Origin: Pavona decussata
Lineage: Eukaryota
DNA length: 63,878 nucleotides
Assembly: GCA_977016875.1 (NCBI GenBank)
Contig: CDRNST010000008.1
Span: forward strand, 3,720,123 to 3,784,000
Reading direction: 5' to 3'
The position numbers and the translations under genes are program-made. The notes below the pieces were generated by a model. It did not search any database. It saw only the letters and a list, made by a program, of their open reading frames with translations, and was not told the origin of the DNA. Below, piece after piece: positions 1 to 63,878 of this stretch (positions are counted from its first letter, which is position 1; every line of letters starts with the position of its first letter).

Positions 1-3000
1 ATTTCGTTCTTTCTTTCTTTCTCTCTTAAGCACCCGTCAGCTGGCTCAGTCAGTCTAAATGTAATACAACCACCATCCTCAACTGTAAAACAGATATATC
101 CACCACGAGGTTCTATAAAAAAAGAAGATCTCTGTTGGAGTCAAGTTGATAGAGTCAAGTTGTTAGAATTCTTGTAAGGTGAAAATCTCTAATTATGGCA
201 TACATTCACAATTTTGAATTGTAGCAGACCCTGGCACTTTCGAAACTAAAAGTACTACGGTTCACGGAGGAAGACGAAAAAAGATTTCTGTTCCGTTTTC
301 TTAAAACGACCTGGCCATGCTAAAATATTTTTGCTTGCTTTTTGTGTAATCGCTAACCTTTAAGCGAGGTTTCGTCTTCCAGTCTCCTTTGAAACAACTG
401 GAAACCCAGTGAGAGAATTAAAAACTCGAGCAAAACTCGATCTGAAACCAATCCATTACAACCCAGTGATTACACAATTCTTTTTGTAATTCTAACTCTT
501 CTAGAAATCGTAGAATTCCATTTCAGCGTATTCCATGAAAAAACGATTCTTTGTTCGCATTTACTATCAAATTTATTATATATTTCTTTTTAATATCATT
601 GTGCCTTTCTTTTGTTCTTAGGGAAAAGGTCCCTAAGGAATTAGAAAACTAAAGAATATCTCTTTCTCGCCCTACTTGTCACTTTACACTTGTCATAATA
701 TTATTTTCCCCCCAAACTGAGAAATTCAAGGAAATTATTAAGAAGAAAGCTTCAATGACGGCAATATTTAAATGAAGACAGGCAAAACACCGGTAAAGGA
801 ACACGAGGTAAGACACAAATTATCCGGCAGCTTAAAATGGAACAACTCCAATTATAGTGGCACAGAGTAATAAATAACGCGCGAGTAATATAATGACTGT
901 ACTGATCTCGGAATGTTTCAGCCACTGACTCTGATTACTATTATTAATATTTTTAGCAGTAAACCTAGTGAAGTGTGAAATAACAATGAAAAAAAAAACA
1001 TTCTATAAGTGTACATTGTAATAACGTGGAGATAGATAACAGAGGAGAGTATCAACAGAGAAAATTAAAACACATGATGTCACTGATTACAATCACCAGT
1101 GATTAATAAGTGATGGTGGTGTGTTTCCCCTGACAGGAAGGCGTGTCTTTTTTTTTTTACTTAGAATGCTGCCACCTTGCCAAACTGGTGAGGTTTTCTT
1201 CACAACAAAAGAATCAGCTAGATCGCTTACCGTGAAAAACAAAAACGTCCTTAGAGCTTAAAATGATCTAGTGTTAAAGACACTGGAACAACATCAATAG
1301 CGCGTGATTATAATCACTGCTGTGTGTTTTTACAAACAGGTTGTCATACCCGGACAGAATAAATTTCTCTAGAGCGTACCTTTAAACATTTAATTTCAAC
1401 AAGTTACTTAAGAATCATTTCAAATATCCTATATTCTTTTATTAGGTCAGTTCATATTGCATAAGTAATTGTTACATGTTTAAAGCTGAAAAATCCTGGG
1501 GTTTTTTCTGTCAGGGGGTGGAGCACAACCTGCTAAACACCGAACATGAAAAATATTTTCTTAGCATAACTTGTAAAACCTTTGTCCAGTTAAAAGCTGC
1601 CGGCATTTGATGAAGAGGTCCCCGAGAGAGTCTGTTAGAAACCAATAAAGTAGCTCTCGCTTAGGGTTAAAGCATCAGTTCAGGTGAGTCCCTATGTTAG
1701 GCTAACTGCTTTAAGACACGTGTAAGCACTTTAGTTTATGAGTTAGTAATGTGTTAGGTAAGGAATTAAGTTAGATTTTACACCATCGATGAAATCCACG
1801 TGTTGGTTCAGTCAATCTGTGAGGAAGATAAGCTAGGGAAAATGCGATGGTATGAAAACCCTTGCGGTGAACCCGGTGAAAAGCAAAGCTGGGGTGGTTT
1901 GGAGGATGATAGGGTACCATTTTGGCTCGGAAACGAAACTCATTCCCAGAAAAGGCAGATAGGAGCTTTACTTCAAGAAGGGAGTGACAGAAAAGCCGAT
2001 GAAATTTAAGTGTTGGTATGTCGAGGTTGGAGGAGGGGATAAAAGCTGAGTTGTAATGCGTTTACAGAGACGAATCTGAGAGTAAAAGGGAAAATTTTAA
2101 AATTGTAATCTTCCCACCAATAATAAAGAAGATTGGCAACCACAGCTGACTGTGCTACGTTTCATTTGTATATATACCTGATTTTAATCGAAACTGACTT
2201 CCAATGTTCAGGAAAATATCCCATTTGGCCGGTTTTAGACACTAAATCTAACCAGAACATCTGACATCCAACAGCAAATTAGAGTCTTGCCATATCCATG
2301 TCTTCAAAGTCATCAAGCTTCATGTAGCCTGTAATTTAAATCTAAGAAAAGCTGGAACCATGTTAAGCCAGTAATGTAACTCAATCAACAAAAGAAACAA
2401 GAAATGGTCTCCCCCACCCCACACCCCCCCCCCCCCCATCCAATTACAATTTACTGCCAGAGATATCAACTAACTTGGACAGGATCTGCTATGCAATGCA
2501 GTTCCCATTTCACTGAAAACAAAACAAGCATCTTGGTTACGTACTCAATGAAAATTCCCTTCTTAATTTAATACGTTCACTTGATGAATAGGTCTCATCT
2601 GTGAACATTTACTTGACAAAATTCTGACCCACCCTACCTCCCTGGATTTAAAGGGAGGGATCCCGAGTAGACGTGGCCTCTTAGCTTTGCTCTTAGTTTA
2701 CGTAGGCCATCTTTGACGGCATGCCCCCTATGAAATAATCAGCCACGCTAGGAAGAAGGCTGCCTACGGCTGTGCTCCCATCCAGGTTCCAGAGTAAGAT
2801 TTTGACATCCTTTTCAAAACTCCAGCTCAGTTAGTATGCTGATATTTCTTGTTAAGTTTGGTTTTGAAGAAACAAATGAAAGTCCTATCGACAACGATCA
2901 GGCTTCCTTTCTTGCTAGCCTCATTATATTCATTCCAACAAACAAACACAATAATTTCATAGCCCAGTGCACGCGCTAACAAGCAACACGCGTATCAGTA

Positions 3001-6000
3001 AAATAATAATTAGCCGCTGCTTTTGTAATATAGGTTTACATCCTTTTTGGTATCAATTTGTTAGCACTGCTGCTTTCTGAAGACTACAGGTTAGTATTAA
3101 ATCTTTTTCAGTATATCTTTTTCATCTCATCAATAACCACCATCTATCACAGAACTTTTAAACATCTGCAGTTGCAAATAAACACAGCTGAGCATGCGTA
3201 ATATAATTAGCCATGCACCGCAATGTTAAATGCTGTGACCACACGCAGTGAAGCAAACGGAAAAATTGTTCTAGACTCTAACAAGTTAGAGATGTGGCGA
3301 TCAAGAAAAATATAACGATACCTGTCCAAAGGCATAGAAACAGAGGTATATCTTTCATCTTTTTGTTTATTTTGATATTAACATCAGATCGACAATGCTT
3401 TTTTCCAATGATTTTACATTAGTAACAGTCGGCTTTTAACGGAAAAGAAGGCATAATTTCCGAGCCTTGGTTTTGTTCGTAACCTTAACCTTGGTGCGGA
3501 CTGTACCACTGATTAAAGTTTGTATTGAATTTTTAAAGAACTCAGCAATGGTTAACAGCTTGCCTCGCTGAGCTTTCCCTAAACGGCATATAGAAAAAAA
3601 CAAAAAACAAAGAATCAAGTTCGCTTCTCGATTCGTTGTGCGCTTGAACCGCTTATGAAAGCGATGTTAACTGGAATAAAAAGCTACGTTGGAAAGTGTT
3701 TACAGTGGGACACCTAGTTAAAAAAAGAACGAAAATTCGCGGGACCTTAAGCCATACTGTTGATATTTTTCATCTTTTTAAATTAGGGTGAAATTACTTA
3801 TTATTTAAACATTATCCAAGATATAGCACGCGCGTGTAGTATTATGAAGGTTGCGATTTCATTATTCAAATTTCCCTTTCAGGTTCAATAAGATGACTTC
3901 GTTGACGAAGAGTTATCACAAAGCAAAAAGCACTACTGGTTCTATTCAGTTTAGTCAAGAAGCCGTAGATCATCTTCTTTTTGGCCCGCTCATGAACCGA
4001 AAAGGTGCACTTCATGATTTTATGGAAGGTAAGGATTGTCAGGGCTATAAAATTCAATTATGTTGTAAGTAATATATTTGCGATCCTTTTACCTGTAACG
4101 TAGTCGTTTTTTAGTATTCTGGTTTGTGTTCCGATTTAAAAGTTACTCAAGTTAAAGCGACATAAAACAAAAATTAAACAGAGATACTATATCAAATACA
4201 GCAGATAAAATATAATCATCCAAAAACTTCTTGGTAGAGTCTATGCTAAATGATATGCCTGGAGTTGTATTTATGTTATTGTTGAGTATGAAGTGGGTGT
4301 TTCCCTGCCGATGTTCGCCGCTAACTATTTTTAATGAGCAAATCCCACTACAGACTTATTTTTAAAGATAACTGTTTGGTGTCAACACTTAGATTTATCA
4401 TTTCAAGGAAGTTTGCTTCACTTATCTTGTTCTACTTCTCCAGATAAACCTTTTTCTGGACAGTTCACGTTAACAATTATCACGAAATACCCGAACACTA
4501 ATTGCATGGCCGATGATCACGAAAAAGGTGGCTTTCCTAATTGACAATCTATACCGTCCTGTTATCAGCTTAGTGTTATATACAGAAATTTGCGCAATAT
4601 GACAGTTGGACATTGACCTGACCGGTATTAATCTCCTTAACCTTACAAGGACGCGTTATGAGAAGACGATGGAACCTACTTTTACAATCAGAGCATAAAT
4701 CCTGTAATTGGCGGCATATTATTAGTTAAGGATAGATAACAACACTGAAGCAAAGAATAATTGATATAATTAGTGTTGATAAAGTAACACACGTTCGGTA
4801 AACTGCTTTACACTGGGAAAAAGAAAACCTGCCTACTCCAAAAAAAATTGCCGTAACAAGCGGTGTGAAAACACCCACAAAATGTTTCAACAAAACTGGC
4901 CAATTATCTAGGAACATGGGAAATTTATTAAAATATTCTCTTTCATAAACGAAACTCTCGGCAAATAAAACTCCGAATGTTTCAGGGTCTAAGCAGTGGA
5001 CCAGCATTAACAAGAGCGTAGCAAGAGCAAGCTAATCAATGCGCGTTCTTATTTTTTAGGTATACTTTTGTTTATTCCACTTCTGTAATAAGTCAGTGAT
5101 AAAATTCGAACTCTTTGTTTCGAAGAAATCGTTACAGTGACGCATTTTTAAAATTATCTTTGCCGCACTGAAAGAGCGAATCAACCACAAAAACTGCATA
5201 TTCAAGATTACCAACCAATATTACTTCAAAGGCTGATATTGAAAACTATTCTCTATTTATTAATGTATTCCGGTAATAACAATTTTTTGGTGAAATTGTC
5301 GTGCGGGTTATTGGACGAAACAACAAGAAATATTCAATTAACATAATTAGGTTTAACTACAAAATTCAGGTCATTTAGCCATAACAATAAGCAAAAGAGA
5401 CAAAAGAATATATTTTTTCCTTCAAACATTGCGTATCCAATGAAACGAAACGCCAAGACATAGATGATAACTGAATGAAACCTAGTTAGTCCACCGTAAT
5501 TCGAACGAACTGAAAGTTTGCAACTTCATATTCTCGGTTGGAAAAAATTTAAAATTAGTCCCGATGTCGCTTTATATGCACAGCGTGATATAACGATAAA
5601 AAAAATTGAAGGATTTAAAAAAACCCGTTCTCGTTACAGGCCACCTTGGCTCGGCGATGAATTCAGCGAAACCACGCAGTTGATCGCGCGTAAGCTGCAA
5701 CTGAAGAAGCTTTTAGGTAGCGGTTTCCTTAATTTCCGCTGTTCCTGTTGGCTTTCTTAAGATCTTTTTTTGTCCTCCGTAATACAAGAAGAACCAATTT
5801 TTCTACATAATAGGCCGCTTTCATACTAATGCCATGCACACACGCAAAGATTTCTGGTAGTTGTAGGGAGGGACTGAGACAGCCCGCTGGTACAAAAAGT
5901 TTTCAAAATCGCTGACTCGGTATTTGGCTTTCGTCTGCAGTTATTTTCGATTTAAATAGACAGGGATTAAAACAAATTTGCATGTCTTAAAGTATTGTAA

Positions 6001-8216
6001 AGTGTAAATCACGTTTATTATTGTAAAGGTCGTCGTTTTTCCGAGAAAAGGTAACGCCAAAAAATATTGTTTCTGCCGACAAAACCCTCGAACCCCTTCA
6101 ACCGAAAGATTGATTATTTTCTTCGCTTCGGTCCAGTTATGAACATAAACATTGTTAAAACAGAAGCTTAGCATTACAACCAACAATCAGGCGAATGTTG
6201 GAATTTTCCCTCATGTTGCGCAAAACTCTTGTTTTTCATCATAATTGACCATGAATCATAATTTTTGAGATAAATCATAAATTTTGTTGGATAAAGGCTT
6301 ATCCAACAGATTTTTTCCCGCAAACGAACCGGTGGGCGTCCCCGACTCTTTCATAAACTTCATTTCGTGAATAAAATTTTCCAGCAACGAAATTTGTGTG
6401 TAGCATTCTAACTGAATGGGACAAACAGCCGGATAGCTAAAGGACAACTTCTGAAATCCAAGTCAGTATTTTACATGATAAAGTATATCGTTATGGAGGA
6501 AATAAATATTGCCATAGAGGAAGGAAGAAAGAAAGTATAGTGTCGTTATGGAGGAGTTCATCGGCGATAGCTAAGACCATATAGAGTACATTTATTATCA
6601 CACACAGGGAATAATAACATATCCTAGTGAGTCTTACAAAAGTTATCATAGTTTGAGGAGATGATGTGGTTCATTTACGGCCTTTAGTGTTAAGTCACAG
6701 GATGTGTAATACATAAAAACGGTATGACTTGTTGATGCGATCACTTTGATATGTGAGTGAAACGACGAAATGAGCACAATCTGATATTCCAAAGTGACTT
6801 TTTTTTTGGCCATTAAACTGTTACCCTGAAAAGTATCATATTTTTGTCCGGTGCTCAACACTGCGGGATAATAGACAGAGTGTAAAATTAACAAAATGCT
6901 TATTTTCAAAATTCATCTTTCACTGAGAGGATAAATTAGCGATTCACAATAACGTGATTACCATTACAGACAAAACGCACTTTGGGCAATTAACTAATAC
7001 TTTGAAGTGATGTCTAGCAAAATATATTCGTGCACGGAAGTATTATTAATAACAGACATTGATGTCTGACTTGTATCTTTATAAAGTTAATAAATTGTCC
7101 CATTTTATTCCAATGGCTAAAATTTACACTGGAATTTATCAGTAGAAATTCACTTACTATACAAAAAACTACAATTCAACTACACTGATCAGTGACAACA
7201 GCTTGCTCAGCAACTGAAGGTTGTTATGCTCCAAAAAATTAAATTATACCATGATAGTATGATGGCTATGGGAATTTAATCAGGAGTAGTAACCACGTTT
7301 TTTAATAACTTTTTCATCATCTCGTTAAAGTCTTGAAGCCAATTAACATATCGTTTATTAACTTTACGTCCATCTAATAGCATCTTTACTTACTTGATAG
7401 ATCTTATTTTAATGTGGCTTTCTCAATTAATTAACCTGCAAGTGAGGTCGCTTTTTATCTTTTAATTACTTACAGAGAAGTTTCCTTTCAAATTTTATAC
7501 AACTTTTCTTCTTCTTCTTTTCCTTCTTGTTTTAAACTTTCTGAATTTAATTTGCATGCAACAAACATAGATTGTGTAAAATTCTACTGAGATCATATAT
7601 TTTAAAAGTTGTGATATTTTGGGGATAATCGTCGTATTAAGATTTACACCTTACGCGTACGTAAAAATCACCTAAACAATGTGAATTTTATTAAGCTATG
7701 TATATTTTAGCTTCCGCTCGTCGAGTCCACTTCTCAGGGGAAATTCTTTCTTTTCAGTGTGACAAATGAGAGCGCTTACGATGGCAACTATCTATTTAAT
7801 ATTATCTATGATTCGGGCACGAAAATAAACTGCTAAGCCGAGAAAATATCAAAACATTTTTAAAATCCTCGCCTCCTTTGGAATTTATCAGCTAAGTTTA
7901 TAATAAGCATATATTACAAACTTTTAAATTGACTTTAATTGAAAATGTATCTTTTAAACGCGTTCTAATTTTACGAGCTTTTTATGTACACTCAGAATGT
8001 CAATTATGCTGATTTACGTCGATTATATCTTTGGCATTTCTAACCCCGCAAAAATGGCTCAGTTCCAACCCTTTAACATGATATAATTACTATATCACGA
8101 TAGCAAACCTTCCAGGTGTATGACAACGATATATATATATTGGCCATGAGGCTTTCAAGTTTTGTCTTCATTTTTAAGGCTTTAAGCTCCTCTGAGGGTC
8201 TGCAATAAACTATTTA

Positions 8217-10227
8217 ATGGCGTTCTTATACACTACTGAATATACTTCGCTGAACTCATCACTAGGTTTTTCGACTGTTTCAGAGTGGCCGCCTTGTTCA
8301 GCACTTTATTATCCGACATACAGTCACTTGGATCATCAAATAGCCGCACCACCTTTATGCATGCCAGAAGGTATTCGGCTTGTGAATACAGGCGTCCACA
8401 CTACAGCGGTCTGCTGCCGTGCTTCCATCTCTAAAGGAACCCGCTTTGGACCTTACCTCGGAAGAGTGGTTCAACCGTCGCAAGTAAAAGAAGGAGAAAA
8501 TAATGAGTTTCTATGGGAGGTGAGTACAGTAAAACACCTGATGTGAAATATCATGTTCGAATGATTCCCTTTCCTTGTTAAGCAGATTTTACAAAAAATG
8601 ATAGCCGGGTGCTCACAATAAGAAAAGCGCTAGGCTTTATAGCCTCTATACCTGATTACTTGTCATTTTAACGTTTTTATACTTGCGCGTACGTAGAACA
8701 CGCAAAAATGTACAGTATTTATCAACTTCCTTGCAGCCACTTTCTATTTTTTCCTCACACTTTTATGAAAACGTAGGATTTTTGTCAGTTCTCACATGAC
8801 ATTGTGAGATGATGGCAGTTATTTTTCTTCTTTCATTTATCATATGATAAGTTAAAATCGGTGGACACTAAATTAAACTAGAAATAGGTTTATGTCGTAT
8901 TCACTCAGTTCACCTACTGGAAGCTGAGCATTGACTTTACACCAGGAGCATAACGCTTAAGCGAGCTGCAAACACTCTGCAAAATATGTCTTTGATCGGA
9001 GCGCAGAGCTGTGGATTTTTCTTTAAAAGCTGTTACTAAGGAATCGGTAAAGAAAATTAAGGTTGAGTTATGGCTGTTCATGACATTGTGCTCCTTTGAT
9101 TAAAGATCTTCAAAGAGGATGGAGGGCTGGCATATTACATTGATGGACAAAGCGATCCACAGAACTGGATGAAGTTTGTCAATTGTGCACGAAACAGCGA
9201 AGAACAAAACCTTGTGTTGGTTCAAGATGGCGACCAGCTGTTTTACGAATCGTGTCGAGACATCTTACACGGAGAGGAACTTCTGGTTTGGTATGGGAAC
9301 AGCTATGATATGTTCATGGGGATTCCAACCGGGATCAAGACTTTGCCAAAGAAAGAAAAAACCAACGAAACTGTACAAGGTGAGATTATATTCTAAAGCT
9401 ACAAGGCAATTGCCAAATTTTGCATGCGATGAGGCCTTACATTATTTTGTAATTGTTGGTATCCAAAACACCATGAAAGGATTAGTTTTAGGTTGTGTTC
9501 GTTTCAACGTGGCGCTCCTTTTCTTTTCATTTGATTGCATGTTGTTGAATTTGTTACAGGTGTTTTTGGCAGTTTCTCGTGCGAGAGGTGCGGTAAAGTT
9601 TTTGCCTACAAGTATTACCGAGACCGCCACCTTAAATACACACGTTGTGTGGATCAAGGAGACCGGAAGTTTCCATGTACGGTGTGTAACAGGTCCTTTG
9701 ACAAGCGGGATCGCCTCCGTATTCATGTACTGCATGTGCACGAGAAACACCGCCCTCATCAATGTGCAGTTTGCAGCAAACGGTTCTCTCAGTCATCTAG
9801 CCTCAACAAACACATGAGAGTACACAGCGGAGAGAGACCATACAAATGTCCTCACTGTGTCAAGGCCTTCACAGCTTCTTCTATTCTGCGCACACACATC
9901 CGTCAGCACAGTGGGGAGAAGCCCTTCAAGTGCAGGCATTGTGGGCGTGCGTTCGCCTCGCACGCGGCGCATGATAGTCATGTTCGTCGTACGCACACTA
10001 AAGAGAAGCCATGCGTGTGTGAATACTGTGGAAAGGCTTTTGCTCAGTCCTATGAACTGAAGTTTCACATCAACATGCACACGGGAGCCAAGCCTTACAC
10101 TTGTGAGAAATGCGGCAGAGCATTTTCAAGCCCTTCGTCACGTGATCGACACCGTGCTAATTTTGACTGCATTACAAGAAAGAATCGCGCACCTAAAGTC
10201 ATGCGAAAGACACTGTTAAATGTTTGA
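8217..10227 (+). CDS. PRDM14: PR/SET-domain zinc finger protein PRDM14 (about 414 aa; exons 8217-8519, 9106-9379, 9560-10227)
   Basis: PR domain (GTRFGPY...LWE|IF...NWMKFVNCARN...QNL...FYESCRDI...ELLVWYG) joined in frame across GT-AG introns of phase 0 and 1. The finger array contains PRDM14 signature strings (KVFAYKYYRDRHLKYTRCVDQGDRKFPC, KRDRLRIHVLHVHEKHRPH, FTASSILRTHIRQHSGEKPF, FASHAAHDSHVRR). An extra upstream exon cannot be excluded. Confidence 0.93.
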
Positions 10228-13121
10228 ATATAATTCGGTGCCATTACTAACGTAACGTAACCATAAAAATTTTATTTATTACCATAGCTATAATATATCT
10301 TAAGTTTTGAAGGAAACGGTTAGCACCTGCAAGACTATTTGTTAGTCCCTTGTTAGGAGACTAGGCAAATTTCTTTAAGTTGTTTAAAAGTGCTTTGGTT
10401 ACATCGAGGTATTAGCATTTTTTACAAGAAAGTCAAGAGTAAATTTAAGTAGTATTGGAATAATAAAAGGTTTTTCTTACTTTTTAAATTAACCAGTAAC
10501 ATAACCTCGTTTGTTTGACAACGAGGTGGGGTTGTAAGGCGCCGTCAATAAAGAACCTGTAGCCATGTTTTAAAACAACAGCGACTAATCACTTACGATA
10601 TTGAAATCTTGTCGATGGCGAAACAAGAGCCAAGATCTTATAAAAAGATAAACCGCACTAAAGTAAACACACCAACATGAACCTGCGAGCGATAAATAAT
10701 TAATTACATGTGTTCTGCGCATAAGTAAGTCCACCAACATCACTTCATGAAAAGAATGTACCTTTAGACATTTTCAATTTCCTTTTAGAGGAAGATCCTT
10801 AGAAAATACTTTAAATGTTAATTACAATGACTCAAATGTTGGTTGAACATTTCTTGTCATGAAAATTGATACAATTAAAAAAAAAACGTTTTAAGTTAAT
10901 TTCTTGTCTTGTAATAAAGATTTAAAATTTTAGTTATTTAACACTGTTAGTGACTTTTGACAAACTACTCTTATTACAAGCCCCATCCCATGATATTGCG
11001 AGGCTGAGACTCAACTTGCATCAACTGCATTAAAAGAATGCTCTTTTGCGTTTAAACTTACAATTACTGTTACTGTATACTATGGTTGATTAGCAATTCG
11101 TTCGCGCTAAACCCAACGCCTGAACGTCAAAGAATAGGCTACATCTCCACATAGAGGGTATCTGTGAGTTCGCAAAAACTCCTATAAAATCAAGTCCTTC
11201 TAGCTTCCACTTTCTTTGAGAACTACTTGTAACATTATTTTGTTAGAAGCCTTTCTCGTTCGTCTAGTAATGACTTATTAGAAAGGGTGTTAATTTCTAT
11301 TGTTGAAAGCCACGCTTTGGAAACGTTCACCTGTAATGACAGTTAAGACCAGTTTATATGCACCAACTTTTCATTGTAGTGCAAACGTACTTGGATATAG
11401 CCTCGATAAGTTTTTGTTCGGTTAGTTTTCTTCTTCTCTTTATGGTCTTTATAGGCTGAAAGTTCGGCGTAGTTCTCCACTGTACCTAACAATATCTCAG
11501 CGTAAAGGAGGGGGGGGGGGGGGGTCTCCTATGTATATATCAGGTCGGGAGCGAATTAGGTAACCAATGTAAGAATGTGCCTCTGTGCGAAAACCATACC
11601 CTGAAAAAAAAAGGGGCGGGGTATGGGAACCAAATAGGTTTGTTCTCGAACAGGGTATCATTTACCGGGAAACGGATCAATGCTGTGAGGAATTTGTTCT
11701 AAAATAAAAATTAATCTCAAACGAGTCTCAAAGGGGTAGAAATTTTTGGTGTCTTGTTTAGGATGGGTTGCAATGTGGAGCTGAATTCGAACGTGACGTC
11801 AGGTACAGTCGGTACAGGCACACCCTCAATTAGCAACCTGTTTCAGTAGAAATTAAAACTCCTGGTAATCAAGAAAGGCTTAGAAAAATACCTTTCTTTT
11901 TTCAGTTAAAATAGACAAGCACAATGTTTCTAATTGAACGTTTAACAATCTAAGCTTGGGCTGGAGAGGTAGGACTCGTATAAACAACAAAACTATAGAA
12001 AGCAAGTCGGTAATAACTCTGTATCTTGAGATCAACGCAGGCAGTTCCCGAGTTTATTTATAATTCGAACAAAAGTACAGCCGGTTGAAGCGTGTGCTTT
12101 TTATTGACACACAGTCCATCTTGGTAGTAACGTCATGCAGTATTGGAAAATACGTCACATTTCACTCTCAGACTCGTGCCTAGTCCCTATTTATCTGTTT
12201 GTGGAGCGGGAGAAGATTGGCGCCATGCCATCTCAATCTATTTTCGTATCCAATTTTCTCTCGCCTTACAAACAAATAAAAAATGACTGGGTACGAATCT
12301 GTTTTAGTCGCATTGGCAATGAATCGCAGTATAACCTATTGTTTGTATCACCAAGAACGTCTACTCAGACAGTTAATGATAAAAGTAATAATAATAAGTC
12401 TTCAATGGTCTTCAAAAGATAAAAATACACATCTTCAGTTACAAATAATAACAATAAGAATAGATTAAAATATATCAAAATGTATAAAATCCGAAGCCCA
12501 TCAGTACTTCATCTATTATTTTTTACAAGTTCTCAAAGACATACTGAAATACGAATCTATCAACAAACGATAGCTTGATGCATCCTGTGTTTACCTTAGG
12601 ACACATAAAAGTATTTCTCCTCAAGGAGTAGTTCGTGTGCTTCACATTCGGTAAAATTCCTTGTACATAACGGAGAGTTCTTACAAGAGGCCTTTCTAAA
12701 AATCTGAATGTCCGCCTATTCCAAGTAGTTCCCTGATATCTACTTTCTTTGAAAAATACTTGCGTTTATAGCAGCGGTCCAAAAAACGTTGAATACTATT
12801 CAAAGCGGCAGTAGATGCTCCGTATACAGATAAACCATAGTAAAAATTAGGCATTAAAATCGTCTGGAATAAATGATCCAGCTTATGCTGTTAGTAACCT
12901 TCTTTTAAGTTAAGGTTGCAGGTAACTGGTAAACTCTTTTCCTTAGCCTTCGAAAGCAAATGACTTGGGTTTCCGTAATGACAGTCATCAATTTCAATTG
13001 GCATTTCGGTAAAATTTTAAGGTTTGATCTCCATAGGTTTTCCCACGCTGGAACAGAAATAAAGCATTATTACTAAATTTCACTCGCATAGAACACAAAT
13101 TTCAGTTGTGTGCTGAATGAC

Positions 13122-13300
13122 CTAGCCCCAGTTGTTCAAAGAGCGGATAACTTTAATTTATCCACTGGATAGGCCTACCCACCACATAAACTGGGGTCCG
13201 CCGGATAGTTATCAAAAAGTTATCAAACAGGCGTTGTGAAGCATGGATACTGCTATGAATAAATATCCAACGGATAAGCCGCTATCTGGTCCGTTGCTAT
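13122..13300. mobile_element. Left end of a C(A/T)GGCCCCAGTTGTTCAAA-type non-autonomous DNA element
   Basis: CTAGCCCCAGTTGTTCAAAGAGCGGATAAC...TATCCACTGGATA matches the terminus of the complete small element at 43145-43282. Confidence 0.55.
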
Positions 13301-13569
13301 GGTGAAAATCAATCACTTTCCGTGGCATAAAAGATGGCATAAATGAAACTTCTTCACCCTTCACCCGCCCTTCACGGGTGTACAGACTTTAGGAACGGGA
13401 AATGGTGCTTCAGCTTTGTTCAGAAAAGAAGCTAAGACCTTTTTCATTTTATAGATTCATTCGCGCGGGTTTTGTATTTTGAATTTTTTCGATTTTTTTC
13501 CCTTTTCAGTTTACCAAGTTGTTCTTCATACATTCCCACTGGCAATGTTAGAAAACAATAGCTTCGTAC

Positions 13570-13740
13570 ATTCAGGTTTGCCTATATCGAGTTATAGTAC
13601 AATTGAGAAGTTTGGAGAGCACTCAAGAAGCTACAAGCTAGGCTACGCCTCGAACAACTCCTACACTTCCTTCTTGCTCTCCAAACTTCCCGCGTGCATC
13701 ACAATTCAACATACGCACGCCAAAGCACGAACCACATGTT
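13570..13740. repeat. Hairpin-type dispersed repeat
   Basis: AAGTTTGGAGAGCA..AAGAAG pairs with CTTCTTGCTCTCCAAACTT. A related hairpin ending in TTCCCGCGTGC lies at about 53275-53430. Confidence 0.45.
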
Positions 13741-13789
13741 AAGGGTGAATTTATTTGCAGCGTAGCGTATGGTTGTCATAGATGCCCTT

Positions 13790-13977
13790 NNNNNNNNNNN
13801 NNNNNNNNNNNNNNNNNNNNNNNNNNNNNNNNNNNNNNNNNNNNNNNNNNNNNNNNNNNNNNNNNNNNNNNNNNNNNNNNNNNNNNNNNNNNNNNNNNNN
13901 NNNNNNNNNNNNNNNNNNNNNNNNNNNNNNNNNNNNNNNNNNNNNNNNNNNNNNNNNNNNNNNNNNNNNNNNNNNNN
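13790..13977. other. Assembly gap (N run)
   Basis: Run of n characters. Confidence 1.
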
Positions 13978-14049
13978 TGCCTTCCTTTCCCTCTATCTCC
14001 TACCCTACGCGCTCCAGGCGCCCCTCTGTTGCTCACTCTAGCGCCAGTC

Positions 14050-14302
14050 TAGCCTACTCATGAGTAAGCGCTTCTATGGTGTTTTCCCGCGTTGTCTATT
14101 TTTCTGACCGCGCGAAAGTTGGGACGAAAAGAGAAATGGAAGGATAGATTGGGGGGATTTTCGCGCGGTCAAAATACGACAGACGCAGGAATCCCACGAA
14201 AACGCTCTGCTGCGCACGTACAAGAGCAGTGTTCTCCTCGCTTTGCGCGCGCGCCCGATTTCGCTTCCCTCTTCATCTTTCTAGCGTTTGTCACACAGGC
14301 TA
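14050..14302. mobile_element. Degenerate TAGCCT...AGGCTA MITE(s)
   Basis: Ends TAGCCTA / CAGGCTA with an internal inverted repeat (TTTCTGACCGCGCGAAA / TTTCGCGCGGTCAAAA). Same terminal type as 52772-52857. Confidence 0.45.
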
Positions 14303-16777
14303 CGTTGACCTTTTTCCAGTGCTTATTATTATCGTTTAAATTTGTTACTGGCTATTAGACTAATCGCGTTTGTCGAACACTCACTATATAATGTACTAAA
14401 AACGGCTAAATTCAGCTACAGGCACTCTGTTCTCTGTTGAAATATTAAGGTGAAAAATGAAACTGATATGTTTGATATGTTATACAAAGAGTGCCTCAGA
14501 ATGGCGCCGGTTTACTTTCTAAAATTTATAGCTGTCGGAAGTTACTTTTTTGAAAATGCTTAAAGCGGATTTGCTTTAGGTTGACGGAAGGGCGGTGTAA
14601 ATGACCTTAGGACACTAAAATGTTAAACTGCAAAGATGTAGTCTGCAAGGATTGTTAGGGATTCTGACTCTTCAGTGAAAACATGGTTGCAGCCTCTCGC
14701 ATGTTTTCACATTCAAGCAATTGATTGATTGGTTGATCAATCAATTTTCCTTTGAAAGAGTAACAGCAAACATCAATTCTAAGTCGTTGCAGGTACCACT
14801 ATTTTCCAGTCCTCTTGAGTCTACATGCCCAGAAGTCATTTGAACACTGATTTCGGTGAAGCCAAATAGAGTGAATTTCAACAATGACCAGGTATGCCCG
14901 CAGATTATTCCCTGGAACTCGAGAATACCACGTTGTAATCATAAAATTAATTATCCGATTTTTAAGGCGGTCGAATCTATCAGGTATCCAAATGTTCCAA
15001 TATATATAGATTATTCTTAACCTCTGTTTTATTCGGTTACAAACTTGATCCGAACATTGCAAAAACATCCCAGAGTATTTGATACTTTTGCTAAGTGACG
15101 ACGCTGCCCTAATAAATCACTGTTAAACATTTGTTTCGGTATAAAACTAAGAGCTTCAGCATTTTTAAGTTAAACCGTAATTTTAAATAGTTGTTTGACA
15201 CTTCCTACATGCACAGCGCATGGATGCAGTTTTAAAACATACTTCAGTCCATTCTTCCAACCAATATTCCCAAGTAAAACATCATTTATAACAACATATA
15301 CAGTCTTTGGTTTTATGTTACTTGCTAGATCACTGAGTGAGTACCTGCCGTGTTAGTTGACTGCAGCTTTTCCACTCAGTGCCAAGCGACTACAAACCCT
15401 TGATTAATAGCCGTGTAATTGATGTCTATTCACTCAAATGGGTTGAAAGGATTAAAACTTCTGATTTGCGAAAAAGGTGTCAAGTCACTGATCAAGTGTA
15501 GTATTTTTGATGTTGTTTGCGACACTGAAAAAAATTTGCCGTTACAGCTGTGTCAGGTCTCCAAAAATGTTTCAGAGTGAAAAACTACTATACTCTTTTA
15601 TGGAAGGTCACTGAGTTGTTTATCAGTTTGTCGCCTTCTTCTAGCCTCTTCTAGGAGGAAAATAATCTCAACACGAGAAAAAAAAACTCCGCAAGATTAA
15701 AGGCAGACCTATGGACCCGATAAGTCAGGTCGTAAATCAAATGGTTAATTGACGACACTTATAAAATAGGAGAACTTGCAAGCGATGAAATTATACAGGG
15801 CCAAATAAACTTAAGCTCCAATTATGCCTATAAAATTTGCTTCATGGAGTGTTAAAGTACTGGACATTCATGAAACGAATAACGTGTTCCAGGCTGTGGG
15901 AAGGGGAAAACTTAAAGAGCGGGCAAATGAAACGCGTGGTCCCCAAAAACTGCATTCATGAACAGTTGCCTCAGGGTTTCATCTACAAATTCACCAGTGG
16001 AATGTAAGTTACACCTCTTGTCTAGCTCCACGTCTGTACAGTTTTAAATATTCATAGAATCATGAAATGGGCTTGTGACATGAATTAGGTTATTAGATAC
16101 CGAGCTGCTTCAAACATGAACCGGCACAGAAGACTTCTGACAGCTAACGGATATATCACATCAACATACATATTTCGATCGTTATAGATGACTTTTTAAT
16201 GTTTCATTTGTCTTTTATTTTTGATTTGTGGAATTATATATATGAACATTTCGATTTCATCTGCAACAACATCACCGGCAGGCCCCTCACACTAAAAATA
16301 ATATCGCACACTCCCGACTAACGCGCAGTCAACCACAAACAGACCCATGAAATTGCGTTTGTGGATGGTAAAGCCTCACCGATTAGGAGGTTAGAGAATT
16401 TTTATTGGCCTCCACGTTAAGTGGTAGATTACAACGTTCTCAACCAGCTTATTTCAGGATTAAGGACTTTTTTATTTTCAGTCTTAAGTATTAATTTTTT
16501 TAACCTTTTTCATCTATGTTACAATACTGATATCTCCCCAAAATTACGCTACCAGTGGATACAACGCTGTGTCAGCAAAGATCGATTTTTCCGTAGGTAT
16601 AAACCAGGAGTTAAACATTGGAACATTACATCATGTGTTTCCTAGATTTGCAAGCAATATATAAGTTAATCCAAGGTATTTTGTCGGTCTCAGATTTACA
16701 TATTTATTTTAAATTTCTGTAACCAAAGAACAATGTTCACCATTGTTGTTCAAAAAAGATTTCTGTAGATACACACT

Positions 16778-16991
16778 CCCGGCCGGGAACCCCACGTACC
16801 AGACCATAATATGCAAGTTTCCGGTATCATTGTTCAGATCTGACCTCTAAAATTCGTACCCATTTTCAGACCTGGTTTCTAGAATCCACACAGTGTAAAA
16901 TTTGTACCTTATTTCAGACCAAAACCGCTCAAAAACCATAGCCTTTGGGGCTGCACACACCTATATAGCTTACATAGGGAGTACCCCCGGG
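16778..16991. mobile_element. CCCGG...CCGGG-terminated MITE upstream of homeobox copy 1
   Basis: Termini CCCGG / GGAGTACCCCCGGG, internal TTTCAGACC subrepeats, imperfect flanking duplication ACACACT/ATATACT. Confidence 0.5.
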
Positions 16992-17279
16992 ATATACTCT
17001 AAATAATTATTGGCACTTCATGCTCTTCCGCTTAACCAATTAGCAGCGAATTATCTGAATGGAGATCATATTGCTGTAATTCGGAAACGGAAACCGTGAC
17101 CAACAGCACTACCCTCTTTTGGGGACTGGCGAGGCGCTCCGAGGTCAAAAGTGAGGTCTGAGATTTGGCCGTGGCGATAAACTCTCATGAAAGAAAAGAG
17201 CGATCATGAACGTTTTTTAGAACTTCACAGAAATGAGACTATTAGAGCAAGCAAACACTTCAAAAACATCTTAGTTAAT

Positions 17280-17431
17280 CTGTCAGTGTTAACGACTTAG
17301 GTAGACAGTGATTGGTGCGTTGTGAATGACAGGCATAACTCCGCCGCGCCAGACTGTTTTCAATAAGAGATGAATATCCAAAGAAGCGGCCCTATTTTAC
17401 ACACCCAAGGTAACCACATTGCGCTAACAAG
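17280..17431 (+). promoter_or_regulatory. Conserved proximal promoter/5' leader of homeobox copy 1
   Basis: Aligns with 32405-32568 and the reverse complement of 63048-63175. Contains ATTGG (inverted CCAAT, 17311) and TGAATGACAG (17323-17332). Confidence 0.6.
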
Positions 17432-19724
17432 ATGGCGTCGAGACGTGGCACTTTCCCGTCTTTTCATCATGTTAATCCAAGTTGTGGACCAAACAGCTCG
17501 TTTTCAATCAGACGAATATTAGATCTCCCAGAAGAGAGTAAAGGAGAATGTGCCTCATCTTCAAGTAACAGTTCACCCATCGAGAGTTACCCTCGTTCTC
17601 TCCCCCTTGTTCCTCGAGTGTTTCGTCCCATGGTACACAATTATCGGGAAAATGTACCACACACTGCACTCATGAATTGGCAAGACTTCGGTGTCATGTC
17701 TTGTGCTCATCGCTGGGGCTATAGTACTCTTTCTTTTGGAGATCAGCGATTTCCATTAGGTAAGTGAGTCACAGACACAGTAGACACATCTCAATAGGTT
17801 GCTGTTCTAATGTCCATGTTACGCCTTCGGGAAGACACGACAACTTTACCTAAATACCTATTCAGGTTTGCTGTCTTGTTTTGTTTTCTAGGGGCTAGAA
17901 TAAGCTGAGTCCGTATTACTACTCTAAAGTTCAGATGGATTTATGCCGAATTGTTAAAAGGAAAAGTAGGATTTAAAACTAATTCCATCTGAGTCAGAGA
18001 CAGATGCCCCAGAGGGAGATTCACTGATTTGCCGTCCATAACTTCACAACGTTTTGCTTCTTTGTAGATCACAAAATACTGGGATGATTAATTTCGTCCC
18101 TAATCAACAATCATTTAGTCATTGCTTATGGCAAGGGAATGGAATATTGTCTGGAGGGAGTAATTTTTGCAAAGGTTTGCGCTTCTTCACCAGAACAAAT
18201 ATATACAACAGAAAAGCTCCCTGAGGTTATCTTTCATCAGAACCGTTTAACTACGTTGTGCATTCCTAACCTGTACACACGTTAAGACCCTCTTTTCAAG
18301 TAGAAATAGACTAAGCGAAGTCACCGGCAAACTTACAGGAACAGGAAAAGACTACCAACTGACTGACAAGAACACGAGGACAAACATTGTACGATTTTAT
18401 GCACATTGCTGGGGCACCGAACGAGATAATTTCAGCAAAACACTTAGCTTGCCGTGTTTCTAGATCGTTTATGGCCCTTTTAAAAGCTATTCGTGTTACC
18501 TAACACAGTTATCATGTCCTGTTCAAATTCCTAAGCTGAAAATTTAAATGACAGAAAATCATAGCAATCAGAATCTCATCTCCCGAATTTCCGATCTTCT
18601 AATGCCTTTCTAAATAATCCTAGTTGGCTCAATGCGACGACATTTTTACCCCTCCTAAAACAAAGTATCTTATTTTTTTTCTCATGTTAGGAAAGTTTGA
18701 GTAAACAGTTCTTCTAGCTGTTCTTCATCTGTATAGCTAAGGCGATTACTGCCTTCCAACAGATACGTTTGATTCGTTTGCTATCCCTCACACTAAGAGG
18801 ACCTAAACCAAAACCTACTCTTCTACATGGAAAGAATATTACGTGTACTACTGACCAGCTTGTTGGTAACTTGCTTTAGTCTACTCGCCATGAAAATTAA
18901 GTTGTAAATGAACTTCTGTTAGTTTCTTTGATTTCTTCACACATTTTAGCTGTGCTTGAATTCGTAATCTTAAGAGCTTGCTCGAAAATTATAATTTTTC
19001 GTTTACTCGCTAAGTATTGATTTCTGTCTGCTGAAGAACGAGAGGGGATTAGTCTAAGTAAAGGCCAAACTATTTTAGTATTTATTCTTTCAACAATCAG
19101 AGAACATTTGTTTGATATTCCTGTTTTCCAATTATTCCTCAAAAGACCCAAAAACAAACCAAACAAAAAGGACACACAACTTGTATTACTGCCTCTAGTT
19201 TCGTTTCGTTTCGTCTCGTCCTAACTTGCTGAAAATACATTAGAACTTTCCATTTACACACCAGTTGAGTAAAATATTATCTTTTTAATGCCTTTTTGAT
19301 TCTTTATGGCTTAGGGATCTTTCCAAAGAAGAGAAGGCGTCCTATGCGAAAGAAGAAACAGCGACCACTGTTTTCACCGCACCAAATTCAAACGATGGAG
19401 AAAGAATTCGCCAAACAGCGTTACGTAACGGAGGATAAGAGAGCTCAGCTTGCTTTAGAGGTAAACCTTACAGAAACTCAAGTCAAAACCTGGTTTCAAA
19501 ATCGACGAACAAAGTGGAAAAAGGAAACAATAGATGAAGCGAGTGCAGCCTCAAGGTGCTCCCAGAAAGAAATGGAACATGTCTTACTCGCAATGCAGAG
19601 CACAAACCGTTTTTGTCAAAACGTTTGTGTTGAGTCGCTTGTTAATCCGTTCAGAGTTTTTCCACAGCATTGTGCTGCACCGGTGTTTTCGACTATAGAC
19701 TTCAAAGGTTCTTTTCCTCCATAG
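17432..19724 (+). CDS. NKL-subclass (ANTP-class) homeobox protein with eh1 motif, paralogue 1 (about 245 aa; exons 17432-17759, 19315-19724)
   Basis: Exon 1 has eh1 (SSFSIRRILD). Donor TTAG|GTAAGT and acceptor TTAG|GG give a phase-1 in-frame join to a full homeodomain KKKQRPLFS...QVKTWFQNRRTKWKKE. Confidence 0.92.
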
Positions 19725-22700
19725 AGTGTTCTTAAACGCAAAGCACGATTGTTGTACGTCGTGTTTAGTGGTAGATATGTATATGTAACATACCAAGTTT
19801 AGCTTATATTAGAAGTTCGTTTACGTTTCCATTCCTCAGTAGATTATCTTAGAATATATGTACGAGTAGAGAATTAAGCTTGTTTCTGGTTTTGTATGTT
19901 ATTATCGATTCTCATGCTTCATATTTATCACCGAGCTTGGTACAATTTCATGCACAAGTCCTGAGAAATTAATTCAGTGTATCCAATTCGTTTCGCATTC
20001 CTTGATACAGTCATGAATTCAGTAAATCCATTTTTCCGATTCAAATCCGCGCGCGAGTGGAATGGCCAAGTAGATAACCTTTTTTGTTTCAAACAAGCTC
20101 TTTTTTAATTTAATTAAAATAATCGTCCTGTGAGGCTTTCAAATTCTTCCAATGCCTTACTATTACGGTACTAAAACATATATGACCAGAATTTATGTTG
20201 GAGAGAACGCTTTCGCTTTTCTAAAGTTTGAGCACTTTTAGTTTACTTTTGGCTGGTTGTAAAAATTGCAGATAGTAAATCCTCTCTCCTTCTTTCTGAC
20301 GTGTTTTAAATGTTGTAAATAAGGTTGTATTTTCACGGACGAAAACGGCTTTAAATTGAACGACAAGAAATCAAATCTGACTGAGGTTAACTCATGTCTG
20401 TCATTCTTATTCTTAAATCTCAGCGATTTACATCGAAAGATTTCAGCATGTTTCATGGAATTTAACAAGCAGTGCCCTTCAAGTGTGAAATACATTTTTC
20501 CGCTGTGAGTGTTAAATTCTGCTCTTTCGTCCAAATTGAAACATTTTCTGTTGACTCGGCCATTTCACTCGGACTCGGACCTGACTCGGATACTGATTTA
20601 ACTCGGTCAACCGATGAACTCGTTCTTATTTACCCATCAAAATATTTGTTTCTGCAGATTATTTGAACAAACCTTTTTCGCCTATTCAGTATAAATTATA
20701 CAATATACAATATATTGTTCCATATTTAATCGACCAGAATGTTTTATGACAGTGTAAATTTAATAAGCGGTCAGGAAAAGCTGATAAACGAGTATCAAGT
20801 GCTTCCACAGTTTACGAAATCCCGACATAAGTTCACCTTGAATACTGACTGTTTGTCTACAGTATATGGCCTTTCATTACGCAGTGCTCGTATAAAAAGC
20901 TGCTAAATTTAAGGAGCGTACATGTAAGGTGAAAATAAAACAATTTCCTATTTCCTAACATGTGGATTTCCTTCACGGTTTACGAAATGGTATTCTATTC
21001 TGATTGTTATCATATTTTTATTTATTTTTTACGACATCGTGATAGTGAATTTTTCGTTTAAAAAAATAATTTGGGGCAACATTTCCGGAAAGGGTGTTGA
21101 GCATTCTTGGAACAAAGCCAGTGATTCAAATGTGTTTTCAATGTCAGAAGTCTCCTGACCCTTTTTATTTCGACCAATATTGCATTCTTTATTATGAAAC
21201 GGTAAATTCTGAATTGCCATTTGATACAGCGTATCTGAAACACACGGCTTGATATCTAGTATGGAAAAAAAATATATATATATTAACTTGCTACAATCTT
21301 GAAAAGAGTATAAATTTCTGTTTACATGAGAACATAATGTGGTTGCCAAAATTATTCTGCCATCCAAACCGTTGCTGAGTGGATCAGTTTTGCAGGCGTA
21401 TGGAACCCAATGGACTACTTATCAGACTATTAACTAGTCAAACTGGCAAATCAAAGGATCGGCTTTAAGCCCTATCTTTCATATCTTCATTGACCAAGTG
21501 TTTTCCCTAAACAATCCACCTTGGAGCATATGACCGTAGTTAATGAGTTATTATTTCACAAAGGAGCCAGATTTTCACCATGCGAGGTCTTCTAATGTTA
21601 GGAATCTTGATGGAAGTGGGTTGTATCACTAATTTTACACTTTCGGCCGTGAATTTGTGCACCCATCGAAATTAGCACTCAATTACTCTGTATAAACAAC
21701 TTGATCACACATGTCATGCATCTGTAATCAACCTATTTTATCTGGCTTTCACTGATCCATGAAAGTCATCTCTAATTCAGTGGAAGGTAAGAGCGAGTCT
21801 CAGTTTTCTTCAACAACCACTCATAGACATTTTGTTGGAACAACATCAATACAAAGTCCTAAACCCTCCTACCTCTACTGTTAATTTTGTAAAAACAAAA
21901 TTTATGAAGATATTCAGTTTTTTCTACCGAGCAGATGCAGTACTGATAACAGTGGTAACATAGGCTCTCCCCATTACTCCATAAGGATCAATTGAGAGCT
22001 CTCAATCCATAAGAGATGATCCCGACAGAGTGCATCTGTGGAACAAAGAGCCACAGTAATTTTTATGGCCAGATAAAGACCGACTACAATGGTCAGAGTT
22101 CAATCCAGCATACCAATGGAGTTTGGGATGAGGGTGTTCCAAAAACTTGTATAGAAAATAAGAATCAAGAGGAAGGGTTTCCTGCGCGACGCTGAAGTCC
22201 CAAGTGCTTGTGAAATTCACTAATCAGTTCACAATTAGTCACACAGATAAGGACAAGTGGCTACAAAATCAAACTCAAAATCAAAGTAGATTATAAACCA
22301 ATTTTATGCGGATGACGTACCTTGCAGATCATATCACACAGGGGGAAAAATACAGTTATTACACAACTGATGACTAACACGATAACTCACAGCTTACGAA
22401 ATTACCTCCCGTTTTTCGGTCACGTGTTTAAAAATTAAAGGTATCCTGCAACAATATAACAATGTCCACACCAAAAGTATGAAACAAACTATTTCCAACA
22501 ACAGAACAAACTAACGCTTCCAAGCTGGATAATGGTTGACAAGCATTTCGCTGACGACAGTTTCTCTTCTAGTCATTGTTTAGTCCATTGAAAGAGCGTA
22601 ACCTATTTAGTCAACGGATACTGTGGGATTTAGGATCGCGTGATCATTCATGAAGCACAACCAAGTCTGTCATTAAAATACAGAGCTATCTGCCTTTGAA

Positions 22701-23659
22701 AAACAAAACGTTTATATCCTCTTTCTGTAGGCTGCAATTTATTGGTGTCAACTGAAAAGGCCACTAGCACTTTTTCACAAAACATCTGCGTGTTAAATTT
22801 GGTTGCAAATATTGACAGTTGACAAGCTTCATTTATTATCTCGTGTCATGTGCGTGATTTCAGCCGGAACTGTGCCACCATGCATTCAAAAGGCGATGAA
22901 AGTGGTGACAGATAACCTGACTTTCAAGCATTTTCATTTGTGATTAATCCGTTGACCAATTATTATAACGTACTTTTTGTTTACAAAGGGAGGTTGAATA
23001 GACAATTCAATTTACAGACCAAAAAAGACTTCAAAAAGACATTAGTCTTTCCCAAGCGATCAGAACTGTTGGTAAGCTTTTTTGGGAGAAAGGTCAAAAG
23101 GAAACAAACTGATTGGTCAAGTGGGAAATCTTAGGAGACACACAAATAGACTAATGTTTGCTGAGAACACTTTCATCTGGGCCGACCCTGTAGACGGGGC
23201 ATCGCTATTTTGACGTTCACCTTCAAATGCAATTACTCTAAATAAATAGAGCGAGTTTGTTTGACCCGTGAATATGCCGTTTCCGTGAGTGTTCGCGATA
23301 TGTTTCATCCGTCCACTAATTCAAAAGAGTAAAGTCAAGGCCGGCCTTAACTTCGTTTTCCGCTAAAGAAAACCTGTAACAAACGTTTTCTTTTGACCAC
23401 ACAGTAGTGACCGAGAGATGATAATCGATGTCTGGAACATTCTTGGCCCATAGATCGAAATAACTAAAACAACGACGTGTTTGTCTTCCTTGTGTTAACA
23501 AATCAAATTGCCTTTCTTTTTAAGTTTGTTTTTTGTTTTGTTAGCGCTCAAAAGAAAATCGCTCATAAAATTGTTTTCCAGTTTCTAGAACAAACTAGTG
23601 CAAAAAAAGCAGGTGGATTTCTGTGTGTACTTATGGAAGTTCTATTAATTAAATGAGAG

Positions 23660-23875
23660 ACTATCGCAGCTGGTAAAAGAAAACGTGAAGAAATTCATAC
23701 TTGAACGGTGTTCGAACTCCATGACCCCTGCGATACCGGCGCAGCAGTCTACCAATTGAGCTGCCATTCCGGTGAGTTCGTAGAATAGCCGGCAGAACTA
23801 GAAATGATGGAGAGACGGAAGTGGAATATATGAAATGTCGTATATTTGACCTGCGAATAAAATCAGGAGAAACCA
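23660..23875 (-). mobile_element. Degenerate tRNA-derived SINE-like repeat
   Basis: Minus strand reads AGCTCAATTGGTAGA...CCGGTATCGC...GGAGTTCGAACACCG (A-box and B-box like) without an intact cloverleaf. Confidence 0.55.
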
Positions 23876-23940
23876 TTAATATAAATCTTGTTTAAAAAGC
23901 ATGTGAGGTAGGGTTACCACTTTTTGTACCTTGAATCTTA

Positions 23941-24106
23941 CGGAGGGTTTCCATGATACTGGTACGGCTTTTTTAAACCGCTTAGCAGTTGTTCCCATTG
24001 TCCTTTTCTGCCTATTTACCTGGTTTCGAGTCCTCCGATACTTGTACCGGATCGAGATTCTTATTTCGGTGCGGAAACGCATTCCGGTGTCATGTAAACG
24101 CTCCCC
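23941..24106. mobile_element. Small TIR element (MITE)
   Basis: Left GGAGGGTTTCCATGATACTGG versus right-end reverse complement GGAGCGTTTACATGACACCGG. Confidence 0.55.
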
Positions 24107-25644
24107 GTGTGTTCGTTTCATGATCAAAAGAGAATGTACACCATCCTGTAAACGCTGTATGAGGTCCTCCTCACTCGATCGCAATGAAAGTGTCATATAA
24201 CCATCCAATTATTATTATTTTTTTTTTAACAAACAAAAGAGGCTCTCCTCAAGATTCAGTTTACTTGTACATTTTTACGTTCCCTTTCAAGAGTCAAGGA
24301 AGCTCTCCCAAATTAAAATGGCTTTATGATTAACTATTGCCAGAAACTCAAACTCTATTGATTTTATTGTGTTTTTGAAGTATTGCGTGTTCTTGAAATT
24401 GTACCTATGGTAAAGCTCTTGACAACATGATCGGTTATAGGGGATACCTCGATTTGACACGTGTTACCTGTATCTTCTTTGTTACATACAGATTGTAGTC
24501 AACAAAAAGGGAACAAAATAGTACATATTTTGTTTGATCAATTGTACGATAACGTTGTCTTTTCATATAGTTAAACAGATCTTTCTTTTGGCTAACACAC
24601 AACCCAACCCCTCTCCCCCAATAACTCGACTCCCATGAAATAATGCTTCGAAGTACGTTGCGTTTGGTCAAATCATACTAAAATTCTACCAGCTGTAAAT
24701 ACGAGTTTGCCGATGTCGCCGTAAAAGCGTTAGAAAAAAGACCTTTCTCATAATAAAATGCTTTTGATAGTTTGTATATCCAGACTATTTTCGCAAGCTT
24801 GGCGTTAATGAAGATTGATGATGGTGGAGACAACCAGTTTGTACTTGAAATGACAGCCAAGAGCCGGTGATATTCTCTGCAGCTTCTAATTTCTCCAAAG
24901 TGCGCGGCGGAAAATAAGAATACAAATTTGATCTTTTGGTTTCCGTCCAACCTTAACCGACCGACCCTCCACTTGATGAATTTGTAGGTGTGTCCGGATG
25001 CAAAAAGTAGTTGCCGAAGATCGAAGGCCGTTGGGGCAAACATTGCATCCTTACAATCCCTTTGAAAGTTTCTCTTCGACTTTGCCTAAAGGTACTGAAA
25101 AATACCAAAGTTTTACATTAATAGTTTCCAATTTCTCCCGAACATTTGTGAATTATTGCATCTGATCATGTGAGCACATGGCGGCCACTCATCAAATGAA
25201 AACAGGCAGCTACTTCAGTTGCAACCAGTCAGAGCGTCCGATATGTTTTCTTTTAAAAATCATTCTGAAAATGTTATTGGTAGTGGCAAGGTGACAGATG
25301 TGTCCTGTTATTCCCCTAGTGTCAGTTGCTCTGTCAATATACTGCAATTAACTGATCAATGAAAATATAAGCACTTCTCGCTGGCATTAAAAAAATCCTC
25401 AGTCGACCGGCTAGGATCCAGTAAAGATTGGTTGGCATCAACACATGTCTTTTTAAAGTTAAAAAAAATGCCGATATCTCTGAATGTCATAGCTAGGGGT
25501 AATGTCCATCACCTTAAATCACCTTTATTGTTCATTTTCTAAACAGAAACCAACTTTTTCTTAACTAAATTTGTTGTAGTACTCTATTGTGTATTTAGTA
25601 TTGCTTTCCGAGATTTTCAGAGAAGCTGTTAACACTGAGCAGCT

Positions 25645-25945
25645 AAGTGACTAGTTAGACTGACTGACTGACTGACGGACTGACTGACTGACTAACTCAC
25701 TTACTGACTCATTGCTTGACTGNNNNNNNNNNNNNNNNNNNNNNNNNNNNNNNNNNNNNNNNNNNNNNNNNNNNNNNNNNNNNNNNNNNNNNNNNNNNNN
25801 NNNNNNNNNNNNNNNNNNNNNNNNNNNNNNNNNNNNNNNNNNNNNNNNNNNNNNNNNNNNNNNNNNNNNNNNNNNNNNAGTGAGTGAGTGAATGACCGAC
25901 CAACCTACCGACCAATCGAATGACAGAAGGACTAACTGACTGGCT
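25645..25945. repeat. (TGAC)n-type degenerate microsatellite flanking assembly gap 25723-25878
   Basis: TGACTGACTGAC... on both sides of an N run. Confidence 0.85.
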
Positions 25946-26305
25946 GGGTCAAGTAATAGGTATATATATATATATATTTATATATTCATTTACTGTATGA
26001 AGAAAGCTTTGAAAGAACACAATGAATTGCTTATGGCTGTCAATTTCCCTTGTAAGCGGAGAAGCTTGTTAAGCCAGGTTTGTGCAAGTCTGTTCTCAAT
26101 TGTTCTAATTCATTTAAATGAAGAATTTGCTTTGTCATGCACTTCTCAGCTTCCTATTTCTTCTTGGATTCCGTTCAGGCGCTCTCCCCGACTTTCTCAT
26201 TTCAGTCTTTCAGTCTTTAATTTTCCGTTTGGCCTTCTGGACTTCATGCTCACCTTAATTTTCACCAGACAATACCTGTCTAGCAAAGACTGTTATTTCA
26301 CATTA

Positions 26306-26563
26306 TAGAGAGGTTTTCAATTGAGTATCGAAAGTAATTTCGCGTTTGGTTTTCTTTACTTCGCCTTGTGATTTGGTAGCAAAACTCGTGTCATTTTCTC
26401 AGTGAATCACAGCGAAACCAAAAACCAATGGCGACTTGCTCGCTCGCGTTTTTCTCCGCTTAACGCCATTTTTTTGTACTTGCTTCCAGTTCTGATCGGT
26501 TTGTTGTGATGAATAAGTATGCAACGATTGGCCAGGGACGACGCTCAGTTGAAAACCGCTTTA
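26306..26563. mobile_element. MITE with TAGAG(C)GGTTTTCAATTGAG TIRs
   Basis: Left TAGAGAGGTTTTCAATTGAGTATCG; right CGACGCTCAGTTGAAAACCGCTTTA. Confidence 0.7.
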
Positions 26564-28432
26564 GCTCTAGCAACACTGATATCCCATAGCGAGAGTGATT
26601 CACAGGTTTTAAACTCAGACCAACATTAACAGAGTGCCAATAACTGTGCACCACTGCCCATTTACATCTCGCCAAACTTGATCTAGCCTCGTTCTCTCGC
26701 TATTGTGACATAGACTTTAACATATACAGTTGAATCTCCAATGAGAAGAGGTGTCCGTGCGGGCGCAGCACCTAAAAGGTATACCAATATTTACAGTGAA
26801 TTCAATAGAAAACAACAAACGTAGCAACCTGAGTTGCCGGTAAACATCAGCAAGGTCACCATTCATGGCAGTGTATGCCAGGATAGTTCTGTGATACAAA
26901 GGAGATATCGCGCTAACAGACTCTTGGGCCGGGAATGCTTTTCTCACCGCGCATAGGCTCTTGAGTTGACGTCTGTTTGTAGGACGAAGTTTCCTGGGAA
27001 GTATCAAGTTGGTGAGTGGATTTATTTCGCTATTGCCCTTAGAATCATAGATGGAATGATGCTATACTACTTTCCCCCCGTTTTCAAAGCTGAAGCCGCT
27101 TACGCGCAAGTAAATGTGTTCGATAAAATCATCTCAAAGAACATGGTGAATGAAATTAACTCAGCCAACGTGTTGAAAATGGAACTCAGCCAGCGTGCTA
27201 AAAGAAATAAGCCTAGCCAACTTAACAACAAATAGCTTTTTCTTTAATTCATCACTCAGATACAGATAATCAGAATCAAACTCACCTGTTGTCAGAGTAT
27301 ACTGCAAATGGTAAAAATCAGTTTCCACATGCATTAAGAACCTAAATAGAAAAGACATTTTCAGTCACCATTTTAACTCTCAGCAAAATTAATAACGCTG
27401 CATTACTACAAAATTATGAATTGCTTTCTTTTCAGTAACACCTTGAATTGTTTTCAAACACCCCTCCTCTGACCCACTTCCTTACCGTCACTTACACGAG
27501 TTAAATTTTTTACGTATTTGTTTTATTTTATTTTTATTTTCAAGTCAGTATTTCAAACTACATCACAGAACCGTTTTATGCATGTTGGAAGATACTGAGA
27601 AGATATACTTACGTTTGGAAGATTGAAAGAGTCCCTGCCAAACGTGACAGGCAATTGCCGTTTGGCTGGATAACTGAGCACACAGTTTCGATTTGTCCAT
27701 CCTGACACTCTTAAAATTATGCCGTATGACTTCGTGATGTTTTTCGGGTCAGTAATACTATAAAGAATCTTCCACAATGTCATTTACTCATTCCAGTACA
27801 ACACTGGAATGACTAGGAGTGAGAAGCAACAGCTTTTATATCACTGAAGCCTTTTACAGAGTTAAGCAGCATTTCCAAAAACACGAAACATGAAACTTTT
27901 TTTTTTTTTTGCAAAACTTGACCAATGACCATACTTTGCCGCATCAGATTATGCCATTACCCTCCAGCAGAGCTCTAAGAGCAAGCAAAAATCAAGATAA
28001 CAATGTAGCTGTTTGTAATTCGTTCCCTTCTGCCGCATTCTTCAGAAAGCGTGAACAAAAGAAGGATCTTCCTTGGAATGCCTAAAAACTTTAACGCGAA
28101 GGTGATGTTGGGACCACCCACTTCCATATTTTTAACCTGTGCTTTTTCTCCACCTCGTTTCTGGGAGCGCCATTAAAAGGCAAACGTCAAACATTAGATT
28201 TATTTTGGACTCTACGCTTTTATTTAATTAATTTTACACTCTGCTTTTTTTTTTCTTGTCGGAAACTACGTATTTGAGTTTTATAAATGTTACCCTAAAA
28301 GAGCCGACGTCACGATTGGCTGCTTCATGACGCCAGGCTCCTTTCTCGACGATTGCTACAACAACCAATTAATGTCATTAAAAAATGGCTGATACCGAGA
28401 TAATACGATTATACGTTACACGAAAAAAAAAA

Positions 28433-29830
28433 CAACGTTTTGAAGTCTTGATGAAATTATTGTCAAGATAAAATGTGTATGTCAGAAGGTCGTTTCAACT
28501 CTGCGAAAAAGGACACTAATGCATGCACGGATGGAGTCGGACTGGATTCCGGCTTAAACAAAAGAAACCTTCAGAAAAAGAAAACAAGAAGGAAAAAATG
28601 CAAAACAAAACAAAAAACATTCATAGACCAAGCAACTCAGCCGTTTGCGTAGACATCCAGTCGCACGGATGAGAAAAGTTCGCATGGATATCAAGTTATC
28701 AAATCAAGCTCTCAGTTGTGTTTGAAGCTGCCTTGGTACGAGTGCCTGCAGCGTGTAGCAGATATAACCCTCATCAAACAGGTCACAGTGAAAATTAAAA
28801 ACAGCGCCGGTGTTGTTAACTGTCTATCGGCGGTTTGGTTCTTCTTATTAATCATGACCTCATGACCATTTTTTTGGGCTATTATAGACTGGTTTAAATT
28901 CTTTGCCAAACAAGGTCTCAGTCTTAGTTGTCTACGAATGACGTCCGCTGCATCTTCATTTGGTCTTAAAATAACATTTCTCTTTGGATTTTTTTCTGGG
29001 TGACTGAATTAGATTGGGCAAAGTTCGTGGGATATTTGAGAGGATATAACGGTATTGTGAGATGGTCACCTGATTCCTCGAAGAAATAGTACCAGCAGGC
29101 CTGGTTGAGCATGGCTTAGCACAAGTAAGTAGTGATCCTTTGTAAGTGATGTCAACATGTCTTTGGTTAAAGCAAGACCAATGATGGTGGGTTTTCTAGA
29201 CACCTTTTTGATTGTTGCTAGCCCTCATTATGTGTAAATTTGAACGACTGGCACAGATGTCAGATTTCCACTGTCAGTTGAACAGAGGGAGGTTTCACTG
29301 ATTACTTTCAAGGAAAAAATTGATCCGTAAACAGTGCAGAAAGAGGGAATGTTTTATTCTTCCAGAATATTCTTCTGTGAAAATATAAGGGGGCCAACTC
29401 ATTTACACACCATCTTCTTGCTGGTTTGGGTTACCGTAAAACTCAAATAGCAATCGGGCGTTGTTGGAGAGAGACGAAGGTTCAGTGAGGTCGGACTTTA
29501 TGACGGCTCAGCTTGTTAATTTTATTTTGGAGTTAATTATTCGCTTCGTTTTACTGTTTTCAGTTGGAATCTAAATATTTAGTTTTGTTTTTTTTTGGAT
29601 ACAGGGAACAAACATCGTACGATATCTGCACAAAAAAACATTCATCCTCTCAATTGAAATCCATTCTTTGGATGTTTTAACAGGCTTCCAAACGAGATCG
29701 GTGTTATTTCTTGTCCTCTTAGGTTGATCGCATCACTAGCCGCTTCTTTTGTGTTTTTGCTCGCCAGTCTCGAGCCTTAGCAGATAGAGCCAACAATCGA
29801 TTTAGATTGTTTATTTTAAAAGACCGAATC
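28433..29830 (-). mobile_element. Decayed Penelope-like retroelement (RT + GIY-YIG)
   Basis: Frameshifted motifs in the expected order on minus: ISYDVCSLY; KSDLTE...FEFYGN..QQEDGV; KVSRKPT..G; HVDITYK; LKYP; FHCDLFDEGYICYT; QSDSIRA; then a decayed terminal motif CTTGACAAT...AAAACGTTG. Confidence 0.7.
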
Positions 29831-30429
29831 TACAATAGGTGCTTCTTCTTCTGTGGGAATAGTTAATTTCTGGGTCCCATCTCTACACAATAGAGAGTTT
29901 GATGAAGACGCTTGATCACTTATCTGGTTTTGGGACAACTCTGACTGTGCCATATATCTAGAAGTGGTTATTTGTTCTTGGTAACGTTTCTTGGTGCCTT
30001 TTCGTCTTTTCGTACAGGCTCCAGGTTTCCAGACCTTTTCTAAACTGAGTTCTATTTCCACTGAAAATGTACACAGAGGGATGAAATGCTTTAACACTCA
30101 ACAACGCACTGATCTTCGAAAGAACAGTACCATATGTATGACGACATATCAGTTCTTTTCTCCGATCACGAGGAGTGTGTGTAGAACTTTTATGTTTACA
30201 TTTGTAATTAAAGTATCTTGATGTGGGAAACAAGGAAAGAATGCAATGTGCACTGCCAGTTAAGTATTATTTAAATGGATTCTATCAGTATAAATTTCCT
30301 AATACGGCCAGACGCGAGGGAGGTTTATATATGAACGTCTTACGAAAACGTTTCTTTGACAGATTACGGCTGACAGTAGATTAGCTCACATTTATAGTTC
30401 GTATAAAGTTTATATTAAACATAAAGCTG

Positions 30430-31690
30430 AGTGGCTAGCGATGTGACAAAACTAGTAGGCTACGAGCATGTATAGAGCTGCAGCAGAACATAAAGGCTCT
30501 CGAGAAATGATAGAATATATCAAATCAACGGCGAAGAAATTTTGGTGTCGAGCGATGTTTCTCCCTTGTACCAAGGAATAATCCCCTGAAAAAGCATTTA
30601 GATATGTGTTGAGATTTTCAGTGAAATTCGAAAATCACGACCTGAACATTCTTGAGTCTGACCTCCCTGAGTTTTTTAGAGTTGCCACAAAAGACTACCT
30701 ACATTATTTCAGAGGGCAATTGTAACGAGCAAAAAAAAAAAACAGATGATGTAGTAATGCGATCCCCCTTAGGCCTTCTAATTTCGTCTACATGTTTGCG
30801 CCTGACTGAATCAAATCTTCGCTGATATGAAATTCCCCCTCTCTTCATAAGATAAGTCACAAAACACTGTTTACGTTGTCTGTAGAATTGTAAACCGTTT
30901 TTTCCTCCCTTCCTTGGAAATCATTGTACGTAACAAACTTAAACTAAACCCGCCAACAATTTTCTTTTGCTTCATCACCAAGCCTTGAATAAATATGTTA
31001 TCAGTGACATCACTACATATCATGACAGCTCAATCGGTTTTCAATCTTTAATGATCACAGCATTAGCTCTATGAGGAAAGTAGTCCTATTAAAAATACCC
31101 TACAAACGTTGTTTAACTTATCATTATCCAATTCTTTGTTTACAAGACAGCAGATCTACCGTCCACTCATTTCGGCGACCAAGTTAGAAAGTTAGACTGT
31201 TTAAAGGAAATCTTTTTGCCATTGTTAAAGAAAATAGCAGCAGACACAGAAAAACTAAACCACAATGTCTCGTAAAGAATTCAAGCCAGTCAAGAGAGGA
31301 CCTTCATCCTCTCTTGAGCCAGTCTATACTATAGTTTAAAAACTGTCGAGAGGTCAGTATTATAACAACGATAAATATCACCGATAGTCAATCAACAGTA
31401 CGCTGTGTAAATTTTTGTGTGACCTTTGTGAGGGAATCCGTGTCCAACGCAGCGGAAGAACACTCAAGATCTTCCGCTACAAAACAAAAAGTAAAAAAAA
31501 AAACATGAACTGTGAACTCAACCGTTCCTTAAAGTTATTTATATCCAATGCAACAAAACAAAACAAAAAGTTCTGCCGACCTTTTGACATTATTGTTTGA
31601 ACCTGAATATAGCGTCACAAAAAGTCGGATTTTTACTCATATCACTTATTTTCATTGAAAACGATTGTCCAAAACTTCGTTAATAAGAAC
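30430..31690 (+). mobile_element. Decayed Penelope-like retroelement (RT + GIY-YIG start)
   Basis: Degenerate ILVSSDVSPLY; DL..FFRVATKD...FRGQL..Q..DDVVMRSPLGL (DGVAMGSPLGP-like); PIVNQQ...CDLCE. Ends are approximate. Confidence 0.62.
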
Positions 31691-31958
31691 TTTGTATATG
31701 CACAGTTGTAACGATTTAATCAGGATGTCGTTTAATATTATGCTATCTTAGATAAAACAAATTCCCTTTCGGATTATCAAAAAGTGCAAAGAACAGACTC
31801 AGCCTGCCTAGAGTCCTCTTTCAAAACATCCTCCAAATAAAACACAAACAAAGCCAAACCACGAAATCCGACAGCTTGGTTAACATATCAATAAACCAAC
31901 TCCTTATAAAAACAAAATTGTCTGCAATGGTATACTTTTGATTTAAGCACATTGTCAA

Positions 31959-32314
31959 AGGGGCAATGTCACTTATAAATCTTTAGCGTCACTTTGAATT
32001 GACAATAAACATTTGCATCGATGGAAAAGTTAAAATAATGGTTCAGTTTTGTTAGCAATTCAATTACTTTACTAGTTCACAGAAACTAGAGTTCCTTTGG
32101 CTGCGGATGGCCGGGATGGAAAAAATCACGTTTCCTCTGTGCGCTGGGAAAAATCACAAAAAATGGAGTATGGAAACGTTCATACTTCAAGCCGAAATCA
32201 CTTGAAATTTCTTCTTTGGCGCTAGGAGCAATTGCTTCTTTGAGCAAAGGTAATTTGTCAAAACTTTGCGCATTCTTTTCCAAAACATAGCAAAATTCCC
32301 TTGACAATGACCTT
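31959..32314. mobile_element. Kolobok-like non-autonomous DNA transposon
   Basis: TIRs AGGGGCAATGTCA / TGACAATGACCTT with flanks TCAA (left) and TTAA (right), consistent with a TTAA TSD carrying one mutation. Confidence 0.6.
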
Positions 32315-32568
32315 TTAAGGAGACACTTCCCGCGGAGAAAACGTTAACTGAGTTAAGAGACCCGTTGAAATATTGGCCAATAGTTGGAGCAAATGTAAGA
32401 TTCTCTGTCAGTGTAAACGACTGAGTGTAGAAGGTGATTGGTGCATCGTGAATGACAGACATAACGCCATTATGAGTCAGCGGCGACGCATTTCAATCAG
32501 TGATGGCTTTCAAAGAAGCGACCCTATTTTACACACCCAATGCACGGTAATCACATTGCGCTAACAAG

Positions 32569-34631
32569 ATGGCGTCGAGATGTCGCACATTTTCGTCTTT
32601 TCATCCTGTTAATCTTCCAAGTTGTGGACCAAACAGCTCGTTTTCGATAAGACGACTATTAGATCTCCCAGAAGAGAGTGAAGAAGAACGTTCCCCATCT
32701 TCAGTTAAAAGTTCACCAACCGAAAATTGCTCTCGCGCTCTCCCGCTTGTTCCTCGTGTAGTTCGTCCCATTCTACATAATCGTAGTGATAGCGGTCCAG
32801 GTACTGGTCTCATGAATTGGCAAGATTTCGGTCTCATGCCTTATACTCACCATTGGGCCTGTGGAAGGTTTCCTTTTAGGGACCAGAGATTTCCATTAGG
32901 TAAGTCTATTGAACGCATCTCAAAAAGGTTGTTGTTTGTTCATATTCGGCAAAAACAAAGCGACGAGAACTACAAGCAATTCAGCTTTACCTTTCCGTTT
33001 TGTGTTCTTATCGCTAAAATAAACTGATTATTATTAGTTGGGTGTTCGGATTGATTTATGAACTGTTTAAGGGAAAAAATCAGACTTAGGAGTTAGGACC
33101 ATTTGAAACAGAAACCTATACCAAAGATTGTTGTGCATAAGTTGACAACGTTTGCATTGCGTCGTTCATGGCGCGAAGCAGCGGAGATTTCAATTTATTT
33201 CCAGACCACCAACGTTTTAGTTACTTCTTGGAGCAAGACATTGAAAATTGAAAGTAAGAGAACGAACTGGCGTCGCGAAGGAAACATTTGTTTTGACAAA
33301 AGGGTTTCAATATCCTTTGCTGAGACAAATTTACACAGTAGAGAATGGAATAGCTGAAGTGAACTTCGATTAGTTATAAACAAGTACAGAGTTGCCGTAT
33401 TTTACTGCAGTCCATTAAAACACAGCTGCTAATTTTCGTGCTTAATCTTTATGTCTAATACCATAAACTGACTTTTCAAGACACCGAAAACTCTCTAAAT
33501 TTTAGAGCAGATTCATTGCGCGTACAAAATGGCGTATGAAAATTTTCCATTTCATGCATTCGAGATGAAGTTTCTTTGTCCAAATAAATTGCTTTGTCAA
33601 TGAGCCACTAACTGCAAAGGAGAAGATAGCAATTCAATTTGGAAGATATAAGTGATACCTTCAGAGGAAACTTTACTTCAGGGTACGATAAAATATGTTG
33701 CTGAGCTTCCCAATGCTAACTTACCTTGGTCCCATCTCTGAAGGATTGTAAACCGGCCGTGAAAATAACTGCTTTGGCTAGTTTTATTGCACATCTGTTT
33801 CCCTTTTTTCATTGCCCCATTTTGCAGTTTTTAAAATTCTTTAATTAACTACCCAACCCTCTCCGATGGAAAGATAGAAGGTGATTCGAAAAAAAATATA
33901 ATTTAACTGAATGAACTCTATTTGTCATTTCTTCCTACGAAAGATAAACACGAGGGTAGGCTAATTTTAAGGTAAAGCTGTTATGCCCTATTTCTTGTTT
34001 ATTCTTTTAGCAAAGGGAAGATGTTTATTTCAGATTTAAATTTTTAGATTTTTGTTAACAAAAGCCGTGACTGCCATAAAAAAAAACCTCGACACCACTT
34101 GTTTTCCGTGCCCCTTGTTTGGTATCGCTTGAACTTGTAAAAATCATACTAAGAACTTTTCATTCACACTCCAGTTTTGGTAAAATTGTCTTGTTCTATT
34201 AACATCTTCTGTAATTAGGAATTTTCTCAAAGAAGAAAAGGCGCCCTATGCGAAAGAAGAAACAGCGACCACTGTTTTCGCCGCATCAAATCCAAACCAT
34301 GGAGAAGGAATTCGCCAAACAGCGGTACGTAACGGAGGACAAGAGAGCTGAGCTTGCTTTAGAGGTAAACCTTACAGAAACTCAAGTCAAAACCTGGTTT
34401 CAAAATCGGCGAACAAAGTGGAAAAAGGAAACAAAAGATGAAGCGAGCGCAACCTCAAGCCGCTACAAGGAGGAAATGGAACATGTCTTACTCGCAATGC
34501 AGAGCACGAACCCTTTTTGTCAGAACATTTGTGTTGAGTCGCTTATTAATCCGTTCAGAGTTTGGCCACAGCATTGTGCTGCATTGCCGTTGTTTCCGAC
34601 CATCGATTTTAAAGATTCTTTTGTTCCATAG
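32569..34631 (+). CDS. NKL-subclass homeobox protein with eh1 motif, paralogue 2 (about 247 aa; exons 32569-32899, 34219-34631)
   Basis: eh1 SSFSIRRLLD; donor TTAG|GTAAGT, acceptor TTAG|GA, phase 1. Homeodomain is identical to copy 1 except Q33E. Confidence 0.92.
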
Positions 34632-37116
34632 TTTGCTCTGAAAAAGCAAAGTTAGACTGCTGTGCAGTAGTATTTTTTGGTACTTTTATGTAGCATTTTC
34701 AAGGTAGAAATTCATTTACGTTTTCATTAGAGGGCAGATGAAATTTCGATTTCCTTGCCACACAACATGCTTACGATTAGAAAGTGTAACTTTTTTTATT
34801 TTGTTATTATTATCTGATCCCTTGCTGGGTCTTGCTTTGTATTTATTGCTAAGGTTGGTATAATATAATCAGCTTAGCTAAGAAACTCAATCCAGTGCAT
34901 CTAGTCCTTCTCATACCCAATTTCTCGCCGAATATTTTGCTAACCATACAGTGTATATAGTTTATCTCTCAAAACACGTTTTCCTGCAATGCAGTCAATC
35001 AGTCACTACAGTGTTTTTCAACCGGCTGTACAATACATTCTCCCAACAAGCGTAATTTGCAGTATCCTTGTCAAGGTAAATATTGTTTTCAGACGACAAA
35101 GGTCTGTCAGTTTCGATAGTATCTTTCCTTTTGCCAACAAAACCATTAAAAACTGAGAATAGTTCTGACGAACCCTTTTCACACTGACATGTATCGAGTA
35201 CGAATTGAATACTGATAACCTTCATCCCTTCTGATATTTAACAGAGCCATTTTGAAAGTCGCTACTTGTATTATAAGCTTTGTTGCCGAGCAAATTAAGT
35301 GGTCAGGTAAAGCTGTTAAATGAGTGTCAAGTGCTTTCACACTTTATGGCATCCTAACTGATAACTTCACCTAGAAGGATCTAGTGGCGTTTATCAAATT
35401 ATAGCATATATAGCATAGCAAATTATATTATCATATAAAAATATACATACATACATAGGTTATCATTGTAGCCATGCCCATAGATGTAATAGCCATCGTA
35501 TTACAGTAAAAATAAAACGCTTTGCCATTTCTCAGTGACTATGTATTCTTTTCATGCCTTTCAAATGACCATAAAATTTCTTATTTCGAAGTAAGACTGA
35601 GCTTAGTTCTGTAAATTTACCTCGTTTGTTTTTCTTAGTAGAATTGCTGGGCATTTGACCCTTTTTTAATCGACAAGTTGTTGTTGTTTGTTTTTTTTTT
35701 TCACAGCAATCAACCGGATTCCTTAGCTTCCTTGCATTTTACTGGAACAAGGCCAGCAATCAGACAACTACATGATGAGTTTCCATTGATATCACTACAA
35801 AGTGACTTATATTGTAGAAAACAGTTTTATTCATTAACACACAGAAACTTTCTCGTACAATTTCACTGTTTGAAAAGTTGAGATCTGGCCGAAGAAGGCG
35901 AAATAATATCACGTCTCGGAAAAATACCCGGTGCGGTGACGGGCGTATTTCGTTGTTTCCCGACAATTTCCCAGATGTTCCCGTTATCATGAGATAAAAT
36001 TGTCAGTTGCACTTAAAACGGCCAAATAAATGTTTACTCACGACTTCAGAGCTTCATAACAGCCAGATTAACTTACCAAAACCAACTTTATAGTATATTT
36101 GTGAAGGATAAACCTTTCTGGAGTAAAAAGGCAAATCCGCTTTGCCACAGAGTAGACGAAACCACGTTCATTTGATTCACGTGTTAATTTTCATAAAACA
36201 TTGGGGTTACTAACAATTTCGTCATCCGTTCCTACACCTGTTGTGGAAAGGTTGAAGTTCTGCTTGAAAAGTCTCTGAAATGGAGGTGACATTTACTGAA
36301 CGGTGAACCAGGGAGGTGCGTCACGATTTACCGAGTCTGAAAAGAACAATTTTTGTATCCACAAAGAAGCGACTTCCTTATCGCCCCCCGACATCCCACC
36401 TCCCGCCCCCTTTTCACCACTACAACTAACTGACTCAGTGATAAAAAGGGTAACATGGCGTGACGCTTTTAGCGTGACAAGTTCAAGACATGCATGAATG
36501 AGCTCTGGACCGCGACCATTTTTAAACATACATACATACATTTTATTTAACGTGTCTTCTTCTTCTAGTTAGACGGTGTTTTCCTTCCGTTTTGTAGTTC
36601 ACTTTAGTCCCTACCTCCCATTGCATATTTCACTAAGTTTTTGCTCTCGTCCAATTTAATCAGTTTAGTACCAACACGCACATTCTCTTCACTTTTCTCG
36701 TGCTTTTTATGTTACACTGAGAGAATTTTATTTCCTTTCTTCTTCTGATCTGTATATTTGATATAGAAGTGATACTGTAAGGAGAATTTAGCCGGCGGCG
36801 GTCAAAGCTACCTCAATTTTTTATTTTATTTGATCCTTCAAACCACTGTCAAGTACTGTCGTAAAAACTAAACTTTCAGTGCTATGTTTCTATAAACTAA
36901 TAGGAGTGACCGAGGAACTGTAGTTGATTCAACAAAGTTTAATTCCGCTGGACTACGATTTCATGCCTTAATTTTTTTTTTTTTTTTTTTTTTTTTACAT
37001 ATTTTACCATTAAACATTATATGCTTTCTAAGCAGTTACATATGTTATTCATCTCGACCACAATACTCTCAGTCGTAGATTTACAATTTCGCCCATGCAA
37101 ACAGTGGACAAACGCA

Positions 37117-37170
37117 GAGAACCAACGCTGGATTGATTTTTCTGAGAACCAACGCTGGATTGATTTTTCT
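37117..37170. repeat. Perfect 27-bp tandem duplication
   Basis: GAGAACCAACGCTGGATTGATTTTTCT x2. Confidence 0.9.
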
Positions 37171-38559
37171 TTATCAGGGAAACCGAGTAAACAGTTTAAA
37201 GTTGAAAGGAATTGAGAAAATGGCCTTTCTGTCGATAAGTCAAATCAGGGCGCCACAAAGACAGCTGCAAAGAGTTCACGAAGATCACTGAACACGTAAT
37301 GCAATTCCCCTCATCGGTTTTCCCTCAGTAACGAAACCTAACAGAAAGTCACGATTTTTCAATTGTGACTTTTTAACAGTCTAGTGTCTAAACTTTCTCG
37401 AAGAAGTACAAGAATCACCTATTCAAAACGTAGCGACAAACTGGATAACAAGTCACTTTACGTACTCTTGCGTCCTCGACACACACCTGGGTAAACTCTG
37501 GTTTTGTTTAATGCTAAGAAGTGGGAGGATTCCTCCTGCTATCAATTGTGGTTGTGGCTTGTCAGTTATTCATGTCTTTAAACTCTGAGAACTCTCAAGT
37601 AGAAGCCTAAGTGTGCTGAAACCAAGTTAAGTCACAAAAAAAGTCGAAGCTGTTTAAGTGGTCACTCTCGGGGAGTGGCTGAGTGACCGCCGGCTTAATA
37701 CAGGTTGACCGTTTGCAGGCCACAGAAAAACTGTCAAAAACAATGAAAACACCTCTTTATTTCGGTTTATAGGCACAATTTAAGCGCTCATAAAATCACT
37801 TACTCGGTTAAGAAACTGCACGCAACGATAAAATGGTACGACAAAAAAGAACACGCCATAAAAGTAGGCTAATAAAACATTACTTAAGACTCTTTTTTTA
37901 TGAGCAAAAGTCAGGATTGACCATTAGATTACAAAAATATTTTCATTGACAAACTGAATAAGGGTAATTAAAACTGAGAAAAAATTCACAACATCATGGG
38001 TGACTTCAACATTAACCTTATTAGAAACCAGTCACATAATCTTATACTGATTAGTACCAGTGAGGTTGTGGACATGATTTTATTCCAAACCTTTAATAAC
38101 ACAACCAAGTAGGATTACAAGCAACACTGCTACTCTTATTGACAATATTTTCACTAATGATATTGATAATATTTTAAATAGTATTCTGTACTTTGATATC
38201 TCTGATCACCTGCCATCACTGTAATCGCCAAACTATCAAAAAGCAGAGCGATAAAAGCCAAAAAGTTATCATGCGAAGAGGCTTTAACAAGAATAATCTT
38301 GACAAATTTTAGGAATCCTCATCAAACATTGACTGGTTCAATGTATTATCCTCTACCAATGCCAATGTATCCTATAATAATTTTCTAGAAAAGTTTTCAA
38401 AAACTTATAATTCTTGTGTTCCTTCAATAAAGAAAAAAAACAAAATGTTCAAAGACATCCTAGCTAAACTCTTCATTCCTGAAATCTGTTAAACATAAGT
38501 ATCGATTGTATAAAAAAGTCCAAAACTAATTAAAACTGCTAATTATAAACGATACATTA

Positions 38560-39780
38560 AATGCATCCATTGGTCTCTTCTTTAGTAAAGCTTTTCAATT
38601 TTATTATCAAAAAGGATCATTTTTAAACCAGGAACAAATCAGACCCATTGAATTATAGAGGTATTTGTTGTATTTGTAGAATATCTGGAAGTGCTGCTGG
38701 TCTTGAGAATCAAATTAATCTTCTACACAAATACAGTGAGAAATGGCTCCTGATAACTAATCTGAAGAATCCCAAAACATTAATTTTCCAAGAACAAAAC
38801 CGTAAATCGACAAGAGAAAAATATCGTTTCTTTCTAAATGGGGATTTAATCTATAATGCCCATGAAAACACTAACTTAGGTACAACCTTTTATGGCAATT
38901 TCTCAATTTCTAAGTAAAGAATAGTACAGAAAACCAGAAGATCAATCTCTGCATGTAAGAGATATCTCGACTTTAGTCAACTCCTGATATCTATGTGCAA
39001 CAAACTTTTGATAATTTTTCTCTTTTCTTCTCTATACGTTTACACAGTTCAGAGGTCAGGGGAGCATTCGGCAAAATTGATCTTAAGAAATGGAACAAAG
39101 ATCTCATCGAAAAACTGCATACTCAATTAATTTTTACAAATACTACTCCAAGGACAGGATGAACATTCTATAGTAAAACAATCTCTAAGAATATCTGTTT
39201 ACCTTCATTGTAATGGTCAAACTAGTTTTTTACTCCAGTCTCATGAAGATGAGTGAATACTATAATTTCCCCAACTTTAATTATTAAACACTGAATGAAA
39301 ATAACATCAAACAAGATATAGATCTTATGAAAAAGAAATATATCTCTCATTGGCACCAAACCCTTCAACACTCACAAAAACCCAACTTTTATTACACAAT
39401 CAAAACACCTTATGGCCCCTCTGCTTCTACGAAAGCGTTAGCGAAGCCACAAGCTTTTGATTGAAACAGGAAGATACGACAACATACCCTGTAATGAAAG
39501 GGTGTGTAATGTTTGCAACTGTAAAACCATTGGAGATGAAATTCACTTTTCATTAGATTGCCCAAGCTATTCTTCTTTAAGAGATATGTTCTGATAGAAC
39601 CTAGCCTTCCATTTCCACGACTATTAGCAAGAGGAACTTTACTATCGCATATAATGAGCTTAATTGACTATTTTATAAACACTCAGTTAAATTCATTTGT
39701 TTCCTCGTGCTTCGAATTGAGAGATAAACTTCTCTCCGGAATGATTACTTCTACTGTATGAATAGTTTAAAATAAGCAAA
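38560..39780 (+). mobile_element. 3' fragment of a second non-LTR retrotransposon nested in the LINE
   Basis: DPLNYRGIC, AGLENQINLLHKYSEKWLL, and C-terminal IETGRYDNIP..ERVCNVC...GDEIHF.LDC Cys/His motif, which is out of order for the host LINE. Clade (possibly RTE-X-like) uncertain. Confidence 0.7.
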
Positions 39781-39863
39781 GACTTCAGCTACAAATGTTC
39801 ATCTAGATTTGTCCAAAGCATTTGAAACAGTCAATCATGACATCGTAATCTCTAAACTTGAAC

Positions 39864-40133
39864 GAGTGTGGCCAATGTGCGAGTCAACGAGCCAGCGAGC
39901 CAAACGTGCGAGCCATGCGAGGCATGCAAGCCAAACGTGCGAGCCATGCGAGCCAAACATGCGAGGCTTGCGAGGCACGAACAACCCCCTACATAAATGC
40001 TAACCATTAAGCTAACCGGGCTTACCTGAGTGCTATTTAGGCTAACCGGAGTGTTTTTTAGGCTAACCTAAGTGCCTCGCACGTCTGCCTCGCATGGCTC
40101 GCTGGCTCGCTGGCTCGCAGATTGTCAAGACCC
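39864..40133. mobile_element. MULE-like MITE with 9-bp TSD inside LINE RT
   Basis: Perfect TSD AACTTGAAC (39855-39863, 40134-40142); imperfect TIRs built from GCGAGCCA subrepeats. Excision restores SKLEQYGIRG. Confidence 0.88.
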
Positions 40134-43100
40134 AACTTGAACAATATGGAATAAGGGGTGTACCCCTTCAATGGTTCAAATATTTATCTCATAGATTGCA
40201 GTATGTACAAATTTATTCTGATTGTAAATCAAAAACGATGACTGTATAATGTGGTGTTTCACAGGGATCCGTTTTAGGGCCTCTGTTATTTCTACTGTAC
40301 ATTAACGATATGAAAGTGCATCTACCAAGCTTAAATTCGTACTGTTTGTTGATGATACTAATGGGTTTTTGAATGGTAAAAAGCAAACTTAACTAGTACA
40401 GGAGTTACATGATTAATTAATCAACCTCTCTAATTGGTTCAAGTCTAATAGGCTTTTCTTTTAATATCAATAAAACTACATTTCAGATATATGTGTATTT
40501 TTTTTCTAATAAAAATTAAGAAAAAGAAAACCAATCCAGAAGGAATTCAAGTCAGAATAGTTAAAATAAACATCGATAGAGTCAAATCATTTAAATTTTT
40601 AGCGATTATTATTGACTCTAACCTTAACTGGAACCTTAACTATATCTGCCAAAAAGTATCCAAAAACATAGGGATCATTAGGTGTGTCAGTCATTTTTTG
40701 CCACAAAAGCCTTTTTACTCTATACTATTCATTAGCGTATCCTTCTTTTTTCTATGGTAATATAGTATGGGCAAACTGTTGCCCCTTGAAAGTACTTGAA
40801 AAACACTTGAAAAACACTTGAAAAACACTGGCAACATACCAACTAAATTAAATAGACTTGTACTCCTTCAAAAAAAGGTGATTGGTATAATATTTTTGTC
40901 AGACCGGTAGCACACACTAAACCTCTGTTTGACTCATCTTACAATTTCATCAAAATAATTTTTTATGCGATGTTCACGCACAAATTAACAAAAAATACAC
41001 TTCCAGATATATTTGACATCTTTTGATTACCAACACTCAAATTCACTGATACACGCTGTTTGGAACGTTTTCGCGACGCCAGTATGTCTAATGTGAGCTG
41101 TAAACCGACAAGTGTATTCGACAGTTGTATTCAAACCAGTTCCTGCACACGTGGTCAATTAAACGTTGTGCATCACCTTTTCAATAGCTCGAGTTTCATG
41201 AAAAAAATATTTAATTAGTTAACTGCTTTAGGATTCAAACAGACTCAGCATATCTTTTGTTCCATTCTTGGAGAGTTGATGTACCTTTTGTTGATCCGCA
41301 AACAGCGTCGGTGTTTCCTTCATTGAGTTTCCTTTCAAGGGGAGTTTGCTTGTATTGCCAATCTTAAGTTTAACAATATATCTCTCCACGTGAACTTTGA
41401 ATGTTAAGTAGTTTCTTTTGTTGTAACACTTGTTGTACTCCACGCTGTACTTTTATGCAAAGAGTTCCGACTCAAACAAAGAACTGATGTACATATATAA
41501 GAACCTGAACGTGCATGTGCTTGAAAACCGGTTATGTTCCCGGTTATGTTGTGAGTCAGAATAAATCTGTGCTGGTCTGAGTTTTAATTTTATATTTCAA
41601 TTTAATTTTTTCCAATTATTTTCGTTTCTCCTTGTTTTCTGTTTTCCTTCTGCTATATCTTTCTTATTTTTTCTATTCTACTTAGTTACTTTTCTTATTG
41701 ATTTACTTCTTTTAAAGGGGCACAGTATTAGTTTTACTAGAGGTGCCCCTCTACTCTCCTCTCCGCTATTTGAATTGTATTTTTGAGCTGCGTGTTAGTC
41801 TATGTTTTTAATACCTTCAACTTTTGTATTTTGCGCTTATGTAACAGTAAGAATGGAGAGTATAAAAAAAAAATTTAAAAAAAATGTTAATTTGTTCCAT
41901 GCTGTCTTTGAGTTATAGTTAGCCAGATCCCGCGTACCACAGAAGTTGTGGCGAGCTTCGTTCCTGCGCAAGTGAGTTGCTCTTGAGTTAATTTTTCCCT
42001 CTTGAGCTAATCTCTCCCCCACCCCCCTCCCCCAACCCGTAGTTGTCGCCGAAGTCGTCGTGTTACGTAAAAAGTACTCTTCAACAGTTGAATCACAAGA
42101 ATAGGAAAAATCCATCGTCACAACGTCATTCTGATCATGTTTCTTTCACAAATTCGATGTCCGGGAAAAATGCAATACCCTATACAAGGGAAAGAAACTT
42201 TTGTCGCCGCGGTATTGCAGATTTTATTGTTTTTATACATAAATGGCATCAGGTGCTTAATTTGTTTGTTGCATTTAAATCCCGAACCCGTGAAGCAAGA
42301 CTGAACATTGAGTGTTTGTGCGGGAACTGAGGAGAAAAATTGCTGCCGGTTTCAGTTGCGTTGCAAGTCTGATTTGCGTTTGTTCACTAATTTTTCTATC
42401 GTTTTGTCCAATGATCATTCTTCTCTGCTTCTAAGGTCTTTCAGCAAAGTTTAGGAAAACTTTAGGAATGTACGATTAGTACTGCTCATTTCGTTTTCTT
42501 CCTTAAAAATTGTATGCACCGAGCACCGGGAAAGTTATAATGTTACCCCTGATGTTACTACTCGCGTAAAATCAGCTGATTGTAGCATTCAGTTTTGCAA
42601 ATGATGCCATGCATGCATGTGATAAAGTTCTTATTAACCTTCAATGATAACGTTCACTGTACGCTTCACATTCACACCCTGGTAGCTCAGTCAGTGCAGT
42701 AGAGCAACGGTTTTGGCTATCGTGAGAAACTCTCTTATCTCTGGGAAACACTGTGGGAAGGTCGGGACAGAAATCCCCAGGACGAACAGAATAGGCAGCA
42801 CTTGGATCCAACCTTAGACTTTAATCACTTGAACGTAACCCAGAATGGGATCAGTGTTACCGGCGATCCGGGGACACAGCTGCACCGGGTGTGTTCCGAC
42901 TCACATGTTACACAACGAAACGCGACGCGGAATTACATCACAACCAAAGAGGCCTAATTACAGAACATAAACAAACATGTACCGAGTTGTATTGACAACT
43001 TCTCCACGCCAAGAGAAGATCTTGCAATGAGTCTAAAATGCAAAATTTAAAAGACTTCACCTTCCTATACGGGTTACCTAAGTTGGGGAAAATCCTTTTG

Positions 43101-43144
43101 TGCAGGAGGTTTGCCCTGTCACGCTAGTCAAAGGGCGTAAAGCC

Positions 43145-43282
43145 CTGGCCCCTGTTGTTCCGAAAGAGTGAATAACTCTATCCAGTGGATGAATCGCTGT
43201 TAAAGCAAATAAAATGTATTCCAGAGAATACATTTTATCTGCTGGAGACCGACTGATCCGTTGTTTGAACAACTGGGGCCTG
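43145..43282. mobile_element. Palindromic MITE
   Basis: CTGGCCCCTGTTGTTC ... GAACAACTGGGGCCTG termini. Confidence 0.7.
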
Positions 43283-43471
43283 GGGTAGTTTTTTTGGGAA
43301 CCGTTTACAAAGTAGTTGTTTAGGTTTTCGAGTCGCTTTTGCAACTGTGCCTTTCCCATGATCTTATCTTCCAGGAAAAAAAGCTGTCAGCTAGAAGATG
43401 AAAGCAAATGAACTTTCTAAACCTTACTTTTTCGATTGTTATCGAATTTTATTTATAAATATACTTACTTA

Positions 43472-43555
43472 CCGTATAATCCCGGCCGGGATTATATAAT
43501 TTCGTAAGGAATTTTGGGTGGGCTTATATCCGGGGGGGGGGGAGTTCTAATAATA

Positions 43556-43622
<67 letters not shown>

Positions 43623-43959
43623 TGACTTTAAATCACTCACAAGACCAAATTCGAAGCTCTGTAACTGTAACCATACCATAACAAAACGAGATCAGACTTT
43701 GATCTCAGTTCTACTTCAAAAGTTAATTTAGGCTTTCCACTTCAAAATCTTCTTGTTCATCATCGTCAATGCCTAGCCTGGGTCATCCGTCTCAAGGAAA
43801 GACTCCACATCTTCTCAAACATTAAACACTTTCTTTCGGGTGTTTACATAAACTTTGGGGCTATAAGGGGAAGGGTGGAGAGCTTATAACCGGTATAAAA
43901 TTTTTGTTTACCGATAGATGGGCCTACAATCGAAGGGGCTTATAACCGGGGTTTTATGG
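43472..43959. mobile_element. Tc1/mariner(pogo)-type MITE with TA TSD containing a (TAA)n microsatellite
   Basis: TA|CCGTATAATCCCGG ... CCGGGGTTTTATGG|TA, internal GGGCTTATA(A/T)CCGG subrepeats; (TAA)n at about 43548-43619. Confidence 0.65.
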
Positions 43960-44563
43960 TACTTAATCGCATATACTTATCCGCAATCCGGCGATGGTAA
44001 AATTCCCCAGTACAAGACCAGCCCCCCTCGCCCCGCCAAATATGCCCAACTACCTCCCCACCCCCTCCCCCACCTCTCCGTTCCAGCCCCTTAATCTCAG
44101 ACGGTTAAAAATCCTTCAGCCCGCCCATGGACTGTCTGGGTCAGCTGTACTGTAGGTTTTCAAAAAAAATGTGAAACCCAACTTTGAAAACAAAAATTAA
44201 GCACCCTTTTTTATTCCAATATCGATTTCCAAGGAATGATTTATGTGACGTCGGCCTCAGCACATTGACAGTCTTTGTCATGTTTTCCACGATTTATGTC
44301 GACGGAAATCACGTAAGAGGTTTTTGGCCATCCGCCCGCCTGCCCGCCCTCTCAACCTCAATGCGAATTTTTGCTTGCGTTTTTCGGACATTTCCACCAG
44401 TCCAACCAGTAGTTTGAAATATTTGTACAATGCGTTCACTAAAAGCAAGCCGTATAGTTATCTATCTGTTGGACATAAATTAGCATTTTGCACAACTAAA
44501 GCGACTAAGCGTGGGAAAACGGATTTTGTTGACCAATTACACATCATTTTTCACTTGTCTTAA

Positions 44564-44604
44564 AAGTGTGAAAATGTCGTACAGTACGGCGCCTTCGGGT
44601 CTGC
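44564..44604 (+). promoter_or_regulatory. Candidate BMP-response element (Smad1/5-Smad4 composite) plus T-box-like site, 3' of Gbx
   Basis: AAGTGTGAAAA then GGCGCC-TTCGG-GTCTG (44588-44603); core identical to 50103-50118. Confidence 0.6.
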
Positions 44605-47600
44605 CTGGACTAACGAGCCACAAACTCTTAGCCAAGGTGTCAAAGCTTTAAACTGCTTGCTAAATACATATCGTGGAAATCTTTTTTTCCGTCCGGATCA
44701 GCTCTAGCATGGGCACAAACAATTTTCTATTTCACCCATGTCAAGTACTGCTGATTTTAACCGAAGATCACCGGATGTAAATCCACCGAGATGTTCTGTT
44801 CATTAGGCGACACTCAGGATACTGCCAGACAAAAGCAACCGTTATAAATCAATTGAAGTGACATTAGATTTGCGCGTGATATTTTCCAGCAACAATTATT
44901 TCACAAAGCTTTCTTTTAAGAGTTCCATTTTAGGGCTCACGGCCGTCAATTCGACTTACTTTCTCTCGAAACATTTTAACCTTTAAAGCGTAACCAGCTA
45001 CAGAGGTTTCATCCCTAATCCGAAAATCTACCAATAGCGTGCAGTATCCTGACGGATATTGGAAACCAAACAAACCTTCTTAAAATGTTGCCGCCATAAT
45101 TATTTCAATTTGACAGATTTTATCAATTATCGCCACTAACGATAGGCGAAAATCTGATTAGACGGGAAGCAAGGGCCCCGCCGTGACAGAGAATAGTGTT
45201 TGTGGTTCATGAATGTTATGACTGATGGTAGATTTTTGCAGCCGTTATTTCGTACTCTCAAAAATTTAATTTTATGTTTGTCCATTGCTTCTCAACAGTG
45301 AGCACATAAAATGATTTGCAAGTAACTTCAAAAATACTATGAACTTGAAGGAAACGCAAAACGAGGGAAATATCACGGTACGTTTACCGTGACAATCGTG
45401 TGAAATTTACGGTTATTGAAATCTGTACACCTTATCTGTACAAGACACGGCCAAAGTAAATGTTACTGAGGGGGCTTTCATTTCCGGCTGCCCCAAAGAG
45501 CATTGCAATGCAAGAAAAACATCGTTATAAAAAAGGTTTACAGTTTTATGTGCACTGACTTTTAGTCCAAACAAGATATCTTTACCTCCGCTTTGGCTTC
45601 TCCATTGTGATACTTCCAACTTGTGGGGATCAGAGCCTTTAGTTTCAAAATATTGGACATTTTAACCGAACTTTCCTTCACTGAATCGGTTATTTTATTA
45701 CAGGTTTACAAGGTTTGGACATACGCAAGCGGTTAATGTTTTGTCAAATAACTTCTTAGCTGTTGTACGCTCCTGTGTAATTCTAATCTGTTTATTATGG
45801 CACAATTTGTTTGTGGAATCAAAATAGAAATTGTTGAAGACCTCAAAGAAAAGTGGTTTGCTTTCAATGGGGGATTTAAATAAAAACAGCGTTGGCTGAA
45901 CTTTCTTATTCTCACCGTCGTTTTGTATATCACTCTAAAATTCTGCAATAATCGCTGCACTGCAATAAATCCAATCTTTTTCGGGCAATTCTAAGCGGCT
46001 AACGTAGTTTGCTACTTGTCCAAGAACAAAAAAAATGAGTTTGAATGGGAGAGATGATTCAAACCCGGATAGGTTAACCGGCCTAAAGCCTCAATAGTTA
46101 CCAGCATACATTTCTCCTACAGTACCATTACTTATCAAAGATATGGGCCATAAAAAGGAAGGCGATGATCACTAACGTTGAAATAAGTTTTCTCAACACA
46201 AGGAGGACATTCAGGAAAACATTCATATGATGTCAATATTGATACTTTAAACTTGTTATAATGGGTGCCCAAAGGCCTTTAAATACTCGTGTCACTTTTA
46301 CGAAGTTTTTGGCAAACTTATTACTACTTTCGATCAGTTACCTTTCGGTTGTGTACATATATCGGGTTGAATCATGGTTGGTCGCCGGATTACACATCTC
46401 GAAACAATTTAAGCGCCTGAATTGACGCCTGAAGAGAATCGTGTTCAAGTTATTTTAACCAGAAATCATTATTTTAAAGTCAAACGTAAATAGCGAAACA
46501 TGCAAACCGTTCTCTTAAAACCCAGTGAACAGCCAAAATAGTTATTCGAACGACATTAAAACCAGAGATGTCGACGTTTGTTGTTCTTTGTTCAACTCAG
46601 TAAAATTACGTCCGATAATAATTCCTTAACAACACGTTAAATTACAAAACCGATATTTTAACGAACGATCAGTGCCGTTCTCCTGATAAGCGATAAAATA
46701 CCATAAGGAAATATTTACCCCTTGATCATGTTCAGCCGTATCTTGCTTGTACAAGAACTGACCTTCAAATCTTACGATTTACAAGAAATTGTTTTACACT
46801 TCAACTGTAATTTAATTGTGCATCGAGTGCATATTTTCCCGATGACTTGAAAAAGCTTTATTTATAAAGTCTGCACTAGACCCGGAGTAAAACTCGAATA
46901 AGCAAGTTGCAACAACTACTGTTTTAAATGTTAAAGCTTTGCCAGTTAACTAGTGCACAACAATTTGCCTTTCCTATTTCCCAGAGGGCGAGCTTAGAGC
47001 ACTTCGGATTCAACAACTCGGGTTCTTTAACCACTGATTTCTACTGAGATTTCTCAAGGAAGAAACGCTACAGCCAGTTTCTTCTGAGGTGTGAAGTGCC
47101 AGATTAGTTCTAAATTGAAAAGAATTACTTCTCATTAAAAGATGCTGTTTTCACACCCTCAAAGTTGCCGCAAGGATCCCAAAGCATTATACTGTAGACA
47201 TGATGGCGACTGAGGTGCGAACAGCACACAGCAAAAACACACAGTAGGAATTATAATTGTTGTCGTCTAGGTATATTCGTACCAAAAATGGCGTCGTAAG
47301 GATGAAATTTGGTCCTTAAATACGCTTAAGAAATGCTGAATTTTAATCACGTACAAAAGAGATGAATAGTTTTTCGATAGGCTGAGTTTATTCTAAGTAT
47401 GCGAAAGTAAACGACAAGTCTTTCTTTTAAGGAAGGAATAATTAGTGTTGTCTCGGTTGACCAAACACTATGCCTTGTTTTCATCATTGTCCTGTCTTCT
47501 GCTTCCACGCATTGTAATTTTAAAACACCATTTACAACAAATTGAATATAACAGGCAATTATCCATGCCATATTAGCGACGTGAACAAAACTGACCAAAG

Positions 47601-47750
47601 TAAAGAGAATGCCAAAACACACTAGCACAGTGCACATTACCTCAGACTTTCCATTCGAACAACAGATAATCTTCCATGTCCACAAACCATAATCATTCAA
47701 AACCAACCAAGCGCATTGTCCATTTTCGATAAATTAATAAATTAGCATTC

Positions 47751-48788
<1,038 letters not shown>

Positions 48789-48889
48789 TGTTGGATGTCG
48801 CCCGCCGTCTTCTTTGTATGATCGCACGAGCGGACACGAATTAGTGACTGGCCGAGTCGGTATTGTTTCTTATCGGATTACGCTCTCTC

Positions 48890-49210
48890 TCTCTGGCAGA
48901 CGTTACTAATTACAGGGGCTGGGATATTTTACGTCAGCTACATTCATGCCATTGGCTAATAAATAATTGAAATGACAGGCGAGAGAGGCCACTCAAATTA
49001 CCCTCAGACGGATCACCAGGACAAAAATTCACTATCACTCAGCCCATGGTCAACTGTAAAATAAAGAAATCACTACTCTCCACCAAGCCAATCAAGAAGT
49101 GATCGCGAATAATGAAATGTAATGTCTCTCATCAATCGGGCAGTTTACATTGTTCTTTTATTTCTTGATCGTTCGGGCGGTATTCTCGCTCTGTTGACCA
49201 ATAGAAATTT
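48890..49210 (-). promoter_or_regulatory. Putative Gbx proximal promoter
   Basis: TE-free stretch just upstream of the ATG with CCAAT boxes, TAATTA, TGACGTAA, TGACAG and a (GA)n tract. Motif-level evidence only. Confidence 0.35.
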
Positions 49211-50079
49211 GTTTATACACAAGGTTCATATTGGACATGGGGTTAATTATAGTTGTTTGGCAACAAAACAATGGGAAGGCAACCAAAGTGCTTTTCTTTT
49301 TTTTTTGTGGAAGCGAGGTCTTCTAATTCATCCATATTTTGGAAATTATTTTGGATCGAACTTTGGAAGTGATACAACAAGATTAAAAACAATTAGAGAT
49401 CGTTTTCGACCTTTTTCATTACCAAATTATATTAAGAAACTTTTTTTATGAGTTTGAAAAGTCGTCCTCGTCGACAGCACATCGGCTCAGTCACTTGCTG
49501 GACCGTGGTTCCTTGCGCAACTCCGTCTACATCTCATTGAATTGAATGAACGGAACTTCCGCAAGTAGGCAAGACCATGAATTATTGCCATTGACAAGGA
49601 AGGAAGCAAGATTAATCGAAATTGCCATCGCGGTTGTCGGAAATAACCCTGTCGGTATTTTCCTTGCGTTCCTCTACTTGTTGTTTTGTGGCCTTGTATT
49701 TGTTTTCACGCTTTGTGTGTGTGTAGCAATTATCATTATAATTTTTTCTTCTCTCAAAGCGAGCTTTGTTTTACGCGTACCTCTATCTTTATGGAACCAA
49801 AAGCAAACAAGTCCAATTTATATAAAAATAAAATATTGATTGAATTCTCAGTTCCTTTACACCAAAAATATTCCCGTTTGTAGACGATGTAAAAGGCATG
49901 TGTTCCAGAACAAGGGATAGTAATGGAACCAAAATGTGACAAAAGGCATTTCACTGCAAAAAATGAGACTTCTTTCAATTCGCTCAAAGTTTTTCAAACG
50001 CTGTCGAGAATGTTGCGTCGTGCCTAAGTGTAACTGGACAGACGGATGTGTGAGCGTTGTCACCACGGCTTGTCACCGA

Positions 50080-50119
50080 AAGTGTGAAAAGTTGTTGTGA
50101 GCGGCGCCTTCGGGTCTGC
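50080..50119 (+). promoter_or_regulatory. Candidate BMP-response element plus T-box-like site, 5' of Gbx
   Basis: AAGTGTGAAAA then GGCGCC-TTCGG-GTCTG (50103-50118). Confidence 0.6.
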
Positions 50120-51367
50120 TAGCCCTTGTACAAAGGAAATGAAATCAGATTAACTGGGGCTATCTCTAAAACAGGGAACGGGGAATGGAGGAATGGGGAA
50201 TGGGGAACGGGGAACGGGGAACGGGGAATCTCTAAAAGGGGGAATCTCTAAAAGGGGGAATCTCTAAAATAGGGAATCTCTAAAAGGGGGAATCTCTAAA
50301 ATAGGGAATCTCTAAAAGGGGGAATCTCTAAAATAGGGAATCTCTAAAAGGGGGAATTTCTAGAAGGGGGAATCTCTAAAAGGGGGAATCTCTAAAATAG
50401 GGAATCTCTAAAAGGGGGAATCTCTAAACGGGAGAATCTATCAACAAACTGGATAAATCTAAGAACGTTTTAGAAGTAGAGTTTTTCCTAAGAGACATTT
50501 ACAGCATTTGCTAACAACCAATAATATTATTGACAGTTGTTGTCATAATTACTAGATATATAAGATAAAAATAAATTGTTGTGGTCGCTTGCCGCAATAT
50601 CTTCGGTAGGGGTGGTCTAAAAAAATTATGCCAATCGATACCAAAGGGCCACATACAGCAAGAGAAATCGAATTTCCTACAGCATCTTACTGCAAAACGG
50701 TAAAGATAAAAGCGCAATTGAATCTCTGAATAAGCCGTAGACTCAAAATGACTGGAACTGGAACCGGGCCTGGCATCTGTAGCACGCGTCGACCATCATT
50801 AACTGGACTAGACAGACGTCTTTATGCCTGCTTAAAGCTTATCTAGTGATCAGTTCAAAAATGTGAAATGTGCGTTGTTTGTGTTGCGATTGATCCATCA
50901 GCCCTAATGGCCTTACAACGATGTCTAATAAAAAAGCCCTAACCAATTTCCTTATATGCCTTTCGAAAGTTGCAACAAACGCCCTCAATGTTTTTCAAGA
51001 AAAAAAAGGTTTCACTGGTCAAGGAAAAAATTCACCTTATCTATGATGTTATCACTCAGGTACCAGACATGCTTATCTCCCTGGGATAACGTAGGCCGGA
51101 AGCCACCCAGATTGCACATGCTAAATATGTTTTCATTGTGTCTGGCTGGTTACGTTTCATGGCGTAATTAACAAGACTAGTAATGAGAATATAAGGTTTA
51201 ATAGCGTCTGCTTTTTTATGCCAAAAAGACAAATTCTCTTAGGGTCGGGTCGCACTAAGCGAATTTTTGTATCTTCTAATTTTTGGCGGTCAAATTTTTT
51301 GGCAAACATTTTTGAACTTCCAATTTAAATGGCAGGAAATGGCTGCAAGAACGTGTTGAGATAAGAC

Positions 51368-51622
51368 ATGTCATCCCGACCTTCGGTCGACCTTTTTTCA
51401 AGTCGGTGGTTTCAGGTCAACATGGATAACAATTTCAAGTTTCCATTGGCGTTTGCCAGCAAAAGAAAAAAGCTTGAGGCGTTTGATGGGCTCCCAAAAT
51501 TTAGCTGGGACGAGATTACGAGCCAGGAAGTAATTGGTCAAGGCTCATTTGGCGCGGTGTTTATTACCCAGTATCAGACAACAAAAAAGCCTGCCGAAAC
51601 AGTGGTTGTAAAAAAGCTTTAG
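51368..51622 (+). pseudogene. Truncated protein kinase N-lobe (subdomains I-II) inside the foldback element
   Basis: FSWDEITSQEVIGQGSFGAVF...TVVVKKL is a GxGxFG loop plus a VAVK-like lysine; the ORF ends at the right TIR array. Confidence 0.75.
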
Positions 51623-52200
51623 AGATTTAAGAGATTCCCCCTTTTAGAGATTCCCTATTTTAGAGATTCCCCCTTTTAGAGATTCCCTATTTTAGAGATT
51701 CCCTATTTTAGAGATTCCCTATTTTAGAGATTCCCCCTTTTAGAGATTCCCTATTTTAGAGATTCCCCCTTTTAGAGATTCCCTATTTTAGAGATTCCCC
51801 CTTTTAGAGATTCCCTATTTTAGAGATTCCCCCTTTTAGAGATTCCCCCTTTTAGAGATTCCCTATTTTAGAGATTCCCCCTTTTAGAGATTCCCTATTT
51901 TAGAGATTCCCCCTTTTAGAGATTCCCTATTCTAGAGATTCCCCCTTTTAGAGATTCCCTATTTTAGAGATTCCCCCTTTTAGAGATTCCCTATTTTAGA
52001 GATTCCCTATTTTAGAGATTCCTCCTTTTAGATATTCCCTATTTTAGAGATTCCCCCTTTTAGAGATTCCCTATTTTAGAGATTCCCCCTTTTAGAGATT
52101 CCCTATTTTAGAGATTCCCCCTTTAAGAGATTCCCTATTTTAGAGATTCCCCCTTTTAGAGATTCCCCCTTTTAGAGATTCCCTATTTTAGAGATTCCCC
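51619..52200. repeat. 16-bp minisatellite array (TAGAGATTCCCCCTTT / TAGAGATTCCCTATTT), right TIR arm
   Basis: Directly visible; inverse of the array at about 50224-50440. Confidence 0.95.
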
Positions 52201-52771
52201 GTTCCCCGTTCCCCATTCCTCCATTCCCCGTTCCCTATTTTAGAGATAGCCGATTAACTGGCTACACGCTGTTCCTTTGGGTAATTACGAGAATTGATGA
52301 CATGATTCACTAAAGTATACAACGCAGAGCCCGGACACCATTGATTTGATAATCCCTTAAGCTGTTCCAGAACAAACAGGCATGTTTTGTTACATAACTG
52401 CGCAGGACAAATCGCTCGCGAATCATCTCATTTTTTAAAAAGGTTTTTACTTCCTCGCCAAAGCTCTGAACGAAATACTGGAAAATTGGTAGTTTTATCT
52501 TTCGTCATTGCTGTTCCAGGATTCGGACAACAATAAACAGGAACGGTGTTCTACGATATATCGATAAAATCGTATTTATCTTAACGATTGTACCCGATCG
52601 ATAAGGGAACGATTACAACCTAGGAAACAGTCCGTATCCTCTGCGTTGTTCCACGCAAAACGTCGTTACGAGTTGACAATAACAAATGAGGTCATCATGA
52701 CGGCAGCTTTTGCGATAAGTTCACCAGACCAGGAAAACGGCGATCAAAAACTACCCTGAATGGCATTTTCT

Positions 52772-52857
52772 TAGCCTGCGTTGCAGCCGGACTTGTCACT
52801 CAAGACTCGATATGGTCCTAAATCAGGGATTGTATAGACTGTCTGCGACGCAGGCTA
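52772..52857. mobile_element. 86-bp MITE with 8-bp TSD
   Basis: TIRs TAGCCTGCGTTGCAG / CTGCGACGCAGGCTA; TSD CATTTTCT on both sides. Confidence 0.85.
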
Positions 52858-54078
52858 CATTTTCTATGCGGCGCCCCATTAAGACTCTGTTATTCAGGAT
52901 TGGTGTAGAAGGTCATTCGTTCGTTCTGAAAACTGAAAAAAAAAAAAAACAGCGGCAGATTTCAACAATGGCTTTCTCTTGTACAATGGGTCTACAATAG
53001 ATAAACCGTGTTTTCCAATTTGTTTCTTTGTTGTATACTAAAATGTTCGAAGTGACTCATACGTGCGCTATGATTGGTGGAATTGAGTTCATTATCTCCG
53101 ACCATAATTCACGTTTCGTAACTAGTTTCTTAGGACTATTGCATCAAAGACGAAAAAAAAAATGTGTAAATTGGCAATTAGAACTATGTTTTTTGAAATT
53201 TGGGAATAATAGTGTCGCCAAGACATCAACAGCCCGCCAGTTTTAATATAACAAAAGTGAAAGTACTTGCCCCTCGTGCATTGTTGAGTTATATAAACAC
53301 TTGGGAAATTTTAAGAACACTTGAGAACTGAAGTGCTCAGAGAAGCACTCGCCCCCAGTCCGGCCTTCTCCAAGCACTTCTCTTTTGTGGTTAAAAATTC
53401 CCGCGTGCTGATATGACGCAACAATGCACCCGCTTTTTATCCAAAGTTATCAAGCTCGGAAAAACTTCAAAGGAAAACTATAAATTGACTACTGAGTACA
53501 CTAACAAGGAGGAATTAACTTCAGTTCTTAAATGCAATCCATATCTTCTTAATAATCAAGGCCTGGACTTTTTTTTAATCATCCGCTCTTCCACAAAAAG
53601 TGTGTACTGGGTTAGCAGCCATCAATGTACAGGCTGACCTCGTTAAATAAAGTTATTGTTTGTTTGTTTTAGCAGTTATGGTCTGCTGCTGATTGTGGTC
53701 TGTGACGGTTATGAAGATCCTATAAAAAGAAGAAAAGCCGGGCCTCAAGAGACAAGGAACTCAGTTCACAACTGCCACAACTGTATTGGAGAGTCTCCAA
53801 TACAGTTGTGGCAGCCCAGGCGGGGTGATTTATCGAATGCCATGTGACATAAGGATTTCTTTTTTTTTTTTTTTTTTTTTTTTTTGCCTTGCTATTTTTT
53901 GTGGTTGCAGTATATCCATCAGGCTATGTCGAACTGTCAAATTTCCAAAATTTCGACACCATCAAAATGACAAGCGAACATGGATGGACGTCCCATTTGA
54001 AACTTTTGATATTCGTGGTTCCGTTTATACTCCAAAAAACCTTTCCAGACCTCTCCGCGCCTGGGAATCCTCCATTTG

Positions 54079-54109
<31 letters not shown>

Positions 54110-54182
54110 CACAAACATCAGACTGGGTGGCGGAATAAGCCTATCGGTTTCAAATTACGCGATAGGCTGAATTTGTAAATAA

Positions 54183-54221
<39 letters not shown>

Positions 54222-54222
54222 G
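54183..54222. repeat. (TTG)n microsatellite
   Basis: Directly visible. Confidence 0.95.
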
Positions 54223-55284
54223 ATATAGTAATTGAATCTTTCCTGTCCTTGCGAAAAATATTTATTAAAATAGGATGAAATTAACACAGTACACACAAAC
54301 ATTAAACACCTTGAAGGCTTTCCTTTGGATCGCATACCGAAACCCAAACCTATCCTACCACAGTTAAGATCCAAAGTGTAATGAAAGAAGAATACAGTGT
54401 AGTGCTATTGTGGAGTATAATTTGTTTAAATTAGGACCTCTAGTTTCAAAGGCTGAAATGCCCCTAAGCCGGGCTGAAATGTGTTCCGGCAGAGTCGGCT
54501 AAAATGGTCTTCAGATAGGGCTCTTTTGCCTCAAATTACATGATAACCAAAATGGCTCCTAGAGGGGTTTATTGTGACCCAAGGTCGCAAAAGATGAATT
54601 GGCACTTTGAGGCTGAAACAAATCTCTTGAATTTACGGTGCAGAAAGTAATGACAAACGTTCATGTTTGTCTGCAAGGTCAACTGTTTTGAAGAAACGGT
54701 TGTTAACGGTTGAAGAATGCGGCTGAGGTTGGCAGTGGCAACACTATCAGACCCTATCAGCCAAGGAGAATAAAGGAACGAACTGCGGATGGTAAAGTAA
54801 TAATCCATACCAACTTTAAAGGAGAAAGACAAGACCACAATTTGCATAATTAACTGTGCCATCTAAGGCACTTGGTCACTTGCTCCATCCAGTTTTGTTT
54901 CGCTTAAAGAAAAAAGAGGGACATAAGAGGTACGGCTTGTTGCAGGGCAAACATGCCCAGAGTGTTGTGGATGTGTTGGTGACCCTTATGGTCCATATCG
55001 ATCAGAAATGTTGAGGTATGCACATCTAGTTTTTAGGCAACATCACCGAGATAACTAACGTGTTTACGCATGTTTAATGAGGGGATCCCCAAACTATTTC
55101 AGTTACTCAGACCAATTTTGCTGGGGTTAGATCTACGCAATCGTTGACATGTCACACTACAATGAAAATATGGAATCAGGCAGACATTCACTTTTTTGTC
55201 ACACTTACATGTAATAAAAACGATCACAAATTTCTCATATGAAAGAAGTGTGATGTTACGTTTTATGCCTGGCAAATAAATGAT

Positions 55285-55600
55285 AATTTACAAACACTAC
55301 CATCTTCAACATAATGACCAGATACCACAGCGTTTTTTAGAACTGTTTCACGTTCTTGCGAAATGCACCAGCAAATTTGATTGCCTCATTCATGAGATGC
55401 TATTCATACGCAAACTGAAACCAGAACTGAACGTGCAAACTGATTCAATTCGCGCTAAAGTATTTGTTTAACCATCTATTAATATGTTAATTTTCAGGTC
55501 TAGCCTATTTAAATATCCGCGTTCACAAACTGATTTTTTCTCTTGATAATGGAGTCAAGATGACTCCGAAACGTCGAGCCTTAAATCTCTCTGTAATTTT
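55285..55600 (+). mobile_element. 3' end of Penelope-like element with hammerhead-like motif
   Basis: FHVLAKCTSKFDCLIHEMLFIRKLKPELNVQTDSIRAKVFV* (GIY-YIG C-terminus) followed by CTTGATAAT-GGAGTCA-AGA-TGACTCC-GAAACGTCG. Confidence 0.78.
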
Positions 55601-55705
55601 TGCAAATAAATGATAGACGTATTTTTCAGTCATTAACAAAAACGTTCTCGGAAAAAGGAAGTCCAAGTTCTCCCAACAGGAGTTGAACCCATGTTCTTTC
55701 GGTTA

Positions 55706-56130
55706 GACTCAGGATTTGTATAAAAACGTCGAAAATTGGAGTTCAGGCTGAGCTGGAACTCGATGTTCTTAATTTTTTGTCGTTTGGGCCTGGAAAATTC
55801 TTAAGTGTGAGTTAAACATAAACGATTGACTGTAACCTCATCAGAAAAGATAGTCAATTTTTTGGCCTCGTGATGCTGTGGAGAAACACCTGCCCCAGTT
55901 TCCGTTATGTTTTCTATAGTATGTATTTATGTTACAACTTTTTTGTGTATGAGCAACAGACTCTCTAAAATATGTTCCAGTTTCCACAACAGTCACAAAT
56001 TACTCAACTTCATAAATAAAATATATAAAGAATACTTTCTTACGTCAGTCTCAGTCTTGGCAGGGTTCATAGTGTGTTCTTCCCAAGCTCTCGTTCTTAT
56101 TTAAAAAGGTTCTTATAAAAAAAATGAGTG
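55706..56130. mobile_element. TA-TSD MITE nested in SINE
   Basis: TA|GACTC...TATAAAAAC and GTTCTTATAAAAAAAATGAGTG|TA termini. Confidence 0.6.
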
Positions 56131-56214
56131 TACTTGTTCGGATGGTCTACCAGTGAGTTATAGGAGACTCATGGAGCTTGATCATTAGACATTCATGTGA
56201 CAAACATCCAATAA

Positions 56215-56559
56215 GGGAAGTGGTCAAAACTATTACACTCAAACAGGACCCACCAAACCAGAAAATAGCTGGTGATGTCTGCCTACACGCCCCTTCCTCA
56301 ACCCCAAAAGATGATGTCTTTATTGCATAGCCACCCCTCTATCCAGCAGTAAATGATGACAATGAGATACAAAACTCATTAATTTCTTGTTTATCTAGCA
56401 ATGCTGGCTCTTGCGAGCTTAATGTTTCTGTGTCAACTCAAATTTTAAAGCCAATAAAATTTTGTCGGTAATGTTCATGACTGATAGGTGGTGTGTTTGA
56501 TAACCCCCCTACCCCAGGGGGTGGGTCCTGTTCAAACAAACCCATTATGACCAGTTACC
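56215..56559. mobile_element. Harbinger-like MITE with TAA TSD
   Basis: TAA|GGGAAGTGGTCA...AACAGGACCCACC and GGTGGGTCCTGTT...TGACCAGTTACC|TAA. Confidence 0.65.
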
Positions 56560-56790
56560 TAACTGTTGTGATTTATGCTAAGGACAAACCGTTGTCGGGG
56601 CTACCCGAGCCTTTCACTCTCGACGGGTATGTTGTGTTTATTTCCAGTATGATAACTTGAGTGCAAATGTTTTGAAATTGTAAGAAAGGGTTACTTATCC
56701 TTTGAGTTCTTCTGGGCTAAATAGCACGCCAATGACATACCTCACACTTCTAACTTAGTCCTAAACAACCAATCATTGTCACACATTTAC

Positions 56791-57303
56791 GGGCGCGTTT
56801 TTTATTCACAATTCTGGAATGAGAATGGCCAGAATGTAAAATGCGCGCGTTTTTCCTATTCCGCATTCCTATTCTGGAATGGACAGAATGCCATTCCATC
56901 CATTCTGCTCCCAGGGGCAGAATGAACAGAATGTTGCGAATGAAAAGCCAAGATGGCGGACAGCGAGATGAGCGCTGCCGATTCAAATACGTCTCTACCG
57001 GAGAAAAAATCGGGTTATACTTTTGGACACAATGAAACATTGCTTCTAATTTCACTGTACCAAAAGTACGAGGTATTTTTCAGTGATGTTTCGTACAAGA
57101 AAAGGGCAATTTGGCGAATGATTGCCGACGACATGAAGAAAAATGGCTACTCTCCGTCGGCAATAACCTGCGAGAACAGGTGGAAATGTCTTACATCTTT
57201 CGTTCTGGCGGCGGGCGTTTTTTTATGCAGAAAATCCGAGTTATTCCTAGCATTCCGTACCAACTATTCTTATTCCAGAATTGTGGATAAAAAAAACGCG
57301 CTC
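56791..57303 (+). mobile_element. PIF/Harbinger deletion derivative retaining a Myb/SANT-like (trihelix) ORF start
   Basis: About 35-bp TIRs (GGGCGCGTTTTTTATTCACAATTCTGGAAT / ATTCCAGAATTGTGGATAAAAAAAACGCGCTC). The ORF from 56953 encodes F..NETLLLISLY...AIWRMIADDMKKNGYS.SAITCENRWKCL. Confidence 0.8.
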
Positions 57304-59159
57304 TTAGATTTTAAACCTTTATTTGTAACGAGTTTCTCACGTTTTTGTTTCTGTTCAGCCCCCAAGGAAGGTTTCTGTGGCAAACCGAAATATCAGACTA
57401 CCTGTCATAACATTTTTCAGTTTTTCTTGCCATTTTGTTTATTTTTCGCTACCTCCGTAGTTTGGATAAGTCTGCCGCCAATATTTTGCATTTCAAAAAA
57501 CACAACATCGATCAATCGTCTCTCAGCTTCTCACGCCAGCCGAGTAATAGAGACGAATGGCAAGCACATTGCTTGGTATTTCACGTCATTTGCGAAAAAC
57601 CTAGGAGGGAGCGGACATAATGGCTATTGACACCTCCCCCAGACCCAATTCCCCTGACTATCCAATAAACTTTTGTCAAAGAGAGAAGACATAAAAATTC
57701 TATCAGGCAAGCAAATATTTTATAAATATTTTCGAGATTTTAAAGGAAAATCCTTGAAACTCCTTTTGATCTGAAAGCGATCCAACGAAGTCTGCTGCAA
57801 TCCAAGATAGTACTCCTTCGGAACCTCAAAGATCCCCCTGAGAGGCTTCGGAGTCGTAGCCGTCAGACAGTATCATCATCCATCATCAGTGTCCTAGTAG
57901 TGACGACCAAAACAACAACAACCGTTTCACGCAGGGTTCATGCCACAGACAATAAAAGGCAAAAGATAAATCTAGATAATATTTTGATTATGTGAAAATA
58001 TTAAATTTTAACCGATTTTATACAGGATATTCAGTGTGCTGTCCAGAGGATTGGGAGTAGCGGTCAAATAGGCGGTCCAATAGGTAATACTTCAGGGACC
58101 TCCAGCTTTGTCAGGGGGACTTGGGGCAGGTTGGACTCTTCAAGGGGCGACCATTTTGAATTAGATAAAGCCCGATAATCTAGCTACAAATTGCTTCTGT
58201 TTGTCCAAGTAGTCCTTGCAAATTTAAAGTTCACGACTAAAGTCATTGTTTTGTTACAAATTGTCAATAACAACTATCCTATTCTGATCAAAAAAAGCCC
58301 AAAGAGCGAAAATTTAAAGACTACGCGTAATAGTGTTTTAATAGAAGCGAAACAACGGTAAGATCCTCTTGACAGTTGAAACGTTCTTGTTAAGAAGACA
58401 GTGGAAGTATACCTTCAAACCGGACTAATCACCATGGTCGATTTATGTCCTGACGTGAAACAAAATTGTACCATTTGTCCTCGGATAGTTAACAAATTTA
58501 AAATTACCGTTTCGTATCCTTCTAAATTATACTGTTTACTTGGAAACAACTGAAAATAAACTCACCTAGAAAACGTAAGCTCTGAGTTAAATGCACTAAT
58601 AAGAACGAAAGAACGCTGTACCTCCGCTTCGAATCCGTCTATCAAGTTGATATTTGCTTTCTTCACTTTCCGTGAACCACTGATGGCGGCAGACACGATG
58701 CGACCTCGGGCCCCACAGAATTAGATGTTTGATCAAATTTGACCGTCCCCTTTCAGCCACGGGGCTAAATTCCCCAGAATATCACCTAGGGAATATCGGG
58801 ATATTTTGTATTTTAGTTGGGGCATATTGCGTCACGGCGGACGCATTTAGTCGTTGCATCAGTTGGAACAAACAAGGACGTAAACGGGTGCTGGTTAGGT
58901 TAGAACTCTCAAGTCAACATCCTTTACAGGCATTTATGATGACTTAGTCAAATAATACTTTAAATACCTTCATAATAAAGTTGTACATGCCCCACTTATA
59001 TTTGTTATCTCAAGTTCTCGCTGTTTCACATGAAAAATGGCAAGTTAGAGTTTCCGCTAAGAAAATTCATTTGTTAAGTTAAGGGAACAATTCAAATCAC
59101 GTGACCTGGACATTTAGGGTTAGTTTTGGGTTAGAGTCGGGGTTTGGGCGTCGACTAGT

Positions 59160-59355
59160 AGGCCTTTCCCGATTGCGCTGAGCACCTTTTGAGCACTTTT
59201 TTTTAGTTTGGAGCACTATTTTGCATTTTGAGCACCCTTAAGCACTTTTTCGCACTTTGGGCAACATTTGAGCAATAATTCATATTTCGAGCAAAATTTG
59301 GAGCAACATATGTCTTCTAAAACATTTTAAAGCAAAAACTGTGTCGCTCGCAACG
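59160..59355. repeat. GAGCA(C/A) subterminal-repeat array, probable DNA-transposon end
   Basis: About 10 spaced TTTGAGCA(C/A) motifs after AGGCCTTTCCCGATTGCGC; partner end not found. Confidence 0.4.
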
Positions 59356-59529
59356 AGAATCGTGTTCCAGGTCATAAATTTGAATAAGTAATGATGTTGT
59401 CAAGAATAAAAGACTGTTGTCATGGGAAGACATGTGGACTTATCCTTACTGAGTGTGAGAACAGAAGTTTCTGATTGGCCGATGTATCATGTGTGTGTCA
59501 TCTCAAATTTCTCAATCATCCGATGTCTA

Positions 59530-59790
59530 GGCTTTGCATCCGCTTGAATCGAGACCGTCTACCTGCGCCACTGTTACTATTAAAGATGTTGTAGCTGGTC
59601 TTTTGTGACAACTTTGAGAAGTTCAAGGAGATCGGTGGTGGCTTCATTGAAAGTGGTTTCATTGAAAGCCTTTTCAGCGACAATCAGAATGCTTTCCTCT
59701 GGTAGCGAAAAACGTTTCTCGCACCGCTAGACAACCCTAGGCACACCCCCCCTTTTTAAGTCATTTAGCCTGAAGAAACTTATGCTAGAG
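59530..59790 (-). mobile_element. Penelope-like RT fragment
   Basis: Minus strand EESILIVAEKAFNE..FNE...DLLELLKVVTKDQL...QVDG, the same region as in the other PLE remnants. Confidence 0.6.
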
Positions 59791-60432
59791 ACACGCCTAT
59801 TGGATGCCCAAGTTTGACTTTGTGGCTAAAGGTGTGACTGATAACGAAAGGGTGGATTTGTTTTGGTTTTGTTTTGATTTGAATGTGAAACAACAGGTCA
59901 GGTTTCCGCCTGAGACGAAGGAACTTATTTTGTGTAGAAAAAAGGGGGTAATGGTATCTACAGGAAATACATTATGCAGTTGTATTGTTGGCTTTGTTAC
60001 AATAAAATGCACGGAAGCAATCTGTAGAATCGTGGACTAAAGACACGTTCAAAAGTCAAACGCCCGGCAACTGTGTTTAAGACATTGATTATAATGAAAT
60101 AAGAAAAGACAAACAAACAACAGAACAAAACTCTAATGAGGAAGAAGAAAGTAGTGGCCATTTGGAAACCTCAAATATTTGGCCCAGAGCCATAAGACAA
60201 CGATGCATAATTATTGAGATCTGACAAAGAGTTTTATTCTTTACCTTAGAAATAAAATAATAGCTCATGTGAAAGCTGTGATGGCTGCAGTGAAGTTAAA
60301 GACAATGTGTGCTAATATAATTTGCCGAGCCCTGACGCAATTGGATCCTTTCGAAGTGAACCCATTTAGGATCTCTGCGTGGAAGCACTTGACACTTGTT
60401 TATCAGCTTTTCCTAACCACAAAATTCGCACC

Positions 60433-60508
60433 GTGACAAAGCTCACAAAATAAAGCGGCAAACTTCGTCTCCTAGTGACAAAGCTCACAAAATAAAGCGG
60501 CAAACTTC
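60433..60508. repeat. 34-bp direct repeat (period 42)
   Basis: GTGACAAAGCTCACAAAATAAAGCGGCAAACTTC at 60433 and 60475. Confidence 0.9.
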
Positions 60509-61089
60509 CTCTGCTAAATACATAAATGATTTAACTGATAGTTGCGGAAAAGCTGTGAGAACCGCTTAATTTTATTATATGTTTCGTGAGCTTGATCAAC
60601 AGGTATTGATGTAAAGGAAAAAAACAATGTCGGTCGAAAAACGGCCTTTGTTGTCTGCAACTAACCATACCGCAAACTTGAAAAAAATGCGGCTTGTCGT
60701 GTTTGTTGAAAATAAATTGTGCTGGGATTACCAAAACTTGAATGAGTAAATTCAGTGTAGGAAGACGTACTTTGAAAGGTAAATAAATGTTGGCTATACC
60801 TGGCAAACTTGCGGGGGGGGAAAACATTGGATTGAACGCACTAGATGAATTTCAGAATTGGCTATTAATGGTATCAACAATTAAAAACTAAATATGCAGT
60901 AAGGTAACAGATAACAGCATTCAAAACCATATAGAAGAGATATCATCTTCTTTTACACACACTCTGAGGATACACACGTTCTGAGCGTCATATACTCTGA
61001 ACATAAGGACCACAAAAGTTAACATACAGCAATTGCGTTTTCTCTTCAAGATCAATCTGTCGAACGAAAGAACCTTTCAAGTCAATAGT

Positions 61090-63047
61090 CTAAAACACCG
61101 GATGCAGTGCGGCAATGTCGAGGCAAACCTCTGAACTCTGATAAAAAGGGTTTATGCTCTGCATTGCTTGTAAAGCATGTTCCATTTCTTTATGGGAGTA
61201 CCTTGAGGCTGCACTCACTTCATCTTTTGTTTCCTTTTTCCATTTTGTTCGCCGATTTTGAAACCAGGTTTTGACTTGAGTTTCTGTAAGGTTTACCTCT
61301 AAAGCAAGCTCAGCTCTCTTGTCCTCCGTTACGTACCGATGTTTGGCAAATTCGTTCTCCATGGTTTGAATTTGATGCGGTGAAAACAGTGGACGCAGCT
61401 TTTTCTTTCGCATAGGACGCCTTTTCTTCTTTGGAAAGATTCCTAAGAGAAGGAGCAGTGAAGTTATAATTATACGAAGAGTAAGAAAATTTTACTACAA
61501 CTGGAGTGTGAACGAAAAGTTGTTATATATTGTTGCAAGTTCAAGGGATACCAAACTAGGAGCCCTGATACAAGTGGTGTTGCCCTTTCCTTATAGTGTT
61601 AGCGAATCAAAATTGGCAGTTAACGAAGGAAAATTGAAATCTCATGATACATACCTTACAATTTTTCAAAAAGGATTAACAAGAAGCGACCTACAATAAT
61701 TTCAGGTTAATATTACTTACTCCTATGCTCTACTTCGGAGAACTGAAGAGCTCCGAGTTCAGCCATTAAATTTACAATTTATTAAAATCTTCTCCGAGCG
61801 TTCGAAGATGATCGGGCTTGTTAAAGAAGAACCCAACTCTGAAATGTGGTAAATAAGAAAAAGAAAAGTGTGTAACAAGACAATCTTAACTCTATTTTGA
61901 TAGCCTTTCAACAACAAACTGAATCTTCGTGGATCAGATCAAGGCAACTTGCTATATGCAGGAATCTTGGTACCATATTTTATTTTCATCTGAACAGTAG
62001 CGTGAGTGATTATTACATAACTACTTTAACCCTTTGGCTTAGTGGCTTCTTAAAATCTACGCCGGTTTAACAAAGCACAAGCGGCAGTACATCATGATTT
62101 TTGCACACATGCTGTTATCTGCTCTAAGGTTCCAAGAGTTACTGATTGTCTTTATAAACAGTAACTCCGGGCTTTAAGAAATGTTGATTTATCATACAAA
62201 ATAGACGGCTGTGTTCCCTCAAAGACAGTCAAAAACGATAATCCAGTTCCTAGAAGTTGAAGTCAACTATAGCAATTCCATTCTCAATTGTCGGAAGAGT
62301 GATTTGTTCCGGTGAACGACGACGAAATCTTAGCAGAAAACAAATATAGTAACTTCGCAACAACATCTCGTTCTCTTGCTTACAATTTATGAAGAAGGCA
62401 TATTAAGCTTGCACACTCCCGACAAAATGAAGCAGGAAATGAAATCAGAACCTTTTTCCGTTTTTGGATCGCCATCAGTGAGGGGAAACGAAGCATTTTA
62501 TGGAAATGACCTGCTGAAAATTGGACTGAAATCCTATTTTTAGCTTTTAAGAGTTTAACAAATAAATCTCAACATCAAACTAGTTAAAATCAATTTATTC
62601 TGGCTCAAAGAAATAGATAAAACTGGATAGTTATGGAGGCTTGTTGCTGTGTTTTCGCCGAATGCATAACCTGAACATAACAAACAACCTTCTGCAATAT
62701 GTTTAACTTATGTTACCTAATGGATGTCCCTGGTCCCTGAAAGGAAATAATCCACAGCTCCGATGATGAGTATAACGCATAGGACCAAAATCTTGCCAAT
62801 TTATGAGTCCAATGTGTGGTACATTTTGAGCGTAATTGTGTATAATGGGACGAAACACTCGAGGAACAATCGGAAAAGAGCGAGGACAACTCTCGGCTGG
62901 TGAACTGTTACCTGTAGCTGGGCTACAAACTTCTGCATTCTTATCAGAGAGATCTAATATTCTCCTTATCGAAAACGAGCTGTGTGGTCCGCACCTTGGA
63001 GGATTGATATGATGAAACGGCGAACAAGTGCCACCTCTCGTCGCCAT
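61090..63047 (-). CDS. NKL-subclass homeobox protein with eh1 motif, paralogue 3 (about 227 aa; exons 63047-62717, 61442-61090), altered C-terminus
   Basis: eh1 SSFSIRRILD; donor TTAG|GTAAC, acceptor TTAG|GA, phase 1; intact homeodomain. An optional in-frame upstream ATG at 63071 adds 8 aa. Confidence 0.88.
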
Positions 63048-63204
63048 CTTGTGAGGCCCTTTGGGGTCCATGTTTACTTTTTGGGAAACGCATCTCTGAT
63101 TAAAGACAGTGACCGCTGACTCTTAAACGAAGTTACGCGGGGCATTTACAATGTACCAATCACTGTCTGCCTAAAGCAGTAACAAAAATAAATCAACTCA
63201 CTTT

Positions 63205-63510
63205 GTTCCAACAACAACACATCCTTTATTTAACACGATCTGATTTGAAAATGCTCGTGGGGTCGTGTACACTATAAGGTAAAAAACTACTAGATAAAAA
63301 ATTTAAAATGTTTAAAATGGTACGCTATAGCTAATAGTAATATTTAGGAGTAATAGGATAAATAGATAAAATAAAAAAAATCGTGTGTTAAATATTAAAA
63401 CCTAATAACATTTATAAACGGTGTAATATTTGGGGAGTGATTGCACAGACTGGACGTAAAAGTCAAGGTCCTTAATAAATTTGCCTTTTTTCAAAATATT
63501 TGCCCTTTTT
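63205..63510 (-). mobile_element. Probable LINE 3' end abutting the copy-3 promoter
   Basis: Minus strand ends AATAAA...(GTT)n after a decayed GP...SLP.NI-like coding tail; homology to the copy 1/2 promoters stops here. Confidence 0.35.
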
Positions 63511-63878
63511 CCAGTTCCAACTGGAGTTGCCCCGGGTTCCAGTTCAGTGGTCAAGATTACAACTGGCTTCTTCGAGAAAAAAGAGCAGTTTGAGATTTGC
63601 GCCTAAATGAAAAGTATCTAATGAAGTTTCTTTGTAAATGGTTGAAAAAAAAACTACGACATCGTTATGATTGCCTCAGGTTCAAATACTCAAGGTAGAA
63701 GGTCAACAAAGCTTATGCTTGTTTTTGTTATAATTATAGCAGTAGTAGAGTTCATAGTCCAGTTTTCTACAACGTTTCTCACTTTAAGATTCCATTTTAT
63801 GTTTTTCTTGTCAATGTGTGACGATAGAAATTTCATCTCTCCAGGACAGTTTTACCTGCAGCATAGCATTTTTGGAGG

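Follow-up and report, generated by a model that had tools for sequence, protein, structure and literature searches.

The 63,878-nucleotide stretch of Pavona decussata DNA analysed here, which we call the window, is probably a slice of a large tandem array of NKL-type homeobox genes of the anthozoan HLXd-g family, with a single Gbx gene embedded in it. A sequence-only reading of the window had described a triplicated orphan gene that forms a mini-cluster. A search of the coral's own genome, run exon by exon, instead returns 12 exon-1/exon-2 pairs and four older paralogues, and the appearance of three genes arises because the window edge cuts through this larger array. Nor is the family an orphan, since its Nematostella members were already named HLXd, HLXe, HLXf and HLXg by Ryan et al. 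2006 (PMC1779571, supplementary file 1).

Results

Genes in the window

Three copies of the family, A, B and C, lie around Gbx. Copy A is on the plus strand, with exon 1 at 17432-17759, running from the Met to a phase-1 donor and encoding the eh1 motif FSIRRIL at 17501-17521, and exon 2 at 19315-19724, which carries the homeodomain (19350-19529; Pfam Homeodomain, 8.9e-22), a conserved C-terminal tail and the stop. Copy B, also on the plus strand, has exon 1 at 32569-32899 (eh1 FSIRRLL, 32641-32661) and exon 2 at 34219-34631 (homeodomain 34254-34433; Pfam 6e-22). Gbx is on the minus strand; its exon 1 (48788-48536) starts with Met at 48788, contains the eh1-like motif FSIESII at 48770-48750 and ends in a phase-1 donor, and its exon 2 (48145-47751) holds the homeodomain at 48047-47868 and the stop (Pfam 4.9e-25). 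Copy C is likewise on the minus strand, with exon 1 at 63047-62717 (eh1 FSIRRIL, 62975-62955) and exon 2 at 61442-61090 (homeodomain 61407-61228; Pfam 6.5e-22). The predicted proteins of A, B and C are 245, 247 and 227 aa long; the C-terminal tail of copy C is shorter and divergent, in a form common to copy D, which lies outside the window. In all three copies, exon 1 ends in TTAG with GTAAG or GTAAC as the donor, and exon 2 begins with GG or GA directly after TTAG. A Gly codon is therefore divided after its first base, and the intron is in phase 1, as is the intron of Gbx.

Coordinates, strands and Pfam domains agree with the earlier description of three two-exon, phase-1 genes in the order + / + / Gbx(-) / -, and an eh1 motif was read in all four homeobox proteins, as FSIRRIL(D) or FSIRRLL(D) in the three copies and FSIESII in Gbx. 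All named non-cnidarian best matches of the Gbx homeodomain are GBX/unplugged, and in our tree it forms one clade with Saccoglossus Gbx and Tribolium unplugged (97/88). The genes are, as had been proposed, ANTP/NKL-type paralogues on both sides of a HOXL gene. The proposed PRDM14 neighbour is also present. Left of copy A, on the plus strand at 8217-10227, open reading frames encode PR-domain exon pieces (8217-8543 and about 9169-9396) and a C2H2 zinc-finger exon (9535-10227), with PF21549 and 4-5 zf-C2H2 domains; the best match of the PR exon among solved structures is PRDM14 (8e-9, vs 5e-4 for PRDM12). Judged by this PR match and by the order of PR/SET domain and then C2H2 fingers, the gene appears to be PRDM14-like. 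A MULE-like element and a Myb/SANT ORF are located between Gbx and copy C. The assembly gap at 25723-25878, in the A-B interval, is within an intergenic tetranucleotide microsatellite, (GACT)n/(GAGT)n, and outside every gene; at its flanks we found no abutting open frame longer than 33 codons and no family exon nearby.

The array on the contig

On contig C8, the 12 array copies extend from C8:3737554 to 3946728, and 10 are intact and 2 are pseudogenes, in addition to a decayed copy (L020) and exon fragments, among them five stray exon-1 fragments. The four older paralogues flank these copies, which brings the total to about 16-17 loci over 276 kb; the match counts on the contig are 17 for exon 1 and 18 for the homeodomain. 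No family copy was found off this locus in the 602-Mb genome, where the other homeodomains are all at most 50% identical. The order from the left is X1 (+), X2 (+), X3 (-), the PRDM14-like gene, A (+), B (+) and Gbx (-), followed on the right by C to H (-), a 77-kb homeobox-free stretch, I to L (-) and Y (+). Two young copies thus lie on one side of Gbx and ten on the other, and both blocks point transcriptionally at it. Copy I has a frameshift in exon 1 and lacks helix 3, and copy J has a TAG at homeodomain position 25. Over exons, introns and flanks alike, copies F, G and H share 96-99% identity, whereas the old copies A, B and C can be aligned only over the exons and about 150 bp, their introns being unalignable. 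With an exon-1 dS of 0.39-0.44 among them, A, B and C are not alleles, as the earlier reading had anticipated.

Family identity

The family signature consists of R-P-L-F at homeodomain positions 5-8 and LTE(T/A)QV(K/R)TWFQNRRT(K/R)W. From their sequences the genes belong to the ANTP class, NKL subclass, and within it to the anthozoan HLXd-g ("RPLF") group, which our trees recover as a separate clade with good support. In the tree with 15 other ANTP families this clade has a support of 96/96 (UFboot/SH-aLRT) and includes Nematostella HLXd, HLXf and HLXg and an HLXe-like protein; the row "Tlx_P0201" in this tree spans the wrong stretch and is to be disregarded. Once coral HLX-proper genes are added, the SH-aLRT value is 95, in a tree from which Tlx_P0201, ERZ73755_c (which is without RPLF) and several rows of family and outgroup members that were redundant or near-duplicates had been dropped. 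The RPLF motif is common to HLXe and HLXd; Nematostella XP_032228795 bears the Nv_035 homeodomain and is HLXg, and Nv_049 is HLXf. Gene Y groups with Nematostella HLXd at a support of 99-100 and is its one-to-one orthologue. Within the clade, the array copies make up a subclade restricted to the coral, with its own conserved exon-1 and C-terminal motifs, and the 64-131 alignment columns do not separate orthology to HLXe alone from orthology to HLXe/f/g jointly.

A profile of the family gives the same grouping, with members above 105 bits and all other proteins at or below 91 bits. The large profile search was topped by fused multi-homeodomain gene models, and single domains were re-scored. Outside the family, Nedx-type genes score highest (84-90 bits). 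Engrailed, Noto, BarH and Nedx (CG13424) were each considered as the family, and none joins the clade in the tree. A feature search of the ESM Atlas returned generic homeodomain clusters only (rough, engrailed-like, not2-like) and no family call.

The Nematostella names imply a different identity, namely that these genes are true orthologues of bilaterian HLX/H2.0 and that there is no separate anthozoan clade. Ryan et al. 2006 indeed filed HLXd-g under HLX (PMC1779571), but on a weak node, with a support of 0.07 (NJ) and 0.24 (Bayes). A tree constrained to place the family and coral HLX-proper together reached a lnL 6.2 above that of the free quick search and was not rejected (AU p 0.74), and both fall within one unresolved group with Barx, BarH, Bsx and Lbx; the family groups with these and HLX at an SH-aLRT of only 81, and the trees contained no bilaterian HLX sequence. 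On the family profile, however, coral HLX-proper homeodomains score 63-66 bits, under at least 20 other coral ANTP homeodomains (69-84 bits). The best solved-structure match is BARHL2 (68 bits), and separate HLXb- and HLXc-type genes are present on other contigs of the coral. In the alignment, the HLX/DBX signature (W/T)R(A/P)VF(S/T)..QR(K/R)GLEKRF (AVFS..QRKGLEKRF) is missing from the family, and the family has F49 where BarH has Y49. Like the family, bilaterian HLX/H2.0 and BarH combine an NKL-type homeodomain with eh1, but no supported sister relation was found. We consider direct HLX orthology doubtful, with a real though minor chance of being correct, and retain the separate HLXd-g clade as the identity of these genes.

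Protein features, selection and splicing

The intact copies encode about 230-250 aa, with an N-terminal eh1, a basic arm, a Q50 homeodomain and a conserved C-terminal tail. The homeodomain has 60 residues without insertion, matches Pfam Homeodomain positions 1-57 ungapped and contains WFQNRR. The eh1 motif is unchanged in 11 copies, and the remaining exon 1 is 52-76% identical. The motif is on a separate first exon in the window copies, in D-L, X2 and Y, in the genes of ERZ25073755 and in the Orbicella and Oculina models. On this basis, the proteins most likely bind DNA in a sequence-specific manner and repress transcription by recruiting Groucho/TLE, a role that may fairly be read from the eh1 motif.

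Comparison between copies reveals that the homeodomains are under purifying selection, with dN/dS of 0.06-0.4. The C-terminal tail gives values mostly of 0.3-0.6, and exon 1 gives 0.4-1.0, with an exon-1 dS of up to 0.7. Because exon-1 dN/dS is near 1 in some pairs, parts of the protein are almost unconstrained, and some of the "intact" copies may be heading towards decay. The nucleotide divergence of the homeodomain is flat, at 4-10%, regardless of pair age. We looked for gene conversion in the homeobox exon with a Sawyer-type run test; the lowest p among 36 pairs was 0.017, which loses significance once corrected, and the test does not account for this flatness.

The expression evidence consists of assembled contigs, and it suggests that copy A is spliced. 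A GT..AG joint from 17759 to 19315, exactly where the end of exon 1 and the first base of exon 2 of copy A were predicted, is present in contigs from two runs, which are only guessed to be RNA. Contigs from two libraries that are certainly RNA have coverage on the exons and none on the intron; they contain no joint, are 2-4% different from the window and may derive from a paralogue or a related coral. Finally, full-length eh1 and homeodomain proteins have been modelled independently in RefSeq Orbicella and in Logan contigs.

Is the array real, and are its genes functional?

The large number of copies might be an assembly artefact, in which haplotypes or collapsed repeats were laid in tandem and the true number of genes is one or a few. 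The near-identity of F, G and H would allow for misassembly at that place, and public assemblies of the same coral have the locus on two contigs each, in a haplotig-like manner. However, three near-identical copies are more than two haplotypes can supply, the exon-1 dS and the unalignable introns separate A, B and C, and the copies are unlike in their C-terminal tails and lesions. Independent contigs also reproduce the order and spacing of A and B; in ERZ25073805 ctg132939 they have the same orientation and are 14.6 kb apart, vs 14.9 kb here. A related assembly further contains, on a 1,946,225-bp contig, eight different proteins of the family, and several of these are one-to-one partners of A, B, E and L. 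An artefact is therefore very improbable. A still smaller, almost negligible probability attaches to the notion that the homeobox genes are cargo of a locally spreading transposon. The MULE-like element and Myb/SANT ORF between Gbx and copy C would fit it, but all copies are inside the one 276-kb locus, the old copies share exons only, with no common flanks or terminal repeats, and orthologues are found beside Gbx in distant anthozoans.

More weight is due to the proposal that most copies are functionless by-products of duplication, and that the ancestral role is left to only one or two copies, or to the older X and Y genes alone. Two pseudogenes, the decayed copy, the five stray fragments and exon-1 dN/dS values of up to about 1 all speak for it, and other coral lineages form their own clades, which is consistent with rapid turnover. 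Against this, ten copies retain open frames, splice sites, eh1, a near-invariant homeodomain and the C-terminal tail despite exon-1 dS values of up to 0.7, and copy A has a spliced product. We consider this proposal unlikely, and a large tandem array of HLXd-g genes remains the explanation that we prefer.

Discussion

The array would have started from an HLXe-like gene that was already beside Gbx in the hexacorallian ancestor, and would have grown through successive local duplications, in a birth-and-death process. Copies A, B and C are its old members, F, G and H a very recent triplet, and I, J and the decayed copy its dead ones.

The starting point finds parallels elsewhere. An hlxe-gbx gene pair was reported in Edwardsia elegans (PMC12053456), where an HLXe-type gene adjoins Gbx as it does here, but as a single pair rather than with 2 and 10 young copies and older paralogues. 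This pair is likely the ancestral state of the coral locus. In ERZ25073755, from a more distant anthozoan, one contig carries Gbx at about 301 kb and three eh1 and homeodomain genes of the family at about 329-341 kb, some 30 kb away, and in Pocillopora a homeodomain gene is about 10 kb from Gbx. The Edwardsia pair and ERZ25073755 together indicate that the linkage is old and that the expansion to a large array belongs to corals. The pairing seems to have been lost in Nematostella, because Ryan 2007 found HLXc alone near Gbx, 600 kb away.

The proposal of a lineage-specific cluster therefore survives for the size of the array alone and fails for the linkage to Gbx. Likewise, this is in part an already described cluster, since the family is named and the hlxe-gbx pair is known from Edwardsia. 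Linkage of NKL and HOXL genes is present here as stated, but it is already widely reported in cnidarians (PMC10598428, PMC10719294), and the locus therefore adds little to the mega-cluster debate.

These results correct a three-gene picture to about 17 loci and give the genes their proper name, HLXd-g. The Gbx/HLXe-type neighbourhood predates the split of corals and sea anemones, and its HLX-like side was inflated in corals into one of the larger homeobox arrays known from a cnidarian, a useful case of birth and death among developmental regulators. It also poses the question of whether the conserved, embedded Gbx constrains the turbulent array around it or shares regulation with it, and the copies may be co-regulated with Gbx. 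A more far-reaching scenario would make the array a fast-evolving, Groucho-dependent repressor battery that shares the Gbx regulatory domain and works together with the Hox-Gbx code during endomesodermal segmentation, its turnover contributing to differences in mesentery/septum number or patterning among coral lineages; taken as a whole, we regard this scenario as quite improbable.

Other known systems also resemble the coral array. The homeodomain signature of Nematostella HLXd-g is the same, in that RPLF occupies positions 5-8 and helix 3 contains LTETQVKTWFQNRRTKW, followed by K/R-K-E, and HLXf and HLXg are tandem neighbours, as the coral genes are; Nematostella, however, has four genes in at least two places, whereas the coral has about 17 loci in one. 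In Actinernus sp., the anthozoan-specific ANTP-group-c derives 24 of its 28 genes from tandem duplication (Law et al. 2023, PMC10598428). Its arrays are on four chromosomes, with the Gbx neighbourhood unmentioned, and we liken it to the coral array by description only. Finally, tandem homeobox expansions of Nk2, Dmbx and Msx are described in Acropora (Hislop 2005, as cited in PMC6214176). They are likewise local tandem duplications among developmental homeobox genes, in which the copies resemble each other much more in the homeobox exon than in exon 1, but the present array has more copies, pseudogenes, a very recent triplet and an embedded gene of the HOXL subclass, Gbx.

Structure and expression of the homeobox genes

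A six-frame scan places four homeodomains in the window, near 19.5 kb (+), 34.4 kb (+), 47.9 kb (−), and 61.2 kb (−), each with a strong match to Pfam Homeodomain, which confirms the order + / + / Gbx (−) / − of the sequence-only reading. Gene A (+; exons 17432–17759 and 19315–19724) encodes 245 aa, gene B (+; 32569–32899 and 34219–34631) 247 aa, and gene C (−; 63047–62717 and 61442–61090) 227 aa. All three have two exons, the first of which encodes an N-terminal eh1 motif (FSIRRIL or FSIRRLL). The donor reads ...CCATTAG/GTAAG (GTAAC in C), and the acceptor is a pyrimidine tract followed by TTAG/GG or TTAG/GA; a glycine codon is therefore cut after its first base, and the shared two-exon, phase-1 structure proposed earlier is borne out by the exon models and splice sites. 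Beyond eh1, exon 1 of A and its homologues keeps LPLVP(R/K)(V/A)V(R)P..HN (e.g., LPLVPRVVRP), NWQDFG, and PF(R/K)(D/N)Q.F, and the akin motif P(L/F)VP(K/R)AV(R/F)P is present in distant subfamilies (database proteins P0090 and P0091).

The fourth gene (−; exon 1 48788–48536, exon 2 48145–47751; about 215 aa from the exon coordinates) also has a phase-1 intron and carries an eh1-like FSIESII, so that eh1 is present in all four proteins, as had been claimed. Its identification as Gbx is backed by its named non-cnidarian best matches, all GBX or unplugged, and by a tree in which it clusters with Saccoglossus Gbx and Tribolium unplugged. To the left of the homeobox genes lies a PR-domain and C2H2 zinc-finger gene, whose PR exon has PRDM14 as the top match among solved structures (8e-9 vs 5e-4 for PRDM12), in agreement with the PRDM14 neighbor first noticed. 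A gap at 13790–13977 (188 N) separates this gene from A. Between Gbx and C, a 225 aa Myb/SANT-like DNA-binding ORF (PF13837, 2.8e-9; 56953–57630, +) may be transposon-derived.

Splicing of copy A was followed in contigs from four public runs aligned to 17300–19900. Two runs labeled as the same organism, and guessed to be RNA, contain a joint that skips 17760–19314 with GT..AG ends, coinciding exactly with the predicted intron. In two certain coral metatranscriptomic RNA libraries, both exons are covered and intron depth is zero; their contigs lack the joint and are a few percent divergent from the window. Full-length proteins with both eh1 and a homeodomain, from RefSeq Orbicella and from Logan contigs, bear out this architecture.

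Extent of the array

The sequence-only reading described a triplication. Searching the 602-Mb genome with exon 1 and exon 2 of A as separate queries instead yields 12 exon-1/exon-2 pairs on the same contig (C8; the window is C8:3720123–3784000), spanning 3,737,554–3,946,728, in the order A, B (+), Gbx, C–H (−), 77 kb without homeoboxes, and I–L (−). Four older paralogues with the same homeodomain signature flank them, X1 (+), X2 (+), and X3 (−) to the left and Y (+) to the right, an eh1 exon being detected for X2 and Y. Altogether about 17 family loci and Gbx occupy 276 kb, and the whole-genome exon searches found no member elsewhere. Since the array runs on beyond the window, the apparent triplication comes from where the window happens to end. 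In both blocks, the young copies have their transcription directed toward Gbx. Copy I (L016, C8:3911186–3913104) has an exon-1 frameshift and has lost helix 3 in frame; the same sequence occurs in public assemblies of this coral (P0046, P0047), and the lesion is thus fixed or common rather than an assembly error. In copy J the homeodomain is interrupted by TAG at position 25, stop codons are strewn through a thirteenth exon 2 (L020), and five stray exon-1 fragments all lie on the + strand. On another contig, C70:1510020–1672228 (L032, L043, L044) holds at least four Barx-like homeodomains, two in a single open frame (L044), in what looks like another tandem NKL expansion.

Paralogues, haplotypes, and assembly

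An array of this kind could be counterfeited by alleles or by faulty joins. A, B, and C are old: their exon-1 dS is 0.39–0.44, and only the exons and about 150 bp align (72–84% nucleotide identity), the introns failing to do so. They are therefore neither alleles nor haplotigs, in line with the sequence-only reading. The N run at 25723–25878 sits in a (GACT)n/(GAGT)n microsatellite separating A from B. No open frame beside it exceeds 33 codons on either side, its flanks have no sequence in common, and the search with A exons found no family exon between the two genes. When public contigs were looked up with 1 kb around each gene, an independent contig (ERZ25073805 ctg132939) showed the A and B exon-2 ORFs in the same orientation at a spacing of 14.6 kb, compared with 14.9 kb in the window, which supports the join and implies that the gap is small. 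F, G, and H (L013, L014, L015; C8:3807379–3834077) are 96–99% identical across exons, introns, and flanks, with indels, in units of about 9–13 kb whose intron lengths vary. Two haplotypes could not supply three copies, and the trio arose by triplication very recently, with a small residual chance of misassembly there.

Among array copies, dN/dS is 0.06–0.4 in the homeodomain, mostly 0.3–0.6 in the C-terminal tail, and 0.4–1.0 in exon 1, which yet retains eh1 and a few short motifs. Nucleotide divergence of the homeodomain part of exon 2 (e.g., 19350–19529) is flat at 4–10% regardless of pair age, whereas exon-1 divergence spans 10–31%. This flatness may reflect homogenization or synonymous constraint; a gene-conversion run test was not significant (minimum p 0.017 over 36 pairs).

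Family identity

A family profile run on 1.8 billion proteins and re-scored per domain separates members (>105 bits) from intermediate relatives (about 88–96) and all others (below about 80). Nematostella XP_032228795 is a member, and its homeodomain is Nv_035, named HLXg, as Nv_049 is HLXf, by Ryan et al. 2006 (PMC1779571). HLXg adjoins HLXf in tandem, and the RPLF motif is found in HLXe and HLXd as well. The family is therefore no orphan: its Nematostella members already bear the names HLXd–g, and in our tree this RPLF group is a clade (96/96) against 15 other ANTP families, holding at 95 after the HLXb- and HLXc-type genes of this coral (HLX-proper) are added. Within it, Y is the HLXd orthologue (99–100), the anemone genes HLXe, HLXf, and HLXg make up one clade, and X1–X3 and the array form coral clades. 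A subclade with the signature KLRPLFSAHQIQTMEKEFAKCRYV..LTEMQV occurs in Oculina and other coral assemblies (P0090, P0084, P0112, P0116), with no counterpart among the own-genome matches.

Whether the group belongs with HLX is less clear-cut. The HLX node of Ryan et al. 2006 (PMC1779571) has a support of only 0.07/0.24, and coral HLX-proper genes reach only 63–66 bits with the family profile, outscored by at least 20 other coral homeodomains; yet a tree forcing the two together is not rejected (AU p 0.74) and fits slightly better than the free search. The nearest solved structure is BARHL2, but the family has F49 in place of the Y49 of BarH. From these sequences, the RPLF group would fairly be stated to be an anthozoan NKL clade, nominally "HLX-like".

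Linkage to Gbx and comparison with known clusters

An hlxe–gbx pair has already been reported for Edwardsia elegans (PMC12053456). ERZ25073755, an assembly with 46% GC whose Gbx homeodomain exon is 84% identical, has Gbx at about 301 kb of a contig that also carries, at about 329–341 kb, three family genes with both eh1 and a homeodomain, and in Pocillopora the distance between Gbx and the end of a homeodomain gene is about 10 kb. For Nematostella, HLXc alone turned up, 600 kb from Gbx (Ryan 2007). The linkage in other anthozoans indicates that Gbx and an HLXe-type gene have long been neighbors. Single contigs in several other coral assemblies encode many different family proteins; in the tree, A, B, E, and L each have a one-to-one partner in a close relative, and more distant corals form their own clades. 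The large array itself expanded within the scleractinians and underwent turnover. We found no earlier description of it in the literature searched.

Judged by what is established for eh1 motifs and Q50 homeodomains, the array proteins would recognize TAAT-type sites and act as repressors through Groucho/TLE. Enhancers shared with Gbx, or a role in a Hox–Gbx segmentation program, are speculative.

The original observation was thus real though cut off by the window, and its interpretation right in part: NKL–HOXL linkage is present here, but it has already been described for cnidarians (PMC10598428, PMC10719294). Tandem homeobox expansions in corals are likewise known, and in Actinernus the anthozoan-specific "ANTP-group-c" has expanded in tandem (Law et al. 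2023, PMC10598428). The locus is a large lineage-specific tandem homeobox expansion of this known kind, seeded by the known hlxe–gbx pair.

Follow-up and report, generated by a model that had tools for sequence, protein, structure and literature searches.

Described BMP-response elements and the Gbx locus

BMP signalling governs how Gbx and the Hox genes divide up the directive axis of anthozoans, and the DNA that reads this gradient has so far been mapped only as ChIP intervals in one sea anemone. In Nematostella vectensis, Gbx has two late-gastrula pSMAD1/5 ChIP-seq peaks, both BRE-positive (scaffold_58:1033483-1033817 and 1035888-1036222, 2,405 bp apart), one of which overlaps a known enhancer; Gbx falls in BMP2/4 and GDF5-like morphants (Knabl et al. 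2024, eLife 13:e80803). The sequence GGCGCC-N5-GTCTG is BMP-responsive in reporters, and a 1-bp change of its gap abolishes the response (BMC Biol 2025, 23:79). Two Drosophila consensus sequences are relevant: GRCGNC-N5-GTCTG for the BMP silencer element (brinker type, Mad/Medea/Schnurri) and GGCGCCA-N4-GNCV for the activating element.

The window (the whole stretch of DNA analysed, 63,878 nucleotides of Pavona decussata) carries the 18-mer CGGCGCCTTCGGGTCTGC exactly at 44587-44604 (+) and 50102-50119 (+). The gene between the copies is Gbx, with two exons on the minus strand; the best non-cnidarian matches of its homeodomain exon are Gbx/unplugged. The ATG is at 48788, the intron at about 48147-48536 and the stop codon at 47751-47753. 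Exons were searched and aligned one by one. One copy is located about 3.15 kb beyond the stop codon on the 3′ side, the other about 1.3 kb ahead of the ATG on the 5′ side. As a whole, these features are probably best explained as two cis-regulatory modules of Gbx, ancient and probably paralogous, that are read by pSmad1/5-Smad4, raise Gbx transcription and are partly redundant.

Coordinates are those of the window; strand is given where assigned. The basis of each assignment is in brackets. L, Gbx loci compared (L005, Pocillopora).

44532-44618 (+): 3′ module, block of conserved non-coding DNA, about 3.1 kb past the Gbx stop (blastn with L003, L005 and L014; surroundings unaligned)
44554-44559 (+): CTTGTC, 3′ module (its TGTC core returns in most copies)
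44564-44574 (+): partner motif AAGTGTGAAAA, 3′ module, T-box-like, one mismatch to AGGTGTGAAA (sequence, alignments)
44588-44603 (+): predicted Smad composite GGCGCC-TTCGG-GTCTG, 3′ module, an ID-type BRE that also fits GRCGNC-N5-GTCTG (kept in L005, L014, L008 and L015; SBE mutated in L003/L004)
44604-44614 (+): CCTGGACTAAC, block peculiar to the 3′ module (kept in 6/6 3′ copies)
47751-48146 (-): Gbx exon 2, coding part through the stop codon, with homeodomain (homeodomain exon search; tblastn)
48537-48788 (-): Gbx exon 1, coding part (tblastn with Pocillopora and Oculina Gbx proteins)
50069-50157 (+): 5′ module, proximal half of the 5′ conserved block (blastn block, alignments)
50069-50074: CTTGTC, 5′ module
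50080-50090: AAGTGTGAAAA, 5′ module
50103-50118 (+): predicted Smad composite GGCGCC-TTCGG-GTCTG, 5′ module (kept in 8/8 cnidarian lineages)
50129-50135: TACAAAG, 5′ module
50147-50152 (-): TAATCT, 5′ module

CTTGTC begins 33 nt ahead of the 18-mer in both copies (44554 and 50069). The register of AAGTGTGAAAA (44564-44574 and 50080-50090) is shifted by 1 nt between them and the next spacer compensates; the remaining flanks do not align to each other. The first-pass annotation had reported the two 18-mers and their distances to Gbx, CTTGTC and AAGTGTGAAAA ahead of each at similar spacing, and differing flanks; all of these hold. No occurrence of CGGCGCCTTCGGGTCTGC is expected in shuffled sequence, even with 2 mismatches allowed. 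The genome-wide count that the annotation had proposed as a check gave two copies in the 602 Mb assembly (up to 1 mismatch), both at Gbx. Since the genome holds no further copy, the 18-mer is not a fragment of a high-copy transposon.

Conservation of the modules and insertion of a transposon

Nearly all other intergenic DNA is unalignable and a handful of non-coding blocks align; they are few even against a relative with 95% identity in the Gbx exon-2 protein. Alignment of the Gbx loci across cnidarians, also proposed at first pass, recovers the 5′ module in all eight lineages sampled, with position and orientation unchanged; each has GGCGCC, GTCT and a gap of 5 bp between them, and the gap is filled by five different sequences. 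Six lineages have the 3′ module, among them Pocillopora damicornis and a non-scleractinian anthozoan. Its GC half-site is GGCGCC in four and GACGCC in two (L008, L015), the gap is 5 bp in 6/6 and GTCT is kept in 5/6, having been lost in L003/L004, where it is now CTCT. Across taxa (8 5′ and 6 3′ copies), the gap is 5 bp in 14/14, with at least 7 gap sequences, and GTCT is present in 13/14; 13 of the 14 retain the exact gap together with both half-sites. The fixed 5-bp grammar of bilaterian type proposed for the window copies is found well beyond them. Judged from the alignments, such a pattern, in which half-sites and gap length are fixed and the gap letters vary, bears the signature of selection for a Smad1/5-Smad4 site.

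The order TGTC, ARGTGTGAA, G(G/A)CGCC-N5-GTCTG is common to both modules in the window, Pocillopora, L014 and L015. Each copy retains its own flanking blocks, so the duplication predates the lineages sampled. The two elements had been described as identical, which they are in this species; in Pocillopora and L014 their spacers are TTCGG vs TGCGG, and the sameness of the 18-mers is, on these spacers, a lineage detail.

The non-scleractinian status of L015-17 rests on BioSample numbers that fall within the raw-data range of Vohsen 2020, a set of 24 metagenomes from three non-scleractinian genera (Leiopathes, Callogorgia and Paramuricea). The Gbx tree shows L008+L015 and L009+L021 as long-branch lineages of cnidarians. 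Modules are absent from L012 and L013, both of which group with bilaterian Gbx and serve as a loose negative control only. L018-L020 are left out of the module counts (their contigs end before either module). Both modules are covered by contigs of organism A, of organism B (a relative diverged by about 5%) and of two coral metagenome libraries; among the 40 differences listed of 528, none is within the modules.

Further features of the intergenic DNA are as follows.

44959-45160: conserved non-coding block (conserved with L003, L005 and L014)
45401-45531: conserved non-coding block (conserved with L003 and L005)
50158-52251: lineage-specific foldback transposon splitting the 5′ conserved block (target-site duplication; empty sites in relatives)
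52252-52395 (+): distal half of the 5′ conserved block (joined directly to 50157 in other corals)

The transposon (2.1 kb, with high-copy ends) begins 39 bp past the 5′ copy of the 18-mer. It is bounded by a 10-bp target-site duplication, GATTAACTGG (50148-50157 and 52252-52261), and its empty site is found in the contig of the relative diverged by about 5% and in L003, L005 and L014. If the modules are an ancient pair of Gbx enhancers, this insertion would be a natural perturbation of the pair.

A neutral by-product (transposon fragment, recent micro-duplication, gene conversion or chance) would be suggested by identical 18-mers within one genome and by a transposon starting so near the 5′ copy. 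It is refuted by the copy number, by the presence of both copies at orthologous sites in other genera and orders, and by the transposon being a later insertion with its own target-site duplication, absent from relatives; the probability left to it is minimal. Equally slight is the probability that the elements work at the RNA level, for example through a small UUCG-loop hairpin in a non-coding transcript. As read from the sequence, CC-UUCG-GG could form a short tetraloop hairpin, but the loop letters vary freely among taxa (AAGGT, GGCAT, CGCGG, ATCGT) and the stem has no compensating changes. No Rfam match was found in 44000-52600 up to E=1. A contig from an 'RNA' library was rejected as evidence of transcription (it covers the whole intergenic region).

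Smad grammar and sign of the BMP response

Both window copies contain the palindromic GC site GGCGCC, an SBE, GTCT(G), on the same strand and 3′ of it, and the 5-bp gap of ID/vertebrate-type BREs; both also match the Drosophila silencer consensus GRCGNC-N5-GTCTG. The match to these two consensus sequences had been claimed at first pass and is confirmed. The activating consensus is not matched: position 7 is T, and the final T of GTCT is excluded by V. The genome encodes Smad1/5-type and Smad4-type MH1 domains (exons present).

The modules are like the Nematostella Gbx regions in gene, class within the phylum, number of sites per locus (two), BRE motif and BMP-dependent expression (that of Nematostella); the likeness is one of gene, number and BRE score, not of aligned sequence. 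Unlike those 335-bp ChIP intervals, which lack base-level anatomy, the coral modules are defined to the nucleotide, form a homologous pair and are traced across anthozoans. With the vertebrate ID-type BRE (Id1/2/3) they share identical half-sites, order, strand relation and the strict 5-bp gap (BMC Biol 2025, 23:79); they differ in their gap letters and in being located 1.3 kb 5′ and 3.1 kb 3′, whereas the vertebrate element is promoter-proximal. Likeness to the Drosophila silencer element extends to the full consensus, GACGCC variants included; the output expected at Gbx, by analogy, would differ from it in being activation. Shadow enhancers resemble the pair in that one gene has two separate modules, here with the same motif set, order and orientation. 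This likeness is one of sequence features, and the decayed 3′ copy of L003/L004 fits redundancy and does not prove it.

Strict motifs are no more frequent genome-wide at a gap of 5 bp (73) than at 4 bp (73) or 6 bp (55). The motif alone proves little, because it is not over-represented. Around the other 71 sites with a 5-bp gap, no homeobox was found in 10 kb on one side of 20 sites, a figure that has no control set. Many strict sites have repeated spacers and resemble repeats or duplicated haplotype contigs.

The lack of excess at 5 bp, together with further conserved motifs in the same blocks, would fit real, conserved regulatory elements in which factors other than Smads read the GC-rich and GTCT positions and the Smad match is coincidental. 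Against this stand the half-sites and exact gap kept in nearly all copies while the gap letters vary, which is hard to obtain without a bipartite reader of such geometry, and the BRE-positive Gbx peaks of Nematostella (Knabl et al. 2024). This explanation is considered improbable.

Reading by Smads admits two signs. If the modules are Drosophila-type silencers that depend on BMP, bound Mad/Medea would recruit a Schnurri-like corepressor, Gbx would be switched off at the highest BMP levels and its domain would be sharper at one border. The strict silencer consensus fits both copies as well as the GACGCC variants of L008 and L015, and the copies do not fit the activating one; yet BMP2/4 knock-down in Nematostella leads to less Gbx, not more (Knabl et al. 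2024), and in vertebrates this very sequence serves as an activating BRE, at Id1-3 (BMC Biol 2025, 23:79). Silencers are thus unlikely. Given the BRE-positive peaks of Nematostella Gbx and its drop on BMP2/4 knock-down, the modules are most likely BMP-activated enhancers.

The first-pass annotation had proposed a pair of enhancers or silencers that read the BMP gradient. The pair stands (it is non-repeat and conserved, with fixed half-sites and gap) and the silencer option has become the less likely one. From the sequences and the analogous systems, the best interpretation is a pair of modules that read BMP with bilaterian grammar, and the modules are very probably switches for BMP control of Gbx. 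Each would combine a Smad1/5 GC site (GGCGCC) and a Smad4/Smad SBE (GTCTG) exactly 5 bp apart. Once BMP receptors are active, a pSmad1/5-Smad4 complex would occupy each of the modules and increase Gbx transcription on that side of the directive axis where BMP is high; as shadow enhancers, the two would be redundant in part, and the conserved neighbouring ARGYGWGAA motif and further conserved sites would provide tissue context. Binding, activation and redundancy in this coral are inferred. The 3′ module is assigned to Gbx, presumptively, by proximity and by homology with the 5′ module; to judge by the change of GTCT to CTCT in L003/L004, it can be dispensable.

Strict 5-bp Smad grammar, as known from flies and vertebrates, would then be under selection in corals and their relatives, which bears on a common cis-regulatory logic of BMP axis patterning in Cnidaria and Bilateria.

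Partner motif and middle conserved block

A T-box site beside each Smad element had been claimed at first pass. A partner motif (ARGYGWGAA) is indeed conserved there, 6-18 nt from the BRE depending on the taxon. It is a one-mismatch variant, only partly invariant and at variable distance: the T-box half-site core GGTGTGA (AGGTGTGAAA) is absent from the BRE modules, which have AGTGTGA, and the positions invariant in 8 taxa are A.G....AA only. The core does occur in the middle conserved block (at 47087-47094 and 47150-47157), the features of which are given below.

47062-47250 (-): middle conserved block, 0.5-0.7 kb 3′ of the Gbx stop (83% identity to Pocillopora)
47087-47094: predicted T-box site AGGTGTGA
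47101-47106: TAATCT
47150-47157 (-): predicted T-box site GGTGTGAA
47196-47210 (-): GTCGCC-N5-GTCT
47213-47220: predicted T-box site AGGTGCGA

T-box input at Gbx is plausible from these predicted sites. Sharing of the modules between Gbx and the neighbouring homeobox paralogues, also suggested at first pass, has no support. A general grammar of a T-like site plus GGCGCC was rejected: AAGTGTGAA-N8-20-GGCGCC has 8 genomic matches vs 6 for the reversed control. Among these matches, only the two Gbx sites hold the full BRE, which makes the composite Gbx-specific rather than a common module.

A more specific proposal, possible and held tentatively, is that an anciently duplicated, Gbx-specific pair has combined Smad1/5-Smad4 grammar with a T-box-type partner since before the radiation of the anthozoan orders and, with the middle block, sets the BMP threshold for Gbx along the directive axis. 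If so, the pair would be among the oldest traceable enhancers outside Bilateria and would give a direct handle on how cnidarians read the BMP gradient. New here are deeply conserved candidate elements at nucleotide level, namely two homologous Smad modules and a T-box-rich block, short enough for reporter, mutation and deletion work. The middle block sits past two polyA-like hexamers.

The Gbx gene and the paired sites

The homeodomain exon between the two conserved modules is on the minus strand; its best non-cnidarian protein matches are Gbx/unplugged. Gbx exons were located separately by protein reference (tblastn with Pocillopora and Oculina proteins), without a joined spliced model. Three near-identical homeobox genes of one paralogous type, whose homeodomain ends TWFQNRRTKWKKE, are found around Gbx. 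Nothing links the modules to these neighbours, and their sharing of the modules, raised in the first-pass annotation (as NKL paralogues), is unsupported.

Features of the Gbx region
~19491, plus: homeobox paralogue
~34395, plus: homeobox paralogue
44564-44574, plus: AAGTGTGAAAA after CTTGTC, 3′ module copy
44959-45160 and 45401-45531: conserved non-coding blocks between the 3′ module and Gbx, shared with other corals
47062-47250: third conserved block, 0.5-0.7 kb 3′ of the stop; 83% identity to Pocillopora
47751-47753, minus: Gbx stop
~48147-48536, minus: Gbx intron
48788, minus: Gbx ATG
50080-50090, plus: AAGTGTGAAAA after CTTGTC, 5′ module copy
50158-52251: foldback transposon (2,094 bp), long terminal inverted repeats of >40 bp
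~61266, minus: homeobox paralogue

The two identical 18-mers said to bracket Gbx, about 3.2 kb 3′ and 1.3 kb 5′ of it, are indeed found (44587-44604 and 50102-50119, both plus strand), and the distances are correct. None is expected by chance in the window. They are the only copies in the 602 Mb assembly at ≤1 mismatch, which is not the count of a transposon fragment. As had also been described, each is preceded by CTTGTC (starting 33 nt upstream) and AAGTGTGAAAA; the register of the latter differs by 1 nt between copies, the next spacer compensating. No alignment of the two regions to each other was found outside the shared stretch of ~51 nt.

A contig of run X19, a read library labelled metatranscriptomic RNA, spans 44804-49596, the whole Gbx intergenic region, at ~5% divergence. 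The library must thus include genomic DNA from a related coral, which makes it unusable as expression evidence.

Conservation in cnidarian Gbx loci

Gbx loci of other assemblies were retrieved via exon-2 protein matches. The Gbx protein tree recovers cnidarians as a clade with good support (13 rows); among its members are the window, L003, Pocillopora, Oculina and the L014 group, together with the long-branch pairs L008+L015 and L009+L021. L012 and L013 are placed among bilaterians. The BioSample numbers of L015-L017 fall within SAMN12856788-811, listed among those of raw metagenomic and amplicon data by Vohsen et al. (2020), whose metagenomes (n=24) are from Leiopathes glaberrima, Callogorgia delta and Paramuricea sp., which are anthozoans outside the Scleractinia. 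Judging from record names, these three loci probably come from such anthozoans.

Conservation at orthologous loci was found for both modules. Each of the eight cnidarian lineages has the 5′ module, in the same position and antisense to Gbx, with GGCGCC, the 5-bp gap and GTCT in all eight, GTCTG in seven, and five gap sequences (TTCGG, AAGGT, GGCAT, CGCGG, TGCGG). The 3′ module is present in six lineages, with GGCGCC (four) or GACGCC (two), a 5-bp gap in 6/6 (TTCGG, TGCGG, ATCGT, ATCGG) and GTCT in 5/6. The closest other genus still has the 3′ module (L003, 13769-13840, and its L004 equivalent), with CTCT in place of GTCT and GTGTCA in place of GTGTGA on either contig; this loss of the Smad half-site and partner core hints that the 3′ copy can be dispensable.

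Fixed half-sites and spacing with free gap letters are what is predicted for selection on a bipartite protein-binding site. The same pattern does not fit the predictions of a structured RNA, for which an Rfam search of 44000-52600 gave no match up to E=1, or of a neutral duplicate. Since each copy keeps private flanks (5′, ACAAAGG-AAAT and AGATTA; 3′, CCTGGACTAAC), the copies were already distinct in the lineages' common ancestor. Five lineages have the two Smad sites 5.3-5.9 kb apart; in L015 the interval is 7.4 kb. Even with L003, whose Gbx exon-2 protein is 95% identical, no more than about six non-coding blocks align within 23 kb, which makes the modules true phylogenetic footprints.

Probable Smad binding and BMP response

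The vertebrate ID-type BMP-responsive composite, GGCGCC-N5-GTCTG, is the same string as in the modules, and its response is abolished by one base more or less in the gap (BMC Biol 2025, 23:79). In Nematostella late gastrulae, pSMAD1/5 ChIP-seq gave two non-exonic Gbx-assigned peaks with summits 2,405 bp apart, both BRE-positive, one being among the strongest and overlapping a published enhancer; BMP2/4 and GDF5-like morphants show reduced Gbx expression (Knabl et al. 2024, eLife 13:e80803). Compared by published peak descriptions only, these peaks may be counterparts of the modules.

Smad1/5-, Smad2/3- and Smad4-type MH1 domains are encoded in this genome, the types being assigned by signature residues that we take to be characteristic. 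The most economical reading is that both would be Smad1/5-Smad4-bound, BMP-activated modules of Gbx. That they read BMP is well supported by the comparative data and the anemone ChIP; for this coral itself, Smad binding and BMP-dependent output are predicted. The first-pass annotation, which had proposed such a BMP-reading pair, also allowed silencers: the module string does match the Drosophila silencer consensus GRCGNC-N5-GTCTG and not the activating element GGCGCCA-N4-GNCV. Silencing is nevertheless unlikely. Gbx is already known as a direct BMP target; what is new is an element of an established type, resolved to the base and deeply conserved.

The strict motif is rare, being found genome-wide at 73 sites with a 5-bp gap versus 73 at 4 bp and 55 at 6 bp. 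Without excess at 5 bp, the case rests on conservation and the anemone ChIP, not on motif presence. Same matches on different contigs of the source assembly (MH1 exons, e.g. C8:4594768 and C200:1262025; BRE sites with shared spacer) hint at haplotypes left uncollapsed or at recent segmental duplication, and these counts are inflated accordingly. A silencer-type GACGCC-N5-GTCT further 3′ (41075-41089) is probably a chance match, being outside every block conserved with other corals.

Partner motif, third block and transposon

In almost every copy, a conserved ARGYGWGAA adjoins the Smad site, 6-18 nt from GGCGCC, with only four positions invariant in eight taxa. It reads GGAAGTG in three taxa, which resembles an ETS core. 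A genome search did not support its combination with GGCGCC as a genome-wide grammar. The third block, 47062-47250, is the best-conserved non-coding block relative to Pocillopora. A perfect T-box core occurs in it twice, alongside AGGTGCGA, which stands two bases away from a relaxed Smad composite (GTCGCC-N5-GTCT), and TAATCT, in common with the 5′ module. Two polyA-like hexamers (47392, 47347) come just before it in the direction of Gbx transcription, so the block may be outside the mRNA. No Smad composite was found in 44959-45160 or 45401-45531. Of the T-box-like site proposed earlier, the conserved partner motif and these perfect cores are in favour; the mismatch at the first core G (AGTGTGA versus GGTGTGA) and the variable distance are against. 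From these motifs, a T-box co-input would be plausible, if rather doubtful.

In other corals, the 5′ block is continuous across window points 50157 and 52252, where the transposon is flanked by a 10-bp target-site duplication (GATTAACTGG, 50148-50157 and 52252-52261). A contig from a sister species at ~5% divergence runs straight across the empty site, and three other corals lack the insertion too. For two other samples, contigs stop at the junction; the transposon ends are high-copy. Through the insertion, the 140-bp distal part of the block has come to lie 2.1 kb away, and 39 bp separate the Smad composite from the break.

Follow-up and report, generated by a model that had tools for sequence, protein, structure and literature searches.

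Does a protein kinase fragment lying between the inverted ends of a coral transposon represent a captured gene, or is it the remnant of a gene that belonged to the transposon itself? This question is raised by a 2,094-bp element at positions 50158-52251 of a 63,878-nucleotide stretch of Pavona decussata DNA (the window, taken here as the whole stretch analysed). An initial annotation, made from the letters alone, had offered two alternatives: an animal Pack-MULE, or a deletion product of a family in which the full-length elements carry a kinase gene. Our analysis favors the latter, with a probability of about 85% that the element is a non-autonomous Mutator-like cut-and-paste transposon, formed by internal deletion from a Mutator-like element (MULE) of stony corals that encodes a kinase fused to a viral tegument-like deubiquitinase (VTD). 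The Pack-MULE alternative fared poorly, as the relatives of the kinase stub are transposon genes.

Anatomy of the element

The element is flanked by perfect copies of a 10-bp target-site duplication, GATTAACTGG, at 50148-50157 and 52252-52261. It opens with GGCTATCTCTAAAACAGGGAACGGGGAATGG and closes with CCATTCCCCGTTCCCTATTTTAGAGATAGCC, the reverse complement of the opening string. Three layers make up each end: outermost a 14-bp tip, then G-rich 7-bp repeats, and innermost an array of 16-bp units. On the left, the terminal inverted repeat (50158-50222, plus strand) contains the tip GGCTATCTCTAAAA followed by approximately eight copies of GGGGAAC/T, while the adjoining subterminal array (50223-50439, plus strand) contains 13.6 copies of the unit GGGGAATCTCTAAAAG, in which the terminal motif recurs. 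On the right, where the layers lie on the minus strand, a subterminal array of 36 inverted 16-bp units (51625-52200) leads into the terminal inverted repeat (52194-52251), in which 7-bp repeats are followed by the 14-bp tip. Tandem Repeats Finder delimited both arrays and placed the 7-bp repeats at 50170-50228 and 52194-52239. The inverted arms extend over 221-261 nt and are 84-95% complementary, giving long terminal inverted repeats as in the MULE superfamily. The 14-bp tip occurs twice in the whole window (0.04 occurrences expected), and the core of the array unit, GGGAATCTCTAAAA, matches the tip at 12 of 14 bases. Thus, the perfect duplication and the long modular inverted repeats described by the initial annotation are both present.

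Between the arrays lie a non-coding leader (50440-51421, plus strand), which in the parent element would have preceded the kinase gene, and an 84-codon open reading frame ending in TAG (51368-51622, plus strand). The last 66 codons of this frame (51422-51619; MDNNFKFP...VVVKKL) constitute an N-terminal stub left from a kinase-deubiquitinase gene. As had been claimed, this kinase N-terminus ends at the right array: the frame stops exactly where the array begins, at the inner edge that would be the deletion breakpoint. Inspection of the element's open reading frames also bore out the reported absence of a transposase. Within the leader, an 85-bp segment (51242-51326) replaces 10 nt of other copies and, in an alignment with three of these (L002, L003, and L006), was private to the window copy. 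The segment is a dispersed mini-repeat with at least 24 further copies in the genome (90-98% identity).

A family of copies and a polymorphic insertion

The 28-mer tip had 160 genomic matches with at most two mismatches, of which about 110 were listed individually, compared to none for a reversed control. These 160 termini correspond to approximately 80 elements in the 602-Mb coral genome. Perfect 10-bp target duplications, each different, flanked 21 of 26 end-bounded copies; one further copy had a duplication with one mismatch and another had a 9-bp duplication. The internal and leader sequence recurs at 40 or more places with 89-97% identity, and pairwise identity between copies is 97.3% in the leader and 98.3% in the stub region. 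The stub and the preceding 95 nt were found in every copy examined, with 93-99% identity at the DNA level and 94-100% at the peptide level. This result removes the objection foreseen by the initial annotation, namely that no other copy bounded by these ends would contain kinase sequence. The longest open frame in any copy is 133 aa. Longer end-bounded copies (L037-L042, 2.5-4.3 kb) contained no transposase and no full kinase, only nested repeats and longer arrays.

The number of array units also differs between copies, with either end being the longer (49 versus 15, 78 versus 22, 14 versus 37). Since array lengths vary in both directions, the asymmetry of the window copy (13.6 versus 36 units), which had been noted correctly for this copy, is ordinary minisatellite variation and not a trait of the family.

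We aligned Logan contigs from four public sequencing runs to the left junction of the insertion. Contigs from X1 and X3 (organism A, two samples of study P1 under one species label) and from X5 (a coral metagenome of study P2) pass from position 50157 directly into CTACACGCTGTTCCTTTGGG..., which is the window sequence from 52262, and keep a single GATTAACTGG. The X1 contig had zero mismatches across 487 nt of flank. As the assembly contains the insertion and contigs of these three runs carry the empty site, the insertion is polymorphic, missing from some chromosomes of the species. The empty-site contigs also support a recent insertion, as proposed originally. The insertion lies directly upstream of the coral Gbx homeobox gene, making the window copy a concrete, testable transposon polymorphism at a coral developmental gene.

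The stub is a relic of a kinase gene

The stub peptide encoded from 51422, MDNNFKFPLAFASKRKKLEAFDGLPKFSWDEITSQEVIGQGSFGAVFITQYQTTKKPAETVVVKKL, contains IGQGSFGAVF...VVVKKL and reaches the VAIK-type lysine. Pfam returned a weak PK_Tyr_Ser-Thr match (E = 0.007; 16 bits versus a cut-off of 23), so that the kinase label of the initial annotation stayed below the cut-off by profile score and held by alignment with full-length relatives, on which our assignment is based. One such relative, k56 (L031:2589-4235, minus strand, 549 aa), is encoded by an intronless gene, matches Pkinase with E = 1e-39, and contains HRDLKPAN, DFG, and APE. A second, on contig C100 (L036:4005-5795, 597 aa), is likewise intronless and matches Pkinase with E = 8e-34. 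In all, approximately 30 diverged kinase paralogues are present in the genome. The stub is 48-50% identical to k56, aligned from residue 1, and 33% identical to the kinase of an element on contig C200 that is described below. Three features are common to the stub and the full-length kinases: FK(F/L)P at the very N-terminus, a glycine-rich loop, and VVVKK(L/M)L, the point at which the stub breaks off. Among the genome matches, no sequence at least 86% identical to the stub continued into a full kinase.

Variants of the stub among copies comprised 6 synonymous and 13 non-synonymous changes, and variable sites were distributed over codon positions 1, 2, and 3 as 7, 5, and 7. The stub evolves neutrally and is a relic without sign of coding constraint. 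Its only kinase hallmarks are GQGSFG and VVVKK; with the catalytic core (HRD, DFG, APE) incomplete, it cannot function as a kinase.

The full-length protein ends in a predicted deubiquitinase

The approximately 240 residues C-terminal to the kinase domain had no Pfam match, or a marginal one at best, and a profile of this domain found no match among PDB sequences. A library-wide HMMER search recovered 377 relatives, and a language-model search of a protein atlas led to Herpes_teg_N clusters (score 0.96). In an alignment of 25 relatives, NDGTNAC and D-T-H motifs were conserved, with D183 and H185 present in at least 90% of the 25. An AlphaFold2 model of the domain had a mean pLDDT of 90, and Foldseek matched this model to 8ADC, 8ADB, and 8ADD (viral tegument-like deubiquitinase) and 2J7Q (cytomegalovirus M48 protease), with E values of about 1e-5 and a probability of 1.0. 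Since sequence profiles were weak, the fold search settled the identity of the domain: as modeled, it is a VTD with a papain-like fold, a predicted catalytic Cys, and an Asp-x-His pair, a predicted enzyme resembling peptidase family C76. The kinase to which it is fused is apparently active. Homologues of the kinase-VTD protein were found in Acropora, Porites, Oculina, Actinostola, the sea cucumber Holothuria, and the ribbon worm Lineus.

Kinase genes are linked to MULE transposases

We searched the genome with the 890-aa transposase of a MULE family that we call family B (Pfam MULE, 35 bits versus a cut-off of 27.6) and recovered 36 diverged relatives with approximately 30% identity. At 10 of these 36 loci, the transposase gene was preceded on its own strand, at a distance of 1.7-19 kb, by a member of the kinase family, compared to 0.02 loci expected by chance. 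Neither the reverse order nor the opposite strand was found at any of the 36 loci.

The C100 locus is intact: a left array of 21-bp units is followed by the 597-aa kinase, then by a serine-rich 273-aa open reading frame, and finally by a 911-aa transposase (L054:312-3044). This transposase has a SWIM domain (23.3 bits versus a cut-off of 19.6), matches MULE with E = 3e-4, and is 28% identical to the family B transposase over 779 aa (E = 2e-59). Pfam detected SWIM and MULE domains, and no PHD finger, in the related transposases. A kinase-plus-transposase locus on C67 is bracketed by a 95-bp inverted repeat spanning 12 kb. A candidate on C4 was rejected as a kinase-plus-transposase element, as the upstream MULE is part of an adjacent element. 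The C100 and C67 transposases are 77% identical, while their kinases are only about 40% identical. Thus, the kinase diverges much faster than the transposase, and it is either a fast-evolving module or one that is swapped between lineages; modules may have been exchanged in this way.

Several other MULE families were considered as partners of the window element. Three of these (L043, 819 aa; L048, 624 aa; L050, 766 aa) had unrelated ends and no kinase. Family B itself (L049, L051-L053) is a relative only, as it is kinase-less and makes 9-bp duplications; its ends, GGCTGTGTATAAAAGTGGGACGGGGAC..., resemble those of the window element.

A sister element on C200 and a parallel derivative on C195

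A degenerate tip search with GGCTATCTTTAAAACAGGGAA(C/T)GGGGA located a pair of ends at 906019 (+) and 921477 (-) of contig C200. These ends delimit a 15,459-bp element (C200:906019-921477) with a perfect 9-bp duplication, GTTTACAGG. As in the window element, the tip (GGCTATCTTTAAAACAGGGAACGGGGAA) is followed by 7-bp repeats and then by 16-bp arrays, here of GGGAATCTTTAAAA. The ends of the two elements differ at one base in 28 and are 80-83% identical over about 200 nt. The C-to-T difference in the C200 tip recurs in every one of its array units. That tip and array units differ in concert between the sister lineages points to the subterminal arrays as putative reiterated transposase-binding sites.

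Moving inward from the left end, the C200 element contains an approximately 1.2-kb leader and then a decayed kinase in the same orientation and position as in the window element, with the motifs LAFKLPFITKK, GIRHGSFGVVV, DTVVVKKLLEE, HRDLKTAN, and DFG. Beyond the kinase, a transposase match at C200:911921-913006 shares 34% identity with a MULE transposase recognized by Pfam. The layout of C200 is that expected of the window element if the interior between kinase codon 66 and the right array were put back. BLASTN found no alignment between the two leaders. The C200 lineage is itself decayed, its other kinase copies being 87-89% identical with open frames of at most 255 aa. Further termini of the 'CTT' type were observed at C53:662106 and 666473, C403:67379, C6:2370684-2373700, C8:4256138, and C45:180571.

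A different lineage, that of k56, has given rise to a 4.1-kb foldback-type element on C195 (L032:1222-5327). Its tip, GGCTTACGG..., is followed by GAAAC repeats and 163-bp arrays. Its left arrays and leader are retained, and after them come 96 codons from the start of k56 (96-98% identical) and then the inverted array. Two lineages thus share an architecture of a left end plus a gene stub, as repeated internal deletion predicts and random capture does not.

Origin of the window element

Since kinase genes are linked to transposases at 10 loci and the C200 sister carries its kinase in the same position and orientation, we favor internal deletion. The parent would have consisted of a left end, a leader, the kinase-VTD gene, a gene for a SWIM-type MULE transposase, and a right end. 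A deletion that began at kinase codon 66 and extended as far as the inner edge of the right subterminal array would leave the ends, the leader, and the 66-codon stub, and probably arose by abortive gap repair after excision, or else by template switching. At the deletion junction, ...AAGCTT|TAGAGATT, the sequence is similar to the array unit TTTTAGAGATT, a hint of microhomology in the deletion. The resulting 1.6-2.1-kb derivative would then have been amplified by transposase acting in trans. As the window element would have no mobility of its own, it presumably depends on a related MULE transposase, which probably recognizes the 14-bp tip together with the many similar motifs contained in the 16-bp arrays. 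Excision and re-insertion with a staggered cut would generate the target duplication of 10 bp, or sometimes 9 bp. What the kinase-deubiquitinase contributes is a guess: it could alter host ubiquitin or phospho-signaling around excision, repair, or silencing.

The initial annotation had proposed rebuilding the longest copies in search of a complete kinase and a transposase. Complete kinases were found in k56 and on C100, and transposases on C100 and C200; an intact autonomous element with exactly the window ends was not recovered, and all inspected end-bounded copies were without a transposase. As the stub is 33-50% identical to the kinases present and the C200 leader is unalignable, the direct parent is missing from the assembly. 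The ancestry of the window element is therefore read from its architecture and from the family to which it belongs, not from a direct comparison of parent and offspring.

That gap gives some room to capture of the Pack-MULE type, in which a MULE would have taken the 5′ end of a kinase gene, the host's or another element's, by template switching and then amplified it. Such an origin would explain why the stub abuts the array at a junction resembling an array unit, a pattern typical of microhomology capture, and why no parent sequence with at least 86% identity to the stub extends into a complete kinase. Moreover, since the window ends resemble those of kinase-less family B while the nearest kinase to the stub is that of the k56 lineage, which has the different ends GGCTTACGG..., a chimeric origin is conceivable. 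We nevertheless consider capture improbable. The stub starts with the initiation codon of the gene itself and directly follows the leader of the element, its orientation and left-end position match those of the C200 sister with near-identical ends, and every detectable relative belongs to the transposase-linked kinase family. The architecture on C195, in a second lineage, is likewise that expected from repeated internal deletion.

Less probable still is that a Foldback-type or other non-Mutator element, or even an immobile palindromic minisatellite structure, mimics a MULE. Long inverted arrays of short subrepeats are a hallmark of Foldback elements, and the window element combines such arrays with the absence of an internal transposase. 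An immobile structure is difficult to reconcile with about 80 dispersed copies that have their own 10-bp duplications and with a precise empty site. The only transposases found inside such or related ends are of the SWIM/MULE type, and the duplication fits the 8-11 bp of MULEs (PMC6446971). Thus, the MULE-like affiliation given in the initial annotation is supported by the duplication length, the structure of the ends, and the SWIM/MULE transposases of relatives, and internal deletion within a kinase-VTD MULE lineage accounts best for the window element.

The window element is itself an ordinary deletion derivative, and it is the accessory gene of its lineage for which we found no description: the combination of a kinase and a VTD in a MULE was not found in the searchable literature. 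With our analysis, the coral kinase-VTD MULE clade gains a family of approximately 80 non-autonomous copies as well as a parallel derivative of independent origin. It also indicates how capture can be told from deletion, by seeking relatives of a gene fragment inside full-length elements. More speculatively, a cnidarian Mutator clade could be retaining the kinase-deubiquitinase as a functional accessory gene, with which it would manipulate host signaling so that transposition can proceed, with stub mini-elements still being moved in living coral populations; we regard this as possible and rather unlikely. If true, the stub family would mark ongoing transposition near developmental genes such as Gbx and provide a ready substrate for a coral transposition system.

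Comparison with known systems

Maize Mu1-type elements are non-autonomous deletion derivatives relative to MuDR. Like these, the window element shares its ends with autonomous relatives, has lost its interior, would depend on transposase in trans, and belongs to a group with 9-10-bp duplications. It differs in keeping the start of an accessory kinase-deubiquitinase gene and in having ends built of 7-bp and 16-bp minisatellites. With plant Pack-MULEs it shares a gene fragment inside a MULE between long inverted ends. However, its fragment appears to come from a gene of the element's own lineage and not from a captured host gene; since the relatives of the stub are transposon genes and its position is the same in C200, the defining feature of a Pack-MULE is missing.

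Some plant MULEs carry ULP1. These elements, and the Helentrons that carry VTD or OTU domains (PMC9741609), resemble the coral lineage in that the transposase is accompanied by an accessory cysteine protease belonging to the ubiquitin system. In contrast to both, the coral VTD is fused to a kinase that appears to be active, and is found inside a MULE; kinases and Mutator elements are nowhere mentioned in the Helentron study (PMC9741609).

The inverted ends of tandem subrepeats, their variable copy number, and a 9-10-bp duplication recall Drosophila Foldback (FB) elements and Rehavkus. Rehavkus has a 9-bp duplication, a minisatellite before its 3′ end, and a PHD finger (PMC6446971, Table 1), whereas relatives of the window element have SWIM and no PHD, both of its ends contain minisatellites, and most duplications are 10 bp long. 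We set the coral lineage apart from FB and Rehavkus by these features rather than by phylogeny. Finally, MULEs and kinase genes are associated above expectation in Rhizophagus irregularis and maize, as neighbors or as captured fragments (PMC8647823). The coral genome resembles these in that kinase genes lie beside MULEs more often than expected, and differs in that the kinase-VTD gene is conserved, is located inside the element, and keeps a fixed order and orientation relative to the transposase.

Insertion site and copies of the window element

We located the polymorphic MULE insertion site at window position 50157/50158. As the exon encoding the Gbx homeodomain is on the minus strand at ~47.9 kb (~47906), the polymorphic insertion lies just upstream of Gbx. 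Three paralogous homeobox exons, at ~19491 and ~34395 on the plus strand and at ~61266 on the minus strand, encode almost identical homeodomains; placed around Gbx, they make up a small homeobox cluster in the window.

Alignment revealed that the window copy of the element carries a unique 85-bp segment (51242-51326), which substitutes for 10 nt (AAGTAGTACC) of the other copies. This segment belongs to a dispersed mini-repeat, of which the genome contains at least 24 copies, each 86-89 bp long and 90-98% identical; it may represent a fragment of a SINE or a MITE of very small size. Three other copies of the element (L009, L010, and L011), which lie at ~499-526 kb on contig C241 of the coral assembly (G000) with a spacing of ~12.7 kb, have a single target duplication, TTTTAACAAC, in common. 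The number of these copies was raised by tandem segmental duplication, not by transposition.

Other MULE and kinase-carrying lineages

On contig C195, we identified a 4.1-kb foldback-type non-autonomous element (L032:1222-5327) of a lineage distinct from that of the window element. Its ends combine the tip GGCTTACGG with GAAAC repeats and with 163-bp arrays, within which lies a 36-bp palindrome, and it retains a 96-codon stub of k56, a full-length intronless kinase.

Family B, whose ~7.1-kb elements lack a kinase (L049, L051, L052, and L053), is a young MULE family. Its transposase-bearing copies, of which there are at least 12, are 97-100% identical, and several have an intact 890-aa ORF. Target duplications are 9 bp, and the ends (GGCTGTGTATAAAAGTGGGACGGGGAC...) are similar to those of the window element.

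We also compared two MULEs that carry a kinase fused to a viral tegument-like deubiquitinase domain (kinase-VTD), one on contig C100 (426200-440400; L036 and L054) and one on contig C67 (5232000-5246130; L044 and L046). While their transposases are 77% identical, their kinase-VTD genes are only ~40% identical. This difference in sequence identity points to an accessory kinase-VTD module that either evolves fast or is swapped between lineages.
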